The translations under genes and the position numbers were made by a program. This document shows positions 1-57,632 of a stretch of DNA of 57,632 nucleotides, piece by piece. A model generated the notes under the pieces. It was not told where the DNA came from and ran no database searches. It saw nothing but the letters and a program-made list of their open reading frames with translations. The stretch comes from Pseudomonadota bacterium. Its GTDB lineage: Bacteria; Pseudomonadota; Alphaproteobacteria; Sphingomonadales; CAKZYD01. The stretch covers positions 1 through 57,632 of the forward strand of contig JBCCLR010000002.1 of assembly GCA_039026755.1 (NCBI GenBank). Direction: 5' to 3'. The stretch's first letter is position 1. Each line of letters starts with the position of its first letter.

Positions 1-2042
<2,042 letters not shown>

Positions 2043-2070
2043 AATGCGCTTTGACTGAGGACAAAACGAC

Positions 2071-2772
2071 GTGACGGACGCCGCCTATAACACCCGCCGG
2101 TCAGAGCTCGAGACCTACTTCGACAAATCGGCCAAAGACAATTGGATCGCCATGACGTCCAAGGCGCCGATCAATGCCATCCGCCGCACTGTGCGCGCGG
2201 GCCGGGATCAAATGCGCACGGAGCTGCTCAGCTGGCTGCCGGAGGACTTGACCGGCGCACGGCTGCTGGATGCCGGCTGCGGCACCGGCATGTTTGCGAT
2301 TGAGGCAGCAAAACGCGGCGCGGATGTGCTTGCGGTTGACTTATCGCCAGGTCTCATCGATGTGGCGCGCGAACGCACCTCAGAGGAAAACCTATCAGGC
2401 AGCATCGACTACCGCGCTGGCGATATGACTGACCCTAGCTTTGGCGCATTTGACTATATCATCGCCATGGATAGCTTCATTCACTACCAGTTTGACAATC
2501 TGGTGGACCTCATCAGCACCTTCGCGGCGCGTACGCGCAATCGCCTCCTATTCACCGTCGCGCCAAAAACCGCGCTGTTAACGCTCATGCATGCCTCCGG
2601 ACAGCTGTTTCCGCGCAGCAATCGCTCACCTGCTATCGTACCGGTCAGCCAGCGCGCGCTTATTCATGCAGCAAACACACAGGCGCGGCTGGCGGATTTT
2701 GAAATTGGCCGCGTGCGCCACATTTCCTCAGCCTTTTATCAATCTAAAGCGGTGGAGCTGTTACGCGGATGA
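2071..2772 (+). CDS. bchM: Mg-protoporphyrin IX methyltransferase BchM
   Basis: SAM-binding motif LLDAGCGTGMFAIEAAKRGADVLAVDLS, with YFD near the N-terminus. It holds the conserved position after bchL. GTG start. Confidence 0.9.
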   Translation: MTDAAYNTRRSELETYFDKSAKDNWIAMTSKAPINAIRRTVRAGRDQMRTELLSWLPEDLTGARLLDAGCGTGMFAIEAAKRGADVLAVDLSPGLIDVARERTSEENLSGSIDYRAGDMTDPSFGAFDYIIAMDSFIHYQFDNLVDLISTFAARTRNRLLFTVAPKTALLTLMHASGQLFPRSNRSPAIVPVSQRALIHAANTQARLADFEIGRVRHISSAFYQSKAVELLRG

Positions 2773-4253
2773 CGCAGCGGCCGGCAACATTTGCTGAATT
2801 TTGGCAATCGCTCGGACCGCGATTCTTGCCGTTTGCCGATGCGGCCAGCGAAACGCTGCCACTTGGCCGCTTACTGCGCCTGTCAGTATTTCAAATCTCC
2901 GTCGGTATGACGGCAGTACTGCTGACCGGCACGCTTAACCGGGTCATGATCTTAGAGCTTGGCGTACCAGCAACCGTTGTGGCGGTGATGGTTGCGCTGC
3001 CATTCTTGTTTGCACCGCTGCGCGCGCTGATCGGCTATAAGTCTGACACGCACCGCTCCCTGCTGGGTTGGCGACGGGTGCCGTATATTTGGTTTGGCAC
3101 GCTGTTTCAATTTGGCGGGCTCGCGATTATGCCGTTTGCCTTGCTTCTGCTTCAGTCTCAGACAACAGGCCCGCAGTGGCTTGGGCCCGCCGGAGCTGCG
3201 CTGGCATTCCTGCTCACAGGCCTCGGCATCCACACTGTACAGACCGCTGGGCTCGCACTGGCGACAGATTTAGCGCCGAAGGATAGCCGGCCGCGCGTGG
3301 TGGCGCTTATTCATGTGGCGCTGCTCGTGGGCATGCTGCTGAGCGCGCTGGCGTTTAGTGTCTTACTTGAAAACTTTAGCGCTGTGCGGCTGATCCAGGT
3401 GGTGCAAGGTGCGGCTGTGGCTGCGTTGTTTTTCAACGTCATCGCGCTGTGGAAGCAAGAAGCGCGGCAGCCAAGCCAGACCGATCCAGAAAAAGTGCAT
3501 CCCACATTCATCGAAAGCTGGCGCAAATTTAAAGGCGATAGCAATGCGGCGCGGCTGCTCATTGCACTGGCGCTCGGAACGGTCGGCTTTTCCATGCAAG
3601 ATGTGTTGCTTGAGCCCTATGGCGGCGAGGTGCTGCAGCTCAGCGTTGCGCAAACAACGCTGCTGACGGCCTGGTTTGCAGGGGGCACCTTACTGGGTTT
3701 TGCCTTGGCCGCGCGGCTCCTGACGCTGGGCACCGAGCCACACCGGCTTTCCGCGCTGGGCATGTTGATTGGCATTGCCGCGTTTTGCAGCGTGGTCTTT
3801 GCCGCACCACTAGGCTCAGCAAACCTATTTCGCGCGGGCGCCTGTCTTATTGGCGTTGGCGGCGGCATTTTTACTGTGGGCACGCTGATTGCCTGCATGA
3901 AGCTGGCAGATGCCAGTGGTTCTGGTCTGGCGCTCGGCGCATGGGGCGCTGTGCAAGCCTCAGCGGTCGGTGTTGGCCTGGCGGCAGGCGGCATTATTCG
4001 CGACACGGTCAATGCCGCCGGCAGTGCAGGCTTTAACCCTGCGTTGGCAGACCCCGCGCTTGGCTATAGCGTCGTTTATCACCTCGATATTGCATTTCTC
4101 GTCGTGAGCATCATCGCGATCGGGCCACTCGTGCGTTTTAACAACGCGCGTTTTACGGAAGAGCGTTTCACGCACGGTTCAAACGCCAAATCCACCCCCC
4201 AACCCCTTCCTGAGCAGGGAGCAGACATCGGCTTAGCCCGCGTTTCGAGCTAG
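2769..4253 (+). CDS. lhaA: PucC/LhaA-family (BCD-type MFS) light-harvesting assembly protein
   Basis: A ~12-TM hydrophobic protein between bchM and puhA, the canonical lhaA position. There is a 4-nt ATGA overlap with bchM. Confidence 0.85.
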   Translation: MTQRPATFAEFWQSLGPRFLPFADAASETLPLGRLLRLSVFQISVGMTAVLLTGTLNRVMILELGVPATVVAVMVALPFLFAPLRALIGYKSDTHRSLLGWRRVPYIWFGTLFQFGGLAIMPFALLLLQSQTTGPQWLGPAGAALAFLLTGLGIHTVQTAGLALATDLAPKDSRPRVVALIHVALLVGMLLSALAFSVLLENFSAVRLIQVVQGAAVAALFFNVIALWKQEARQPSQTDPEKVHPTFIESWRKFKGDSNAARLLIALALGTVGFSMQDVLLEPYGGEVLQLSVAQTTLLTAWFAGGTLLGFALAARLLTLGTEPHRLSALGMLIGIAAFCSVVFAAPLGSANLFRAGACLIGVGGGIFTVGTLIACMKLADASGSGLALGAWGAVQASAVGVGLAAGGIIRDTVNAAGSAGFNPALADPALGYSVVYHLDIAFLVVSIIAIGPLVRFNNARFTEERFTHGSNAKSTPQPLPEQGADIGLARVSS

Positions 4254-4272
4254 CCGGATATGGAGCAAAGAT

Positions 4273-5052
4273 ATGATTGTTGAAATCGTTGGAAGTTTAG
4301 ATGTTGCGCAGCTGGTGCTATATGCTTTCTGGATCTTTTTCGCTGGGCTGATTTGGTATCTACAGGCTGAAAGCCGGCGCGAGGGCTATCCGCTAGAAGC
4401 GGATCTAACGGGCGATTATAACAAAGATGCCTGGCTGTCGATGCCAAGCCCAAAAACCTTTGTGCTGCCACACGGTCATGGTGAGCGGGTCTATCCGCAC
4501 CCCGCCAATCGCGACACCCGGCCCATTGCAGCAATGCGCGCCTCACCCATGCCTGGCGCGCCGCTGATCCCCACCGGCGATCCACTAAAAGACGGTGTTG
4601 GCCCAGCCTCTTGGGCCGAACGGCCAGACTATCCCGATGCTATGGCAGATGGATCTGACAAGATCATTCCTATGGCAAAAACGGCGCACTTTAAGGTGGC
4701 TGAACAGGATATGAGCCCGATTGGCATGCCTGTCATTGCCGCTGATGGCCAACAGGTGGGTGAGATTAAAGAACTATGGGTCGACCAGATGGAATCGGTC
4801 ATCCGCTATTTTGAAGTCGCTGTCGGTGAAGAAACCAGACTGATCCCCATGCACTTTGCCCGCTTCCGCGGCTCCTTCCGCGGTCTGGGTAAGATTTACT
4901 ACGTTAACAATCTGCCGGCGTCTCGGTTCCCAGATATTCCGCAGACCGCCTCGCCAGAGCGTATCACCATGCTGGAAGAAGAGAAGATCATGGGCTTCTT
5001 CGGCGGCGGTACGCTCTATGGCATGCCCGACCGCACGGAGCCGATCATATGA
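4273..5052 (+). CDS. puhA: Photosynthetic reaction centre H subunit
   Basis: N-terminal single TM segment (LDVAQLVLYAFWIFFAGLIWYLQAESRREGYPLE) and a PRC-barrel-like C-terminus. Size is 259 aa. Confidence 0.9.
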   Translation: MIVEIVGSLDVAQLVLYAFWIFFAGLIWYLQAESRREGYPLEADLTGDYNKDAWLSMPSPKTFVLPHGHGERVYPHPANRDTRPIAAMRASPMPGAPLIPTGDPLKDGVGPASWAERPDYPDAMADGSDKIIPMAKTAHFKVAEQDMSPIGMPVIAADGQQVGEIKELWVDQMESVIRYFEVAVGEETRLIPMHFARFRGSFRGLGKIYYVNNLPASRFPDIPQTASPERITMLEEEKIMGFFGGGTLYGMPDRTEPII

Positions 5053-5747
5053 GCATCAAGTTCAATGATGAGTATGAAATCGAGCCGATTGCCGGTTTGC
5101 CGGAGCCTTTGCCGAAGGGTGAAAACATTCTTTGGCAAGGCCGGCCCCAGCGCAAAGCCGTCCTGCGAAACGTGCTGCACATCCGCAAATTTGCACTCTA
5201 TTTCGGCGTGTTGCTGGTGTGGAATGTAGGCACGGCATTTTATGATGGGCGGCCGGGTTTAAGCGCACTTGGCGCTGGCCTGGGCACGCTTGGTCTTGCC
5301 GCGGCATTTTATATCATCGTCCAAATCTACGCCTATCTGATTGAGCGCACCACCATTTACACGTTGACGGACAAACGTGTTGTGATGCGCTGCGGCGTGG
5401 CCTTAAGCGTTGCTTTTCAACTGCCATTTAAGCAAATCACCGCTGCCGATGTGCGCTCTTTACAAAACGGCATGGGCGATATTGCACTCACGCTGGCTGA
5501 GCACAGCAAAATCTCCTGGCTGGTGCTGTATCCACATGTGCGGCCGTGGAAACTTGCTAAGCCGCAGCCAATGCTGCGCTGCATCGACAATGTAGCGCAC
5601 ATTGCGCAGATGCTTGCCGATGGCCTTGCCGCTGCTCATGGCCACGCGCCAGCGCACGAAACAGCCGAAGCAGCGCACGGTCCGTCAGCCCCGCAGCCGA
5701 TATCAGAAGGTATCCCTGCCGCGCAGGGCCTGGCGCAAAGTGCGTAA
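5049..5747 (+). CDS. puhB: Reaction-centre assembly protein PuhB
   Basis: It sits immediately after puhA with a 4-nt overlap. It has a PH-like/bPH2 segment (TTIYTLTDKRVVMRCG) and TM helices. Confidence 0.75.
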   Translation: MSIKFNDEYEIEPIAGLPEPLPKGENILWQGRPQRKAVLRNVLHIRKFALYFGVLLVWNVGTAFYDGRPGLSALGAGLGTLGLAAAFYIIVQIYAYLIERTTIYTLTDKRVVMRCGVALSVAFQLPFKQITAADVRSLQNGMGDIALTLAEHSKISWLVLYPHVRPWKLAKPQPMLRCIDNVAHIAQMLADGLAAAHGHAPAHETAEAAHGPSAPQPISEGIPAAQGLAQSA

Positions 5748-5777
5748 CTAGAAACCATCTCACGGGGGGATAAGACC

Positions 5778-6245
5778 ATGTTGCAACCAGCGCAGAAGAT
5801 CAGTGAAAACCGGCATAATCTGCCACTTTACGGGATCCTGGCGGTCATGGTCTTATGCGTCCTCCTGGTGGTCGCGTCGGTTCTCACAGGCACCGGCAAA
5901 GTGCGCGGCAGCATCGGCATCCCGGTGGTCGAACGCAGCATTACCTTCCATAGCGACGCGCAGGGCGGCTTTCGCGTTGTCGATGCGGACACCAGCCAAG
6001 ACATTAAAAGGTTTGCCAAGGGAGAAGGCGCGTTCATCCGCAGCTCCATCCGGTCCATGAGCCTTAATCGCCGTGCGCATCGCATCCAGCACGACCTGCC
6101 CTACCGGCTTGCCAAAACCGAGCAAGGCCGGCTGTCTTTGATTGACCCAGAGACCGGGCAATTTATTACCGTCAATGCTTTTGGCCCTGTGGCCGCCCGG
6201 AGCTACGCAAGTTTGTTACCAAGTCAAACCAAAAAGGAGGGTTAG
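5778..6245 (+). CDS. puhC: Reaction-centre assembly protein PuhC
   Basis: 155 aa with a single N-terminal TM segment, in the conserved puhABC order. Confidence 0.7.
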   Translation: MLQPAQKISENRHNLPLYGILAVMVLCVLLVVASVLTGTGKVRGSIGIPVVERSITFHSDAQGGFRVVDADTSQDIKRFAKGEGAFIRSSIRSMSLNRRAHRIQHDLPYRLAKTEQGRLSLIDPETGQFITVNAFGPVAARSYASLLPSQTKKEG

Positions 6246-6268
6246 ACGATGTTGTTGGGGGAAAGCTT

Positions 6269-6568
6269 ATGTCATTGATGTCGTGGCTAGAAAAAACGCT
6301 TGAGGTGGATTGCACCGTGGAGGTGCAAAATACCTTTGAAAGCCTGCATGCGCATGTGCGCTTTGATGGCGGCGTAACGGTCAACCCGGGGGATGAAGTG
6401 ACCGTGCACGGTAAACCGATTGAAGTGCCCTATGGCGATAAACAAACCTTCCGCCGCAAGGCGACGGTAAAACGCGCTGGCCTTGTTGAACGCCTATGGA
6501 CCAAGGCAACTGGGGACTTTGAATTTATGGAGCTGTGTGAATTCAGCTTCTCGGAGGAAAGATTATGA
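6269..6568 (+). CDS. Small conserved photosynthesis-cluster protein directly upstream of acsF, possibly the BciE-type cyclase accessory subunit
   Basis: 99-aa ORF with a 4-nt ATGA overlap with acsF. This is the 'hyp' position in the puhABC-hyp-acsF-puhE-hemA arrangement. Confidence 0.5.
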
Positions 6569-7734
6569 TCATCCAGCCGAACCAGAAAACCACCATTCGC
6601 CCAGCGCATGATGTTGAGCGGGTTGACCCCAGTGCGCCAGCCAATCCAGGCGTGCCAGCCAATTCCAATGTGCCACCGGGCAAACAAGCGATCAATGAAA
6701 CGACAAAGCATGCCGCCTCAGGCACCACGTTGCTCGACCCCCGGTTTTACACAACGGATTTTGATAAGCTCGATAAAACCGATATCTCGCTGGTGCGCGC
6801 AGAGTGGGACCCGTTGATTGCTGAAATGAAGGCAGACCCCAATCGGGGTCATTTCAAGCGCAATGAAGATTGGGATGATGTCGACCTCGCAGACTTGCCT
6901 GATGGCTTGCGCGAGGAGTTTATTGACTTTCTCGTAAGCTCGCTCACGGCGGAATTTTCGGGCTGCGTGCTATACAAAGAAATGAAGCGACGCGGTACAA
7001 ATCCGGATATCAAGGCCCTATTTAGCTATATGAGCCGCGATGAAGCGCGCCATGCCGGCTTCATCAACGATTGCCTGAAAGACTTTGATATCGGGGTTAA
7101 TCTGGGCTTCCTCACCAAGGCCAAGAAATATACATATTTCCGGCCAAAATTCATCTTCTACGCGACCTATCTCTCTGAAAAGATTGGATATTCACGCTAC
7201 ATTACAATCTTCCGCCATCTTGAACGCCATCCGGAAAACCGGTTCCACCCGATTTTCAAATGGTTTGAAGAATGGTGCAATGATGAGTTTCGCCACGGCG
7301 AGGCGTTTTCGCTGTTAATGCGGGCTGACCCGAAATTGCTGTCGGGCCACAATAAACTGTGGATCAAGTTCTTCTTATGCGCGGTCTATGCGACGATGTT
7401 TGTGCGCGATCATGCCCGGCCGCACTTTCATAAAGCGCTGGGCATTGGCATTGAAGACTATGACTTCCGCGTGTTCCGTATTTGCAATGAGATTTCCAAG
7501 CAATGCTTCCCGTTCACCCTGGATCTGGATAATCCGCAGTTCCGGCGCCGGCTGCGCCGCATCAACGAAATTTCCGTTGCAATGGGTGACGCCAGCAAAA
7601 AAGGTGGCATCTTCGGCAAAGTAAAGAAAGCAGCGCTTGGCATTGCCGCGGCATATCAGTTTGGGCGGCTCTATTGCATCCCATCCAACGCCAATGAAAT
7701 CCCGGAAACCAGCCATCTTGTACCGGCGTGGTAG
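6565..7734 (+). CDS. acsF: Oxygen-dependent Mg-protoporphyrin IX monomethyl ester cyclase AcsF
   Basis: Di-iron carboxylate motifs ([21 protein letters not shown].. and ..[12 protein letters not shown]). Confidence 0.92.
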
Positions 7735-7765
7735 CGCCGGCGCACAAGGAGTGTAAACAGCTCAT

Positions 7766-8686
7766 ATGAAAACCCTTGTCCCCATCCTGTTTGTCGTTTT
7801 CACCTGGTGGTTTTCCACCGGCGTGGTGCTGTGGCTTGCCACACGCACAGGCGGCAACCGCCAGTATCGCTTGATGGCGATGCTGGCGATCGGGGGCCTT
7901 GGACTAATTGGCATTTGGGCTAGTGCATACCCGGCACTCTTCCCAAGCGTGCCCGCTTGGAGCCTGCCGTATCTGGGCTTCAGTGCTGCACTTGCCGTGT
8001 GGGCACCCATTGAATTTACCTTCTTAACGGGCATTTTGACCGGTCCGCGCCTTTTAAGGTGCCCACCAGGCAGCACGGAAGTAGAGCGTTTTGGCTATGC
8101 CTTTAAAGCGCTGAGCCATCATGAATATGCGCTGGCTGGCGCACTCGGCCTGATTGCGGTGATCACCTTGCCCAATGGCAGCTTTGCTGCCTTTGCGGTC
8201 TTCTTGTTGCTTTGGCTGATGCGCCTTAGCGCGAAATTCACGCTATTTTCCGGCGCACCAAAGTTTGCCCAAGAGATGATGCCGCAGCAAATTGCGCACC
8301 TGCAAAGCTACATACGCCATGACCGGATCGGGCCATTTTTTTGGATCGCGATGCCTATACTTACACTCACCTTTATCGCAGCTGTCTTCAGCATCGCGAT
8401 GGGTAGTGTAACACCGGAATTTAGAACGTTGAGCATCATGCTCACCACATTGGTTGGACTTGGCGCATTAGAGCACTGGTTCATGATCCTGCCTGTCACA
8501 GACAGCGCCCTATGGCGCTGGGCGTTACCAGGGACGCAAAAACAGACAGCCAGGGCCGTAGGATCAAGGCCTAGAGCGACAATCACGACACAACGACGAC
8601 CAAACCATAGCAACCAGCAGACCCGTCTGCGCGTTGCGCCGGGCTACCAAAGAGCCCAACAGCCTAGAAGGGGAGCAGCAACATGA
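7766..8686 (+). CDS. puhE: Putative photosynthetic complex assembly protein PuhE
   Basis: Polytopic membrane protein ([25 protein letters not shown]...) between acsF and hemA. It carries an unusual ~50-aa Arg/Gln-rich tail. Confidence 0.75.
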
Positions 8687-9900
8687 ACTTTGACGAGTTC
8701 TTTGAAGATGAGCTGAACGGACTACGCGAAGCCGGGAACTACCGGGTCTTCGCCGAACTGCAGCGCCACAAAGGCCAATTTCCGCGCGCCACACGCTATG
8801 ATGCCAATGGCGCGACAAGCGAAGTGACCGTTTGGTGTTCAAATGATTATCTTGGCATGGGCCAGCACGCCGATACGCTTGCTGCGATGCGCGAAGCCAT
8901 GGACAAATGCGGCGCCGGCGCCGGCGGGACACGCAATATCTCAGGCACCAATCACTATCATGTGCTGCTCGAGGAAGAGCTTGCCGATCTGCATGGCAAG
9001 GAAGATGCGCTCATCTTCACCTCTGGTTATGTGTCAAATTGGGCAGCCTTAGGCACGCTGCTTGCCCGAATCCCGGGCATTGAAGTGTTTTCCGATGCCG
9101 GCAACCATGCCTCGATGATTGAAGGCATACGCCATTCGCGCGCGCCCAAGCACATATGGAAGCACAATGATCCTGAAGATCTTGATCATAAGTTATCGGC
9201 AGTTGCGCCCGAAACCCCGAAATTGGTCGCGTTTGAAAGCGTTTACTCCATGGAAGGCGATATCTGCCCCATGCGCGAGATCGTTGAGGTGTGCGAGAAG
9301 CATAGCGCGCTGTCTTATTTGGATGAAGTGCACGGCGTTGGCCTGTATGGCCCGCGCGGCGGCGGCATCGCCGAGCGTGAAGGCCTGATGGACCGGATTA
9401 CGGTGATCGAAGGCACGCTTGGCAAAGCCTTTGGCGTCATGGGCGGCTATATTACCGGGTCCCGCAATCTATGCGATTATGTGCGCTCGTTTGCCTCTGG
9501 CTTTATCTTCACGACCGCACTGTCACCTGCACTGGCAGCAGCGGCAACGGCCTCAATCAAGCATTTAAAGAAAAGCGATTTTGAACGCCAACGCCAGCGC
9601 CGCAATGTGCGTATCCTGCGCGATCGGCTGGATGCAGCCGGTATCCCGCATATGCAGAACGACAGCCACATCGTGCCCGTTGTGGTTGGTGATGCTAAGA
9701 AATGTAAGTTCATTTCAGACTATCTGCTGGATAACCACGGCATCTATGTGCAGCCGATCAATTACCCGACCGTACCAGAAGGCACAGAGCGCCTGCGCAT
9801 CACGCCGTCGCCCGTGCACACAGAGGCCGATATCGACGCCCTGGTGACAGCCTTAGGGGAATTGTGGTCGCATTGCGCCTTAGCGCGCGCTGTGGCTTAA
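8683..9900 (+). CDS. hemA: 5-aminolevulinate synthase
   Basis: Alpha-oxoamine synthase features ([37 protein letters not shown] with the PLP lysine). 405 aa. Confidence 0.93.
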
Positions 9901-10136
9901 GGCGCTAGGTAAAGCTTAAGGCCCTTTGTGGGACGAGACAGTAAAGGGCGAGGGGCAATACACAATTACGGCGCCACGCAGTCATGGCTTGAAGCCTGAC
10001 CGTGGCAAACCCGTGGCTGTCCTGCCCTTTCAAGCTAGGTCAGGTTTTAGCGCACTGAAAGCGCCGGTCTTTGAACAGCAAAAGACAATCATTATAGACC
10101 AGCGCTTTCGTTTCGAACGTCTTGCGTGTCTCAGCA

Positions 10137-10952
10137 TCACATCATTCGCTCAAAAAGGGCTTCGAGGTCTGCCGCAATGACTTCAGCATGCGCATCAAGC
10201 ACAGATCGCGTCACATCGAGCCGTTCAAGCAAGCGCGCACCCGGTATAATCCGGCTGGCCGCGCGCGAGCCATCCAATAGAGACGACTGCGTGGCTAGCA
10301 CTGTAGTCGCCACCTGCACCTGCGTAAAGCGCTGCTGCCAATCATATGAAAAAGCGGCATGAAATGCGGCGTTCATGGCGCTGCCCGCGCGCAATTGCTC
10401 CACAAACATGGCAAAGGCGCTGCTGCGGGACTGGGTTTCCAGCCGCGATTTAAAGCTGCTGTTCCATGGTTTTTCCAGGCACTCAAGCATATCTGTGACA
10501 TCAAATTCACTGCCAAAAGCCCGTGCCATATCAGCGCTTTTCTCCGCCGGAAAAGCTGGCACATCGATCAAACAAGACATATCCAGCCCTGGCAGCGCGC
10601 GGGTACATAACTCGGCTGCAACAAGACACCCGGTATGAAACCCAATGAGGCCGATGCCGTCACTGTCTTCTAAAGCATGGTGCAGGACAACCTCCATTGC
10701 ATCGGCATAATCGCCAATGCTCGGCATACCCTCCGGAACGGGTGCCGAGCCGCCATAACCAGGATAATCGGGCGCAATAACGCGGCGCTGCTGCGCTAGA
10801 AAAGGCGCAATGTGCTGAAATGCCAAGCCGCTGAACGGCGCGGGATGCAAGCATATTAGAGTGCGGCGGGCCGGCGATGATGCCGGTTGCCACTGGCGCA
10901 GATGGATTTGCCCAAAAGGGCCATCAATATAGCGGAGGGTTGGTGTTTTCAT
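10137..10952 (-). CDS. Alpha/beta-hydrolase-fold protein with a non-canonical nucleophile elbow
   Basis: Oxyanion-like segment LICLHPAPFSG and a VIAPDYPGYGGS loop. The elbow reads G-F-H-T-G rather than G-x-S-x-G. Confidence 0.7.
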   Translation of the reverse strand: MKTPTLRYIDGPFGQIHLRQWQPASSPARRTLICLHPAPFSGLAFQHIAPFLAQQRRVIAPDYPGYGGSAPVPEGMPSIGDYADAMEVVLHHALEDSDGIGLIGFHTGCLVAAELCTRALPGLDMSCLIDVPAFPAEKSADMARAFGSEFDVTDMLECLEKPWNSSFKSRLETQSRSSAFAMFVEQLRAGSAMNAAFHAAFSYDWQQRFTQVQVATTVLATQSSLLDGSRAASRIIPGARLLERLDVTRSVLDAHAEVIAADLEALFERMM

Positions 10953-11196
10953 TATCTGCCCTGCTCTTTCCTCTTGCGGTGCTTATAGCGTATTCTTTAG
11001 TGGCGAAATCGGGTACCAGCCACGACATCCGTCAATCAAAGAGTGCGCGGCGGTCTTGATAGAAACCATCAAAACAGAAACCATCGAAGGACACACGGCC
11101 CTGATCCAGCAGCTGCGACAGCGCCCGATATCGACACAATAAAGCGCGCAGCGTATGCACGCAGGTTAATTGGTGACGCATAAAAGGCCCCCCGCG

Positions 11197-12687
11197 ATGT
11201 CAACCACACTTCTCGTTTTCCCGCATCAACTGTTTGCGGGCCACCCAGGGCTAAACCATAGCCCGAGCACAATCATCTTGATCGAAGACAGTTTGTTTTT
11301 CGGCGACCCGCAGTATCCGGCGATGTTTCACAAGCAGAAACTATGGCTGCACCGGGCGTCCATGGCGCGCTATGCCAAAGAGCTAGAAGCACGTGGTTAT
11401 AGCATTGAGTACTGCGCGTACCAGGCTGGTGAAGTCACATTAAAAAACGCGCTCCAAGACATCCAAGAATCTGGCGGCGTAGAGGTCATCGCCTGTGATC
11501 CTATTGATTTCACCTTGGAGAAAAGGCTGCAGCGCATGTGCGGCGACTTTGGCCTCGACCTGACCCTGCTTGCCTCACCCATGTTTCTCAACACGCGGGA
11601 GCAAAACCAGTCTTGGCGCGCGGGCCAAAAACGCTGGTTCATGGCTGAATTTTATAAAGCTCAGCGCACCCGACTGGATATTCTCATGGACGGTGATGAA
11701 CCGATAGGCAGGCAATGGAGCTTTGATGAAGACAATCGCAAGAAAGTGCCAAAAAAACTCCTCTCCACCGTGCCGCAGCTGAAACCCATTGCGCCAGACG
11801 ACATCGATGAGGATGCACGCACTTCGGTCGACACGCAGTTTGGCAATCACTACGGCAGCTTGGACCATTTGTACTGGCCAACCAGCCACACAGGTGCGGC
11901 TGCATGGTTAAATCAATTTCTGAAGGACCGTTTTGAACTTTTTGGCCCGTATGAAGACGCGATTGTAGAGGGTGAGACACTGCTCTGGCATAGCGCGATC
12001 ACGCCGATGCTGAATATTGGCCTGCTCACCCCCGCGCAGGTCGTTGGCGCCGCCCAAAAGCACCTTTCAGCACATGACGTGCCGCTCAATTCCGCCGAAG
12101 GCTTTATTCGGCAGGTCATTGGGTGGCGCGAGTTTATGCGTGCCACCTATGAAGACTTAGGCGTTAAAATGCGCACGACCAACCACTGGCAGCACACGCG
12201 GAAAATGCCGGAGAGCTTCTGGACCGGCGAAACCGGCATTGCACCGATTGATGACACCATTAAGCGCACACTCAACACCGGCTATTGCCACCATATCGAG
12301 CGGCTGATGGTGCTCGGTGGCTTCATGTTCCTATGCGAGTTTGACCCTGACGATATCTATCGCTGGTTCATGGAAATGTTTGTTGATGCCTATGATTGGG
12401 TGATGGTGACCAACGCTTACGCTATGAGCCAAAATGCCGATGGCGGGCTGATTACCACCAAGCCCTATTTCTCTGGCTCGGCGTATGTAAAGAAAATGAG
12501 CAACCATAAGGCGGGCGAATGGTGCGACATCTGGGATGGTTTGTACTGGCGCTGGATATGGAACCATGCAGACGCGCTGCAAAAAAACCCGCGCTGGGCC
12601 ATGATGGTCTCGATGGTGCGCAAGATGGATGAATCCAAGCGGCGCGGCCATCTTGAAAAAGCCGAGGCCTATCTCGCGAGGCTTTAA
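11197..12687 (+). CDS. Cryptochrome/photolyase-family protein (COG3046, 'photolyase-related')
   Basis: N-terminus MSTTLLVFPHQLF..., and the segments WSFDEDNRKK, GFIRQVIGWREF, GYCHHIERLMVLGGF and VDAYDWVMVTNAYAMSQNADGG. The ATG at 11197 is preferred over the TTG at 11170. Confidence 0.75.
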   Translation: MSTTLLVFPHQLFAGHPGLNHSPSTIILIEDSLFFGDPQYPAMFHKQKLWLHRASMARYAKELEARGYSIEYCAYQAGEVTLKNALQDIQESGGVEVIACDPIDFTLEKRLQRMCGDFGLDLTLLASPMFLNTREQNQSWRAGQKRWFMAEFYKAQRTRLDILMDGDEPIGRQWSFDEDNRKKVPKKLLSTVPQLKPIAPDDIDEDARTSVDTQFGNHYGSLDHLYWPTSHTGAAAWLNQFLKDRFELFGPYEDAIVEGETLLWHSAITPMLNIGLLTPAQVVGAAQKHLSAHDVPLNSAEGFIRQVIGWREFMRATYEDLGVKMRTTNHWQHTRKMPESFWTGETGIAPIDDTIKRTLNTGYCHHIERLMVLGGFMFLCEFDPDDIYRWFMEMFVDAYDWVMVTNAYAMSQNADGGLITTKPYFSGSAYVKKMSNHKAGEWCDIWDGLYWRWIWNHADALQKNPRWAMMVSMVRKMDESKRRGHLEKAEAYLARL

Positions 12688-12798
12688 ACTACGGCTCAAA
12701 ACGCCGGAAAATCCAGGTGCACGGATACCGGTTTGATAAAGCCGTTATGCCTTAGAGCCATAGTTTGGCCACCTTAGCCACGCACTGCGCAGCATGCC

Positions 12799-13623
12799 AT
12801 GACCGTTTGGAGCCTTGCCGTGCGTGCTTTCATTGTTTTTCATCTCGCTTGCTCTGCGCTGCTTTTGCCAAGCTGCGCCACCATGATCCGTGGGACAAAA
12901 GACGATATGATCGTGAAAACGGACCCTGAGGGCGCGCGGGTCACTACGACGCTCGAAACCCCAAAAAGCAAACGGGCCCGCCGCAAAGATGACAGCGCAG
13001 AACCGGAATTTTACGGCTGTGACGCCACACCATGCGCCATCGACATGCCGCGCAAAGCAGACTTTTTGCTGACGATTGAAAAAGATGGCTATGAACCAGT
13101 GACTATCGCCGTAGAAGGCAAACTTGGCAAACGCGGGCTCACCGCCAATATTGCGCAAGGCGCTGGCGCGCTTACCTTTGCAGGTCTAACAGGGGCCTGG
13201 GTCGCGAATTTTTCTCTGCTTGGTTCGGCAAGTGCAGGCGCGGGTGCTGGCGCCGGCGCGGCGGCGGCCACAGCAGGTGTTTTACTTGTCCCGCTTGGCG
13301 TTGACGCGGCAACCGGCTCAATGCTGAACCACAACCCCAACCCCATTGAACTTGTACTGCCGCCGGTTGGCACCGGCCATACGCCAGACCCCTATGCCGC
13401 AGTCCTTGGCGCGCGGTTGGCCAAAGCCGATGCGTACAAGACGCTGAGACGTTGTGAAAAGCAGAATATACAGACGCGCAAGATACGGTGTGGGTCGGTG
13501 GCGCAAACCTATCTCGATGCGAAAGCAGCGCTCAAAGAGGCGGAAGTCCGGTATCACCAACAGCTCGACGCCGCAGAAAAAGCGTTTAAAACCGCGCAGA
13601 AAGATGCCGCGGAAAGCCGCTGA
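12799..13623 (+). CDS. Putative lipoprotein with a PEGA-like domain and a Gly/Ala-rich membrane-like segment
   Basis: Signal peptide with lipobox-like LLLPSC. PEGA-like segment (VKTDPEGARV...TPCAIDMPRKADFLLTIEKDGYEPVTI). The C-terminus is helical and charged. Confidence 0.5.
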   Translation: MTVWSLAVRAFIVFHLACSALLLPSCATMIRGTKDDMIVKTDPEGARVTTTLETPKSKRARRKDDSAEPEFYGCDATPCAIDMPRKADFLLTIEKDGYEPVTIAVEGKLGKRGLTANIAQGAGALTFAGLTGAWVANFSLLGSASAGAGAGAGAAAATAGVLLVPLGVDAATGSMLNHNPNPIELVLPPVGTGHTPDPYAAVLGARLAKADAYKTLRRCEKQNIQTRKIRCGSVAQTYLDAKAALKEAEVRYHQQLDAAEKAFKTAQKDAAESR

Positions 13624-13667
13624 ACAACACGCGACTAGACGGCGGCTTTAAAGCAGGATTTTACCCC

Positions 13668-15284
13668 TTACTCTGCGGCCGTTGACACCTGAGCACTGGC
13701 GCACATATGCGCCTTGTCCTGCGGTTTTGACTTGGGTGCTTCCTCACTATCGAGCCAGTGCTCCAAAGTCTCATGGAAGTGGCGAATTTTGCTTTCTTGG
13801 TAGTTTGCAAAAATCACTTTACCGCGCGGATGGTTGTGCAAGCCGCGCTGCACGGCGGCATGATTGAGCCCGTCTTGATTAAAGATTTTAAGCAGATAGC
13901 TGCCAAAGTTTGGGGCCTCGGTATAATCATCATCAAGATCGAGAAATGTGCATTCTACGGGCTTTGGCCGCTCTGCCCCTTCCGGCAGTGCCACCATGAA
14001 CATCACTTCATGCAGGCACTGTTCCGGGTTATCGCCATCCGGGCGAAACCGGTAGAAGATCGGGTTAAAATCAGCCCACGGGCTGATATTGGGGAATACA
14101 CTATAGAAGATGGCATCGTTTAAATCAGCGTCGCTGATGTCATCGACCATATCTCCCCACGCCGGCCGCATTTCCTCTCGCCGGGCGCGCGACATTGCGA
14201 TGCGGTGCTCGGTAGAGCTACCTGCAGAAGGCGGCATCGGCATATCCTCATCCCCTGCGCGAATTTTACCGCCGACCCAGTTACACATGTGCGGGTCAGC
14301 ATTTGTCATCTCACCTTCAATATGGTTTCCGCTGGCATCAAAAATACCGGATTTGCCGTTGGGCATCGTCACTTCAACGCGGTTTTCTTCAATGCGGCGG
14401 AATTTATGATTGCTGATCGGGTGAATAAAGCTCTGAAAAGTCTTCTGGTCTGGCCAATAGGAAAAGTCTGGCTTTTTCAGCGATGTATGCGGGCTGGGAA
14501 ACCCATTTGCCGACATTGCCCGAGAGAAATTGCCCCAAGCATCATATTTAGAATTAGCATCTGAAAACGCTGGCATCAGCTCTGGATGCGTCGCTACGAC
14601 ATGGTAGGATTCCATGAATGCTTCTTGGGCCACCTTCCAGTTACACGGCAGCCGTTTCACCAGATGGGCCGCTTTATAGCGCCGCTCAAACGGAATTTTA
14701 AAATGCCGATTTAAGTCACCCAAAAAGTCCTCCAGCGGTTCACAATTTGGATCGGGATTGATGAACACAAAGCCGCCCCATGTTCCGACCTGCACCGCCG
14801 GTAAGCGGAAATCGTCTTCATTCACGGTTGGAAAGTCCCACTGGCAAGGCACTTCTTTAAGGCTGCCATCGAGGTTCCAGGACCAGCCATGAAACGCGCA
14901 GCGCATCACCCGCAGGCCTTTTTTATGGCTGTCGCACAATTTGCGCCCACGGTGCATACAAGCATTGGGGAACGCTTTAATTTCCGTTTTACTGGCGCGG
15001 ACGATGATAAACGACAGGCCGGCAATATCGTAGATGTGCGTATCCCCAACATTTGGAATTTCATCTACATGGCATGCCATTTGCCATACCCGTTTCCACA
15101 GACGCTCAACTTCGCGGTCATGCTCTTCACGGCTGAAATAGCGTGTAACATCTATTTCGGTCACACCGGAAGGAACCGGATTGTCCTCAAAATAAACAGC
15201 GGGGGGTTGGACCTCGTCGCGGCGGATCATTTCTTCATACGACATGCCGTTTGAACGGTTATGCCCGGTCAGCGTCTCAACCAT
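13668..15284 (-). CDS. Rieske [2Fe-2S] aromatic-ring-hydroxylating oxygenase, alpha subunit (oversized, 538 aa)
   Basis: Rieske motif CMHRGRKLC...CAFHGWSW and mononuclear-iron motif NWKVAQEAFMESYHVVATH. Confidence 0.85.
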   Translation of the reverse strand: MVETLTGHNRSNGMSYEEMIRRDEVQPPAVYFEDNPVPSGVTEIDVTRYFSREEHDREVERLWKRVWQMACHVDEIPNVGDTHIYDIAGLSFIIVRASKTEIKAFPNACMHRGRKLCDSHKKGLRVMRCAFHGWSWNLDGSLKEVPCQWDFPTVNEDDFRLPAVQVGTWGGFVFINPDPNCEPLEDFLGDLNRHFKIPFERRYKAAHLVKRLPCNWKVAQEAFMESYHVVATHPELMPAFSDANSKYDAWGNFSRAMSANGFPSPHTSLKKPDFSYWPDQKTFQSFIHPISNHKFRRIEENRVEVTMPNGKSGIFDASGNHIEGEMTNADPHMCNWVGGKIRAGDEDMPMPPSAGSSTEHRIAMSRARREEMRPAWGDMVDDISDADLNDAIFYSVFPNISPWADFNPIFYRFRPDGDNPEQCLHEVMFMVALPEGAERPKPVECTFLDLDDDYTEAPNFGSYLLKIFNQDGLNHAAVQRGLHNHPRGKVIFANYQESKIRHFHETLEHWLDSEEAPKSKPQDKAHMCASAQVSTAAE

Positions 15285-15459
15285 GTTCCCCTCCGGTTTT
15301 CGTCACTCTCAACAACTTGAACAATTCCAAACAGCAAAATCAACACTAACAAAGAACAGGGTCGGTATTTTAACGTCGCGCTCGCATTTTGCCTCGCGCC
15401 TCACTCAAAATATCGCCCCGCTTTTACGTCTTGGCTGGGCATTTGATGACCCCAGGCGC

Positions 15460-16545
15460 TTAAGTCAGCTGCCCCACCCGGCGCAGCTGATAGTTGGAAT
15501 TACCAAGCATGGCATCAATCGCAACAAGGCGCTTGAAATAGTGCCCAATGCTTAATTCATCCGTCATCCCGATGCCGCCATGAACCTGGATCGCACTCTC
15601 GCCAACCTGCTGGCCGAGGCGCCCTGCTTGCGCTTTCAAGAGTGCTATGTCACGCGGTGTTGCCTGCTGGCGATCAGCAAGCGCCGTCGTGGCGAGCAAC
15701 TGGGCCTCAAGCTTTACCGCGGCGATCTTCATATCAGCCAGCCGATGTGCAACAGCTTGGAAGCTGCCAATGGGTTTGCCGAATTGCTTGCGTGTTGCCG
15801 CATACTCAGCGCTCGCCTCAACCAATACCTTAACAGCGCCAACCGCTTCGGCGGCCAAGTACAGGCGCGCTAGATTTAACACCTCTTCGAGTTGCGCCGC
15901 GCAGTCTTCTGCAAGGATGTCCGTTTCAGCAACAGTGACGCGATTGAACTGGACATTTGATGCCTGCCGGCCATCGATTGTCTGATACGGCGTCATGGAT
16001 ACGCCAGGTGCGCGCGCTGCAACGTTCAGCAACATTTGGCGATTGCCCTGGCGCGCCGAAACAACAAACCGGTCGGCTGCATCACCCCCCAGCACCAGGC
16101 GCTTTTCTCCGCTTAACGTATGACCATCAAATGTGGTCGCCATGACGCTCACATCGCCGACGCCATAAGCCTCCTCATGCGCCAGAGCAATGCGCGTCGT
16201 GCCCGACAAAACGTCATGCCAAATGGGGCTATGCGCGACACCGCCAAGGCGGTAGGCCTGCGCGCCAAGCAGCATATAATCGAGATAGGGCTCAGCCATC
16301 AGGTATTTGCCGAAAATCTCGCCAAGAGCCACCATATCGCTAGGCGCACCGCCAAGTCCGCCGTCACCTTCCGAAAACGCCAGCTGCAGCACGCCCATCT
16401 CTGTGAGCTGCGTCCAAACCGGCAGATTGCGACCCTCGGGGCTTGCCACACTGGCTTGCCGTGCGTCGAAATCATAGGTTTTTGCTAAAAGTCGATCGAT
16501 GCCGCTTCGCAGCATCTCTTGCTCACTGGTAAACGCAAAATCCAT
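15460..16545 (-). CDS. Acyl-CoA dehydrogenase family protein (short, 361 aa)
   Basis: C-terminal ACAD signature ..QVHGGIGMTDELSIGHYFKRL... It begins 5 nt after the upstream ACAD gene ends. Confidence 0.85.
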   Translation of the reverse strand: MDFAFTSEQEMLRSGIDRLLAKTYDFDARQASVASPEGRNLPVWTQLTEMGVLQLAFSEGDGGLGGAPSDMVALGEIFGKYLMAEPYLDYMLLGAQAYRLGGVAHSPIWHDVLSGTTRIALAHEEAYGVGDVSVMATTFDGHTLSGEKRLVLGGDAADRFVVSARQGNRQMLLNVAARAPGVSMTPYQTIDGRQASNVQFNRVTVAETDILAEDCAAQLEEVLNLARLYLAAEAVGAVKVLVEASAEYAATRKQFGKPIGSFQAVAHRLADMKIAAVKLEAQLLATTALADRQQATPRDIALLKAQAGRLGQQVGESAIQVHGGIGMTDELSIGHYFKRLVAIDAMLGNSNYQLRRVGQLT

Positions 16546-16550
16546 CGGTC

Positions 16551-17759
16551 TTATCGCTGTGTAATCATGGTCCGCGCGACCAGATCGCGCTGGATCTCAT
16601 TGCTGCCTGCATAAATCGTCGTCGCGCGGGCCAGCAAGTAAGACGGCATCGCCGTTAGATCGAAATCGGTGGTCAGCGGCGCCGTGTTTGAGCCCACGGT
16701 CAAGGCTTCAGTTTGCATAGCGAGCCCGCTAATACCCGCCACCTTGGTTGCCATAAGGCATACCTTTTGCGTGAGTTCCGAACTCAAGATCTTCGCGATA
16801 GAAGGCGCTGCAGGGTCCGTCGATAAGGGGTGCTTGCTGATCAACACGCGCTCATAAGCGGCGCATGCAGCGATTTCAGCCTCAAGCTCCGCCACGTCCC
16901 GCTGAAAGCTCTCATCATCGGCAAGTGCGCCGCCGAACGGCGAAGGGGCAGCGCGCGCGGCAGCGCGAATAAGCTCAAGCTTGGCCTGCATGCCCGGGCT
17001 TGCCGTGGTACCACCGCGCTCGTATTTCAGCAGGGCCTTGGCAACGCTCCAACCATCATGTTCTGCGCCAACCCGGCCTGACACAGGCACCCGCACATCT
17101 TTAAAGAAAACCTCACACATCTCTGGCCGACCATCGAGGCCTTTGATTGGGCGGATATCCATGCCGGGATAGTCTGTTCGCTCGAGCAGCAAAAACGTGA
17201 TGCCGGCCTGTTTTTTGCCCTCCTTGCGCGTGCGCACGAGTAAAAACATCCGGTTGGATTTAAACGCCAGCGTGGTCCAAATCTTTTGGCCATTGATGAC
17301 ATAATCATCGCCGTCGCGCGCTGCAAAAGTGCTCAAAGATGCCAAGTCTGAGCCGGAATTGGGTTCAGAATAGCCTTGCGTCCAATAATCTTCGCCACTG
17401 CGAATCCGGGGCAAGAATTTAGCTTTCTGTGCGTCCGTGCCCATATCAATGAGCAGTGGACCAATCATTTTCAGCCCATTGGGCAGCAGCGGCGGCAAGC
17501 CGCGCCGATCATGCTCCTGGTTGAAAATAAAGCGCTGCTGCAATGACCAGCCGGTACCACCATATTCAACCGGCCAATTTGGCGCGGCCCAGCCTTTATC
17601 ATCCAAAATTTTTTGCCATGCCAAAGCAGCTTCAAACGGCGCAAAAACACTTGTCGTCTTGCGCCCAGCTTCGCGGATTTGCGGTGTCGGCGCCGTGTCT
17701 AGAAAGTCGCAGACCTCAGCGCGAAACGCTTCAAGATCAACCTCTGCACCCATATCCAA
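16551..17759 (-). CDS. Acyl-CoA dehydrogenase family protein (402 aa)
   Basis: Motifs YWTQGYSEPNSGSDLASL, INGQKIWTT and TTIYAGSNEIQRDLVAR. Confidence 0.88.
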   Translation of the reverse strand: MDMGAEVDLEAFRAEVCDFLDTAPTPQIREAGRKTTSVFAPFEAALAWQKILDDKGWAAPNWPVEYGGTGWSLQQRFIFNQEHDRRGLPPLLPNGLKMIGPLLIDMGTDAQKAKFLPRIRSGEDYWTQGYSEPNSGSDLASLSTFAARDGDDYVINGQKIWTTLAFKSNRMFLLVRTRKEGKKQAGITFLLLERTDYPGMDIRPIKGLDGRPEMCEVFFKDVRVPVSGRVGAEHDGWSVAKALLKYERGGTTASPGMQAKLELIRAAARAAPSPFGGALADDESFQRDVAELEAEIAACAAYERVLISKHPLSTDPAAPSIAKILSSELTQKVCLMATKVAGISGLAMQTEALTVGSNTAPLTTDFDLTAMPSYLLARATTIYAGSNEIQRDLVARTMITQR

Positions 17760-17877
17760 ACACCCCTCCTTGCACAGGTAACGCCCGAGATAGCGCTAGC
17801 ACAGCACAATGAAGCATGTGTGGCGGCCCTGCCGAAGCCCTGCTTTATAGTAGTATCACGCGGCTCAGCAGCAGGCG

Positions 17878-19119
17878 TTACGACCGGCGCGCCCGTTCAA
17901 TCACGCTTTGTACATCTCCGCTTGGCGCGAGACTAGGCCAGGTCTGCAGGGCTTGCTGCGCGACCGTTTGCGAATCTTCAGTACGGCCTTTACGCACAAA
18001 TTGACGTATAATCTTCAGCACATCTTTTTGACCACTTGGGTCCAGAGTACTGCCGGTATTGATCCCTGTTTTGGTCACAATTTCCGCTGAATAGATATGC
18101 CGATCAACCCCGCCCAGGCTATATTTGTAGGCCTCGTTGCCAAGGGTAAAATCATAGCGCTGCATCCCATTTGCGATGGCCCAGCGAATGGAATGTGCAT
18201 GCAGCGCCAAGCCTGCCGAGATATCACGAAAGGCAGCATCGCGGCCACTCACGTGGAACAACATATGCCGCTTTACCATGTCGAGATAGCTGGCTTGCGC
18301 GGCGACGGGTGTGTCGTCTTGCCAGAGAATGACCAAATAAACCGAGCCAGCAGCAAGGCCTAGCATCACCACGTCCTGAAACAGCGCGGCAAGCTCTGCA
18401 GCCCGCTTTTCACCTTTTCGCGCAGCATGCTTTTGATACCATAGCTGCGATAGTATTTTTACGTCTTGCGCATAGGTCTCCGGCTGCGCCCGCGTGATCT
18501 TAAGGCTGCGCTCATCATCGAGCCGGCGCAGCAACCGCTTCAGCTTTTGCCGTGCGTTGGCACTGAGCGCTGCCAAATATGCCGCAAAGCTCTCAGGCAA
18601 ATCGATAAAGGGACATATCAGGTTGTCCGTCTGACCGTCATTGATGAGGTGCTGGTTTTTTTTGCGCTCAAAGACCTTCGTATCAAAAGCGTTGGCAAAG
18701 GCGTCCAGCCGCTGCGCTGGGCCACTGAAATAGTTCAAAATCAATCGGCCGAAAGACGTGTCCGCAATGGCAGACGCAAAAGCCCGACAAACTGGCCCTT
18801 CAAGCTCAGGGTCGCACAAAATGCCGGTATAATCCGCATCGAAAACATGGCCCAGCATATCCAACACATTATAGAGGCACGCGTGCTGTTTACTCCAGCG
18901 CAGGCTCACCACCAGAGGCAACACGCCAATGCAGCGATGGTGTTCGCTCCAGGCAATTAAAATCCTAAACTTACCCTGGGATCGCTTTGCCACAGCCATC
19001 ATAAAGCCAGACGATAAATAAAAATGCGCGCTGGGGTCTGCCTGGTAAAGCTCGTCCCAATCCAGTGCGATTTCGTCTAAGCGATCAAGCGTTTCTACAG
19101 CTTCAATATGCATATTCAT
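17878..19119 (-). CDS. GNAT-type acetyltransferase, CelD/BioF2-like (FemAB-fold) family
   Basis: 413 aa. The C-terminal half (LFHVSGRD..LHAHSIRWAIANGMQRYDFTLGNEAYKYSLG) resembles the Acetyltransf_6/CelD-like family. This is recognition by eye only. Confidence 0.55.
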   Translation of the reverse strand: MNMHIEAVETLDRLDEIALDWDELYQADPSAHFYLSSGFMMAVAKRSQGKFRILIAWSEHHRCIGVLPLVVSLRWSKQHACLYNVLDMLGHVFDADYTGILCDPELEGPVCRAFASAIADTSFGRLILNYFSGPAQRLDAFANAFDTKVFERKKNQHLINDGQTDNLICPFIDLPESFAAYLAALSANARQKLKRLLRRLDDERSLKITRAQPETYAQDVKILSQLWYQKHAARKGEKRAAELAALFQDVVMLGLAAGSVYLVILWQDDTPVAAQASYLDMVKRHMLFHVSGRDAAFRDISAGLALHAHSIRWAIANGMQRYDFTLGNEAYKYSLGGVDRHIYSAEIVTKTGINTGSTLDPSGQKDVLKIIRQFVRKGRTEDSQTVAQQALQTWPSLAPSGDVQSVIERARRS

Positions 19120-19275
19120 GTCGCGCGCCTATAGCCGCACGCCCGCCGCCATAGGCCCAATAAGAGGCCACCAGGTTTATAAGCGTCAGTACGCCAAAGC
19201 GGCATATCCTATCAGCTCCAAAATTGCGGTGTAAAAACCACAGCTGTCGGCACCATGTTCACACCACAGCACATT

Positions 19276-19294
19276 GTTCTTGACAATCATTATC
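19276..19294. promoter_or_regulatory. Fur-box-like site overlapping a TTGACA hexamer
   Basis: GTTCTTGACAATCATTATC matches GATAATGATAATCATTATC at 14 of 19 positions. It lies upstream of the poly-Glu TonB receptor. Confidence 0.35.
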
Positions 19295-19321
19295 GCACTC
19301 AACATACGTCCACTCGCACTG

Positions 19322-19338
19322 ACGTTACAGTATAACGT
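19322..19338. promoter_or_regulatory. Inverted repeat ACGTTA-N5-TAACGT (Zur-box-like core GTTA..TATAAC)
   Basis: Read directly; about 80 nt upstream of the receptor ATG. Confidence 0.3.
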
Positions 19339-19414
19339 TAGCAACACGCGATACGTATATCGCAGCTTAGATCAATGACCAGGCGCACGGTGCGCCCAAC
19401 ACTCCGGAATTATC

Positions 19415-21625
19415 ATGCGCCCCTCCTCCAAAGTTTCCATTTTCGGCCTCTTGCTCACATCCACCGCCCTGGTAACGCCAGCACAAGCGCAAGACAGCTC
19501 AAGTTTTGATGATGTTGAAGAAGTTATCGTTTTTTCCTCGCCACTGCGCTCGACGATCGATGAAATCGTACTTGGCACCACAGTGGTTGGTAAAGATGCG
19601 CTGATTAAAAACCTGGATGGGACGATTGGTCAAACTCTGGCCCGTGAACCAGGCGTAAGCTCAACCTTCTTTGGGCCAGGCGCCTCGCGGCCAATTATTC
19701 GCGGCCTTGGCGGTGATCGCATCCGCATTCTCAGCAATGATATTTCCACATTTGACGTGTCCACAGCCAGCAATGACCACCTGGTCGGCACCGAAGTCGC
19801 AACGGCTGAGCAAGTCGAAATTCTGCGCGGCGCTGCAACACTGCGCTATGGCCAAAATGCCATCGGCGGCGTGGTCAATGTGTTTGACAACCGGATCCCA
19901 CGGGCCCTGCCTGAAGGCGGGTATGACATTGATGCGAACGCTGCTTATTCCACAGTGGACAATGGCTATACCGTCGGCGGCAGCGCTGAAGTGGAAGTCG
20001 GCAGCAATTTCGTGCTGCATGTAGACGCCAACACCCGCAAATCCAAAGAGTATGAAATTCCTGGTTTCGCGAGCGAAGAAGCTGAAGAAGAGGGCGTTGA
20101 AGGTATTGTCGAAAACAGTCAATCAAAGGCGACGTCGGCTACTGCAGGGCTCTCATGGGTTGGCGAAAAGGGTTATGTCGGTTTGGCGATCGGCATCCAA
20201 GATGGTCGCTACGGCCTACCTGGCGGTAAAAAAGAAGAAGAGGAAGAGGTCGACGATGCCCTTGCCGCGCTTGCGGAAGAGGAAGAAGAAGGCGCAATCG
20301 ACATTGATTTTGAGCAAATCCGCATCGACCTTGACGCGGAATACAATTTTGATGATGGATTGTTTAAACTGGCCAAGTTTCGCTTTGGCTGGTCTGACTA
20401 TGAACATACGGAGTTTGCCGGTGATGAACCGGAAACCCTGTTCACCAATGATGAATGGGAACTGCGCGCCGAAGCCTTCTTAAATGACTTTGAAGTGGGC
20501 GCCGGAAATCTTACGGGAACGGTCGGCTTTAATATGGCTGACCGGGAGTTTGAGGCCGATGGCGACGAGGCCTTTGTGCCGCTCAATGAGCAATTCCGAT
20601 GGGGGGTCTTTGGCCTTGCGCAATATGCGCTCAATGACTTTACGCTAGAGGGCAGCCTGCGGGTTGATAGCCAAGACAATGAAACCAGCAACCTAAGCTT
20701 TGCTGGACAAAATTTTGATAAAAACACCACAACGTTTTCAGCAGCCCTTAGCGGCATCTACCGCATCGGCGAAGGCACAAATATCGGAATTAACCTGGCC
20801 CGATCCGAACGCGCACCGACGGCTGAAGAACTATTTTCCAATGGCTTTCACCCAGCAACCAACACAGTAGAAATCGGTGATGTCAACCTGGATACGGAGG
20901 TTGCTTACTCTGTAGAAGTTTCCTTCAAAACCACGACGGGGCCATTTAGCTTTGGCGCGAATGTCTACTACACCGATTACAGTAACTTCATTTTCCTGAG
21001 CCCCACAGGTGACTTTTTTGAAGAAGGCGACCCCTTCCCTGCTGATGAAGGCTTTCCCGTGTTTGCTTACCAACAAGCAGATGCGGAGCTCTATGGTTTT
21101 GAAATCGAAGCCGATTACCTCGCTGTCGATAACGACACCTACCGGATTGCCATTGATGGGCAGATCGATTTGGCACGTGGCCAAACGACGGAAGACACCA
21201 CCTTTGGCGGCATTGCCAATGTAAGAGATGAATTTACGCCGCTCGGCAGCGGCGCGACAACTGTGCCAAGCGGCGATTTACCGTTCTTCCCGCCGGTGCG
21301 TTTTCTGGGCGGTGTTGATCTCGCCTATAAGCCGCTCAATTCAAACCTGCGGCTCGAGGTTCAGCATGTCGGCGAGCAGACCCGTGTTGGCCAAGTGCCG
21401 GATGGTAGTGAAGTCGATATTGCCGGCACGATACCAACCGATGCCTTCACATTCTTCAATGTGTATTTTGATATTAAGCCGCTGCCTGACAATGATAATT
21501 TCACCGTGTTTGTGCGTGGCCGGAACTTGACCAACGAGTTTGCACGTTCATCAACCTCATTCCTAGCGCAATCCGCACCTCTTCCAGGACGCGACATTCG
21601 CTTTGGCGTACGTGTGAATTTCTAG
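19415..21625 (+). CDS. TonB-dependent outer-membrane receptor with an acidic (poly-Glu) insertion
   Basis: Signal peptide ending AQA. Plug motifs (IRGLGGDRIRIL, VEILRGAATLRYGQNAIGGVVNV). C-terminal ...RDIRFGVRVNF. Confidence 0.9.
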   Translation: MRPSSKVSIFGLLLTSTALVTPAQAQDSSSFDDVEEVIVFSSPLRSTIDEIVLGTTVVGKDALIKNLDGTIGQTLAREPGVSSTFFGPGASRPIIRGLGGDRIRILSNDISTFDVSTASNDHLVGTEVATAEQVEILRGAATLRYGQNAIGGVVNVFDNRIPRALPEGGYDIDANAAYSTVDNGYTVGGSAEVEVGSNFVLHVDANTRKSKEYEIPGFASEEAEEEGVEGIVENSQSKATSATAGLSWVGEKGYVGLAIGIQDGRYGLPGGKKEEEEEVDDALAALAEEEEEGAIDIDFEQIRIDLDAEYNFDDGLFKLAKFRFGWSDYEHTEFAGDEPETLFTNDEWELRAEAFLNDFEVGAGNLTGTVGFNMADREFEADGDEAFVPLNEQFRWGVFGLAQYALNDFTLEGSLRVDSQDNETSNLSFAGQNFDKNTTTFSAALSGIYRIGEGTNIGINLARSERAPTAEELFSNGFHPATNTVEIGDVNLDTEVAYSVEVSFKTTTGPFSFGANVYYTDYSNFIFLSPTGDFFEEGDPFPADEGFPVFAYQQADAELYGFEIEADYLAVDNDTYRIAIDGQIDLARGQTTEDTTFGGIANVRDEFTPLGSGATTVPSGDLPFFPPVRFLGGVDLAYKPLNSNLRLEVQHVGEQTRVGQVPDGSEVDIAGTIPTDAFTFFNVYFDIKPLPDNDNFTVFVRGRNLTNEFARSSTSFLAQSAPLPGRDIRFGVRVNF

Positions 21626-21695
21626 CCGCGCTACACTCAGCGCCGGGATGCAGCGGTATCCCGGTCATGTCACGCCGATATGGTAGAAACGGTCA

Positions 21696-22166
21696 ATGCA
21701 TATTCGCGCCTACCAGACAGCGGATGCGCCGCAGCTCGGCCAGGTCTTTAAAGCCTCCGTTTGCGCGCTCGGGCCACTCGACTATAGCGCAGCGCAGGTG
21801 AAAGCATGGGCTCAGCGCGCTCCAAGCGCCCAACGCGCAGCAGCGTTGAATAAAGATGGGCGTACGACGCTCATTGCAGTTGATGCGGATGAAAATGTGA
21901 AGGCCTTTATTGATCTTGAACGAAGCGGCCACATAGATTTTCTCTGTGCCATGCCAGACGTGGCGGGAGGCGGCATCGTTGCTCAGCTTTATGAGGCGCT
22001 TGAACAGGTAGCGCGAGACTGGCAGCTCAGGCGCTTGTTCACCGAAGCGAGCGAGGGGGCAAAGCGGTTCTTTTTAAAGCAGGGGTTTCAAGTGGTTCAG
22101 CGGCGTAACTTTAAGATCGCCAGCATTGCAATTCATAACTACGAAATGGAAAAAAGTTTAATCTGA
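21696..22166 (+). CDS. GNAT family N-acetyltransferase
   Basis: 156 aa with a motif A-like segment (MPDVAGGGIVAQLYEALEQVARD) and a C-terminal FFLKQGF. Confidence 0.75.
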   Translation: MHIRAYQTADAPQLGQVFKASVCALGPLDYSAAQVKAWAQRAPSAQRAAALNKDGRTTLIAVDADENVKAFIDLERSGHIDFLCAMPDVAGGGIVAQLYEALEQVARDWQLRRLFTEASEGAKRFFLKQGFQVVQRRNFKIASIAIHNYEMEKSLI

Positions 22167-22212
22167 AAAAGGCGTTAGAGCAGGTGTGTTTAAGCTTAGA
22201 GCATTTGATGAA

Positions 22213-22515
22213 TCACAAACCAACAGCCTCCAGTGCGCGTAAAAATTTGGCTTTCGCTGCGGCAACTCTGAGGCCGTAGTCGCTCAGCACGTCGTTCCGT
22301 GGAAAATTTGTATTGTACGCTCGGATCATGTTCACGCACGACTGGGGTTTTTCCCAGACTTCAAGGGTGTTGTATATGACCACGGCGATCTTAAACATGT
22401 AGAGATACAAGTTTGGTGCGCGGATCGCTTTTTCTATAAACGCAGAGGGTTTGGCCTCACGTTTATGACCGCAGCGGGCGCTATGCCAAAGCATCTGGCA
22501 GGATGCTATCCACAA
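22213..22515 (-). CDS. Hypothetical protein (weak call; the start is uncertain)
   Basis: It is the only ORF in a lower-GC gap. No motif was recognised. Confidence 0.25.
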   Translation of the reverse strand: MWIASCQMLWHSARCGHKREAKPSAFIEKAIRAPNLYLYMFKIAVVIYNTLEVWEKPQSCVNMIRAYNTNFPRNDVLSDYGLRVAAAKAKFLRALEAVGL

Positions 22516-22643
22516 GGCACCCTAAAGCGGCCATTAGGTCTTGGCGATTTCGCACCTGTCACGGCGCCGACCCAGATAAACGCGGCGATCCTAAGCGTGC
22601 TGAAATATACGCACCAATCAAGCCAAGCAGCTTAGGGCAGGCG

Positions 22644-24227
22644 TCATTCCGCTGGCATTTGGACGTTGCGCTGCGCCAGCGGCCCAAACTGCTGGCGAAT
22701 AAAAGCCCACCAAGCGATGAGTGCGCCTGCAGCGCAGAGCGTGAGATCAATCCCTATAACCGCAGCATGACCTTGGGCAAAGTGGGTCGCCCAGCCGCCA
22801 TGACCCATCACCATGCGCAGGATTGGTAGGGCAATCAGCAATGCCGCCAAAACGCCGGCAAGACTGCGCTCGAGGGCACCGTTGCGCCGCAGTGCCATGC
22901 CGATTAAGATGCTCAGCGCGCTGCCAATTAAAAATCCGGCAGGCGTCCAAAAATCGGCCTGCTGGCTGGGCAGAGACAAGAAGAATGCAGCGCCTGACGC
23001 GGCCAAACCAATCCCCGTGCCATAGCCCACTGTGATAACTGTTGGGCCGAGCCAAGCCCAACCCGGCTGATCGCTTCGGCGCTCAACCCAAAGCTGAAGG
23101 CCGGTTAGCGTGATATAGGAGGTCGCAAGGCCCAGCGATAACCAAATGATTTTGGACAACAGGCCGCCGAAATGCCCAAAATGCAGCGGCCCCATGAGAC
23201 CGATAACATCACTGCCCGTTGATGGCTTTGGCCCGATCGCTGGCTTCTCACCCAAATAAGCGCCCGTGGCGCCGTCAAATATATGTCTGCTGCCAAGCAA
23301 GCCCGTTTCTGGGGCCGCATGAGCTACTGTGATGCGCGCATCCTTACGCCCCCAGTGCTGAATGCTCACCGAGCCAGGCGCAGAGCCCGCAACGCGGCGC
23401 GCATGTGCCAAAATCTCATCCACGTTCGCGCGCTGACCAGGGCGCGGATCCACTTGAACAGGAACGCCTGTTGCAAGCTCCAAAAGCTTTTCTTGATCGC
23501 CTCCAAACGCCACGACGGCAACAACCGGGACCGCCAGAGTGCCTGCAAAACTGAAGAACATCCCCGTAAAAGCGAGCAAAAATCCGAAAGGCAGTGTCCA
23601 GCTGCCCGCTAAAATGTGCCGATCGCGCCGGTTCAGCAACACGCTCGACCAGCGCGGTGCGACGAACAGATCACGGATCATGTGGCGGTGCAAAAAAATG
23701 CCCGAAATCGACGCAATCAACATAACAAAGCCTAAAACACCCGTCATCCACATGCCCCAGGGGTTTGGCGCGTGCAGGTTGATATGTAGGCGCACGATAA
23801 AAGATGTCAGCAGGCCATCCTGTCCGCTCGGCATTTCATCCAAATATCCGTCTTGACGGTCTTGGATTTCCAGATTTCTAGCATCCAGCAAAAAGCGTGT
23901 GCCTTTGTCTCGAAGCGTGCCATTTTCACTCTTCTCGTGCGTGTGAAACAACACCTGAAGGAGCCCGCCTGTTCTCGAGAAAATTGCGATATCATCCATA
24001 TAGGCCGGGTCAATGTCGTCGGCTAAAGTGACCAGTGTGTCATGCACTGGTTGGTCAAATGCTGTGTGGCTAAAAGAGCTGCCCGACGTCCATTCGGTTA
24101 TTTCCGTGGCAAACACCGCAATAGATCCAGTTAAAACCACGACATACAGGATAAGGCCGAGGACCGTGCCAGACCATCCATGCACAGCGACCAGCCTTTT
24201 TGTCGTTGCTTTGCCAAAAAAGCTCAT
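22644..24227 (-). CDS. PepSY-associated TM-helix protein (FoxB/PiuB-like putative periplasmic siderophore reductase)
   Basis: N-terminus LVAVHGWSGTVLGLILYVVVLTGSIAVFATEITEW and repeated TM/His segments (LHFGHFGG). It lies downstream of a TonB transducer. Confidence 0.85.
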   Translation of the reverse strand: MSFFGKATTKRLVAVHGWSGTVLGLILYVVVLTGSIAVFATEITEWTSGSSFSHTAFDQPVHDTLVTLADDIDPAYMDDIAIFSRTGGLLQVLFHTHEKSENGTLRDKGTRFLLDARNLEIQDRQDGYLDEMPSGQDGLLTSFIVRLHINLHAPNPWGMWMTGVLGFVMLIASISGIFLHRHMIRDLFVAPRWSSVLLNRRDRHILAGSWTLPFGFLLAFTGMFFSFAGTLAVPVVAVVAFGGDQEKLLELATGVPVQVDPRPGQRANVDEILAHARRVAGSAPGSVSIQHWGRKDARITVAHAAPETGLLGSRHIFDGATGAYLGEKPAIGPKPSTGSDVIGLMGPLHFGHFGGLLSKIIWLSLGLATSYITLTGLQLWVERRSDQPGWAWLGPTVITVGYGTGIGLAASGAAFFLSLPSQQADFWTPAGFLIGSALSILIGMALRRNGALERSLAGVLAALLIALPILRMVMGHGGWATHFAQGHAAVIGIDLTLCAAGALIAWWAFIRQQFGPLAQRNVQMPAE

Positions 24228-24368
24228 AACCCTCTCCTGTAACTTAAACCTGCCACCCAGACATCAAGGTACGACAGATCAACACAGATGCACCGCAAAA
24301 CGACAACTCATCACGATCACTATGCGCTTGATGTGCATTTGTATGGCGGGATAGAAAAATGTTACGCA

Positions 24369-24512
24369 TCACAAGGCAAAAAAAAGCACAACACAAGACG
24401 CCGCAGTGTTGACGCCATAGGATCCAACCGGAAACCAAATGGGCACCGCCGCCATCATTATAATGGCGAGAGTGAGCGCGAAAGGGCCGGCAAGAAGCCA
24501 ACGTGTGATCAT
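24369..24512 (-). CDS. Unlisted 47-aa hydrophobic peptide (MITRWLLAGPFALTLAIIMMAAVPIWFPVGSYGVNTAASCVVLFFAL)
   Basis: Translated by hand; it is below the ORF-track cutoff. It has two hydrophobic segments and a GGGGA about 12 nt upstream of the ATG. It lies between the transducer and the PepSY gene on the same strand. Confidence 0.4.
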   Translation of the reverse strand: MITRWLLAGPFALTLAIIMMAAVPIWFPVGSYGVNTAASCVVLFFAL

Positions 24513-24667
24513 GACATTTAGATTTCCCCACTCGCTTTTAGATCGTCACACACGCGCAACAGCTCGCTGTGCCGCCAGACATTTGTTCTAAGATTGCTCA
24601 TTTTGCGTCCCTACAAAGCACACGGTCTTATTATAAAGACTCTTTGCCCATCGAAATTGCTCCCTTC

Positions 24668-24688
24668 TTACGGAAAAAATTTCCGTAA
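24668..24688 (-). terminator. Hairpin (9-bp stem, 3-nt loop) about 30 nt downstream of the transducer stop
   Basis: TTACGGAAA-AAA-TTTCCGTAA. There is no clear U-tract. Confidence 0.35.
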
Positions 24689-24718
24689 AGCCGCATCTAA
24701 ACAAGATGGGTTAGCCGT

Positions 24719-27253
24719 TTAGTACCGCGCGCTTATGATGACCCCGAATTCGCGCGGTGTGCCGGGCGATATCCCAATCTCGCTTGGAAGTTCGCCAAGA
24801 AACCTCCCTGTTTCATAAAACTCATCAAACACATTGCGCATGTAGAGGCGCACATCAAAAGCGTCCCCTTCATAACCGACAGCCGCGTTCGCCAGGAAAA
24901 AACCATCCGTTCGCAAGTTTGGCCGGTTTTCGACCGCCCGGAAAGCACTGCCTTGGTAGGTTACGTTCACTTGCGCGTAAACACGATCGCTTAAATAGCG
25001 CTGTCCACCCATGGCGGCCGTCCAATTGGGGGATTGGCCAAACCTGTTGCCGGCCAGATCTTTGCCCGATACGCCGTCGATTTCGCAGTCCGGCAACCCC
25101 GGCGCGTTAGAGCTGAGACTACAAAATTCAGTGAACCGGGTGCTTGCATACCCAACGCTTGCAAACACCCGAGTGTATTGCGTCGGCTGGTAGCTTGCAT
25201 CAATTTCAACACCCCAAATCCTTGATTGCCCGCTATTTTCTGTCCGCGAATTAAATTCACTCCCATCAATTGGTACATTGATTTGTTGATCTGTCCAAAA
25301 ACCATAATAGGCATTTGCATTGAATATGAGTTGCCCTTCCAACCATTCAGAGCGGATAGAAAGCTCAATATTATCGAGATATTCTGGATCAAATTCATTG
25401 AGCGCCCCTGACGCTTCGGTTTGCGCGCCGCCCGCGCGATAGCCGCGCTTGTAAAAAAGAGAGGTTTTGATGCTGGGAGACACGTCATAGGTCAAGCCAA
25501 GCTCTGGGATAATCGCTTCAAACGTTGTTTCCCTGCTCCCAGCGCTTGAGCCAAGCTGTGCGTTCAGGGCGGCATTAACAGCCGTTATCCCAGCTTCGAC
25601 AAAGGCGCCAGAACCTGGCTGCTGCATTTCAGCGAGTGCGCCGGCCGCGGCCGGGTCAGGTAAAGGCGTCGACGGATCGGCAGCGCTTTGCGACCGCGAC
25701 GCTGCATTGAATGATTCGCGATCATACCTTAAACCCGCCGATAGGGTTAATCTGTCGGTAACTGCATACTCCCACTGCGTGAATGCGGCGAAATTGGTTG
25801 TATTTCGTTCCGTCCTGGCATCCTGAGTGAACGCGAATAGAGCCGGATAAAAAGGCAGGAGAGGCTGCGGGACACCCACACGTGCCGGGTTAATTCTGCC
25901 CGATACGATAAAGGCAGTATCAAACTGATTATTAAAATAATATCCGCCGATTACGCCCCGCAGTCTGTTGCCTGCATACTGAGCGCGCAGTTCTTGCGAT
26001 AAATTGAGCTCACTCGTTGGAAATAAATTTTGTCCGCCGTCACGCTCAGTGCCATCTCCATCAAGTAAGCGGTTAAACTCTCCGTCGGCAAACGCACTTA
26101 TGGATTGGAGCGTCCAACTCTCGGAAACATCATAGTTCAAATTGAACGACCCAGTTACACCTTCAAATTCTTCCAATGTTGGTACGTTATTGCGCGCTTG
26201 AAATGTATCAAAAGGTCCCTCGGCCTGAGCAACGTAACTTGTATTTCCTGTTTCGCCGTCGACATACTGAACAGACAAGATCGCCCGCAATCGGTCGGAG
26301 AATTTGATAAGGCCCTTGGCGCGAAGTGTCGCAAACTCCCGGCGTCCATCGTCATCTGTGCCGAGGGTTATATTTTCAATAAAGCCGTCGGTACGCGATC
26401 GTTCTGCAATAAACCGCAGCGCTATTTTGGGAGAGATCGGGATATTGAGCATTCCTTCGAAGTTGTTGGTTCCGAAGTTTCCAATTTCCGCCCGAGCGGC
26501 TGCTTCAAATTGTTCAAGCTTTGGGTTGTTCGTACGAACAACGAGTGCGCCAATGAGGGCGTTGCGGCCAAAATTGGTTGATTGCGGCCCGCGAAGAAAC
26601 TCTACCTGCTCAACGTCCCAAAGATTCTGGGAAATGAACCCAACAGCCTGATTGGTGAGTGCCACCTCATCATAATACGTCGTGCTTGTATCGCCCACAC
26701 CACCGATGGCAAACGGTTGCCGCGACACGCCGCGGATAACCACGTTGACGACGCCCGGTCCTGCAACGTTTGCCGATTGGAGCAGGACATCATCAAGATC
26801 AAGAAGTGACCGGCTTTCAATGTCTTGCGCGGTAAGCACAGCGACACTTTCCTTTGTGTCTTGAAGTGTTCTGTCTATCTGCTGACCAGTCACAAAGATT
26901 GTCTCTGCCACCACTGGACGGATTTGTCTGGGTGCGTTCGCTCGCGCTGCTTGCTCTGCAATAATAAACCCACCATTTGGTGCCGGCTTTGCTATAAGAC
27001 TTGAGCCTTCTAGGAGTGTACGAAGCGCCTGTTCTGGCGTTAATGAGCCTGATACTGGCCTCGCGGTCTTTCCGGCCACCAATGTGTTTGGTGCAAATAT
27101 GCTGATGCCCAAAGCATCACCAAGGTCCGCAAGAGCGTCGCCAAGTGGCCCGGCGTTCACATCAATGCGCGGCATTTGCGCATGCACCGGTGAAGCAGCG
27201 GCAAGCGCAAATGCACAAACCACGCCCCAAAGCGCAGCCTCGCGAGGTCGCAT
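24719..27253 (-). CDS. TonB-dependent transducer (FecA/FoxA-type, with an N-terminal STN signalling domain)
   Basis: Signal peptide ..PVHAQ. STN domain (IDVNAGPLGDALADLGDALGISIF...LTPEQALRTLLEGSSL), followed by a plug and barrel. The C-terminus is ..FGVIISARY. The ATG at 27253 is preferred over 27385. Confidence 0.9.
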   Translation of the reverse strand: MRPREAALWGVVCAFALAAASPVHAQMPRIDVNAGPLGDALADLGDALGISIFAPNTLVAGKTARPVSGSLTPEQALRTLLEGSSLIAKPAPNGGFIIAEQAARANAPRQIRPVVAETIFVTGQQIDRTLQDTKESVAVLTAQDIESRSLLDLDDVLLQSANVAGPGVVNVVIRGVSRQPFAIGGVGDTSTTYYDEVALTNQAVGFISQNLWDVEQVEFLRGPQSTNFGRNALIGALVVRTNNPKLEQFEAAARAEIGNFGTNNFEGMLNIPISPKIALRFIAERSRTDGFIENITLGTDDDGRREFATLRAKGLIKFSDRLRAILSVQYVDGETGNTSYVAQAEGPFDTFQARNNVPTLEEFEGVTGSFNLNYDVSESWTLQSISAFADGEFNRLLDGDGTERDGGQNLFPTSELNLSQELRAQYAGNRLRGVIGGYYFNNQFDTAFIVSGRINPARVGVPQPLLPFYPALFAFTQDARTERNTTNFAAFTQWEYAVTDRLTLSAGLRYDRESFNAASRSQSAADPSTPLPDPAAAGALAEMQQPGSGAFVEAGITAVNAALNAQLGSSAGSRETTFEAIIPELGLTYDVSPSIKTSLFYKRGYRAGGAQTEASGALNEFDPEYLDNIELSIRSEWLEGQLIFNANAYYGFWTDQQINVPIDGSEFNSRTENSGQSRIWGVEIDASYQPTQYTRVFASVGYASTRFTEFCSLSSNAPGLPDCEIDGVSGKDLAGNRFGQSPNWTAAMGGQRYLSDRVYAQVNVTYQGSAFRAVENRPNLRTDGFFLANAAVGYEGDAFDVRLYMRNVFDEFYETGRFLGELPSEIGISPGTPREFGVIISARY

Positions 27254-27408
27254 CCTTATCAATTTACCCACCTGAGAATCCCCATCTATACTGAGCTGCA
27301 ACTGCCAATTAGTTGCAGCTTCATAGGTGGGACGATTTCCCCTCGTGGAGTGGCAGAGGTTTTTTAAAAAAACCGCCAAAAACATTTAAGACGGCAGACT
27401 ATACAGTC

Positions 27409-28491
27409 TTATTTAGTGGTTTTTGATCGAATAACGATTTCATCTTTCCCATGACGATCGACGCTCACAGGAAAGATATCTGGCAGGGCTGAGAGCATGC
27501 CATCGATGTCTGAGCCATCAAATGAAAAGGACACCTGCAGGTCGGCGAGGGTGTTTCGCGCGTCATCAATACGGATAGGACGCGCAGAATAGCGGTTCGC
27601 ATCGGCGATGAGTTCAGTGAGCGGCGCCCCGACATAGCGCAGGCGGTTGGTTTTCCAGGACGCGAACGTGCCCTCTCGGAACGGGCTTTTATCAGACAGC
27701 CCATCGTCACTTGTGGCGATGATCCGTTCTCCAGCGATCAGCCGCTCTTTATTAAGCATCGAAAACGCTATGCCGTCCTGCATCAACGGGTGGGTTACAT
27801 CGACCATACCTTCCGAGACAGACAGCCGAACAATTCCCGCGTTGTTTCTCATGTCGAAAACGGTTCCTATAGCGCGGGCTTTAAAGCGCTGTGCCGCAAC
27901 AATAAACGGGCGCTGTGCATCCGGCGCAACGTCAAAAACCGCTGAGCCAGCATCAAGGGTTATGTCTCTTGCCGTAGCCGACATTGTCACTTCAATCCGT
28001 GACGCAGGCCCCAAAGTAACGTGTGAACCATCAGGCAGTGTAATGTCTTTCACCTGGCCGCGCGGGGTCGTATGGGCCGCCATGTGCACGTCTGCAAGCA
28101 GCGGATCAGCTGCCTGTTGAAACAACAACTGTGGGAGGACCAAAATGGCAATAATCGCTACCGCGGCGAGCGCCGCTATCTTTAAAGACGGCGTCCGAAA
28201 CCTGGCCGAAGAAGCGGTGGCTAGGGTTTCGCGCAACCGGTCTTGCCAGCTTAAGCGAAACAGATGCTCTTCAACTTTTTCATGGTCCAAGGTGCCATAA
28301 GCGGACCAAACCGTTGTCGCTCGATCAAACGCACGCGGATGGCGCGGATCGGCTTCGAGCCAAGCCTGGAACTCCATTTTATCGGCCAGGGTCATGTCCT
28401 CGCTGCTTTGCAGCACCCGCCACTCAAGGGCTTGAAGACGCATATCGTCTGGGAACTCTTGTTCTTGGATATGGTGCTCTTGGATCGTCAT
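27409..28491 (-). CDS. FecR-family anti-sigma factor/sigma regulator
   Basis: N-terminal anti-sigma segment (QALEWRVL...FQAWLEADPRHPRAFD), a single TM segment, and a FecR periplasmic domain. There is a 4-nt overlap with the sigma gene. Confidence 0.85.
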   Translation of the reverse strand: MTIQEHHIQEQEFPDDMRLQALEWRVLQSSEDMTLADKMEFQAWLEADPRHPRAFDRATTVWSAYGTLDHEKVEEHLFRLSWQDRLRETLATASSARFRTPSLKIAALAAVAIIAILVLPQLLFQQAADPLLADVHMAAHTTPRGQVKDITLPDGSHVTLGPASRIEVTMSATARDITLDAGSAVFDVAPDAQRPFIVAAQRFKARAIGTVFDMRNNAGIVRLSVSEGMVDVTHPLMQDGIAFSMLNKERLIAGERIIATSDDGLSDKSPFREGTFASWKTNRLRYVGAPLTELIADANRYSARPIRIDDARNTLADLQVSFSFDGSDIDGMLSALPDIFPVSVDRHGKDEIVIRSKTTK

Positions 28492-29099
28492 AACGGGTCG
28501 CTGCCTGGCGCTGCATTGAGCGCTGTTTCGATGTCAAAAGCGGCCTGAGCAATCTGCTTTGCGACATGCCTACGGTTGACGCCAAGCCGTTTGGCAACAG
28601 CAACGAAATTCAATCCATCCACGCGGTGCCATAAAAACGCTTTCCGGCGTCGCTCTGGCATTGCGCTGAGGACTTGGTTCACAATGTGAAGCTGCTCTCG
28701 CATGTATAAGACGTTTTCCGGGCTCAAACTGGTACTATCGAGCGCGAAAAAGAGATTCTCGATTTCATAGTCGTATTTAGACCGCGCCTCGATATGGCGC
28801 TTACCGTCAAGCACCAAATTACGGGCGATGCGCCATAAAAAGGCCCTGAGGTTTTTGATCGTACCCAAGCTGCGGTGTTCATAAAGCCTGGCAAAGGCTT
28901 CTTGCATCACTTCATCGGGGTCAGGCGGACCATCTCCATATTCACGGCGGAGGTAGCGCGACAGCTGTTCAGCGTGATCTTCGTAAAGATGAGCGACAGC
29001 TGATGCATGTTTACGCGCATCCACTATGTTGGAGCTCGCTTCACCTTCTGACGGATCAGACTGCGGCGACGCATCCTCGCCATATGGCCGGTCCAGCAT
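28488..29099 (-). CDS. ECF (sigma-70 family, FecI-like) RNA polymerase sigma factor
   Basis: Region 2 (DPDEVMQEAFARLYE...FLWRIARNLVLD) and region 4 (KAFLWHRVDGLNFVAVAKRLGVNRRHVAKQI). Confidence 0.88.
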   Translation of the reverse strand: MLDRPYGEDASPQSDPSEGEASSNIVDARKHASAVAHLYEDHAEQLSRYLRREYGDGPPDPDEVMQEAFARLYEHRSLGTIKNLRAFLWRIARNLVLDGKRHIEARSKYDYEIENLFFALDSTSLSPENVLYMREQLHIVNQVLSAMPERRRKAFLWHRVDGLNFVAVAKRLGVNRRHVAKQIAQAAFDIETALNAAPGSDPL

Positions 29100-29400
29100 G
29101 GCTATAGCACCACAAATTCTTCGACGACAGCACAGTTTAGGTGATTAAAACATAGCGCTTTGCGCGCGTCGGTGATGTATCGCCACATTTTTCTTTTATC
29201 CAAAACCGGAGCATTGCAGGCGGCTTTTTGAGAATGCGTATAAGAAACCTAACGAGACACCTCTTTATTGCAAGCAAATTCAAAAAACACCTCATGCGGG
29301 GCTACAGCCGATCAGACACGCGTGATGCCATCGATATTTAAGGCTAGATCATTCCCGAAAAAGGTCGCGCAGTGTTCGCTAAAGAGAAGATATCGCGTGC

Positions 29401-30342
29401 TTAATCAAAGCTGAAAATATGCCTTTTATAGTCCTCTAGAAGGGACGATGCGGATACTTTCTTAGCCATAGCTTGAATAGGCTGCGCAGGTGCCTGGTGG
29501 AGCAATTTGGTCTGCCCGTCATACTGTCCACTGGTTTTGACGCGTATCGCGGCGCGCTCAAGGTCAAAAAGCTCTGGCCGGGTGAGATAAACCGCGGCAA
29601 CAACATCATGTAAACAGCAGCCAAGCGCGCCATCGCGTTTGATGTAAAGCGCCTCATAGCCGCGAGAGATATCATAGAGAAATCTGGCCGCGCTGTGCCC
29701 CATTTCGGCCATCTGCGCGGCATCGGGCGCTGGTAAAATACAGTCCAGCGTCACATCAAGGCCGATCATGGTGACAGGCCAGTCTGCGGCACACACTCGC
29801 TCAGCTGCTTCGGGATCATAAAAAATATTGGCTTCGGCATGCGGGCGAATATTGCCACTGCGGTTTTGATTGCCAAACGCACCGCCCATACACACCACGC
29901 CAGCCACGTGGCAAGCAATGTCAGGCGCCTTTTGAAGGGCCATGGCAAGGTTGGTAAGCGGGCCAAGCGCAAGCAGCGTTATCGCGCCAGGGCTGGCACG
30001 CACCGCTGCAATAATGGCATCGCATGCAGGCACATCCATGGCCGGCAGCGCTTGTGTGGCGGCGAGATGCGTATCTCCAAACGCATCCGCCCCATGGACT
30101 TTTAATTGGGAAATGTGCCGCGGGCGAACGATTGGTTCTGCTGCGCCGACAAACACTGGAACATCTAATGTAAAGTGCGTGACAAGATAGGCGGCATTAC
30201 GAGCTGTGGTCAAAACGTCGCTATTGCCAAAGACCGTTGTCAGCGCCTCAATCTTAACCTCGGGGTGCGCCGCTAAATACAAAATGGCCATGGCATCATC
30301 AATGCCAGGGTCGGTATCTATAATCACACGCGTTTGTGTCAT
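29401..30342 (-). CDS. Nucleoside hydrolase (inosine/uridine-preferring IUNH family)
   Basis: N-terminal signature VIIDTDPGIDDAMAI. 313 aa. Confidence 0.9.
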   Translation of the reverse strand: MTQTRVIIDTDPGIDDAMAILYLAAHPEVKIEALTTVFGNSDVLTTARNAAYLVTHFTLDVPVFVGAAEPIVRPRHISQLKVHGADAFGDTHLAATQALPAMDVPACDAIIAAVRASPGAITLLALGPLTNLAMALQKAPDIACHVAGVVCMGGAFGNQNRSGNIRPHAEANIFYDPEAAERVCAADWPVTMIGLDVTLDCILPAPDAAQMAEMGHSAARFLYDISRGYEALYIKRDGALGCCLHDVVAAVYLTRPELFDLERAAIRVKTSGQYDGQTKLLHQAPAQPIQAMAKKVSASSLLEDYKRHIFSFD

Positions 30343-30348
30343 GCTGAG

Positions 30349-31614
30349 CTATACCTGACCAAAAACAGTGCTGAGAATACCGATAACACTGCCGGTCATA
30401 CAGCTTGTCAAAAATGCGGCAAACAGCGCTTTAATGCCAAGCGCTATAATGTCATCTTTGCGCTCTGGTGCCATCGCCGCAAGCGTTCCGATTAGAATAG
30501 CAACGCTGCCAAAGTTGCCAAAGCTGCCTAGCGCATATGTGGCAATATGGATGGATTTGTCAGACAAGGCATCTTCGGGAAGCGCAATGAGTTGGCTATA
30601 GGCAACCACTTCATTTGCCGCAACTTTCGCTCCTAAAAGGCCACCAAGCACCGTCAAGTCTGGCATTGGGACGCCCATTAGCCAACTAAAAGGAAGCAAC
30701 AGTGTGCCCAGCAACGTGCTGAGAGTGAGCGGCTGTGCTGCCGGCCAGAACAGCGCTAATAGCGTATCAACCAAATCGATGATCCCAATAAATACAATCA
30801 GCAGCGCAATCACATAAGCGGCAATTTTTACAGCGCCTATCGTTCCCTGCGTGACTGCATCGAGGCTATTTTTATATTGGCTAGAAAGCTGCACCTGCGG
30901 CAGCGTGGTATGTGATTGCCCGGGGATTATGATGCGCGCCATCGTGATGGCCATTGGCATGCTGATCAAAGTCGCGCTCAGCAGCTGGGCGAAAGCGCCA
31001 GGTATCCGTGCCGCGAGCAGACCACCAATTAAGATCATCGTCGAACCCCCAATCACAGACAAGCCATCCACCATGATGATGAAGAGTTCGCCGCGGGACA
31101 CTTTGGGCAACAACGGCCGCACCAAGAGTGGCGCTTCGACCATACCAAGAAAAATGCATGCAGACGTGGGCACGCCGACAGGCCCGCTGACCCCAAAGGC
31201 TTTGCCGAAAGCCCAGGCTGCACCGCGCACAATCCATCGCAAAATACCCCAGTGCCACAGTACTGCCGCCAGGGCACTCACCAAAAAAATCGCCGGCACC
31301 ACTTGCAATGCAAAAATGAACGTGGAGCGGGCTGGCGAGACTGCTTCAAACGGCTGCAGCCCACCCCCCAAATACCCAAAGACAAAGACAGCACCTGCTT
31401 GCGCAGACTGCTGAAGCCTGTCGACACCACGTGCAATATTGCCGATACCATTTACGACCGCAGGGACTTGCGTCAGCACAATCGCCAGCCCAATTTGCAT
31501 TACCAAACCGCCAAAGGCTTGGCGCAAATTGATGGCGCGGCGATTTTCAGACAACAGCCAGGCGAGTGCCAGAAAGACGCCAATGCCAAGTAGCGCTCTA
31601 GCGACTTCCCCCAT
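30349..31614 (-). CDS. nupC: NupC/CNT-family nucleoside transporter
   Basis: Polytopic protein with a CNT-like N-terminus (LLGIGVFLALAWLLSENRRAINLR). The ATG at 31614 is preferred because the palindromic operator lies inside the longer ORF-track version. Confidence 0.88.
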   Translation of the reverse strand: MGEVARALLGIGVFLALAWLLSENRRAINLRQAFGGLVMQIGLAIVLTQVPAVVNGIGNIARGVDRLQQSAQAGAVFVFGYLGGGLQPFEAVSPARSTFIFALQVVPAIFLVSALAAVLWHWGILRWIVRGAAWAFGKAFGVSGPVGVPTSACIFLGMVEAPLLVRPLLPKVSRGELFIIMVDGLSVIGGSTMILIGGLLAARIPGAFAQLLSATLISMPMAITMARIIIPGQSHTTLPQVQLSSQYKNSLDAVTQGTIGAVKIAAYVIALLIVFIGIIDLVDTLLALFWPAAQPLTLSTLLGTLLLPFSWLMGVPMPDLTVLGGLLGAKVAANEVVAYSQLIALPEDALSDKSIHIATYALGSFGNFGSVAILIGTLAAMAPERKDDIIALGIKALFAAFLTSCMTGSVIGILSTVFGQV

Positions 31615-31646
31615 CAACCAATCACCCTGCACATTTTCGATCTTAC

Positions 31647-31658
31647 TTAAACGTTTAA
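31647..31658. promoter_or_regulatory. LacI-type operator candidate, perfect palindrome TTAAACGTTTAA (upstream of nupC and the nucleoside hydrolase gene)
   Basis: Exact 12-mer, 33-44 nt upstream of the 31614 start. Confidence 0.7.
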
Positions 31659-31724
31659 TATCGAAGCGGATTGGCCAGCGCAAGCGATCTGCGGTGCATC
31701 ACCTCACACAGTTGCGCAATGGCA

Positions 31725-32732
31725 TCAGGACTGGGTTGCCGCAATCATCGAACTGCGCGTGACAATTTCCGTTTCAAGCGAGATCTTCTTTTTGCGGCCA
31801 GCTGGCTTTTGCATGCGTTCTAGCAGCAGTGATACTGCGGTTTGACCAAGATTTGGGATCGGCTGACGCAATGTCGTTAAAGCAGGCGTAACAAGATCGC
31901 TCCAAGGTGTATTATCAAATCCCGTGACGGAAATATCCTGCGGCACCGATTGTCCGAGCTGATCAAGATAACGCACGATCGCTATGGCAATCATATCATT
32001 GCCACCAATGATAACGCTCGCGTCAGTATTGGCCCGCAGTTTTGCTTGAGCCGCTTCGTTTAAAGTAAAAGCAAAAGGTGTCTGTACGGTCCAAACCACG
32101 CGGCCACCACCTTTTAAGCCCGCTTTAAAGCCAGCAAGGCGGTCTTGAACACTTTCTATGTGCTTTGGCCCTGAGATAAAGCCAATTTTGGTGTGGCCTT
32201 GTTGCAGCACACACTGCGCCAGCCGTTTGCCACCTTGAAAATAGTCTGAGCTGACACAATCATACCCATGCATCTGCCTGTCTATGACGACGACAGGAAG
32301 CGTTTTTTTAGCTTGTTTCATGGTGTTGACGTCCGTTGCTGGACACCATATCAAACCGTCGATGCCGTGCTGCATCAGTGTATTCAATCCAGCAAGTTCA
32401 TCGGCTGTAGAATCTTGCGAATTAATCAGAAAAACTGCGTAGCCTGCTTTTGCCGCAGCGCGTTCAATCGCTAAAACCAATTCCGGAAAAAATGGGTTTG
32501 TAAGGTCTGGCAGGATCAGTCCAATCGTGTTGGTGCGGCCCGTGCGCATGGCGCGGCCGGCGATATTATGGCGATAGCCCAGCCGCTGCATGGTCTCGAC
32601 AATGCGTTTTCGAACATCTTCACCAACCGAGCCAGTGCCATTTATGGTGTAGGAAACCGCGGCAATGGAAACACCAGCCTCTTTTGCCACATCTTTGATG
32701 GTGATGCGTTTTTGTATCGGTGGCTTTACCAT
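31725..32732 (-). CDS. LacI-family transcriptional regulator
   Basis: N-terminal HTH (ITIKDVAKEAGVSIAAVSYTING) and a periplasmic-binding-protein-like core. Confidence 0.9.
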   Translation of the reverse strand: MVKPPIQKRITIKDVAKEAGVSIAAVSYTINGTGSVGEDVRKRIVETMQRLGYRHNIAGRAMRTGRTNTIGLILPDLTNPFFPELVLAIERAAAKAGYAVFLINSQDSTADELAGLNTLMQHGIDGLIWCPATDVNTMKQAKKTLPVVVIDRQMHGYDCVSSDYFQGGKRLAQCVLQQGHTKIGFISGPKHIESVQDRLAGFKAGLKGGGRVVWTVQTPFAFTLNEAAQAKLRANTDASVIIGGNDMIAIAIVRYLDQLGQSVPQDISVTGFDNTPWSDLVTPALTTLRQPIPNLGQTAVSLLLERMQKPAGRKKKISLETEIVTRSSMIAATQS

Positions 32733-32833
32733 TCACAAAATTTCCGCTGCCTGGACGCGGAATCCATGCTCTCGTCCACTAGCGTTCTAAGAGATTAGCG
32801 CAGCAAAGAAAACCAGCAGTGTACCGAAGGACG

Positions 32834-33700
32834 TTAAAGCCGCGACTTGAGCATTGCATGGGCTGCCATTTCACCGGCAGCAACTGCACCTTTGATGTCA
32901 TTTGCCCCGCTAAGCAGAGCCCCAAGGGTGGCGCCTGCAAATGTATCACCAGCACCGGTGGTATCTTCAGATGCAAGCGGCTGAACCGCGATTTCCTCAA
33001 ATCCATCTTTTGCTTCGATCAAAATTCCGTCCGCGCCGCGTGTTTCGATCACAGTACATTTTCGTAAACCTTGTTTGTGGATCGCCGCATTTACAAAACT
33101 GCGCTCACTGGCGTTGCAAAATATGATATCTGCGCGCTCACCAAGCTTTTCCTGCAGTGCGCTGGGAAAACACTTTTCATCCCTTTTTGCAATCCAAGCG
33201 ACAAATGCACTGGCCTTTGTATGTGCCAACACATCAAGCGTTTGTTGCGGCGGGCCGGCGGTTATACAGACGAGATCCGCTTGTTCTACGGTCTCAACCT
33301 GAGCGGCAGAAAGACCTACGGTTTCACCAGTTTCACCATTATCAATGAGGCACCCTTGGCTGCCATCTTGCTGATAAATCAAAAAGCATGACGGGGTGGC
33401 CTTATTCTTTAAGACTTGAACCGCATGTGTGCGCAAACCATGCCCCTGACAGTGCTGCAAGTAACGCTGGCCGGCGGGATCATCGCCTAACCAAATCAAT
33501 GGATATGTGGCAGTGGCATAGCGTGCCAACTGTAAAGATGTGTAGAGCGTTCCGCCGCCAGGCCGCGCCCACATTGTTTGATCAACGGGCTCAATATGGG
33601 CAATGTTGCGGCCATTAAATGGACCAGCTAAATTCAAGCAATAATCCAGCGTCGCATAGCCGCTAACCACCGCAGTCTCTAACATTTTCACTGCCGGCAT
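32834..33700 (-). CDS. PfkB-family carbohydrate/nucleoside kinase
   Basis: C-terminal ATP-site signature DTTGAGDTFAGA. Confidence 0.85.
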   Translation of the reverse strand: MPAVKMLETAVVSGYATLDYCLNLAGPFNGRNIAHIEPVDQTMWARPGGGTLYTSLQLARYATATYPLIWLGDDPAGQRYLQHCQGHGLRTHAVQVLKNKATPSCFLIYQQDGSQGCLIDNGETGETVGLSAAQVETVEQADLVCITAGPPQQTLDVLAHTKASAFVAWIAKRDEKCFPSALQEKLGERADIIFCNASERSFVNAAIHKQGLRKCTVIETRGADGILIEAKDGFEEIAVQPLASEDTTGAGDTFAGATLGALLSGANDIKGAVAAGEMAAHAMLKSRL

Positions 33701-33734
33701 TGGTATTTAAACCTAAGCTTAAGTTGCTGTTGCA

Positions 33735-34766
33735 CTAGTTGGGTTGCCTGCACCAGTGTGATGCCATTGACCCGCAAATAGCAGCTTCAAGTTGTTCACT
33801 GCGGCGCTGGGAGATCGTGCGCTCTTGGTTTGTGTCTGCTGGGTTGCCGTCGCGCTGCTTTGCGCCGCGATACTCATAAAGATGCAGCGCGGCATTTAAG
33901 GACCCTGCAGCAGCGGCATAGGTATCTAAATTATCCGGCGTGTCATCGATGACCAGGATATGCGTGAAGGAGAGACCGGCAGTGCTCTCAAGCAAAAGCT
34001 TGAGCATAATCGCTTTGTTTTGACCAGCAAGCATCATTACACCTTGCGCGATAGAGATTTCGCGCGGCCGGCCGTCCAAAGATAAAGATGCAGACCTCAG
34101 TGCAATATCGATTTGCTGCGCAGAAATGCGGCCACGGCGCGGACACAGCGGCGGGCCACAATCCGGGAAGGAAGAAAAGTCGATACTGTGTCGGTCCAGT
34201 TCACGCAAGGTACTGCCGCGCGCTTGTGGACTGCGCGCGGTGACGGCAAGGACAGCAATGTCAGCACCTTGCAATTGCTCTACCAGCGCAGGCGCATTTG
34301 GCTGGGTCAGTGTCATTGTGCTCAGCTGAAACAGACTGATTTGGCGATCAACCAATCCAGCGAAGTCTCTTGCAATTGCATCGCCTTGTTGCGGCACGGA
34401 AAGTAGATCGCTTTGCCATTCAAACCAGGCATCGCTGCCCAAATATTGCGGCATGGTCAGCAGCGTATCATCAATATCAAACACCACGAGAACAGCGCTC
34501 GGGCCGTCTTGCTTGGCCAGCTGCAGAGCGCGGCCAGCAGGTTCTGCGAGATCCTTTGTTACCCGGCGCACGGCGACCGTGCCCGCCGGCCTTGCAGCTT
34601 GAAACGCGCTGTCATGTGCACATGCGCTTAAAGCCAATAGCTGCAAAATCCATATATGCGCGATCGGATGACCTGCAAGTCTGGTGCGGATGGGACGCTC
34701 ACGCAAAACCCTCAACACGCCGCTCAAGAGCGCCCAAGCCTGTTGTGAATAGTGGCTCCACTGCAT
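33735..34766 (-). CDS. HAD-superfamily phosphatase-like exported protein
   Basis: HAD motif I VVFDIDDTLL, motif II AVTARS, and motif IV ILVIDDTPDN. Lipobox-like LLALSAC. Confidence 0.5.
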   Translation of the reverse strand: MQWSHYSQQAWALLSGVLRVLRERPIRTRLAGHPIAHIWILQLLALSACAHDSAFQAARPAGTVAVRRVTKDLAEPAGRALQLAKQDGPSAVLVVFDIDDTLLTMPQYLGSDAWFEWQSDLLSVPQQGDAIARDFAGLVDRQISLFQLSTMTLTQPNAPALVEQLQGADIAVLAVTARSPQARGSTLRELDRHSIDFSSFPDCGPPLCPRRGRISAQQIDIALRSASLSLDGRPREISIAQGVMMLAGQNKAIMLKLLLESTAGLSFTHILVIDDTPDNLDTYAAAAGSLNAALHLYEYRGAKQRDGNPADTNQERTISQRRSEQLEAAICGSMASHWCRQPN

Positions 34767-34795
34767 AGTCGTTTCCTAAAAATCAGCACACACAA

Positions 34796-34807
34796 TTAAA
34801 CGTTTAA
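34796..34807. promoter_or_regulatory. LacI-type operator candidate, perfect TTAAACGTTTAA (upstream of the HAD phosphatase gene)
   Basis: Exact 12-mer, 30 nt upstream of the 34766 start. Confidence 0.7.
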
Positions 34808-34841
34808 TTTTTTGTTGACTAGGGGCTGAAACACACCTATT

Positions 34842-35897
34842 TCACTGCGCATCTGGGGCAGCGCCAGATAGCAACCCTGTCGCTCGAAATGGCGGTGCCG
34901 CGCCAAGGCTAACCTCCACCTTTGTTACATCGCGAACGCCGTAGCCCGGCCCGGCATCACCTGCTGCATTGAGGCGCCAAAGGTTTTCAGCCCCTTGCCC
35001 TGCCAAATGCTTGTCAAAGGTGAACGGCCCAGTATCACCATGGATCAATAATACCGGTTTTTTAAAGACCCGCGCATGCCCCCGCAGCGCTTTCCTAAAA
35101 CCAAGAAAAGCGTCACATGGCTGCTCCGCCTTAGCCGTCGCAGTGATGCAGTCACGCCCCTGGCCGCCGGCATTTATATTCGTTGGGTCGGCATGCATGA
35201 TGATGATAACGGCCGCCGCAGCTTCTTTTGCAGCACGTTCAAAGCCGTGCTTAAGCCACTCTAAATTGGCCGCTTGGCGTGCCATGATGAGGTCTGTAGC
35301 GCGCGTTAAATCATCGCCCCTAACCTCATCAAATCCATTATTTGTGCCGACGATATGTAGGGTGAGAAAGCGCACATTTTGATACGCCCAGCTGGCATTT
35401 TCGCGCTGGCGGTTTTGCTGCTCGGCCTCCAGCTCCGGCGGCGCTTTACTGGTATCAAACAGCATGTCTTCACGCACAAAATTAAGCCGTTCCAATTCAG
35501 AATAGGGGCGCTGTGTCAGCGGGTTTATGGCCCGGTCACAATCCGTCCATTCATTATCGCCAGGAGTATAAAACACCGCCTTTGGCGCAAGTGAGCGGAC
35601 GATGCGCCGCTGCTTGTCATCCAATGCGGATGAGCATACCTCGCCGCCTCCCTTGTAGTCACCCAAATGCACGGCAAAGGGCGCTTTGCTTAACCGCATA
35701 CGCGGCAGGGCCTGTTCTAGCATTGCATCATCTTGCGGCGAATAAGGCGTATCGCCGATGACGATGAAGCTGAATGAAACCCTCTCTTTTAAAGCGGGTT
35801 TCAAGGCCGTTTCAGCCGAGAGCATGTCCGTGCTGGGCTGCGCGCATGCAGCTATGACTGCACAGACCAAAACATGAAAGCACCGAGAGCATGACAT
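34842..35897 (-). CDS. Calcineurin-like metallophosphoesterase, probable lipoprotein
   Basis: Lipobox VIAAC. Metal-ligand motifs IVIGDTPY, HLGDYKGG, PGDNEWTDC, IIMHADP and LIHGDTG. Confidence 0.7.
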   Translation of the reverse strand: MSCSRCFHVLVCAVIAACAQPSTDMLSAETALKPALKERVSFSFIVIGDTPYSPQDDAMLEQALPRMRLSKAPFAVHLGDYKGGGEVCSSALDDKQRRIVRSLAPKAVFYTPGDNEWTDCDRAINPLTQRPYSELERLNFVREDMLFDTSKAPPELEAEQQNRQRENASWAYQNVRFLTLHIVGTNNGFDEVRGDDLTRATDLIMARQAANLEWLKHGFERAAKEAAAAVIIIMHADPTNINAGGQGRDCITATAKAEQPCDAFLGFRKALRGHARVFKKPVLLIHGDTGPFTFDKHLAGQGAENLWRLNAAGDAGPGYGVRDVTKVEVSLGAAPPFRATGLLSGAAPDAQ

Positions 35898-35952
35898 GCA
35901 CCCCTCTTATGCCAATCTCACCGTCTGTGCCAAGACGTTTATTCTGATTGAA

Positions 35953-35964
35953 TTAAACGTTTAA
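35953..35964. promoter_or_regulatory. LacI-type operator candidate, perfect TTAAACGTTTAA (divergent promoter between the metallophosphoesterase gene and the TrpF-like/deaminase pair)
   Basis: Exact 12-mer in the 110-nt divergent intergenic region. A half-site-like AAGACGTTTATT lies at 35932-35943. Confidence 0.7.
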
Positions 35965-36007
35965 GCTTATTAAGCTCGTCGGCGAACGCAACATCAACAA
36001 TTCGGTT

Positions 36008-36724
36008 ATGAAAACCTGCACTATGCCCGCGTACACGCCGCCAGAATTCATTACATTTACCGGTCTTGACACATCAAGCGCTCTTGCTGACGCCGAGGCG
36101 CTCTCGCAGATCTACCCCATTGAATGGGGCGTGCTTCTTGACCCCGCGCAGGTGGGCGCAAGCCTGTTTCCCAACCACACCATAGTTACAGCCATTCGCT
36201 CAAGCCCGCTACGCCTTTCCGCACATATCTGCGGCGCAGCAGCGCGCGATATCGCGCTTAATGGTGATGCGGATATTGACCTCGCTGGTTTTTCCCGGGC
36301 GCAGATTAATCATGGCGTTAAGGGCAGTGATGAAGCGCAAATTGAGAACTGCGCAGTCTTTGGCGCGCGCCGCGGCCTTCGCGCAGCGCTGCAGTGTCAA
36401 GGTGATTTTCCGCAAGACACGCGGGTCGATTGGTTGTTTGACGTGTCCTTTGGCGCAGGCATAGCCCCCGCACAATACCCCGCCATAAGCGCCGATAATC
36501 CGATTGTCGGTATATCTGGTGGGCTTGGCCCTGGGAATATTGCGGCGGTTTTACGCAGCCTGCAGGTTGCTCCAAATGCGCGTTACTGGATCGACATGGA
36601 ATCGCGCATTCGAACGAACGGCATGCTCGATCTAGGCAAATGCCGCGCGGTGTGTGAGGCAGTTTTTGGTGCCGGTGATCAGCCTCGCCAGCGCCTCGCT
36701 GCTACAGGTAAAATCGCGACATGA
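36008..36724 (+). CDS. Hypothetical TIM-barrel-like protein resembling phosphoribosylanthranilate isomerase (TrpF-like)
   Basis: The C-terminal segment VGISGGLGPGNIAAVL...YWIDMESRIRTNGMLDLGKCRAV resembles the TrpF phosphate-binding end. There is a 4-nt ATGA overlap with the deaminase gene. Confidence 0.4.
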   Translation: MKTCTMPAYTPPEFITFTGLDTSSALADAEALSQIYPIEWGVLLDPAQVGASLFPNHTIVTAIRSSPLRLSAHICGAAARDIALNGDADIDLAGFSRAQINHGVKGSDEAQIENCAVFGARRGLRAALQCQGDFPQDTRVDWLFDVSFGAGIAPAQYPAISADNPIVGISGGLGPGNIAAVLRSLQVAPNARYWIDMESRIRTNGMLDLGKCRAVCEAVFGAGDQPRQRLAATGKIAT

Positions 36725-37758
36725 GCGGCGACATGCATCGCATTAAAGACCTCGTACGCGCCTTGCCGAAAGTCGAGCTCCACCTGCATATCGAAGGCAG
36801 CTTAGAGCCCCAACACATGCTCGAGTTCGCTGCCCGCAATAGCGTGCAGCTGCCCTATTGCAGCGTCGCAGAAATTAAGCAGGCTTATCAATTTAACAAC
36901 CTGCAAGAGTTTCTCGATATCTACTACCAGGGCATGTCCGTGCTCTGCACCGAGCAGGATTTTCATGATCTTACCTATGCCTATATGCGGCGCGTACATG
37001 CAGACAATTGCCGCCATGTAGAGATCTTTTTCGACCCACAAGCCCACAAGGCGCGCGGCATTGCCTTTGGCGCCGTGATCAATGGCATCCTCTCAGGCCT
37101 GGCAGCGGGCGAACGCGACTTCGGCATTACAGCGCATTTGATCATGTCTTTTCTGCGCCATTTGAGCGAAGCATCGGCATTTGAAACACTTGAGCAAGCC
37201 ACGCCTTACCTGGACCGCCTGCTTGGTGTTGGCCTTGATTCGTCGGAACTCGGGCACCCACCCTGCAAGTTTAGACGGGTGTTTGCAAAGTGCCGTGATT
37301 TCGGTCTCAAAATCTTTGCGCATGCGGGTGAAGAGGGTCCGCCGGAGTATATCTATCAAGCACTTGATGAGCTTTGTATTGATCGCCTAGACCATGGCAA
37401 TCGCGCGCTAGAAGACCCCGCACTAACAAAGCGCCTAGCCCAGCAAGGCATTTGTTTAACAGTTTGCCCGCTCTCTAACGTTAAATTATGCGTCGTTGAC
37501 ACTATGGCTCAGCACCCGATCCGCCAAATGCTTGCGGCCGGTCTCAGAGCGACGGTCAATTCCGATGATCCGTCCTATTTCGGCGGCTATATCAATGATA
37601 ATTTTACAGCACTTGCGGACGCCGTTGCCTTAACGCATAGCGAGGTCGTACAGCTGAGCATGAACGCTGTTGACGGCTCCTTCTTGCCTGCTGCGCGCAA
37701 GGCGGAGTTGTTTGCTGAAATCAAGACTATCGCTGACGCCAGCTTAAATACGTGGTGA
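36721..37758 (+). CDS. Adenosine/adenine deaminase (amidohydrolase family)
   Basis: Motifs LPKVELHLHIEGSL, FAHAGEEG and VNSDDPSYFGGY. Confidence 0.9.
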   Translation: MSGDMHRIKDLVRALPKVELHLHIEGSLEPQHMLEFAARNSVQLPYCSVAEIKQAYQFNNLQEFLDIYYQGMSVLCTEQDFHDLTYAYMRRVHADNCRHVEIFFDPQAHKARGIAFGAVINGILSGLAAGERDFGITAHLIMSFLRHLSEASAFETLEQATPYLDRLLGVGLDSSELGHPPCKFRRVFAKCRDFGLKIFAHAGEEGPPEYIYQALDELCIDRLDHGNRALEDPALTKRLAQQGICLTVCPLSNVKLCVVDTMAQHPIRQMLAAGLRATVNSDDPSYFGGYINDNFTALADAVALTHSEVVQLSMNAVDGSFLPAARKAELFAEIKTIADASLNTW

Positions 37759-37818
37759 CCACGCTTCTTACAGAAATGCGATCGTTCATCACATATGGCA
37801 AATCGAGCACAAATTAAC

Positions 37819-37830
37819 TTAAAGGTTTAA
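37819..37830. promoter_or_regulatory. LacI-type operator candidate with one mismatch (TTAAAGGTTTAA)
   Basis: Upstream of the split TonB receptor. Confidence 0.45.
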
Positions 37831-37885
37831 GTTCTTCGATTTTCTCGCTTGAAAAAGCGGAAAAAACGCGACAATGTCATTTTAC

Positions 37886-37897
37886 TGAAACGTTTAA
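37886..37897. promoter_or_regulatory. LacI-type operator candidate with one mismatch (TGAAACGTTTAA)
   Basis: About 40 nt upstream of the split TonB receptor start. Confidence 0.55.
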
Positions 37898-37933
37898 GCT
37901 AAATAGAATATATAAACGAAACCAGGGGTGCAT

Positions 37934-39995
37934 ATGGCTTGTTTCAAATCTCAACTCTTATCTTCATTTGCCATTGCTGCTGTCGCATGCGTTTTGTCAG
38001 AAAATGCAGCAGCGCAAATGGCAGAAGACACGGCGCTTTCTCAGACGGAGATTGAGGATATTCTGGTGGTCAGTACCGCCGATAAGTTCGGTAGCGGGCT
38101 CACCCAGGCAACATTTGTGTTGGGCGCGGAAGACATTGAAACTCGGCCACTTGGCGCGGAAATCACACAAAGCCTTAATCAGATCCCTGGTGTCCAAGTT
38201 GCGACTGGGGATAGTCGCGGCGGGGTTTTTTCCTTTGAACTTTATCTGCGCGGTTTAACCGATGAGCAGATCGGCTTTTCCATTGATGGCGTCCCCACCG
38301 GCGATAGCCGCACGCAAGGTGGCGGACCGCCAAACCGGTTTTTAGACAGCTCAAACATTGGCCGCATTATCGTCTCGCAAAGCTCAGGCGAAATTGGCGC
38401 ACCAACCCGCTTCGGGCTGGGCGGATTTATGAATTTTGTATCGTCAAATCCCGCACCGGAAGCGGGCGCGACTTTTGAAGCAAGTGCCGGTTCGTTTGAT
38501 CATCGGCGCTTATTTATCCGTGCCGATTTTGGTGAACTGGCACCTGGTTTGACCGGATATGCAAGCTTCTCAGATGCCGACACTGACGTGTGGGCCGGCG
38601 GCGACCGTGCCAACAGTCGCCAGCATGCAACGATAAAAATCTTGAAGCAATTTGATGCCGGTCACAGCGTTGCGCTCAATGCCAACTGGAACAATCTTGA
38701 CTACAATGATTTCAACATCATTACACAGCCACTGTTTGAGGGAAATCCTGACTCAGATGGTGCCGTGGGTAATTTTCGCGGTATTCCCAGCCTAGACAAC
38801 ATCAACAGCCTGCAACCCTTCGGGCCGGCATTTGGCGGCTTTCGCGAGGATTTGTTCGTCTATGTGAATGCTGAATTTGTCGTCTCCGATAGCATCGTTA
38901 TTGATGTGAACCCCTATTGGCATAAAGGTGAAGGGGCAATTCAAGCTGCTCGATGACCGTCTTAGCTTTGATGTCGGTGCGACATGGCTGCAAAACAATT
39001 ATCAAGCAAGCTCGTTCTTGGAGTATCAAGGCGAAGTTGACATTACCCGCAACTCCGGCCTCTTGCCGAAGCTCGGCGCAGCCTTTCAACTGACAGATCA
39101 TATCGAAATTTTCGGAGCATTCGCGCAAAACTGGTCAGGTATTCCAGAGGATACTTTCCTTGGAAGCACCGCAGCAATTACTGAAGATTTACAAGGTCTT
39201 GAAAGCACTAATGCTGATCTCGGCATCCGTATTGTGGGGGACAATTATGCCTTTTCTTTGCAAGGCTACATCATCGATGCAGACGGGTTTATTGGCTTTA
39301 CACCGCTCGATCCTGATGCGGATCCAGTGGAAATCATCACTGGCAATGCAGCGACCAAATCTGAAAACTTAGGCAGCCAGCGTACTGAAGGTGTTGAGGT
39401 GACAGGCTTTTATGACTTTGGCGCCGCGGATATTTACGTCTCCTATGCCTATCAAAACGCAAGGCACGGCGGCACCGACGACCCAGATGTGGCCCTTGCT
39501 TTGCGGCAAGTCGGCGTTATTGCTGGCGAACGGGTGCGTGATATCCCCGAGCACTCTATTTTTGCGAGATTGGGATGGAGCCCAACCGACCATTTACGTC
39601 TGGAGGCCAATATCGACTATCGTGGCAGCCGGGTTGGCGGTCATCTTATTACGCCCGGCTTCTGCAATCCGTTTTTCTGCTTTGGCAGTGACGGCAGCGG
39701 TGCGGCAGCGTCTTCGGCGCTTGGTATTGATCAGCTTGAAGCCTACACAACAATCGGCCTGCTTGCGCAATATGACATTGATGTCTTTAACGGGGTAACG
39801 CTGCAACTCAATGTCGATAATCTGCTGGATGAAAACTATATAGCCTCAGTCTCTGGAGCGACAGCCACGTTGGCGGAATTTGGGGCCATCAGTAACTTTT
39901 CGGGCGGCGATATTACAGCCCAGCCCGGGTCACTCGACCGATATTTTATCGGCGCACCGAGAACGATTACGTTTTCCATAAAAGCCGCATTTTAA
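37934..39995 (+). pseudogene. TonB-dependent receptor split by a +1 frame change near 38910-38956 (pseudogene or sequencing error)
   Basis: ORF 37928-38956 encodes the signal peptide, plug and first barrel strands. ORF 38928-39995, in the +1 frame, encodes the rest and ends in the canonical ..TFSIKAAF. The two ORFs overlap by 29 nt. Confidence 0.8.
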
Positions 39996-40214
39996 TGTGG
40001 TCTCTTGCGCCAGCGACGTTGCGGAAACAGCCCGCCAAATGGAGATTAAAATATCTGGGCGTGGGCATTTGAAAAGGCAGACTTGCTGACGCCTAGGCCG
40101 CCTAAAACGTTGCAGCGATATCGCAGGTGTCGACGCATTTTAAAAAGAAAATTGCCGACATGTGAAAGCAGCGATATGAAGCTCCTCAGACAGTGGCTCT
40201 GGGGACCCGTTCAT

Positions 40215-41204
40215 ATGGCAAAAAAGGCCCCTGAACCTGGCAAAACGACGCTCAAAGACGTTGCCGCTGCGGCCGGCGTATCGATTGCGACAGTGTCTTA
40301 TGTTCTGAATAAGAAGAAACCGATTGGCGTAGAAAAGACCAAGCGCGTGTTAGACTCCGTCGAACGGCTTGGCTATCGACCCTCGAAACATGCCATTGCC
40401 ATGCGCACGGGACGCAGTGGCGATATCGGACTTGTGCTGCCAGATCTAACGACATCCTATTTTGCTGCGCTTGCAGAAAGCGTGACGCTGGCCGCAGCTC
40501 AACGCGGCAGCAATGTCTACCTCATCAGCACAAATGGCCTAAAATCAAATGAGCGTACGGCCATTGAAAGCCTTTCCAAAGGCGGCGTTGACGGCGTCAT
40601 ATGGTTCCCCAATTTTGACGAAGACACATACAGCGGCGCACCTATGGACCTGCCAGTCGTGGTCATCGACCGAAACCTGGCAGCCTATGATGTTGTCCAT
40701 GCGGACTATCGGCGTGGCGGCATGTTGGCAGCACAGTTTTTATGCAGCAAAGGCCATCAAAAAATTGGCTTGATCGAAGGCCCCCAAAATATTTCAAGCT
40801 CGTTTGAGCGTAGCGCCGGTTTTACAGCTGCACTTTCGAGCCATGCAGACTTGCTCTGGCGCATCGAACATGGCTTTCGCTATGATATCGAGCATGCTGC
40901 TCTAAAGCTGATTGCACAGAAAGACGTGACAGCCATCATGTGCGGCAATGATACGATCGCAATTGGCGTTTTGCGCGTCTTGCGCCAGCTCGGTATTGCG
41001 TGTCCGCAAGCAATATCGGTCATGGGCTTCAATGATACCCAGATGTCCGCGCTCGTGTACCCATCTCTTACCACGGTGAAGATGCCAATTCAGGAGATGG
41101 GATTTGAAGCGGTTGATATTCTCACCAGCAGGATCGCAAATCGCGCGGGCACACGCCGGCGCTGTGTTTTGGACGTCTGCGTGGTCGAACGCGAGAGTGC
41201 CTAA
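40215..41204 (+). CDS. LacI-family transcriptional regulator (second copy)
   Basis: HTH TLKDVAAAAGVSIATVSYVLNKK. The ATG at 40215 is preferred over the TTG at 40083. Confidence 0.88.
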   Translation: MAKKAPEPGKTTLKDVAAAAGVSIATVSYVLNKKKPIGVEKTKRVLDSVERLGYRPSKHAIAMRTGRSGDIGLVLPDLTTSYFAALAESVTLAAAQRGSNVYLISTNGLKSNERTAIESLSKGGVDGVIWFPNFDEDTYSGAPMDLPVVVIDRNLAAYDVVHADYRRGGMLAAQFLCSKGHQKIGLIEGPQNISSSFERSAGFTAALSSHADLLWRIEHGFRYDIEHAALKLIAQKDVTAIMCGNDTIAIGVLRVLRQLGIACPQAISVMGFNDTQMSALVYPSLTTVKMPIQEMGFEAVDILTSRIANRAGTRRRCVLDVCVVERESA

Positions 41205-41342
41205 CATAGCCCCAATGGCAGGTCTATGCACGTGGTGGCGCTGCGGCTGAAAAATAAGCTCATCTGCCTTCATAAATGCTGCTGGCACAATCCCCAGCCC
41301 TCATCAACCAAGCGCTTAGACGAAAACCAAGCGTTGCGGCAA

Positions 41343-41386
41343 TTGACATCACTTAAGATTTTTCACTACTATACTTAAACGTTTAA
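41343..41386 (+). promoter_or_regulatory. Candidate sigma-70 promoter (TTGACA-N18-TACTAT) with a perfect TTAAACGTTTAA operator (41375-41386) just downstream of the -10
   Basis: Read directly from the sequence, upstream of the OprO/P-like porin gene. Confidence 0.55.
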
Positions 41387-41504
41387 CTATAGTGTGTGAA
41401 TATCGTTTCCGGGTGGCGAGGCGGCGCCTTTCATATGTTTTTCGCGGCCTATGAGAGCTGTGTTTTGCGATGCGGCAGCACCAAATCAAAGGACAGGTAA
41501 CGCC

Positions 41505-42566
41505 ATGCTGCGTTGGTTCGCTTGCTTGCTCATAAGCTCCATTTTTCCGGCCATGGGCGCGGCCGGACACCAGGAAAACAGCGGCAATATGGAGACATTC
41601 TCCCTATATTCATGGGCACATTTGGATGCATCCGGCGATGGTTTAAGCGTGAGGAGACTGCGCATTGGCAGCAAAGGCAGTGCTTTTTTAACAAGCAGAT
41701 TTAAACTGGAGCTCGATGTAGATGACGACGGCACCGTTGAGTTCAGAGATGCCTTCGCTCAAATAACCGATAGCCAAGTTACACTTAAGCTTGGCGCCAT
41801 GCGTACCCCAAACTCTGTCAATGCATTAACGTCGTCTCGGTTGTTTATTGTGCTTGAGCGAGCAGCATTTACGCGCGTTTTTAGCCTTGATCGGCGCGTT
41901 GGCTTCAGTGCGGCTTATATGTCAGACAAGCATGCACTAAGTGCCGGTGTATTCGCTGGCAATGCAAATGGATTAGCCGCTTCAACCGGCTTTGCACTTG
42001 CGGTGAGAGCGATGCAGCATCAAAAGCTTGGAGCGCAGTATGAGTTGATGCTAGCGGCGTCATATCTGTACCGGCAAAAGCCCATTGTAAAACACTTCTA
42101 CGGTCTGGAGGCCGCACTGTACGGGCGGCGCCATTGGGTGATTGCAGAAGTCGGACGACAAGTGTCAGCAGCGTCGCCAGGATCCCCTGCGCAACCCACC
42201 GGCCTGGACGATACGATTTCCGGGATCGGCGGGTATATTGAGTTTGGCATTGCTGTTCGGCGAAACGGGCCGTTTCGGCCCTATGATGCAGCCTTTGGCG
42301 AACGACCGAGCGATCTGTATGTTGCGACGCGGCTTGATATATTGCAGGTGAAGAGCTGCACGCCCCGCTGCCACTATAGCGCATTCACCCTTGGCCTATG
42401 CTGGCGCACCGCAGCCAATATTCGCATTGCCGCAAATGTGTTTTTTACAAACACCAACATCGGTACCAGATTTCCTGATGCGCAAAGCTTCGCCCCGTTA
42501 GCGAAAAGGCGCGGCAGCGCTCAAGGGACCGGCGCACTTGCACGACTACAACTGGCGTTTGGCTGA
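41505..42566 (+). CDS. OprO/OprP-like (phosphate/anion-selective family) outer-membrane porin
   Basis: Signal peptide MLRWFACLLISSIFPAMGAAG. The segment LKLGAMRTPNSVNALTSSRLFIVLERAAF resembles the Porin_O_P core. Confidence 0.6.
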   Translation: MLRWFACLLISSIFPAMGAAGHQENSGNMETFSLYSWAHLDASGDGLSVRRLRIGSKGSAFLTSRFKLELDVDDDGTVEFRDAFAQITDSQVTLKLGAMRTPNSVNALTSSRLFIVLERAAFTRVFSLDRRVGFSAAYMSDKHALSAGVFAGNANGLAASTGFALAVRAMQHQKLGAQYELMLAASYLYRQKPIVKHFYGLEAALYGRRHWVIAEVGRQVSAASPGSPAQPTGLDDTISGIGGYIEFGIAVRRNGPFRPYDAAFGERPSDLYVATRLDILQVKSCTPRCHYSAFTLGLCWRTAANIRIAANVFFTNTNIGTRFPDAQSFAPLAKRRGSAQGTGALARLQLAFG

Positions 42567-42731
42567 ATGGACGTAGTGAACATCTGAGACACGCAATCCA
42601 GCGAAGCGGACACTCATAGAGTTTTGCAGATACATACGCACTCAAAAGTGGCTATAGCGCCGCCGCCCATGCACTCAACATGGAAAAATATTACAAATAT
42701 ATGACATAATGATTTCAATATGTTAGATTAG

Positions 42732-42743
42732 TTTAAACGATTA
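42732..42743. promoter_or_regulatory. Degenerate operator-like site TTAAACGATTAT (two mismatches)
   Basis: Lies in the AT-rich region upstream of the usp-like gene. Confidence 0.3.
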
Positions 42744-42823
42744 TATTATGGCAAGATCAAAGGATGTATTGGCTGGCCTGATCGAGCCAACCTACGGCTC
42801 AACCAGATGCCAAAGGACAAGGC

Positions 42824-43729
42824 GTGGATGTAGTGATGGCGATGAAATTTGTTGTCCCCCTAAATGGCGAAATAGAGCGTCATCCGTTTAATACATTTGA
42901 TGACAGCGCTTTAATGTCCGCTTTTTTGTTGGCGCGGCGCGTGCGCGGGCATATCGAGGCATTTTGTACACGCCCAGCACCGTCAAAAGCGTGGCAGTGG
43001 CTCAGCAAAACCGTCGCCACAACACGTCAGGGAGAAAATGCGCCTGGCATCGTTCCAAACACAGATAAAAAATCGCGCAAAGCGTTTGAACGCATTATGA
43101 ACGTGTCGGACTATTTTTCGGTGCCGGTAAATCAAACCAAGCCACTTGGCGCGAAGTGCTCCGCTAGTTTTTTAACGCAGCCAAATGAAGATTTTTTTTC
43201 TGCAAGCGTCGCCCAGCGCGGGCGATTGGCCGATGTGATCGTTATCGGCAAAAATGACCCTTTTCAGATGGCTATTTGGCCAAATGAGCTACAGCAAGCG
43301 CTTTATGAAACCGCCAGCCCGGTGCTGATTTGCCCAAGTTCACTGCCCAAGAAAGTGGGCAAGCGCATTATGCTTGCATGGAATGGTAGCATTGCTTCCA
43401 GCTTTGCAGCAACCGTATCGATTGAAGTGATGCAAGCAGCCAAGGCCGTCACGGTGGTGCATTACCAGGAAAAGACCGACAACACGCCGCGGTTAGAAGA
43501 TTTAATGTCTTATTTAAAGCTGCACGATGTCGACGCACAGCTCAGGCTGCTGGATAAGCCTAGTAACGGCCTTGCGAGCGCATTGCTTCGACAAGCCGAT
43601 GCGTGCCGGGCGGACATGATCATTATCGGCTCGACACAGCGCTCACGCATCAATCAACTGTTCTTTGGCAGCATCTTTTACGAGGTGGTACAGAAAGCAA
43701 AAATACCGGTGTTGCTGTGCCGAAGCTGA
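42824..43729 (+). CDS. Universal stress protein family protein (tandem Usp-like domains)
   Basis: C-terminal Usp signature ADMIIIGSTQRSRINQLFFGSIFYEVVQKAKIPVLLC. Confidence 0.7.
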   Translation: MDVVMAMKFVVPLNGEIERHPFNTFDDSALMSAFLLARRVRGHIEAFCTRPAPSKAWQWLSKTVATTRQGENAPGIVPNTDKKSRKAFERIMNVSDYFSVPVNQTKPLGAKCSASFLTQPNEDFFSASVAQRGRLADVIVIGKNDPFQMAIWPNELQQALYETASPVLICPSSLPKKVGKRIMLAWNGSIASSFAATVSIEVMQAAKAVTVVHYQEKTDNTPRLEDLMSYLKLHDVDAQLRLLDKPSNGLASALLRQADACRADMIIIGSTQRSRINQLFFGSIFYEVVQKAKIPVLLCRS

Positions 43730-43990
43730 ATACAAAAAAGGCGCGAAACATCAATCTTTCGGTCAGCGATACGTTCAATCCAAAACCGTGCTCACATGGT
43801 GTATGGCAAATTTTAATCGCAACAACAGCGGCAGCGAAGTGATGCTGCAAGACCAGGTGTAAATCGCATCTTGGTGCGGTTTGGATACATCCCCTCGCTT
43901 AGCCGCGTGCAAACGGCAAAAGTCTTGGTTTTGTAGGGGTAGCTCAGGGTTTGATTGGCGATCCTATTACACGGCGACCCTTTATTATTA

Positions 43991-44004
43991 TTTAAACGTT
44001 TAAA
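43991..44004. promoter_or_regulatory. LacI-type operator candidate, perfect 14-bp palindrome TTTAAACGTTTAAA (upstream of the HIU hydrolase gene)
   Basis: Contains the exact 12-mer; about 40 nt upstream of the 44043 start. Confidence 0.7.
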
Positions 44005-44042
44005 CAATGGTCTGATATTGTGATGGGAACGAGCCCGCAATC

Positions 44043-44399
44043 ATGCCGGATTTAACGACGCACGTGCTTGATGTGGTGGCTGGGCGACCAGCCATCGGCG
44101 TTGCTGTAAAGCTGTATTGGCTGGCAACACCAGATGATGCCTCGCTGATCTTATCTACCCGGACAAATGCGCTCGGCCGCTGCAGCGAACCCATGTTAAA
44201 GGGCCACAAACTGGCACCTGGCAAATACCGTATGACCTTTGGCATTGGTGAGTATTTCCGTAAATCGGGTTTCATGTTCCAAGAACCTGCGTTTTTAGAC
44301 ACTGTTCCCATCGAGTTTGGTATCGATATCAGCGAAAGCCGTTACCACATTGCGCTGCTTATTTCGCCTTTCGGCTACTTAACATTTCGGGACGGTTAA
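44043..44399 (+). CDS. uraH: 5-hydroxyisourate hydrolase (transthyretin-like)
   Basis: N-terminal LTTHVLDVVAGRPAIGVAV, 118 aa, and the segment YHIALLISPFGY. Confidence 0.85.
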   Translation: MPDLTTHVLDVVAGRPAIGVAVKLYWLATPDDASLILSTRTNALGRCSEPMLKGHKLAPGKYRMTFGIGEYFRKSGFMFQEPAFLDTVPIEFGIDISESRYHIALLISPFGYLTFRDG

Positions 44400-44539
44400 G
44401 TGCGCTCAACACGACCAAAATTAGCAACAACTCAGCAGCGGCTTGGGCTAAAATTTCACAAGTCCAACCCGGGCTTGTTTGGCCATACCACACAACGGTG
44501 CCGGCCATCGCAAGGCCGAGCCATGCGCGAGACACCGCG

Positions 44540-45577
44540 CTACTTCACCCAATAGGGCCGCTGTTTGGGCAACTCGACATCTTGCCGGAGCAGGCCTTCG
44601 GTTAAGACGTTACCAATCACCGGCCCGTCAGCCGTCATCGTTATCCAAACAATATGATCAAATTCGCCATAATCTGGCCCTCGCATAGCGCTCAGCCCCC
44701 CGGTTGTTGCCAATGCAATTTTGTCGTGGCGATACCCTTTTTCGGTTTGTGCAAGGTCGGCCTCGTAACTGTGCAGATGGCCGGCGAACAGCGTGTAATT
44801 GCGCCCGTCCAACTGCGCTTCAACCTGAGGCCATTCGGGCGGAATGGAATATTTACGTGGCCAAGGGCCTGCCTTATTTTGGCTAGAACCATTGTCTGGC
44901 TTAACCCATTGGCTGCGCCAAAACGGCTTATGCATGAACACAAACGTCCACCGCACGTGTCTATGACGCTGCAAGACGTCTTTAATATACTGCAGTTGCT
45001 CAGCCTGCTGCTTGGCGAAAATTTGAGTATAGTCCTTCCAGTGCCATGCAGGCTCAGGGCGCTCAAACAGCTCCGAGTTTATCACCAAGAACAGCACGTC
45101 CTTATAGCGGAAGTGATAAAAGCTTCGGCCCAGTCGCTCGGCCCAAATATCCGCCATCAGTTGACTGGAGAAATCATGATCGCCAGGCGTGTAGAAAAAT
45201 GGCGCCTTTAGCCCGCCTAAAAGCGCGTCAAAGCGATCCCATTCCCTCTCGAGGGCTTGGCGATCACGTTTATACCCGTGCGGAAAATCATACCCTTCTA
45301 TTAAATCCCCCACACTCATGATAAATGCTGGCTGCAACAGCTCCGCCCTTTCAATAGCATCCGCAAACACCCCGGCACGCATGCCTCCCGTGCGGTCGCT
45401 CACAACGAGAAAATGAAAGGTCGATGGTGCATCGCGCACCGCGAGTGACGTCCACGGCTTCACGGCAAGATGGTGCGCCTTCAGGTCATCGATGACAAAT
45501 TGAGCGCGGCTGTCCGCCAGGTCACGGTCGGAACAGGCCGCGCAAAAAACCGCTAGGCTCAGCAAAATGTGCCGCAC
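44540..45577 (-). CDS. Calcineurin-like metallophosphoesterase, probable lipoprotein
   Basis: Motifs FLVVSDRTGG, SVGDLIEG, TPGDHDF, FMHKPFW and AGHLHSY. The GTG at 45577 (VRHILLSLAVFCAAC) avoids the 44-nt overlap with the upstream receptor that the ATG at 45634 would create. Confidence 0.7.
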   Translation of the reverse strand: MRHILLSLAVFCAACSDRDLADSRAQFVIDDLKAHHLAVKPWTSLAVRDAPSTFHFLVVSDRTGGMRAGVFADAIERAELLQPAFIMSVGDLIEGYDFPHGYKRDRQALEREWDRFDALLGGLKAPFFYTPGDHDFSSQLMADIWAERLGRSFYHFRYKDVLFLVINSELFERPEPAWHWKDYTQIFAKQQAEQLQYIKDVLQRHRHVRWTFVFMHKPFWRSQWVKPDNGSSQNKAGPWPRKYSIPPEWPQVEAQLDGRNYTLFAGHLHSYEADLAQTEKGYRHDKIALATTGGLSAMRGPDYGEFDHIVWITMTADGPVIGNVLTEGLLRQDVELPKQRPYWVK

Positions 45578-45590
45578 GCAAAACCGATGC

Positions 45591-48071
45591 TTAGTAGGCA
45601 AAGGTAACCCGCGCACCGTAGGTTCTTGGTGCACCTAAATATTCCGCCTGAACGATGAAGTCAGACGGGATTAGAACAAAGTCTTCATTGGTTAGATTTT
45701 GACCATAGAGTTCAGCGGCCCAGCGCCCGTCCTCAGTGCGTATTCCGATGCTGGCACCCAGCAGACTATAGCTTTCAATCACCAGGTCGGGGTCGTTGGA
45801 AGCGCCAGCGAAATAGCTGTCGGTCCAGCTAAAACTGATATTTGCGAACGCGTCTGCAGCGCCGCCTAATACCGGGTACTGGCCACTCGCGGTGATCGCA
45901 AATTGATTGTTCGGTGAGTTGCCAAGTTCGTTCCCCGTATTGCCCTCTGGGTTGTTCGCGCCGAGCGGGAAGCGATCAAATTGGGTGTCAAGAAAACCAT
46001 AGTTAGCATCAACGCTGAAGTAATCATTCAGTTTAAACCCTGCTTCAATTTCAACACCTTGGATAGTGGCGTCGGCGGCGTTTAAGATTGTGCCGAGAAA
46101 TGTTGCCGTATCGAATACGAACTCCTGCTTATTGTCATATTGCTGGTAGAAATAAACCAGATTGGCATAGCCACGGCGATCGGCAAACCGCGCCTTAAGC
46201 CCCCCTTCGAAGGATAAAATGGTCTCCTCATCAAACGGCGTTGTAATCTCAACTAAACTGTCTGCTTCAGTATTAAAGCCGCCTGCGGTGAAGCCCCGCG
46301 AAACGGACGCGAAGAGTGTAACGTCGTCGCCTGGCCGATAGGTTAGAGCCGCGCGCGGGGTAAACGCATCAAAGCTTTCTTGCAACTCACCGGTTTGAAA
46401 ACTGCGCGCCGCATTGCCGTTGTCGATAAAATTGAGCATCGCGGTGCGATCTTCGTAGGTGTAACGGATGCCGGCAGAAATATCGATTTTATCGGACAAA
46501 TGGTATGTCCCATCAACATACGCAGCAAAGGCATTCGTCTTAATGTTTTGATCGAAAATGATATCTTGAATGACAATGCCCGCACCATTCAAAAAGCGAT
46601 TGCGCTCGACGCGCCGATCAGAGTTTTCATACAGGTAAAATAGGCCTGCAATAAAGCTGTACTGATCGTTATCGGCGCTCACATACCGCAGCTCTTGGCT
46701 AAATGTACGCGGATCTTCAAAATCTTCATCAACTTGTTGGAAGGCAAAGGGGAGCAGTGTAAAACTCAGCCCATTAAAGCTAAACAGCTCTTCAGACGAG
46801 GATTCGCGGTATCCGCTAATCGATAAAAACGCGCCATGCCCCGCATCATAGCTGAGCCGCAAAGATGCGCCAAAAATATCCCGCTCGAAGTTCTGCGGCA
46901 CGCCTAGGTCTGAGGTGCGCCGATCTTCGCTACCAAATCCGATCGCCGAAAGTGTTCGCCCGCCATTGCTGTCGCTCGTGTAATCAAAAGCTAATATCGC
47001 TTCAAAAGCGCTATTTGGATGCCATAGAGCGGCAGTACGAACGGAGGTGCTTTGCCGGTTATCTTGGTCCTGACCGGTTATTGCATCCCGGCCAAACCCA
47101 TCGCGCTCTACTTGTGACACCGAAATTTTAGCTGCCAAGGTGTCGCTGACAGGACCGGATATGAGGCCGCGCAGTTCATAAGCGTTGAAATTTCCGTAGC
47201 CAGCCTGGGCTTTTACTTTAAGCACATCAACAGATGGCTTGGCCGACGTTAAAACAATCGCGCCAGAGGCTACATTTCGGCCAAAAAACGTGCCTTGAGG
47301 CCCACGCAAAACCTCAACACTTTCTAAATCAAATAACTCAAAATCAGCGCTGGAGAACCGTGGCAGATAGACCTCGTCAACATACACACCAACCGGCTCG
47401 CTTGTGCCAATCGCCGACAGGGTATTCGCGCCGCCACGGATGGCGAAAATTGGCTGAGTATTGGTAAAAGAGGACCCTAAAAAGTTGGGCGTTAAGCGAG
47501 AAATATCGCGTATGGAATCAAGTTGAAAAGCTTCTAGTTTTGCGGGCGTAAAAACGCTGATTGATGCCGGCACATTTTGCAGATCGTCACTGCGCTTCAG
47601 CGATGTAACAAAAATCGTCTCCAAAAAATTAGCATCCTCTTCAATCTCAGCGTTCGCAAGCAATGCATCCCCTTGAAACCCTTGCGCTCGCTGTTGACGA
47701 CCGCTCCGGATCGGCGGGGTGAATTGGCTCAGCTGCAGCCGCTCTGGCGGTGCAACAGCAATTGTTCGATTATTGATACGGCGGTATATCAGGCCAGTTC
47801 CTGACAAGATGCGGTCAAGTGCTTGTTCTGCCGTGAATTCACCACTTAATTCTGGCGCCCTTATGCCTGCAGCATCATCGCTGTAGAGGACAATTTGCTG
47901 GCCGGATTGACTGGCAATTTGCGTGATTGCTTGGTCAAGCGGCTGTGCGCTGAGTTTAAGGTCAGCGGCGACCACTGGGGTTAGAAAACTGCTATAGACC
48001 AAGGCCACAATGCTGTTCGCGGTGCACCGAGGAAGCCAGCATGGATACCGCACCGATTGTTTGTTTTTCAT
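45591..48071 (-). CDS. TonB-dependent transducer with an N-terminal STN signalling domain
   Basis: STN segment (LKLSAQPLDQAITQIASQSGQQIV...FTAEQALDRILSGTGL), followed by a plug and barrel. The C-terminus is ..YGARVTFAY. Confidence 0.88.
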   Translation of the reverse strand: MKNKQSVRYPCWLPRCTANSIVALVYSSFLTPVVAADLKLSAQPLDQAITQIASQSGQQIVLYSDDAAGIRAPELSGEFTAEQALDRILSGTGLIYRRINNRTIAVAPPERLQLSQFTPPIRSGRQQRAQGFQGDALLANAEIEEDANFLETIFVTSLKRSDDLQNVPASISVFTPAKLEAFQLDSIRDISRLTPNFLGSSFTNTQPIFAIRGGANTLSAIGTSEPVGVYVDEVYLPRFSSADFELFDLESVEVLRGPQGTFFGRNVASGAIVLTSAKPSVDVLKVKAQAGYGNFNAYELRGLISGPVSDTLAAKISVSQVERDGFGRDAITGQDQDNRQSTSVRTAALWHPNSAFEAILAFDYTSDSNGGRTLSAIGFGSEDRRTSDLGVPQNFERDIFGASLRLSYDAGHGAFLSISGYRESSSEELFSFNGLSFTLLPFAFQQVDEDFEDPRTFSQELRYVSADNDQYSFIAGLFYLYENSDRRVERNRFLNGAGIVIQDIIFDQNIKTNAFAAYVDGTYHLSDKIDISAGIRYTYEDRTAMLNFIDNGNAARSFQTGELQESFDAFTPRAALTYRPGDDVTLFASVSRGFTAGGFNTEADSLVEITTPFDEETILSFEGGLKARFADRRGYANLVYFYQQYDNKQEFVFDTATFLGTILNAADATIQGVEIEAGFKLNDYFSVDANYGFLDTQFDRFPLGANNPEGNTGNELGNSPNNQFAITASGQYPVLGGAADAFANISFSWTDSYFAGASNDPDLVIESYSLLGASIGIRTEDGRWAAELYGQNLTNEDFVLIPSDFIVQAEYLGAPRTYGARVTFAY

Positions 48072-48163
48072 GGCATTACCCCTCCGCTGATGGCCCTGTC
48101 GTCATGTGCTTTAAAGCCCTGGTCTGCGCATAAAGAGGGTTTTGAATGCGAAATTGGATACTG

Positions 48164-48181
48164 TTGTCATAATATTTTCAT
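48164..48181 (+). promoter_or_regulatory. Pho-box-like direct repeat TTGTCAT-AATA-TTTTCAT
   Basis: 15 of 18 positions match CTGTCATAWAWCTGTCAY. It lies in the divergent region between the transducer and the ECF sigma gene. Confidence 0.4.
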
Positions 48182-48313
48182 GGCCGGGCGGCTGAAGCGG
48201 CAAAAGCGCAGGTGCAAAAAACTGTATCCAAAACACTGCGCTCAACCGCTCTATAGTCTAGGGCAAAAGTTCGCTGACGACTTTTGACGCTAAAAAAAAG
48301 CGTGACCATAGCT

Positions 48314-48838
48314 ATGCAAGAACACCGCAGCAGCCGGCCTACAGAAGACCTGGAGAAAGCCTATAAGGCGTTTTCGCCAACGCTGCTGCGCTATTTGACA
48401 GCGCGGCTGGGCAACGTTCATGACGCGCAAGATATCGCTCAAGAGGGTTATTTGCGGCTCCTGCGGGTGCAAGAGGCGGATGTCATCGAAAAATTGGAAG
48501 GCTATCTCTTTAGGATCGTCACCAATCTTGCAAATGAGCATTTGTATAAAAAGGGCCGATCGCTTGAGACACTTGATCTTGATGCGTTGATGGAACGCGG
48601 CGGAGATGGCGACCGCTATGCCGGCGAAGCCCAGCTTGAAGCGCGTGCGGCACTGGATAGACTGGATAAAATTCTTCATCATCTACCACCGCTCTACCGC
48701 GCTGTTTTGCTACTGCGCAAACGCGATGGCTATTCGCATGCGGAAATTGCACAGCGCTTGGGAAAATCAAAAGCCACCGTGCACATTTATTTAACGCGGG
48801 CGCTGAGCCGCTGCCGGGAACTGTGGGAGGAGGGATAA
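48314..48838 (+). CDS. ECF (FecI-like) sigma factor
   Basis: Region 2 (DAQDIAQEGYLRLL...YLFRIVTNLANE) and region 4 (LLLRKRDGYSHAEIAQRLGKSKATVHIYL). Confidence 0.88.
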   Translation: MQEHRSSRPTEDLEKAYKAFSPTLLRYLTARLGNVHDAQDIAQEGYLRLLRVQEADVIEKLEGYLFRIVTNLANEHLYKKGRSLETLDLDALMERGGDGDRYAGEAQLEARAALDRLDKILHHLPPLYRAVLLLRKRDGYSHAEIAQRLGKSKATVHIYLTRALSRCRELWEEG

Positions 48839-48842
48839 AAAA

Positions 48843-49937
48843 ATGAATACCTCTTTTAACAAACAGATCGCTGAAGATGCCGCTGCCTGGGCTGTGGCGC
48901 TCGATGACGGTCCACTTGAACACGATCAAAAACAAGCGTTGCTTGATTGGCTAAAAACGTCTCCCGTGCATCTTGATGAGTTTTTGTTGGCACTGTCGAT
49001 TTTGGAAGGCTCGGCGCTCACACCGCGTAGCGCACGTTTAAACACTGACGATCTTTTGCAGCAGATCTCAGGGGATGTTTTGGCATTTAAGGGCTCAGCC
49101 GCTGCGCTTCAGGCAGAGCCGACACCCAGCAGCCGCCTAAAATTATCCCCTAAACGCTACGGAATTCTTGCTGCGGGCGTCATCGGCTTGTGCGCAACGA
49201 TAATCAGTCTCGCTTTGCAAAAAAACACGGTCGATCCACAACCAGATGCCGCGATGCTCATTCGCACCGCACTCGGCGAACAGCGCAGCGTACCGCTACC
49301 CGATGGCTCTATAATTGTTATCAATACCCAATCCCAACTCAAAATTGGCTACACCGATACGGTGCGAGAAATTGAGATTTATACGGGAGAAGCCCTGTTT
49401 GATGTGGCAAAGGACCCTGTCCGGCCATTTCGCGTGATTGCCGGGCCGAGCGTGGCAGAAGCAGTCGGCACGCGCTTTAATGTTCGGCATATTAACGATA
49501 AAATCGATGTCGCAGTCATCGAAGGGATCGTCGCGTTTGCGCCAAAGAATAGCCGTTTTGATGACATCGTGCGTGTCGCAGGTGCAGGAGACGACAGAAG
49601 CCTTGAACAGGGCAAAGTTATCTTAAACGCGGGCGAGCGTACAAATATGAGCGCGACGACAAAAATTCCGATTATAGCCGGCATCAGCACGGATGCTGTG
49701 ACCGCATGGACAGCGCGCCGCCTTGTTTTCAGCGGAGATGACCTGAGCACAATTGTGGCGGAGTTTAATCGCTACAACATACGCAAGTTAGTGATCAGCG
49801 ATGACAGCCTGGCAAAGGAAAGACTATCCGGTGTGTTTGCTGCGGATGACCCATCATCACTCATCGATTTTTTAAAGCTCACACGCGGCATGCGAACAGC
49901 GCAGTCAGATCACGAGTTGGGCATACGACTGGAATAA
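48843..49937 (+). CDS. FecR-family anti-sigma factor
   Basis: N-terminus AAAWAVAL..ALLDWLKTSPVHLDEF, a TM segment, and a FecR domain (LPDGSIIVINTQSQL). Confidence 0.85.
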   Translation: MNTSFNKQIAEDAAAWAVALDDGPLEHDQKQALLDWLKTSPVHLDEFLLALSILEGSALTPRSARLNTDDLLQQISGDVLAFKGSAAALQAEPTPSSRLKLSPKRYGILAAGVIGLCATIISLALQKNTVDPQPDAAMLIRTALGEQRSVPLPDGSIIVINTQSQLKIGYTDTVREIEIYTGEALFDVAKDPVRPFRVIAGPSVAEAVGTRFNVRHINDKIDVAVIEGIVAFAPKNSRFDDIVRVAGAGDDRSLEQGKVILNAGERTNMSATTKIPIIAGISTDAVTAWTARRLVFSGDDLSTIVAEFNRYNIRKLVISDDSLAKERLSGVFAADDPSSLIDFLKLTRGMRTAQSDHELGIRLE

Positions 49938-50102
49938 GCCTTGAAGGTGCTAAGGAATTGGCTTTTACGCGGCCCAGCAACACCAATCAGCGGTCAAACA
50001 TACCCTCTTTCGCTATGGCATGACGCTGGATCTATGTCATAAGATCTTGGCAGATCACTCAACAATAGGTGGTGGCTCCCATCGGTCAGGGGCGAGATCG
50101 TC

Positions 50103-51401
50103 TCAGCTCTCGCGCCAAGCCTTGTTCATACTGTCTTTGATGGGCTTAAAGAAATAGGTCAGCGGGGTGCGTGATCCGGTTTTAATGAGCACGTCTGCCG
50201 GCATGCCGGGGAGCAGCGGGTTTTCGCCCAGGCGCGCGACTTCTTGTTCGGGGACGCTGATGCGCGCAATGTAGAACGGTAGATCACGGTTCGGGTCGAC
50301 CATACTGTCGGCAGAGACGTAAATGACCTTGCCGGAGAGCTTCGGCGTGGAGCGCTGCGAAAACGCGGTGAATTGAACATCAGCGTCCAAGCCCAGCTGA
50401 ACGCTATCAATGTCTATGGGCTGCACTTTCGCTTCTACGATCAGGTCATCATCGTGCGGGACAATTTCCAGGACGGTTTCGCCAGGTTGAACAACGCCGC
50501 CCACCGTATGAACCGCAAGGCCGACAACATAGCCGCTCGATGTCGCGCGCAGATCTGTTTGCTCTAAGGTGTATGACGCAGCCCCGAGACGTTCCTCAAG
50601 ATCAAACAGCTGGGTTTCTTGATCCTGCAGCTCAATTACGATTTGTTCGATGCGGGCCTTGCGCAACTGCAAAATTTCGAGCTCTGCCTCACTAATCGCG
50701 CGCTTGGCCCTGGCAATGGAGGCGATATGTTCCCCTGCCTCGCCCTCCAAGCTGGACGCTTCACGCTCTAAGGCAAGCACCCTAGTGCGCGCGGTATAGC
50801 CCTTTTCCAGGAGTTCATAGAGCCCCGCCAATTCGTCTTCGATCAGCTGAATTTGTTTTTGCTTGGCCGTTGCTTGTTTCTCAAGGCCGCGAATTTCCTC
50901 TCTGAGCTGACCAATGCGCTCCTCGACCATTGCAACTTCGCCAAAATAGGTTTCTTGCCTGGCCCGAAACATCTTTTCCTGGCTTGCCAATATTTCAGCA
51001 ACAGCCGGAGCATTGGCACGGCTGCGCAAATCGCCGGGAAACATGATGGCGTCACGTTGGTCGCGTTCAGCATTGAGACGGGCAATTGAAGCACGGGTTG
51101 TGTCATAATTGCCTTGAATGATTTGATGCGAAGCTGCCGCGCGGGTCCGGTCGAGCGTTAACAACACATCACCGGTCTGCACATAATCGCCATTCTTTAC
51201 ATTCAGTGCGGTGACGACGCCGCCCTCTAAAGACTGAACTTTCTTTCTGTTGGTAAACACCTTAACCGTCCCCTGCGAGACTACAGCGCTGGCTATTTGT
51301 GCAACTGCGGCCCAAGTTCCAAAGCCTCCAAACGCTGTGAGAATAATTACCAGGCCAAGCATGACCAGCCGCCTCAGTTCAATGGGAAAGGTCTCTCTCA
51401 T
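50103..51401 (-). CDS. HlyD-family type I secretion membrane-fusion protein
   Basis: N-terminal TM segment, a long coiled-coil, a lipoyl/barrel segment, and a C-terminal LLPGMPADVLI. Confidence 0.9.
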   Translation of the reverse strand: MRETFPIELRRLVMLGLVIILTAFGGFGTWAAVAQIASAVVSQGTVKVFTNRKKVQSLEGGVVTALNVKNGDYVQTGDVLLTLDRTRAAASHQIIQGNYDTTRASIARLNAERDQRDAIMFPGDLRSRANAPAVAEILASQEKMFRARQETYFGEVAMVEERIGQLREEIRGLEKQATAKQKQIQLIEDELAGLYELLEKGYTARTRVLALEREASSLEGEAGEHIASIARAKRAISEAELEILQLRKARIEQIVIELQDQETQLFDLEERLGAASYTLEQTDLRATSSGYVVGLAVHTVGGVVQPGETVLEIVPHDDDLIVEAKVQPIDIDSVQLGLDADVQFTAFSQRSTPKLSGKVIYVSADSMVDPNRDLPFYIARISVPEQEVARLGENPLLPGMPADVLIKTGSRTPLTYFFKPIKDSMNKAWRES

Positions 51402-51413
51402 ACTCTATCTCTG

Positions 51414-53135
51414 CTAGGCTCGTGCGGCGGTTTTGGGTTTTGCGCCGCCGGCTTGAACGGCGCGGGTGACTTTCGGTAGCACTTCAGTGCGCGGACCAAA
51501 GTGTTCAATCATGCCGCCGCGCAGCACCATGAGCACGTCGACGACAGACAAAACAGAGGGCCTATGCGCGATCACGATGGCCGTGGCACCGCGCTTTTTT
51601 AGGCCAATTAAAGCTTGCCGAAGCGCCTCTTCACCATCGCTATCTAAATTGGAATTGGGCTCATCAAGGACCACCAATTGCGGCGCTCCATAAAGCGCCC
51701 GCGCAAGGCCTATGCGTTGGCGTTGCCCGCCTGATAGGGCCTGCCCCCCCGCACCGATTTGCGTGTCATAGCCTTTCTCAAGCCTTAAAATAAGGTCATG
51801 GACGTCAGCAGCACGCGCCGCATCAATCACCGCCTGCGGGTCTGCCTCGCCGAAGCGGCAGATGTTGTCTGCAACCGTACCGTCAAATAGTTCCACATCC
51901 TGTGGCAGATAGCCAAGATGGGGGCCGAGCGCGATGGGGTCCCAATGGCTGATGTCTGCGCCATCTAGGCGCACGGCTCCCTTTGATGGCTGCCAGACGC
52001 CCACAAGCAGCCGGGCTAATGTGGATTTGCCTGCCGCACTGGGGCCAATAATACCCAGGCACTTGCCTGCTTCCAGGCCAAAGGAAATGCCCTTAATGAC
52101 CGGGTCGCTCGCGCCCGGCGGTGCGGCAATCAACTTTTCAGCTGTCAGCTGCCCAACCGGAGCTGGAAGCTGAAGCGGCTTTTCATCCTGCTCCGATAAA
52201 GCCAAAAAATCACTCAGCCGGCCAAAGCCAGCGCGGGCAAGAACGAAATTACGCCAGCTGTTGATCGCGCCCTCAACTGGTGCAAGGGCGCGGCCCATGA
52301 TGATGGACGATGCGATCATCACACCAGGCGTAATGTGCTCGAGTAAAGCAAGATAAGCACCCGTCCCCAGCATCGCGATTTGTAAACAGGGCCGAATAAA
52401 CTTTGCTGCAGCGGTGAGGCTCCCTGCGCGGTCGCTGGCTTTGGACTGCGCAGCGAGCCCTTTGGAATGCTGCCTAAGCCAGCGCTGTTTTAGGCCCGGC
52501 AGCATACCAAGCGCCGTAACCACCTCAACATTGCGCAAGGCACTTTCAGTAAAGCGCGTTGCCGCGCTATTCGCCCCGGAGGCTTCAAGTAGCAAATCCC
52601 GGGTCATGGTCTCGCTCACAAACGCGAGGGTGAACAGCATTAAGGCACCCCCCAAAGCAATCAGGCCTAAAACCGGATGAAACACAAAAATGATAGCCAA
52701 AAAGACCGGCGCCCATGGCGCATCAAAAAACGTGATCAGGCCTGGGCCGGTGAGGAATGTGCGCAGCACATCCATGTCCTTCAGCGGCTGTACGGACCGA
52801 TCAGCGCCATGTTGGCGCGCGGCAAACAGACCTGAGAATAAGGTATCTTGCAGCCGCTCTTCAAAATAGAGACCCAGCCTCACCAGAACGCGCGCACGCA
52901 CCAATTCAAGCAAGGCGCTAGTGAAGATCAACCCAACCGCCACAAACGTCAGGTACACCAGCGTTGGCAGGCTGCCAGAAGACAATACCCGGTCATAAAT
53001 CTGCAGCATGTACAGCGGGCCCACCAGCATCAAGAGATTGATGCAAAAACTGAACAGGCCTACTGAGCCAAAAATCCTCTTTGCACTGGCGAGAACCTGT
53101 TGCAGCGGTGATCTGGGTTTATGCGATGGTTGCAT
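51414..53135 (-). CDS. Type I secretion ABC transporter permease/ATPase (PrtD/AprD type, without a C39 domain)
   Basis: Walker A GPSAAGKST, ABC signature LSGGQRQR, and Walker B LVVLDEP. The ATG at 53135 is preferred. Confidence 0.9.
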   Translation of the reverse strand: MQPSHKPRSPLQQVLASAKRIFGSVGLFSFCINLLMLVGPLYMLQIYDRVLSSGSLPTLVYLTFVAVGLIFTSALLELVRARVLVRLGLYFEERLQDTLFSGLFAARQHGADRSVQPLKDMDVLRTFLTGPGLITFFDAPWAPVFLAIIFVFHPVLGLIALGGALMLFTLAFVSETMTRDLLLEASGANSAATRFTESALRNVEVVTALGMLPGLKQRWLRQHSKGLAAQSKASDRAGSLTAAAKFIRPCLQIAMLGTGAYLALLEHITPGVMIASSIIMGRALAPVEGAINSWRNFVLARAGFGRLSDFLALSEQDEKPLQLPAPVGQLTAEKLIAAPPGASDPVIKGISFGLEAGKCLGIIGPSAAGKSTLARLLVGVWQPSKGAVRLDGADISHWDPIALGPHLGYLPQDVELFDGTVADNICRFGEADPQAVIDAARAADVHDLILRLEKGYDTQIGAGGQALSGGQRQRIGLARALYGAPQLVVLDEPNSNLDSDGEEALRQALIGLKKRGATAIVIAHRPSVLSVVDVLMVLRGGMIEHFGPRTEVLPKVTRAVQAGGAKPKTAARA

Positions 53136-53160
53136 GAACAAAAATATCCGAAAAAGGCGC

Positions 53161-53188
53161 AAGGGAGCAGCATCTCTGCTGCTCCCTT
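53161..53188 (-). terminator. Strong hairpin (12-bp perfect stem, 4-nt loop) between the RTX gene and the T1SS ABC gene
   Basis: AAGGGAGCAGCA-TCTC-TGCTGCTCCCTT. On the coding (-) strand it is followed by GCGCCTTTTTCGG. Confidence 0.6.
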
Positions 53189-53216
53189 GACTTGCCTATG
53201 AAAGACCGGAAACCCG

Positions 53217-56200
53217 CTAGAGAATTGCGATATCACCTTCGGACAGGTCGTCCTTATCAAACCCAAGCAGGGTGATGGTATCGCCCGTGTCATTGAGCGT
53301 AAGGACGGTGCGGCTGCCGACCTGCTGCGCATCGTTAATCAGTCCCGCAGCGTCAAGCCCGCTAAAGCCGCTCAGCGTGATCAAGTCTTCGCCTGGCTCA
53401 AAATCGCGAATGATATCCTGTCCGGAGCCTGGCTCGAAGCTGAAGATATCTGCATTATCGCCGCCGCTTAGCCAGTCATTGCCTGCGCCGCCGTTTAGAA
53501 TATCTTCGCCCGTGCCGCCTTTCAAAACATCATTGCCGAGACCGCCGTTGAGGACATCATCGCCTTTACCGCCAAGCAGGATATCAGCACCTGCATCGCC
53601 GTTCAGTGTATCATCGCCCAGGCCGGCCCTTAAGGTGTCATCCCCGAGGCCACCGAAGAGTACATCCTCACCGTTGCCGCCGTTGAGCATATCATCGCCT
53701 TCATCGCCAAAGAGACTGTCATCACCTCGGCCGCCCATCAGATGGTCGCCTTCAGTGCCACCCACTAACGTATCATCGCCGCGACCGCCTTGGATAAAGT
53801 CCCGGCCTGCATCGCCATGCATGACATCATGGCCATTGGTGCCGACCATCTTATCGTCCTGAGATGTCTCAGCCATATCACCATCGCCATCGTCCGCATT
53901 GTCCGGAGCAGGCACCTCAACCGCTGCGGTGAGTTGCTGAGCTTGCGCTGATTCTGCCATATCGAGGCCATCCAGAACTGTGTCCGTGCGCACCGACAGG
54001 TTCTGGATGCGGGTATCATTTTCCGGGTCGGTTTCAGCCACATTAAAGGCGGTGTCTGTAAAGTTCGCCGCCAAGAATTCGGCCAAAGCATCTTGTTCAG
54101 ACCCAGCCGGCGCAAAAGTTGCAATGCCGTCTGGTAAGCCTTGCCCTTCCAGATCAACCCGATTTGCAAAGCCCGCATCTGCATCGACAAAACCAGCGAA
54201 AGGATAATTGTCTCCGCCACCGGCAATGAAATCAAGCGTAACCACGCGGATCGTCCGGCCCGGATCAACCACAGCGCCGTTTTCGACCAGTGCTTCTGTT
54301 GGGTCACCATTCTCATCAATCAGCGCAGCAGAGATGACCCGCGAGCCGGCAGGCTGACTTGGATCAAAGGAGAAGGAAATCCCACCAAATTGGCCAAATT
54401 GGCCAGGTGTCGCCCCTGGCGCTGTTGCCGAAACAGCGTGCTCAATCACCTCAAGCAACTGCTCAGATGTCAATGTAATCAGTGTCAAACCATTGTTAAA
54501 GCGTAGGGAATTGGAGATATCGAGCTGCGATATATCGCCGATCTCTTTACCTGCTGCCGGGTTGGCTTGCGGCGGAAGCAGATCGCCCTGCGGGCTGGTT
54601 TCACCGATCGGTGCACGCATGCCGCCGCCGTTTTTGATCGAGACTTCAACACTCGCATCAAATGCTTGCGCAACGGCCAGGTTCGCATCGGCCGTCAGGT
54701 TCCCGAAATTTGTTTCTTCCGTCCGCACTTCGGAACGACGACCGTCCAGATAGACATCGGTAGAGCCGAAGATATTGCCATCTTGCGCTTGAACGATGCC
54801 GGAAACCTCGCTGACCAGCTCTTCAACAAGGTCGCCTTTGGTGCCATCAGCGAACGGATCGTCCTCACCCCATAGCGCTGCAACCGCCGCATCCGTCGTT
54901 GCAAAGGACCCGGAGATATCTTCGTCGGTCGCATTGCCGTCTTCATCGAGGATGATCACGCCATCTTCATCAAAGTCGACAACCAGTCGGCCGACATACG
55001 CATACTCCTCACCGGTGGACACAACGACCACTGGGTCGCCATCCGCATTGGTCGTCGTGAAGGGGTAGTCCGCATCCGGCATATCACCGGGCTGCAGGCC
55101 GCGCTCAACATCTTCAGCGTCGGCAAGCAAAGTGCCAGAGCCACCGGCAATGATCACATCCACACCGCGCAGCAAGGTTGCTAGTTCTTGCTCAAGGGCA
55201 ATTTGCTGCAAGTGGCTTACCAAGACGATCTTGTTTACGCCGTCAGCAACCAGTGCATCGATAGTCGGTTGCAGGATTTGCGCTAAGGCAGGCATATCGT
55301 TTTCATTCGGCCCAATGACTGTTGTGCCACTTGGCGATGAAATGCTTTCGAGCACCTGCGTTGTGGCCCCAACCACGCCGATGCGCTCACCATTTTCTTC
55401 AATGGTCGTCGCCGGCGCGATCTTTGGAATAGAGCTATCCCCCGCAAGGCTTTCCTTCGGCCCAGTGGCAAAGGCCGTGTTGGGCAGAATATCGCTGGTG
55501 AACAGGTTGTTCAAATCACCGTCGCCGGAGAAGTCTAGGTTGGCGGACAGGTATGGGAACTGCGCGCCGACCCATCGGTCATCGCCAAGCCCTGGGTCGC
55601 GGAAGTCCTCTTCAATGATGTTTTCAAAGGCATCTGAACCGAGGTCGAATTCATGGTTGCCGACCGCAGATGCGTCAAAACCAATGACATTCATGATCGA
55701 AATATCAACCCGGCCGCCGCCTTCACGCAGCCCAGCATAAGCATCCATGAGATCGCCAGGCAGGCCAAACAGCTCATTATAAACATCGTTGAAGATACCA
55801 TCATCGCGGAATACGCGATCGCTGGCTGCATTTAAAAATGGTCCCGGCAGATAGTTGTCACCAGCAGAGAGGATGATGGTGTTTTCGTAGGTCTCTTCCA
55901 GCGCATCAACCATGGCTGCAAAGTTTGGCGCTGCATCAATGGCATTGACCCCGCCCTCCAGATCGGACGCATGCAATATTTGCAGCGTGAAGTCTGGCTC
56001 TTTTGGCGGCAGATCAATCTCCCAAATCGATGTGGTTGCGCTCGCCTCATTGGCAACCACCAAGAGCGGCTCACCATTGGGGCTATCTTCGGCAGAGATG
56101 AAAGCAAGACCTTCCGGTGCCACATCTTGCACCATGCCGCTGGCCTCGCTGCCGCCAGCGTTGCGCATATTTACATATTGCACAAACTCAGAATTCGCCG

Positions 56201-57632
56201 GGTCAGTGACGTTATAGACCATGACGCCGCCGGTCCGCTCAAGACCGATAAAAGCGTAGGTCTCGCCATCGATTTCGCCCACGGTGACGCCCTCAGGCTC
56301 AATGCCTTTCGCATCCGAACGCGCATCAAAACTGTCGCCTTCTTCATCATCATTGGCGTTAAACAACTCAGGAATTTGTTCCGCAACAATCCGGGCGAAG
56401 TCATCGCCTGAATCGAAAACTAAATTGCCTTTATCATCCCAGATCGAAAAGGATCGTGCGCCGTAGACAAACAGCTGATCATAATCACCATCGCCGTCCA
56501 AATCACCGTCGATGGTCGACACCTCCAAGCGGCCAAGCACTTCATCCTGTTGCAGTGCGTCAGCGTTCGGAAAGGCATCTGGATCGAGGTCTAAGTCGGC
56601 AACGCGTTCGTCTTCGCTGCGCGCATCCCCTTCATTACCGGTGATGAAGTAGGTTTGGCCTTCGCTTTCATAGGCAGCAATGCCATCGGGCATATACATG
56701 CCGAAGACCGGGTAGTTTTGCAGATTGATTGCGCCGTCCCGGTCGCTGGCATCAAGCAAATTACCATCGTCAAAGTCAATCAGACCAAGCACTACAGGCA
56801 GCGTTTCATCCGTTAAGCCAACGGTGCCCGCATCGGTATCAATATCGCCAGTAAGCGAGAAATCATTGTCGTTGATGACAGCAAGCCGGCCATCGGGCAG
56901 CAATGTCAGACCCTCTGGTTTATCTCCAGCGAGATATCCGATGGACGGCAAGTTGAGGACTTTGATTTTATTGACCGCATCAATGCCTAAATCGGACAGC
57001 TCATCAGCGCTCAGGCTTTCAAGAGTGCGGCCTTCCGGCAAAGCTGGTGCGTCGTCAGCCAGCAAGTTGGTGGCGTGGGTGATGTCGATCTCAAAGATGA
57101 ATTTCTTGCCCGTTGGATCAACCGAGCTGTCGCGTTCAATGACTTGGAATGTGCCATCGCCAGTGAAGACGGCATCGCCAATCTTATCGACTTTGGAGTG
57201 GGCAATATCAGAGCCCTCCAGCAGGTACACATATTCAGACACCGGCTCGCCTGAGTCCATGTCGATACCGAGAATGCGAATAACATCCGAATTGTCAGAC
57301 GTTGCCCGGTCTGGGTTGGCCAGCGGCGTTTGGATGAACGCGTAGACAATGCCAGCTTCCTCATCGAGCGCCACCGCTTCAAAGCCACGGTTGGCGCGGC
57401 GCTCTGCATACTCTTCAGGCAGGCTTTCTGTGCCAAAGGTATTTGCTGGCATCCCCACGTCTGCCGCTGTTCCTTCTGCAATGAAGCGATTGATCAGAAC
57501 GCCGTCGGAATTAAAATGATAGATCGCCGGGCGATATTCATCGACGGTCCAGAAGCTACCATCTTGTTCAAAGACGATGCCTTCCATGTCTGCGCCGAAC
57601 GGATCGAGCTCTAGCGGATTACCGTTTAGATC
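53217..57632 (-). CDS. Giant secreted RTX protein with three parts: a phytase-like/beta-propeller phosphatase-like region, a metallophosphatase/5'-nucleotidase region, and C-terminal RTX repeats. The N-terminus lies outside the window.
   Basis: The frame is open to the window edge. The propeller-type segment is [10 protein letters not shown]...GIEPEGV...[11 protein letters not shown]...APEGLAF. The UshA-like motifs are [20 protein letters not shown] and VGNHEFDLG. About 13 GGxGxD nonapeptide repeats follow. Confidence 0.85.
   Translation of the reverse strand, partial: [1471 protein letters not shown]
53436..53822 (-). repeat. RTX Ca2+-binding nonapeptide repeat block (coding repeat within the giant protein)
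   Basis: [53 protein letters not shown]... It is followed by a ~72-aa non-repeat C-terminus, typical of a T1SS signal region. Confidence 0.9.

Follow-up and report, generated by a model that had tools for sequence, protein, structure and literature searches.

A conserved palindromic motif as a candidate operator of two LacI-family regulators in a nucleoside, ribose and purine scavenging locus

Gene content of the locus

In the window, i.e. the whole stretch of 57,632 nt of DNA that was analysed, the genes relevant here form a minus-strand series followed by a plus-strand series. On the minus strand are genes encoding a nucleoside hydrolase of the inosine-uridine-preferring type (iunH/rihC-like, 29401..30342; PF01156, 271 bits), a NupC-family nucleoside transporter (30349..31632, starting at GTG 31632, to which the gene call of the sister assembly maps, or at ATG 31614), a LacI-family regulator (LacI1, 31725..32732) with the recognition helix SIAAVSYTIN, and a PfkB-family kinase (32834..33700), which is conserved in related nucleoside loci, is only distantly ribokinase-like and is the sole ribokinase-type gene of the window. 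These are followed by two phosphoesterase-type proteins assigned by sequence motifs: a DUF2608 protein (33735..34766) with a HAD-like DxDxT motif (FDIDDT) and the lipobox LSAC, in which VTARS and VIDDTPDN may be additional HAD motifs, and a lipoprotein metallophosphoesterase (34842..35897; lipobox IAAC), also assigned by family, the structure model of which (pLDDT 89.5) has phosphodiesterases and phosphatases as its best structural matches.

The plus strand encodes a TrpF-like TIM-barrel protein (36008..36724, with a start at 36023 according to the gene call of the sister assembly), likewise conserved in related nucleoside loci, and an adenosine deaminase (36721..37758; NF006850, 512.8 bits against a cut-off of 419). 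The latter match implies that the enzyme would act on the nucleoside and not on the free base, and deamination of a free base, as envisaged in the sequence-only reading of this DNA, was not borne out. Further downstream are a TonB-dependent receptor (37928..39995), a second LacI-family regulator (LacI2, 40227..41204, open frame from 40083) with the recognition helix SIATVSYVLN, a divergent OprO/P-like porin (41451..42566, likely start 41505) that is nearly an orphan protein, a Usp-domain protein (42824..43729) and 5-hydroxyisourate hydrolase (hiuH, 44043..44399; TIGR02962, 102.4 bits against a cut-off of 87.45). The receptor gene is disrupted in the assembly, being frameshifted into two reading frames and truncated, without about 128 residues found in six orthologs. 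The earlier gene calls for nupC, the nucleoside hydrolase, the adenosine deaminase, both LacI paralogs, the porin, the Usp-domain protein, the HIU hydrolase, the TrpF-like protein and the lipoprotein-type metallophosphoesterase and HAD proteins were confirmed.

Palindromic sites in the window

The palindrome TTAAACGTTTAA was present in five exact copies, at 31647, 34796, 35953, 41375 and 43992, as previously read, while none occurred in 100 dinucleotide shuffles of the window, and the chance expectation for a given 12-mer (57632/4^12 = 0.0034) agrees with the earlier estimate of about 0.003. A mismatch scan also recovered the reported one-mismatch copies at 37819 (TTAAAGGTTTAA) and 37886 (TGAAACGTTTAA) and a two-mismatch copy, which does exist but occupies 42733-42744, its start having been placed at 42732. 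Another two-mismatch match, at window position 1552, was rejected as a site because it falls within a bchL-like gene and reaches just 1.3 bits.

Scanning the window with a 20-nt scoring matrix built from sites in other genomes gave eight sites, which score 15.4-26.9 bits and all fall between 31.6 and 44.0 kb, with the next-best match at 7.7 bits and no motif copies in the remaining 45 kb; in shuffled windows the best match per shuffle averaged 10.0 bits and reached a maximum of 17.7 bits. All eight sites are intergenic, as had been claimed, but the spacing of 30-130 nt did not hold, since the estimated distances to the start codon are 15-118 nt. A central CpG is present in seven of the eight. 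Thus the sites have the form expected of a LacI-type operator, an even-length palindrome (14-20 bp) centred on CpG, and the consensus across genomes is tAAcTTAAACGTTTAAgTTa. Similarity among the copies fades after about 20-25 nt, and no Rfam family matched anywhere in the window. Three sites overlap or abut promoter-like hexamers, which is suggestive only, because promoter-like matches in the region (16, with 14.0 expected by chance) are at chance level.

Regarding the minus-strand genes, the operator in the lacI1-nupC spacer (31647..31658; exact 12-mer, 23.6 bits) lies 15-33 nt 5' of the nupC start, within the longest possible TTG frame of that gene yet 5' of both GTG 31632 and ATG 31614, and is identical in the sister strain (98.7% DNA identity). 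The operator 29 nt 5' of the DUF2608 gene (34796..34807; exact, 25.1 bits) is intact in that strain despite six substitutions within 25 nt, and the closest relative (L081) has a site in the equivalent position, at 2782 of its locus. It is probably the control point of a DUF2608-pfkB-lacI1 unit, through which lacI1 would be autoregulated. The operator lying between the metallophosphoesterase gene and the divergently transcribed TrpF-like-add pair (35953..35964; exact, 26.0 bits) is 55 and 43-58 nt from the respective starts, and L081 has an exact copy, at 1552 of its locus, in a divergent ribokinase/metallophosphoesterase region. The four strong operators in the region shared with the sister strain are all kept, though substitutions adjoin them.

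Two sites precede the TonB receptor gene. The proximal operator (37886..37897; one mismatch, 26.5 bits), 37 nt from the start, sits between the hexamers of a promoter-like match (TTTACT-17-TAGAAT), and the distal site (37819..37830; one mismatch, 19.3 bits), 104 nt from the start, is degenerate and weak, its central CpG being replaced by GG in the window and by CC in the sister strain. The operator of the porin gene (41375..41386; exact, 26.9 bits), 64-118 nt from the start, forms the centre of a nearly perfect 26-nt palindrome (inverted repeat I12) and begins 3 nt 3' of a promoter-like match (TTGACA-18-TACTAT). The candidate site 79 nt 5' of usp (42733..42744; two mismatches, 15.4 bits), directly 3' of another promoter-like match, is weak and taken alone falls within the chance range, because it scores below the shuffle maximum, and regulon membership of the Usp-domain protein is tentative. 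Among the related loci, none had a relative of the porin or the Usp-domain protein near a site, and the inclusion of each thus depends on one site. The last operator (43992..44003; exact, 22.5 bits) lies 39 nt 5' of hiuH, and L081 has sites at 13403 and 13527 of its locus, between hiuH and puuE.

Affiliation of the two regulators

Both regulators have the LacI helix-turn-helix domain (PF00356; 50.4 bits for LacI1 and 54.2 bits for LacI2 against a cut-off of 27) and an effector domain matching Peripla_BP_1, Peripla_BP_3 and Peripla_BP_4 above cut-off. They are 43% identical to each other, with near-identical recognition helices (SIAAVSY and SIATVSY). In a 78-residue N-terminal fragment, residues 2-77 of LacI1 align ungapped with residues 3-78 of CcpA (PDB 1rzr, 1zvv), spanning the hinge helix, in which the hinge Leu of CcpA is replaced by Met; over the whole protein, CcpA, RbsR and PurR are about equally near.

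None of these names can be given to the regulators. Membership of the RbsR orthologous group was rejected for both, since the two curated equivalog models gave 238.9 and 188.8 bits for LacI1 and 218.3 and 156 bits for LacI2 against cut-offs of 382 and 531, respectively. PurR was rejected on its score (190.4 against 501) and on the target genes, which are those of uptake and breakdown, and Cra/FruR on its scores (122.1 against 385 and 125.6 against 389.55) and the absence of fructose genes from the locus; the CcpA model gave 180 against 442. As both regulators score under every named NCBIfam equivalog cut-off, they belong to a separate, unnamed orthologous group, and an effector cannot be transferred to them by orthology.

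Conservation of the motif in related loci

Conservation of the sites near orthologous genes, set beforehand as a check on the regulon reading, was investigated in 80 loci of other Alpha-, Beta- and Gammaproteobacteria, each encoding a LacI of 40-48% identity. Sites of at least 14 bits were found in 71 of the 80 loci, in all three classes, and amount to 133 against 2.2 in shuffles, counts which are not independent because the matrix was built from sites in these same loci; an initial scan with the 12-mer, allowing up to two mismatches, gave a matching picture. Most of the sites are intergenic (118 of 133) and 49 lie within 1 kb 5' of the lacI gene. The genomes with the motif range from 42 to 72% G+C and always have the LacI gene, while the motif was absent from 51 kb of control loci (L086-L088) of three genomes with a phosphoesterase and no linked LacI. 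In the DNA covered, the motif is thus not independent of gene context.

The genes adjoining the sites are lacI (45), TonB receptors (46), nupC (19), pfkB (8), iunH (6), TrpF-like genes (5) and add (3). The TonB receptor, regarded in the sequence-only reading as an oddity in such a regulon, turned out to be the partner most often seen with the regulator family, with a site in front of one in 42 of the 80 loci. In L081, whose LacI is 63% identical and whose G+C content is 45%, the exact 12-mer precedes genes for the orthologous metallophosphoesterase, the DUF2608/HAD protein, a ribokinase, puuD and hiuH/puuE, and the ribokinase is genuine (306 bits against a cut-off of 299.65). Candidates for control by the motif elsewhere include ribokinase-like PfkB kinases in two loci (L010 and L012), of which L012 also has a ribose-ABC-type binding protein as a candidate.

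The half-site (TTAAAC, TGAAAC or TGTAAC) varies with the recognition helix of the regulator, three helix classes corresponding to three half-site classes. The helix SLASASYA goes with TGAAAC in 28 of 28 half-sites, from six Caulobacter-type loci with SLASASYAINGA, the helix S[VIA]ATVSYVLN with TTAAAC or TTAATC, and the helix SVATVSNVLNGR with TGTAAC or TAAAAC. The conservation of the motif beside orthologous regulators and targets supports the LacI-type nucleoside/purine regulon first proposed.

Proposed regulation and alternative explanations

Judged from the sequence data, the palindrome is very probably the operator of the two local LacI-family regulators governing nucleoside, ribose and purine scavenging. 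The 12-mer TTAAACGTTTAA would be the core of a 16-20 bp operator with the cross-genome consensus given above, and dimers of LacI1 and LacI2 probably bind the predicted operators, whichever paralog pairs with a given site. When the inducer is absent, the repressors would occupy operators overlapping or directly 3' of the promoters that drive six or seven units, proposed to be DUF2608(HAD)-pfkB-lacI1, nupC-iunH, the gene of the lipoprotein metallophosphoesterase, the TrpF-like-add pair, the TonB receptor gene with, probably, lacI2, the porin gene, hiuH and possibly usp. An inducer would release the repressors; our guess is ribose or a nucleoside, given that in relatives the motif precedes genuine ribokinase genes. 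The gene set would import nucleosides and ribose-containing compounds, and nucleotides or nucleic-acid fragments may serve too, entering first and losing their phosphate to the envelope-anchored phosphoesterases in the periplasm. Nucleosides would be cleaved to ribose and base, adenosine deaminated and purines passed to urate breakdown.

A PurR-like logic, in which DNA binding by the regulators would require a co-repressor such as a purine base and scavenging would be off when purines are plentiful, is unlikely. PurR belongs to the same family branch, is about as similar to the local regulators as RbsR and CcpA are and, as stated in a review (PMC4052901), arose from RbsR through a changed ligand and default state. 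However, the PurR equivalog model gives only 190 bits where 501 are required, genes for uptake and breakdown, such as the targets here, are typically induced by substrate in the LacI family, and in relatives the motif lies before genes for true ribokinase and ribose ABC transporter. It is very unlikely that the sites are operators of another LacI-family regulator encoded outside the window (Cra/FruR-like or PurR-like), with the local LacIs recognising something else. The view of this genome is the 57.6-kb window, Cra operators of Escherichia coli and Pseudomonas putida have identical half-sites, and the core AAACGTTT is shared by several LacI-family operators, but in 71 of 80 genomes the motif accompanies orthologs of the local regulator, as a rule immediately 5' of the regulator gene, and the half-site varies with the recognition helix of that regulator; moreover, the targets are not fructose or purine-biosynthesis genes, and LacI1 and LacI2 fall far short of the cut-offs for Cra and PurR. 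That the repeats are a dispersed element of the REP or MITE type, or an accident of composition, and play no part in regulation is hardly credible, as the copies, although short, AT-rich, palindromic and intergenic like REP elements, lose similarity at about 20-25 nt, are missing from the other 45 kb of the window, from the three control loci and from the shuffles, match no Rfam family, and recur with a LacI gene in genomes of three classes and widely differing G+C content.

Local repression by LacI1 and LacI2 would be a switch of an ordinary bacterial kind. Across many bacteria, however, members of this regulator family adjoin TonB transporters of the outer membrane, and no paper describing such an association was found in the literature.

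Comparison with known systems

The core AAACGTTT is common to several LacI-family operators, including those of PurR and RbsR. With the RbsR/PurR/CcpA branch the present regulators share the two-domain architecture, helix-turn-helix and hinge, their best matches among solved structures and NCBIfam models, an operator palindrome with a central CpG and that core, and, in relatives, the motif before true ribokinase and ribose ABC transporter genes. They differ in the outer operator positions, which are TTA here and not GCG or GCA, and in having TonB receptors, exported phosphoesterases and urate-pathway genes among the targets. Regarding Cra (FruR), the operators E. coli fruB O1 TGAAACGTTTCA and P. 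putida PfruB TTAAACGTTTCA (PMC4050194) carry TGAAAC and TTAAAC as half-sites, which are also the two main variants in the present family, so that half-sites of this kind are known to be recognised by a characterised member of the LacI family. Cra, however, is a global regulator responding to fructose-1-phosphate, and here fructose genes are absent and the Cra models give 122-126 bits, their cut-offs being 385-390.

LacI-family regulons for nucleosides and purines listed in PMC4052901 include those of CytR, UriR, AduR (adenosine, Rhizobiales) and HpxR (xanthine, Ralstonia), which likewise have a local LacI-family repressor over nucleoside or purine uptake and breakdown genes. These regulators belong to other orthologous groups than LacI1 and LacI2, none of their regulons is given there with a TonB receptor, and the signature peptides of the present family LPDL[TRS]NPFF, SLASASYA and TTVSYVLNG were not found in the searched portion of its regulator table. 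In the Bacteroidetes, rus and DNA-utilization loci have a TonB-dependent transporter clustered with ribokinases, nucleoside hydrolase, permease and regulator, rus being ribose-inducible and the LacI type the second most common regulator type of rus-like loci (bioRxiv 10.1101/574913; PMC12478041). The present locus resembles them in clustering an outer-membrane TonB-dependent transporter with kinase, nucleoside hydrolase, permease and regulator genes. However, these Bacteroidetes loci use SusC/SusD pairs and mostly the RusR regulator, whereas the receptor here is of the classical proteobacterial kind, with no recognised SusD partner, and stands alongside NupC, adenosine deaminase, a TrpF-like protein and genes of the urate pathway.

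Probable operator sites in the window

The proposal that the palindrome TTAAACGTTTAA marks a LacI-type regulon is supported, the comparative evidence being strong and drawn from sequence. Exact search of the window confirmed the five copies claimed in the sequence-only reading, at 31647, 34796, 35953, 41375 and 43992, and a chance origin of the 12-mer was rejected, since no copy occurred in 100 dinucleotide-preserving shuffles. A REP- or MITE-like element was also rejected, because similarity between the copies stops after 20-25 nt. With up to two mismatches allowed, the window contained nine matches against 1.41 expected, including one-mismatch copies at 37819 (TTAAAGGTTTAA) and 37886 (TGAAACGTTTAA) and a two-mismatch copy, upstream of the Usp gene, at 42733 and not, as first given, at 42732. 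Another two-mismatch match, at 1552, was discarded as a low-scoring match inside a bchL-like gene.

A 20-nt matrix trained on 91 sites from other genomes and then run on the window assigned 15.4-26.9 bits to the eight sites of the locus and 7.7 bits to the next-best position, while the top score per shuffled window had a mean of 10.0 and a maximum of 17.7; by this comparison seven of the eight sites clearly exceed chance and the Usp site at 42733 (15.4 bits) is marginal if judged alone. A candidate at 40103, upstream of lacI2, was not significant (7.7 bits) and was rejected.

All eight sites fall between genes, as had been stated for every copy; the nupC copy at 31647 lies within the longest possible TTG frame, yet upstream of the start in the gene call of the sister assembly. 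The sites at 37886, 41375 and 42733 lie inside or right after promoter-like hexamer pairs, an overlap that is suggestive at most, since such pairs are no more frequent in the region than expected by chance, and start codons follow the other sites at 15-58 nt. The sister assembly (GCA_039199085.1) has 98.7% identity to the window between 26754 and 38561, where the four strong operators are unchanged, including that at 34796, which has six substitutions within 25 nt of it. The site at 37819-37830, TTAAAGGTTTAA, reads TTAAACCTTTAA in this strain (L085, 732-743), so that the central dinucleotide is GG in the window and CC in the sister strain, the two being reverse complements and neither being the consensus CpG.

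Genes of the locus and their proposed regulators

The minus strand carries genes encoding an IU-type nucleoside hydrolase (iunH, 29401-30342), NupC (nupC, 30349 to about 31632), the regulator LacI1 (31725-32732), a PfkB kinase with a distant likeness to ribokinase (32834-33700), a DUF2608 protein that has a lipobox and the HAD-like motif FDIDDT (33735-34766), and a lipoprotein of 351 residues showing metallophosphoesterase motifs (34842-35897). Genes on the plus strand encode a 238-residue TrpF-like protein (36008-36724), an adenosine deaminase (add, 36721-37758), a TonB-dependent receptor in two frames (37928-38956 and 38928-39995), the regulator LacI2 (open frame from 40083, with the start placed at about 40227 by homolog alignment), an OprO/P-like porin (41451-42566), a Usp-domain protein (42824-43729) and a 5-hydroxyisourate hydrolase (hiuH, 44043-44399), which scores above its equivalog cut-off. 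The deaminase was earlier thought to act on the base; as it passes the adenosine deaminase equivalog cut-off, its predicted substrate is adenosine and not the free base.

The 238-residue protein has no Pfam match, and some sources call its family phosphoribosylanthranilate isomerase. Its structural model is a TIM barrel (pLDDT 94.3) with TrpF 1dl3 as the best solved match (TM 0.46-0.55), and the structure search returned weak TrpF and generic TIM-barrel matches and nothing closer among solved structures, so that "TrpF-like" appears a fair label at the level of the model. Orthologs are present in loci from other genomes (L009, L033, L037, L041, L044, L045, L051, L053, L061 and L080), and the gene is kept beside iunH, pfkB and nupC in many genomes. 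The model of the 351-residue protein (pLDDT 89.5) matches Lmo2642, SMPDL3A/B, purple acid phosphatases, Rv0805 and UshA, all generic metallophosphoesterases, and its predicted fold is confirmed as that of a metallophosphoesterase. Sequence search of solved structures returned nothing informative for either of these two proteins.

The porin is, by sequence, nearly an orphan protein: an exhaustive profile search of 1.84 billion representative proteins found one full-length relative (33% identity), the remaining matches being confined to the first ~150 residues, and no relative was confirmed in metagenome contigs. No counterpart of the porin or of the Usp protein was found near a site in any related locus.

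Regarding the regulators, LacI1 and LacI2 share 43% identity and have nearly alike recognition helices (GVSIAAVSYTING and GVSIATVSYVLNKK, respectively). For both, the top-scoring models were RbsR, PurR, CcpA and UriR, with all curated cut-offs missed, and among solved structures CcpA, RbsR and PurR are about equally close; the DNA-binding domain together with the hinge gives a gapless alignment to CcpA (PDB 1rzr, 1zvv), with the hinge Leu replaced by Met. LacI2 shows much the same identity (42-45%) to LacI1 as to every other family member. The locus looks like two joined modules, pfkB-lacI and receptor-lacI, which would share one operator type. Two tandem paralogs of the same LacI subfamily are also encoded in Porticoccus sp. 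W117 (L080, 6007-8015), in a locus with a TonB receptor, a TrpF-like gene, DUF2608 and add, and regulator duplication is therefore not unique to the window.

Conservation of the motif among Proteobacteria

The comparison covered 80 alpha-, beta- and gammaproteobacterial loci, each with a LacI 40-48% identical to those of the window, whose own genome lies outside the set; the best LacI match in the genome collection was 48% identical. Conservation at orthologous loci, proposed earlier as a check, was borne out, with the motif or a close variant in 71 of the 80 loci and 133 sites of at least 14 bits in 1.29 Mb, against 2.2 in shuffles. Most of these sites (118 of 133) are intergenic and 49 of 133 lie within 1 kb upstream of a lacI gene, and the genes adjoining sites were TonB receptors (46), lacI (45), nupC (19), pfkB (8), iunH (6), TrpF-like (5) and add (3).

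The half-site varies with the recognition helix. Regulators with SLASASYA have the half-site TGAAAC (28 of 28 in six Caulobacter-type loci with SLASASYAINGA), those with S[VIA]ATVSYVLN have TTAAAC or TTAATC, and those with SVATVSNVLNGR have TGTAAC or TAAAAC. This covariation provides the strongest sequence-only argument that the motif would be read by this LacI family.

A conserved cluster of iunH, TrpF-like, pfkB, nupC, TonB receptor and lacI genes is met with again in Caulobacter, in Steroidobacter and in an uncultured proteobacterium (L061) and, in part, in Sphingomonas, Kordiimonas and Porticoccus. Culturable carriers include Caulobacter sp. UC70_42 (L045), Steroidobacter gossypii (L051), Sphingomonas sp. 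MMS24-J13 (L053) and Porticoccus sp. W117 (L080). In Sphingomonas flavalba (L010, 9900-15421) the motif precedes a ribokinase-like PfkB kinase gene, with a transaldolase gene on that side, and on the other side a TonB receptor gene followed by a PhoD phosphatase gene. In Porticoccus sp. W117 (L012) it lies between iunH and a ribokinase-like kinase gene heading genes of a ribose-ABC-type transporter, with a further copy upstream of the receptor. These contexts suggest that the receptor family takes substrates that contain ribose or are phosphorylated.

The TonB-dependent receptor

A TonB receptor had been considered unusual in such a regulon; it is instead the hallmark partner, since in 42 of the 80 related loci a TonB-receptor-like gene has a site no more than 400 nt upstream of it. 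It is the commonest gene under the operator across Alpha-, Beta- and Gammaproteobacteria, often placed back-to-back with nupC or in front of a PhoD phosphatase gene, and the receptor of the conserved cluster is 45-55% identical to that of the window. Against six orthologs the window receptor aligns in two blocks that lie in different frames and abut at ~38935-38937, with ~128 residues (roughly 327-454) absent, a pattern that fits either a single deletion of ~385 bp, which would make the gene a pseudogene, or an error in the assembly. The sister contig stops inside the receptor gene, before the deletion junction.

Close relatives and probable extent of the regulon

The nearest LacI1 homolog (63% identical) is encoded in a genome of 45% G+C (L081), in which the gene order metallophosphoesterase, DUF2608, pfkB, lacI is as in the window and the locus continues with genes for puuD, ureidoglycolate lyase, xdhABC, hiuH, puuE, OHCU decarboxylase and allantoicase. 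Exact or one-mismatch copies of the palindrome occur there in five places: between a true ribokinase and the metallophosphoesterase gene, between the latter and DUF2608, upstream of puuD, and twice between hiuH and puuE. On a further contig of this relative, the same ribokinase gene stands at the start of a series with transaldolase, zwf, pgl, edd and eda genes. From these site positions the two phosphoesterases and hiuH count as confirmed conserved targets, as predicted from sequence, and in the window's genome the regulon as a whole probably also takes in genes of purine oxidation located beyond the window. Metallophosphoesterases 44-51% identical to that of the window are encoded in three other genomes in which neither a linked LacI, nor nucleoside genes, nor the motif is found, with no site of at least 10 bits in 51 kb; because of this, recruitment of the gene to the regulon is judged, from gene context, to be specific to the window's clade.

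Flanking genes and host

Modules of ECF sigma factor, FecR and STN-domain TonB receptor genes lie on either side of the locus (24719-29099 and 44540-49937), and no operator was found at the genes of either; in the second, the receptor gene (45591-48071) overlaps the downstream gene of a 364-residue metallophosphoesterase (44540-45634). The region 50103-57587 carries a type I secretion pair, an HlyD-family protein (50103-51401) and an ABC transporter (51414-53162), adjoined by an open reading frame of 1456 residues (53217-57587, minus strand). No match to Rfam families was found across the whole window. At the other end, window 16-9900 holds a photosynthesis gene cluster encoding the C-terminal part of BchH, BchL, BchM, a PucC/LhaA-type protein, the reaction-centre H subunit, a bPH_2 protein, an AcsF-type cyclase, DUF3623 (PuhE-like) and a possible ALA synthase of the aminotransferase class. 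These genes would make the host an anoxygenic phototroph, and its AcsF-type cyclase is suggestive of an aerobic one.

Proposed regulation and significance

The most likely picture is one of classical repression at six or seven promoters, which an inducer would lift. LacI1 would regulate itself via the operator at 34796, and LacI2 probably via the receptor promoter, the order receptor-then-lacI being the same as in Caulobacter. Ribose or a nucleoside would be the most plausible inducer, since true ribokinase genes lie under the motif in relatives. Entry of nucleotides followed by dephosphorylation in the envelope is plausible, given two lipoprotein phosphoesterases in the window and a PhoD phosphatase beside the receptor in Sphingomonas.

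A broader interpretation, possible though rather doubtful, is that this LacI subfamily marks a widely distributed proteobacterial equivalent of the loci with which Bacteroidetes use ribose and DNA. In such a system, nucleosides, nucleotides or small pieces of nucleic acid would cross the outer membrane through a TonB-dependent transporter dedicated to them, and this transporter would be co-regulated with NupC, nucleoside hydrolase, an atypical PfkB kinase and the conserved TrpF-like TIM-barrel enzyme, joined in some lineages by the urate pathway and by exported phosphoesterases (metallophosphoesterase, HAD, PhoD). If true, this would provide a substrate class for an uncharacterised TonB receptor family and reveal a novel enzyme reaction in the breakdown of nucleosides or ribose; the well-conserved TrpF-like protein, which has no known reaction, adds value to the locus. 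To our knowledge, the substrates of most TonB receptors are not known, and nucleosides are labile compounds released by phytoplankton, so that a nucleoside or nucleotide receptor family would matter to the cycling of carbon, nitrogen and phosphorus in the sea and in soils. The part worth pursuing is the combination of TonB receptors and the TrpF-like enzyme under one operator across Proteobacteria.

Comparison with known systems

Prediction of a LacI regulon from a repeated palindrome is routine, and the switch is an unnamed newcomer of a well-known type; a testable operator and regulon are nevertheless named here for a LacI group without any curated model. LacI-family regulons for nucleosides and purines include those of CytR, UriR, AduR and HpxR (PMC4052901). 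The present group was not found in the accessible part of this main catalogue of LacI regulons, nor its signature peptides in the accessible part of the supplement. The half-sites of the present operator also occur in Cra operators that have been characterised, fruB O1 of E. coli (TGAAACGTTTCA) and PfruB of P. putida (TTAAACGTTTCA) (PMC4050194), but LacI1 and LacI2 are not Cra orthologs. A full-text literature search found no paper on a proteobacterial TonB receptor linked to nupC and iunH. The nearest functional analogue of the locus is the ribose-inducible ribose utilization system of Bacteroidetes, in which a SusC/D transporter occurs together with ribokinases, a nucleoside hydrolase and, frequently, a LacI-type regulator (bioRxiv 10.1101/574913); loci for DNA utilization in gut Bacteroidales appear to be a related case (PMC12478041).

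What the first reader, a model, noticed from the sequence alone, without database searches (positions are those of the whole stretch)
44540..57632. Has-like layout: ECF sigma, anti-sigma and TonB transducer beside a T1SS and its giant secreted phosphoesterase
The order is metallophosphoesterase<-STN-transducer | ECF sigma->FecR | HlyD<-ABC<-RTX protein. It contains the same component classes as the heme-hemophore system hasISRADE: a surface-signalling sigma/anti-sigma pair, a transducer, and a T1SS with its cargo. Here the cargo is a >1470-aa multi-domain phosphatase/5'-nucleotidase instead of a hemophore. In addition, the transducer appears to form an operon with a periplasmic lipoprotein phosphoesterase. 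This suggests a cell-surface-signalling circuit in which a secreted enzyme releases or presents an organophosphate or nucleotide ligand, which the transducer then senses and imports. That would be a phosphorus or nucleotide analogue of hemophore systems. I do not know of such a system having been characterised.
Basis: inference. Interest (0 to 1): 0.8.

Follow-up and report, generated by a model that had tools for sequence, protein, structure and literature searches.

The report
Phosphoesterase-coupled TonB sensor beside nuclease exporter
A sigma/anti-sigma-controlled outer-membrane receptor that nearly always travels with a phosphate-ester-cleaving enzyme sits, in this one genome, next to a separately transcribed exporter for a giant DNA-degrading enzyme, so the two look like neighbours in a nucleic-acid scavenging island, not one hemophore-like circuit.

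Summary
Every domain call was confirmed.

The region is not one Has-like unit. It holds two transcription blocks that converge.

Block 1 is an ECF sigma and FecR anti-sigma, divergent from an STN-type TonB transducer followed by a metallophosphoesterase. This block is conserved. In 10 orthologous loci, the TonB transporter that follows the sigma-type promoter is followed by PhoD (7 loci), this metallophosphoesterase (2) or a patatin-like phospholipase (1). Among 151 loci around distant TonB receptors, PhoD appeared once. Each sigma/transducer intergenic region carries two divergent copies of a TAYCCAA-N16/17-CTCTWT promoter. These are often preceded by a Pho-box-like 11-bp direct repeat. No Fur box is present.

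Block 2 is a giant RTX enzyme with its own PrtD/HlyD type I exporter. A 99.9 % identical contig shows the full protein is 2,621 aa: an ExeM/NucH-like nuclease, a beta-propeller region, a 5'-nucleotidase and RTX repeats.

The adjacency of the two blocks is not conserved. On the receptor side 2 of 6 loci have a T1SS, and the second has a different cargo. On the cargo side 0 of 5 loci have the signalling module. The 346 nt upstream of the cargo gene lack the sigma-type promoter.

Nucleoside and purine salvage genes recur beside block 1 in 3 loci. The best reading is two separate phosphorus/nucleic-acid scavenging modules. Precedents exist: P. aeruginosa PUMA3 (VreAIR)/Hxc/LapA, Flavobacterium PUS loci and the Bacteroidales ddb locus.

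The parts
44540..45577 (-). Secreted, probably lipid-anchored, dimetal phosphoesterase (Metallophos, 345 aa). It is the last gene of the transducer operon.
   Evidence: Pfam PF00149. The gene-caller start is at 45577, 13 nt after the transducer stop; an alternative GTG at 45634 would overlap the transducer gene. The signal peptide ends ...FCAAC|S. The metal-ligand motifs D61, GD90-91, GDH132-134, H216 and GHLH266-269 are invariant in 50 homologues. The AF2 model has pLDDT 88.8. Its Foldseek matches are purple acid phosphatases, the nucleotide phosphodiesterase SMPDL3A, Rv0805, Lmo2642 and PhoD 2yeq. The orthologue sits at the same position in L004.
45591..48071 (-). TonB-dependent transducer: signal peptide, STN signalling domain, TonB box (ETIFVTS), plug and barrel.
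   Evidence: Pfam STN, Plug and TonB_dep_Rec_b-barrel. N-terminal sequence. All NCBIfam siderophore and heme receptor models score below their cutoffs. The best PDB sequence match is only 69 bits (FyuA). Orthologues at 52-71 % identity occur in 10 other loci.
48132..48160 (-). Predicted ECF-type promoter of the transducer operon: TATCCAA (48160-48154), 16 nt spacer, CTCTTT (48137-48132). It lies about 61 nt upstream of the ATG.
   Evidence: The bipartite motif is conserved at the same place in L001-L008 and L093. It scores 25.5 bits in the PWM scan. Only two such sites exist in the 57.6-kb window, where about 0.04 are expected by chance (own estimate from motif degeneracy).
48164..48181 (+). 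Pho-box-like direct repeat TTGTCAT-AATA-TTTTCAT, 3 nt from the -35 element of the transducer promoter.
   Evidence: It matches 14/18 of the E. coli Pho-box consensus. As a single site this is not significant: 4 such hits in the window against 1.5 in shuffles. However, an 11-bp-period repeat (TTCAY-A5/6-TTTCAC) lies at the same offset in L001, L002, L006, L007, L008 and L093. PhoB-dependent sigma-VreI promoters have the same layout (PMC4971064).
48225..48254 (+). Predicted second copy of the same ECF-type promoter, facing the sigma gene (autoregulation): TATCCAA, 17 nt spacer, CTCTAT. It lies about 60 nt upstream of ATG 48314.
   Evidence: 23.2 bits. A divergent second copy is present in L001, L002, L003, L005 and L007, with a weaker one in L004 and L008.
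48314..48838 (+). FecI-like ECF sigma factor. The ATG at 48314 is the probable start; a TTG at 48284 is also possible.
   Evidence: Pfam Sigma70_r2, Sigma70_r4_2 and Sigma70_ECF; TIGR02937. Homologue alignments begin at residue 11-21 of the long ORF.
48843..49937 (+). FecR-type transmembrane anti-sigma factor. It starts 4 nt after the sigma gene stop.
   Evidence: Pfam DUF4880, FecR and FecR_C. A transmembrane segment YGILAAGVIGLCATIISLAL is present.
50103..51401 (-). Type I secretion membrane-fusion protein (HlyD family). It is the last gene of the T1SS operon and converges on fecR.
   Evidence: TIGR01843 scores 390 bits against a cutoff of 209. 100 % identical in L092.
51414..53162 (-). Type I secretion ABC exporter of the PrtD/AprD type, with no C39 or CLD N-terminal domain.
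   Evidence: TIGR01842 scores 731 bits against a cutoff of 510.
53160..53189 (-). A 13-bp G+C-rich hairpin followed by a T-run, between the cargo stop codon and the ABC gene. It is a candidate attenuator.
   Evidence: The attenuator role is inferred by analogy with other cargo-ABC T1SS operons (own knowledge).
53217..57632 (-). C-terminal 1,471 aa of the T1SS cargo: Phytase-like/choice_anch_I beta-propeller region, a complete 5'-nucleotidase (HASD, GDN and GNHEF motifs), about 14 RTX nonapeptides and a C-terminal secretion signal. The N-terminus is lost at the contig end.
   Evidence: The full-length 2,621-aa version, with an N-terminal ExeM/NucH-like nuclease, is on L092 at 99.9 % DNA identity. 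The AF2 model of a 57 %-identical homologue matches CD73 and T. thermophilus 5'-nucleotidase at TM 0.70-0.75, normalised by target.
29401..44399 (.). Flanking nucleoside/purine salvage and phosphate-related genes. This is context for the finding, not part of the signalling unit. Genes: IU-nucleoside hydrolase, CNT nucleoside transporter, LacI, PfkB kinase, DUF2608 (HAD acid-phosphatase-like), adenosine deaminase, a frameshifted TonB receptor, LacI, OprO/P-type porin, Usp and HIU hydrolase.
   Evidence: Homologues of the same genes lie next to the orthologous module in L003 and L005. None was found in the 151 control loci.

Best explanation
The stretch holds two independent modules that serve the same nutrient economy.

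Module A (44540-49937) is a complete cell-surface-signalling unit.
- An STN-bearing TonB transducer senses an extracellular organophosphate ester and probably imports it. In this genome's context the ligand is most likely nucleic-acid-derived (nucleotides or short oligonucleotides). A lipid-derived phosphodiester is the alternative.
- Ligand binding relieves the FecR anti-sigma.
- The freed ECF sigma then fires two divergent TAYCCAA-N16/17-CTCTWT promoters. One drives its own sigma-fecR operon. The other drives the transducer-phosphoesterase operon.
- A PhoB-like regulator may co-activate these promoters from the direct repeat just upstream of the -35 element.
- The co-transcribed PAP/PhoD-like metallophosphoesterase strips phosphate from the imported ester in the periplasm.
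- The neighbouring CNT transporter, nucleoside hydrolase, kinase and deaminase genes could then use the nucleoside moiety.

Module B (50103-57632, plus 3.8 kb beyond the contig end) is a self-contained cargo-ABC-MFP type I secretion operon. It exports a 2,621-aa fusion enzyme (nuclease, beta-propeller region, 5'-nucleotidase, RTX) that degrades extracellular nucleic acid.

The two modules are neighbours in a roughly 32-kb scavenging island. Any link between them is metabolic: the products of B may feed A. It is not a hard-wired Has-type sigma-to-secretion circuit.

What is shown: gene content, operon geometry, conservation of A with a phosphoesterase partner, promoter motif conservation, and non-conservation of the A-B adjacency. 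What is inferred: the ligand class, PhoB involvement, autoregulation, and metabolic coupling.
For: - Domain assignments.
- Module A is conserved with an ester-cleaving partner in 10 orthologous loci. PhoD follows in L001, L002, L003, L005, L006, L008 and L093. Metallophos follows in L004 and the window. A patatin-like phospholipase follows in L007.
- A 39 %-identical C. segnis locus is flanked by a Metallophos gene and a metallo-beta-lactamase-fold hydrolase.
- Controls: PhoD 1/151, Metallophos 0/151.
- The phosphoesterase has intact metal ligands and a PAP/SMPDL3A/PhoD-like fold.
- The divergent bipartite promoter is found only in the sigma/transducer intergenic region of each locus. It scores 23-30 bits against at most 17 bits elsewhere. 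L004, which was not used to build the matrix, scores 20.4 and 15.1 at the expected sites.
- No Fur box is present (at most 11/19 matches). A 15/19 Fur box precedes the TonB receptor at 19415 in the same window.
- Nucleoside/purine genes lie next to module A in the window, L003 and L005. In L005 an AMP nucleosidase abuts fecR and a PhoX gene follows PhoD.
- Module B keeps the order cargo-(OEP)-ABC-MFP in L085-L087 and L092, without any signalling genes nearby.
- Cargo architecture. In L084 the nuclease is a separate adjacent RTX gene, which argues that the parts work together.
- No sigma-type promoter lies upstream of the cargo gene.
Against: - No expression or biochemical data exist. The ligand is inferred only from neighbouring genes.
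- The Pho-box match is weak on its own. Its orientation is reversed relative to the transducer gene, and no bona fide Pho-regulon promoter from this organism was available for comparison.
- The beta-propeller part of the cargo could not be tied to PhoX by profile comparison.
- T1SS adjacency in 2 of 6 orthologous loci against 0 of 151 controls is more than the background rate. Some selective association of a T1SS with module A therefore cannot be excluded.
- Only 346 nt upstream of the cargo gene could be examined.
- One orthologous locus (L007) carries a phospholipase instead of a phosphoesterase. L091 pairs the Metallophos family with a GDPD enzyme. A lipid-headgroup substrate is therefore possible.
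Confidence: 0.6

Rival explanations
1. One reading: one Has-like circuit. The ECF sigma controls the T1SS and its cargo. The secreted enzyme generates or presents the ligand to the transducer, as a hemophore does.
For: - All component classes are adjacent here.
- A PrtD-type T1SS also lies 3 kb from the orthologous module in L001. Its ABC protein is 52 % identical to the window's, whereas the ABC proteins next to cargo orthologues are only 28 % identical.
- T1SS adjacency is 2/6 against 0/151 in controls.
- PUMA3 is a precedent for a surface-signalling sigma driving a secretion system and its secreted phosphatase (PMC2729926).
Against: - The operons converge and are separate.
- The sigma-type promoter is absent from the 346 nt upstream of the cargo gene (5.2 bits) and from the region upstream of the L001 RTX gene (at most 10.3 bits).
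- The L001 cargo has no phosphoesterase domain, and its cassette is inverted with two unrelated genes in between.
- L002, L005, L007 and L008 lack a T1SS within 10 kb.
- 0 of 5 cargo-homologue loci have signalling genes.
- No hemophore-like small binding protein is present.
- 52 % identity is ordinary between PrtD-type exporters (own knowledge).
Confidence: 0.1
2. Module A is a metal (iron) acquisition system. The transducer imports an iron chelate, as most FecIRA-type systems do. The phosphoesterase is linked only because PhoD and PAP-type enzymes need Fe3+ and Ca2+.
For: - The transducer's best family and structure matches are siderophore receptors: TIGR01783 at 145 bits and FyuA at 69 bits.
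- PhoX-type and Psip1 phosphatases require iron and calcium (PMC11098088). That PhoD also binds Fe3+ and Ca2+ is own knowledge.
Against: - All siderophore and heme receptor models score far below their cutoffs.
- There is no Fur box, although one is detectable elsewhere in the window.
- The sigma gene appears autoregulated, unlike fecI and hasI (PMC9249621).
- No inner-membrane iron-chelate transporter or reductase accompanies the module in any locus. In contrast, the window's other signalling set (24719-29099) is followed by a PepSY_TM reductase-type gene.
- In L007 the partner enzyme is a phospholipase, which is not an iron enzyme.
Confidence: 0.1
3. The neighbours have no functional relation. 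Module A handles an organophosphate unrelated to nucleic acids, such as lipid headgroups, glycerophosphodiesters, phytate or polyphosphate. Both the T1SS cassette and the nucleoside cluster lie beside it by chance in a TonB-receptor-rich genome.
For: - Four TonB receptors lie in 57 kb.
- The partner is a patatin-like phospholipase in L007.
- The Metallophos family pairs with a TonB receptor and a GDPD enzyme in L091, and stands alone in L090.
- L001, L002 and L008 have no nucleoside genes within 10 kb.
Against: - Nucleoside/purine salvage genes lie next to module A in 3 of about 7 informative loci against 0 of 151 controls.
- L003 places PhoD, DUF2608 (HAD phosphatase-like) and a CNT nucleoside transporter directly in a row after the transducer.
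- The cargo enzyme's products (nucleotides, nucleosides and phosphate) match that cluster.
Confidence: 0.2

Closest known systems
FecIRA-type cell-surface signalling (E. coli Fec; Pseudomonas Fpv, Fox and Fiu)
   Same: It has an ECF sigma, a FecR anti-sigma with an N-terminal DUF4880 anti-sigma domain, and a TonB transducer whose STN domain precedes the TonB box. A sigma-type promoter lies in front of the transducer gene.
   Different: - No Fur box is present.
- The sigma gene carries a copy of the same promoter, so autoregulation is predicted. fecIR and hasI are sigma-70/Fur controlled and not autoregulated (PMC9249621).
- The co-transcribed partner is a phosphoesterase, not iron-chelate transport genes.
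- The transducer is below the cutoff of every siderophore receptor model.
Serratia/Pseudomonas Has hemophore system (hasI-hasS-hasR-hasA-hasD-hasE-hasB)
   Same: The component classes match: sigma, anti-sigma, transducer, PrtD-type ABC, membrane-fusion protein, and a cargo with a C-terminal secretion signal.
   Different: - In Has the receptor, hemophore and exporter genes follow one another in one Fur-controlled cluster in the same direction (PMC9249621). Here the T1SS is a separate convergent operon in cargo-ABC-MFP order.
- The cargo is a 2,621-aa enzyme, not a small ligand-binding protein.
- The adjacency is not conserved.
- There is no Fur box.
[quoted passage not shown]
   Same: It is a surface-signalling sigma/anti-sigma set tied to phosphate starvation rather than iron. 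A pho box lies just upstream of the -35 element of the sigma-dependent promoters (PMC4971064). It sits next to a secretion system that exports a phosphatase (PMC2729926).
   Different: - VreA is a periplasmic STN protein without a barrel. Here a full transducer is present.
- The secretion system is type II and is demonstrably in the VreI regulon. Here it is type I, and no sigma-type promoter was found.
- vreAIR is not autoregulated by VreI.
- PhoB control is unproven here.
Flavobacterium phosphate utilisation systems (PUS I-IV; Lidbury et al. 2021, PMC8115612)
   Same: These are Pi-depletion-induced TonB transporters co-localised with periplasmic phosphodiesterases or monoesterases. PUSI and PUSIII also have an ECF sigma and a FecR-like regulator. 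The proposed substrates are phosphodiesters from nucleic acids and lipid headgroups.
   Different: - PUS use SusC/SusD pairs, or TonB transporters plus lipoproteins, in Bacteroidota. Here a classical proteobacterial STN transducer acts without a SusD partner.
- Expression under Pi depletion is shown for PUS but not here.
Bacteroidales ddbABCDEF DNA-utilisation locus (bioRxiv 10.1101/2025.03.18.642099)
   Same: The logic is the same: secreted nucleases, then a TonB transporter, then a periplasmic nuclease, then nucleobase metabolism. That matches cargo enzyme, then transducer, then periplasmic phosphoesterase, then the nucleoside cluster.
   Different: The ddb genes form one locus with a DdbC/DdbD transporter pair and no sigma/anti-sigma. 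Here there are two independent operons and unrelated protein families.
Shewanella ExeM/NucH extracellular nucleases and cyanobacterial 'alkaline phosphatase / 5'-nucleotidase' giant proteins (choice-of-anchor I family)
   Same: The cargo N-terminus matches the ExeM/NucH model over its whole length. The remainder is 50-62 % identical to widespread 1,650-2,000-aa proteins that sources name alkaline phosphatase or 2',3'-cyclic-nucleotide phosphodiesterase/5'-nucleotidase.
   Different: - Here nuclease and phosphatase/nucleotidase are fused into one 2,621-aa RTX protein. They are separate adjacent genes in L084.
- The ExeM/NucH score (158 bits) is below the curated cutoff of 300.
- None of these giant proteins was found to be biochemically characterised in the papers searched.

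Membership tests
Cell-surface signalling (FecIRA-type) | FecI-like ECF sigma factor | tested here: met
   Sigma70_r2, Sigma70_r4_2 and Sigma70_ECF domains. TIGR02937 scores 79 bits against a cutoff of 43.
Cell-surface signalling (FecIRA-type) | FecR-type anti-sigma with an N-terminal anti-sigma domain, one transmembrane segment and a periplasmic FecR domain | tested here: met
   DUF4880, FecR and FecR_C domains. Transmembrane segment seen.
Cell-surface signalling (FecIRA-type) | TonB-dependent transporter with an N-terminal STN signalling domain ahead of the TonB box | tested here: met
   STN at residues 61-108, ETIFVTS at about 152-158, Plug at 164-270.
Cell-surface signalling (FecIRA-type) | Sigma-dependent promoter in front of the transducer gene | tested here: met
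   This was tested comparatively only. TAYCCAA-N16/17-CTCTWT is conserved in about 9 loci and unique in each. No transcription start mapping was done.
Cell-surface signalling (FecIRA-type) | Fur-controlled expression and an iron-chelate ligand | tested here: not met
   The best Fur-box match in the intergenic region is 11/19. A 15/19 site precedes another receptor in the window. The ligand was not testable.
Has hemophore system | Small secreted hemophore (HasA) that binds the ligand and docks on the receptor | tested here: not met
   The only T1SS cargo is a 2,621-aa multi-enzyme protein.
Has hemophore system | Receptor, cargo, ABC and MFP genes in one co-directional, sigma-dependent cluster | tested here: not met
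   The operons converge. No sigma-type promoter lies upstream of the cargo gene. Has gene order is from PMC9249621.
Has hemophore system | Conserved synteny of signalling genes with the exporter across relatives | tested here: not met
   2/6 on the receptor side, with a different cargo in the second case. 0/5 on the cargo side.
PUMA3-like (phosphate-responsive signalling) | PhoB-dependent expression through a pho box upstream of the -35 element | tested here: inconclusive
   An 11-bp-period direct repeat is conserved at that offset. The consensus match is only 13-14/18 and is not enriched in the window.
PUMA3-like (phosphate-responsive signalling) | Barrel-less periplasmic receptor (VreA) | tested here: not met
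   A full 22-strand-type barrel domain is present.
PUMA3-like (phosphate-responsive signalling) | Secretion system and secreted phosphatase belong to the sigma regulon | tested here: not met
   No sigma-type promoter near the T1SS or cargo gene in the window, L092 or L001. No expression test was possible.
Flavobacterium PUS | TonB transporter co-localised with periplasmic phosphodiesterase or monoesterase | tested here: met
Flavobacterium PUS | SusC/SusD-type pair | tested here: not met
   No SusD-like gene is present. The transporter is a classical STN transducer.
Flavobacterium PUS | Induction by phosphate depletion | not testable with these tools
   This needs expression data.
RTX-enzyme type I secretion (PrtDEF/AprDEF type) | PrtD-type ABC exporter without a C39 or CLD domain | tested here: met
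   TIGR01842 scores 731 bits against a cutoff of 510.
RTX-enzyme type I secretion (PrtDEF/AprDEF type) | HlyD-family membrane-fusion protein encoded next to the ABC gene | tested here: met
   TIGR01843 scores 390 bits against a cutoff of 209. The gap between the genes is 12 nt.
RTX-enzyme type I secretion (PrtDEF/AprDEF type) | Cargo with GGxGxD nonapeptide repeats and an uncleaved C-terminal signal, encoded upstream of the ABC gene | tested here: met
   7 HemolysinCabind stretches. The C-terminus ends ...[10 protein letters not shown].
RTX-enzyme type I secretion (PrtDEF/AprDEF type) | TolC-like outer-membrane factor | tested here: not met
   No OEP gene is present in the window or in L092. 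One is present in L085-L087. It is presumably encoded elsewhere.

The most novel reading that the evidence does not exclude
Module A may define a previously unrecognised class of proteobacterial cell-surface signalling. In this class a TonB transducer senses and imports an extracellular organophosphate (nucleotide, oligonucleotide or other phosphodiester). The response is autoregulated, Fur-independent and possibly PhoB-gated. The periplasmic ester-cleaving partner is interchangeable (PhoD, PAP-like metallophosphoesterase or phospholipase). In Hyphomonas-type loci the sensing receptor and the transporting receptor are separate paralogues. In this organism the ligand would be supplied by the secreted nuclease-phosphatase-nucleotidase enzyme, which gives a loose, non-hard-wired analogue of hemophore-assisted uptake for phosphorus.
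Probability: 0.3. Interest if true: 0.7.

Novelty: new variant of a known kind. Interest (0 to 1): 0.5.

Why it matters
TonB-dependent receptors induced by phosphate starvation are seen repeatedly in transcriptomes and proteomes. Examples are the Caulobacter PhoB regulon (PMC11208175) and the Flavobacterium PUS loci (PMC8115612). In the papers read here their substrates are only proposed.

A small, well-delimited family of signalling-type receptors whose transporter gene is followed by PhoD, a metallophosphoesterase or (once) a phospholipase offers a tractable entry point. The sigma factor and its unique promoter provide a ready reporter for ligand screening.

If the ligand proves to be a nucleotide or oligonucleotide, this would show that marine bacteria actively sense dissolved nucleic-acid breakdown products at the cell surface. 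This contig begins with photosynthesis genes (1-9900), so the organism is probably phototrophic.

The 2,621-aa nuclease/phosphatase/5'-nucleotidase fusion is also a good candidate for an 'all-in-one' extracellular DNA-to-nucleoside enzyme.

If instead the system is iron-linked, the finding is ordinary.

Tried and rejected
1. **Fur box in the sigma/transducer intergenic region.** The best match is 11/19, so this was rejected. A 15/19 site at 19275 upstream of another receptor served as a positive control.
2. **E. coli Pho-box consensus as stand-alone evidence.** There are 4 hits at 14/18 or better in the window against 1.5 in shuffles, which is not significant. Only the cross-locus conservation is retained.
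3. **Pho boxes upstream of cargo homologues.** Only L084 has a good one (CTGTCATCATGATGTCAC). The others score 13/18 or less.
4. **Looking for the same repeat upstream of phoX in L005.** The region is coding, so the test was uninformative.
5. **The perfect inverted repeat upstream of the full-length cargo gene** (TGACAGAACGG-T-CCGTTCTGTCA in L092), as a possible shared operator with the two LacI-family regulators of the nucleoside cluster. It has no second copy in the window.
6. **Profile comparison of the choice_anch_I/phytase-like region with PhoX.** No similarity was found (hhalign probability 2.7 %). The Psip1/PhoX-like idea therefore remains an untested lead.
7. **PDB sequence search with the metallophosphoesterase.** No hits. 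Only the fold search was informative.
8. **Fold search with the whole cargo-homologue model.** 5'-nucleotidase hits filled the list, so the propeller could not be classified.
9. **Enlarging the orthologue set.** One GTDB scan and one metagenome scan added only 7 and 2 close relatives. This receptor clade is rare.
10. **Recent duplication of the window's two signalling sets.** Rejected; they are 26 % identical.
11. **The 25-kb contig carrying the N-terminal cargo fragment (P0362).** It would show about 21 kb upstream of the cargo gene.

Full report
**1. Observation**

- Metallophos (44540-45634, -) is downstream of an STN, Plug and barrel TonB transducer (45591-48071, -).
- An ECF sigma (48284/48314-48838, +) is followed by FecR (48843-49937, +).
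- HlyD (50103-51401, -) is downstream of a PrtD-type ABC (51414-53162, -), which is downstream of an RTX protein (53217-57632, -).

The RTX reading frame is open to the last base of the window. The window is an entire 57,632-nt contig, so the cargo gene is cut by the assembly.

The gene caller's metallophosphoesterase starts at 45577, 13 nt after the transducer stop. Either start implies one operon.

The sigma/fecR operon and the T1SS operon converge, with stops at 49937 and 50103. This already separates the region into distinct transcription units.

**2. What travels with the receptor**

A protein search found orthologues of the transducer at 52-71 % identity in Hyphomonas, Caulobacterales and unclassified Pseudomonadota MAGs (metagenome-assembled genomes). 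The neighbourhoods came from six sets of calls.
- Searches gave loci L001-L003.
- One GTDB scan gave L004-L010; L009 is the same locus as L001, and L010 the same as L002.
- One metagenome scan gave L093 and L094.
- One search gave L089.
- Searches gave the cargo-homologue loci L084-L088.
- Searches gave L090, L091 and L092.

In every orthologous locus a sigma-fecR pair is divergent from a TonB transporter gene. In 9 of 10 loci the next gene downstream is a phosphoesterase.
- PhoD follows in L001, L002, L003, L005, L006, L008 and L093.
- The same metallophosphoesterase family follows in the closest relative L004 and in the window.
- The exception, L007, has a patatin-like phospholipase.
- A 39 %-identical C. 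segnis locus has the order Metallophos, sigma, FecR, STN transducer, metallo-beta-lactamase-fold hydrolase.

As a control I used the 151 loci (2.4 Mb) that the same scans returned around distant TonB receptors (24-35 % identity). PhoD appeared once. This Metallophos family, a PrtD/HlyD pair and the nucleoside genes did not appear at all.

The coupling of this receptor clade to an ester-cleaving periplasmic enzyme is therefore real. The enzyme family is interchangeable.

The window's enzyme keeps all dimetal ligands, which are invariant in 50 homologues. Its AF2 model (pLDDT 88.8) resembles purple acid phosphatases, the nucleotide phosphodiesterase SMPDL3A, the cyclic-nucleotide phosphodiesterases Rv0805 and Lmo2642, and PhoD itself.

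**3. Regulation read from the DNA**

I aligned the sigma/transducer intergenic regions. Two divergent copies of a bipartite motif, TAYCCAA-N16/17-CTCTWT, appear in each. Each copy lies about 60 nt upstream of a start codon.
- In the window, one copy is at 48160-48132 on the minus strand (transducer side).
- The other is at 48225-48254 on the plus strand (sigma side).

A position weight matrix gives 23-30 bits at these sites. The next best score anywhere in the window or in the 22-kb loci is 17 bits or less. L004, which was left out of the matrix, scores 20.4 and 15.1 at the expected positions.

My own estimate of chance occurrence for the strict pattern is about 0.04 per window. I read these sites as the sigma factor's own promoters.

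That reading predicts autoregulation. fecIR and hasI are Fur/sigma-70 controlled and not autoregulated (PMC9249621).

No Fur box is present: the best match is 11/19. A 15/19 Fur box lies 140 nt upstream of another TonB receptor in the window, at 19275.

Directly upstream of the transducer-side -35 element lies an 11-bp-period direct repeat. In the window it reads TTGTCAT-AATA-TTTTCAT. In relatives it reads TTCAY-A5/6-TTTCAC. It matches 13-14 of 18 positions of the Pho-box consensus.

Taken alone, such a match is not significant. However, its position is conserved. A pho box just upstream of the -35 element of an ECF promoter is the arrangement shown experimentally for PhoB-dependent sigma-VreI promoters (PMC4971064). 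PhoB control is therefore a hypothesis, not a result.

**4. The cargo and its exporter**

The cluster of the window's truncated protein contains a 2,621-aa member. Its 11.4-kb contig (L092) is 99.9 % identical in DNA to window 50031-57632 and extends 3.8 kb beyond it.

The full-length protein has four parts:
- an ExeM/NucH-type extracellular endonuclease at residues 228-782 (158 bits, full profile coverage, below the curated cutoff);
- a choice-of-anchor-I/phytase-like beta-propeller region at about 800-1690;
- a complete 5'-nucleotidase at 1753-2302;
- RTX repeats.

The 5'-nucleotidase motifs HASD, GDN and GNHEF are present in the window copy. A model of a 57 %-identical homologue superposes on CD73 and Thermus 5'-nucleotidase at TM 0.70-0.75.

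Homologues are widespread, with 2,979 hits. Many are cyanobacterial and are labelled alkaline phosphatase or 5'-nucleotidase.

In L084 the nuclease part is a separate adjacent RTX gene, so the window organism has fused them.

The exporter is a standard PrtD/HlyD pair. A 13-bp hairpin followed by a T-run lies between the cargo and ABC genes. That layout is typical of cargo-ABC-MFP operons (own knowledge).

**5. Is the adjacency meaningful?**

From the receptor side, six orthologous loci have enough flank beyond fecR.
- Only the window and L001 have a T1SS within 10 kb.
- In L001 the cassette is inverted relative to the window.
- It is separated from fecR by a P450 gene and an epimerase gene.
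- Its cargo is a 971-aa RTX protein without any phosphoesterase domain.

From the cargo side, five loci encoding homologues (L084-L088) have no sigma, FecR or STN receptor within 10 kb. Three of them have OEP-ABC-MFP directly downstream.

The sigma-type promoter is absent from the 346 nt upstream of the full-length cargo gene (best 5.2 bits) and from the region upstream of the L001 RTX gene.

A rate of 2/6 against 0/151 is above background, so I do not exclude some loose association. The window's ABC protein is also closer to L001's (52 %) than to those next to cargo orthologues (28 %). But 52 % is ordinary for PrtD-type exporters (own knowledge).

**6. What does recur: nucleoside and purine salvage**

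Window positions 29401-44399 encode an IU-nucleoside hydrolase, a CNT nucleoside transporter, two LacI regulators, a PfkB kinase, a DUF2608 protein (HAD acid-phosphatase-like), an adenosine deaminase, a frameshifted TonB receptor, an OprO/P-type porin, a Usp protein and HIU hydrolase.
- L003 places PhoD, DUF2608, CNT, LacI, nucleoside hydrolase, PfkB and allantoin-pathway genes directly after the transducer.
- L005 has xanthine dehydrogenase, HIU hydrolase, adenosine deaminase, CNT, nucleoside hydrolase and AMP nucleosidase abutting fecR. A PhoX gene follows PhoD.
- L089 has a nucleoside hydrolase 8 kb away.
- No control locus has these genes.

This is the strongest hint to the ligand class: nucleic-acid-derived phosphate esters.

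Counter-hints are the phospholipase in L007 and a Metallophos-TonB receptor-GDPD cluster in L091. These point to lipid-derived phosphodiesters in some lineages.

**7. Mechanism proposed**

Shown:
- two converging operons;
- a conserved sigma/anti-sigma/transducer/esterase module with its own unique divergent promoters;
- an independent nuclease-phosphatase-nucleotidase T1SS cassette;
- a salvage cluster alongside.

Inferred:
- The secreted enzyme degrades extracellular nucleic acid.
- Nucleotides or oligonucleotides bind the transducer and are probably imported by it.
- Signalling through FecR releases the sigma, which amplifies its own operon and the transducer-phosphoesterase operon, possibly only when PhoB is active.
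- The periplasmic enzyme liberates phosphate.
- Nucleosides enter through the CNT transporter and are catabolised.

Any coupling of the two modules would be metabolic.

**8. Comparison with known systems**
- Module A meets the structural definition of FecIRA-type signalling. It departs in regulation and in its partner genes.
- It is not a Has system: there is no hemophore, no co-directional receptor-cargo-exporter cluster, no Fur box and no conserved synteny.
- P. aeruginosa PUMA3 is the closest regulatory precedent (PMC4971064, PMC2729926). It is phosphate-responsive, has a pho box ahead of the ECF promoters, and its sigma up-regulates the Hxc T2SS and the LapA phosphatase.
- The Flavobacterium PUS loci are the closest functional precedent (PMC8115612). 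They are Pi-induced TonB transporters with periplasmic phosphodiesterases, and some have ECF sigma/FecR.
- The Bacteroidales ddb locus has the same logic of secreted nuclease, TonB transporter and periplasmic nuclease (bioRxiv 10.1101/2025.03.18.642099).
- The Caulobacter PhoB regulon includes TonB receptors with no assigned substrate in the paper read (PMC11208175).

The finding is therefore a new proteobacterial variant of a known kind, not a new category.

**9. Verdict**
The phosphorus/nucleotide theme and the receptor-phosphoesterase operon hold. The Has-like integration with the T1SS does not.
- Interest is moderate (0.5). The conserved phosphoesterase-coupled signalling receptor, with a ready-made promoter reporter, is a useful lead to the unknown substrates of phosphate-starvation TonB receptors. 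Everything about ligand and regulation is still inference, and precedents exist.

Noticed in passing
window 16-9900: This is the end of a photosynthesis gene cluster: bchH-like CobN/Mg-chelatase, bchL, bchM, a PucC-family protein, reaction-centre H chain (puhA), a rubrerythrin-like protein (candidate acsF-type cyclase), DUF3623 (puhE-like) and a class I/II aminotransferase-fold protein (possibly ALA synthase). The contig probably comes from an aerobic anoxygenic phototroph.
   Followed up: no
window 22644-29099 (-): A second, unrelated surface-signalling set lies here: ECF sigma (28488-29099), FecR (27409-28491) and an STN transducer (24719-27385), followed by a PepSY_TM protein (22644-24227). 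It is only 26 % identical to the set under study and looks like a conventional iron-chelate system.
   Followed up: partly
window 19275-19293 (+), upstream of the TonB receptor at 19415-21625: A Fur-box-like site GTTCTTGACAATCATTATC matches 15/19 of the consensus. I used it as a positive control for Fur-box detection.
   Followed up: partly
window 37928-39995 (+): A TonB receptor inside the nucleoside cluster, between adenosine deaminase and LacI, is split into Plug and barrel ORFs. The frame shifts near 38925-38945, next to a GGGG run. This is either a pseudogene or an assembly error.
   Followed up: partly
L092 about 256-278 (about 70-90 nt upstream of the full-length cargo start codon; beyond the window end): A perfect 11-bp inverted repeat TGACAGAACGG-T-CCGTTCTGTCA is a likely operator for a dimeric regulator. 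No second copy exists in the window.
   Followed up: partly
L006, L008, L093 (Hyphomonas-type loci); L007: The sensing and transporting functions appear to be split. An STN-bearing paralogue converges on fecR and has no sigma-type promoter. A second, STN-less paralogue follows the sigma-type promoter and is co-transcribed with PhoD. In L007 the two paralogues are in tandem.
   Followed up: partly
L084 10001-20163: In this alphaproteobacterial MAG the phosphatase/5'-nucleotidase RTX protein and the nuclease RTX protein are two adjacent genes. The window organism has them fused. A good Pho box (CTGTCATCATGATGTCAC) lies upstream of the first gene.
   Followed up: partly
window 42690-42707 (- strand), between the OprO/P-type porin and the Usp gene: This is the best Pho-box consensus match in the window: ATGTCATATATTTGTAAT, 15/18. 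Its role was not examined.
   Followed up: no
window 33735-34766 (-) and L003 6178-7299: DUF2608 proteins show weak similarity to HAD class-B acid phosphatases. They sit in nucleoside-uptake clusters, directly after PhoD in L003. They are candidate periplasmic nucleotidases.
   Followed up: no
one search hit P0150 (Myxosarcina sp. GI1) and PMC11098088: The Psip1 paper reports a Myxosarcina sp. GI1 Psip1 orthologue that carries an extra phytase-like domain. One search returned a choice-of-anchor-I protein with a phytase-like domain from the same strain. The choice_anch_I domain may therefore correspond to the Psip1 high-affinity alkaline phosphatase domain. A profile comparison with PhoX did not support this. 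No Psip1 sequence was available to test it directly.
   Followed up: partly
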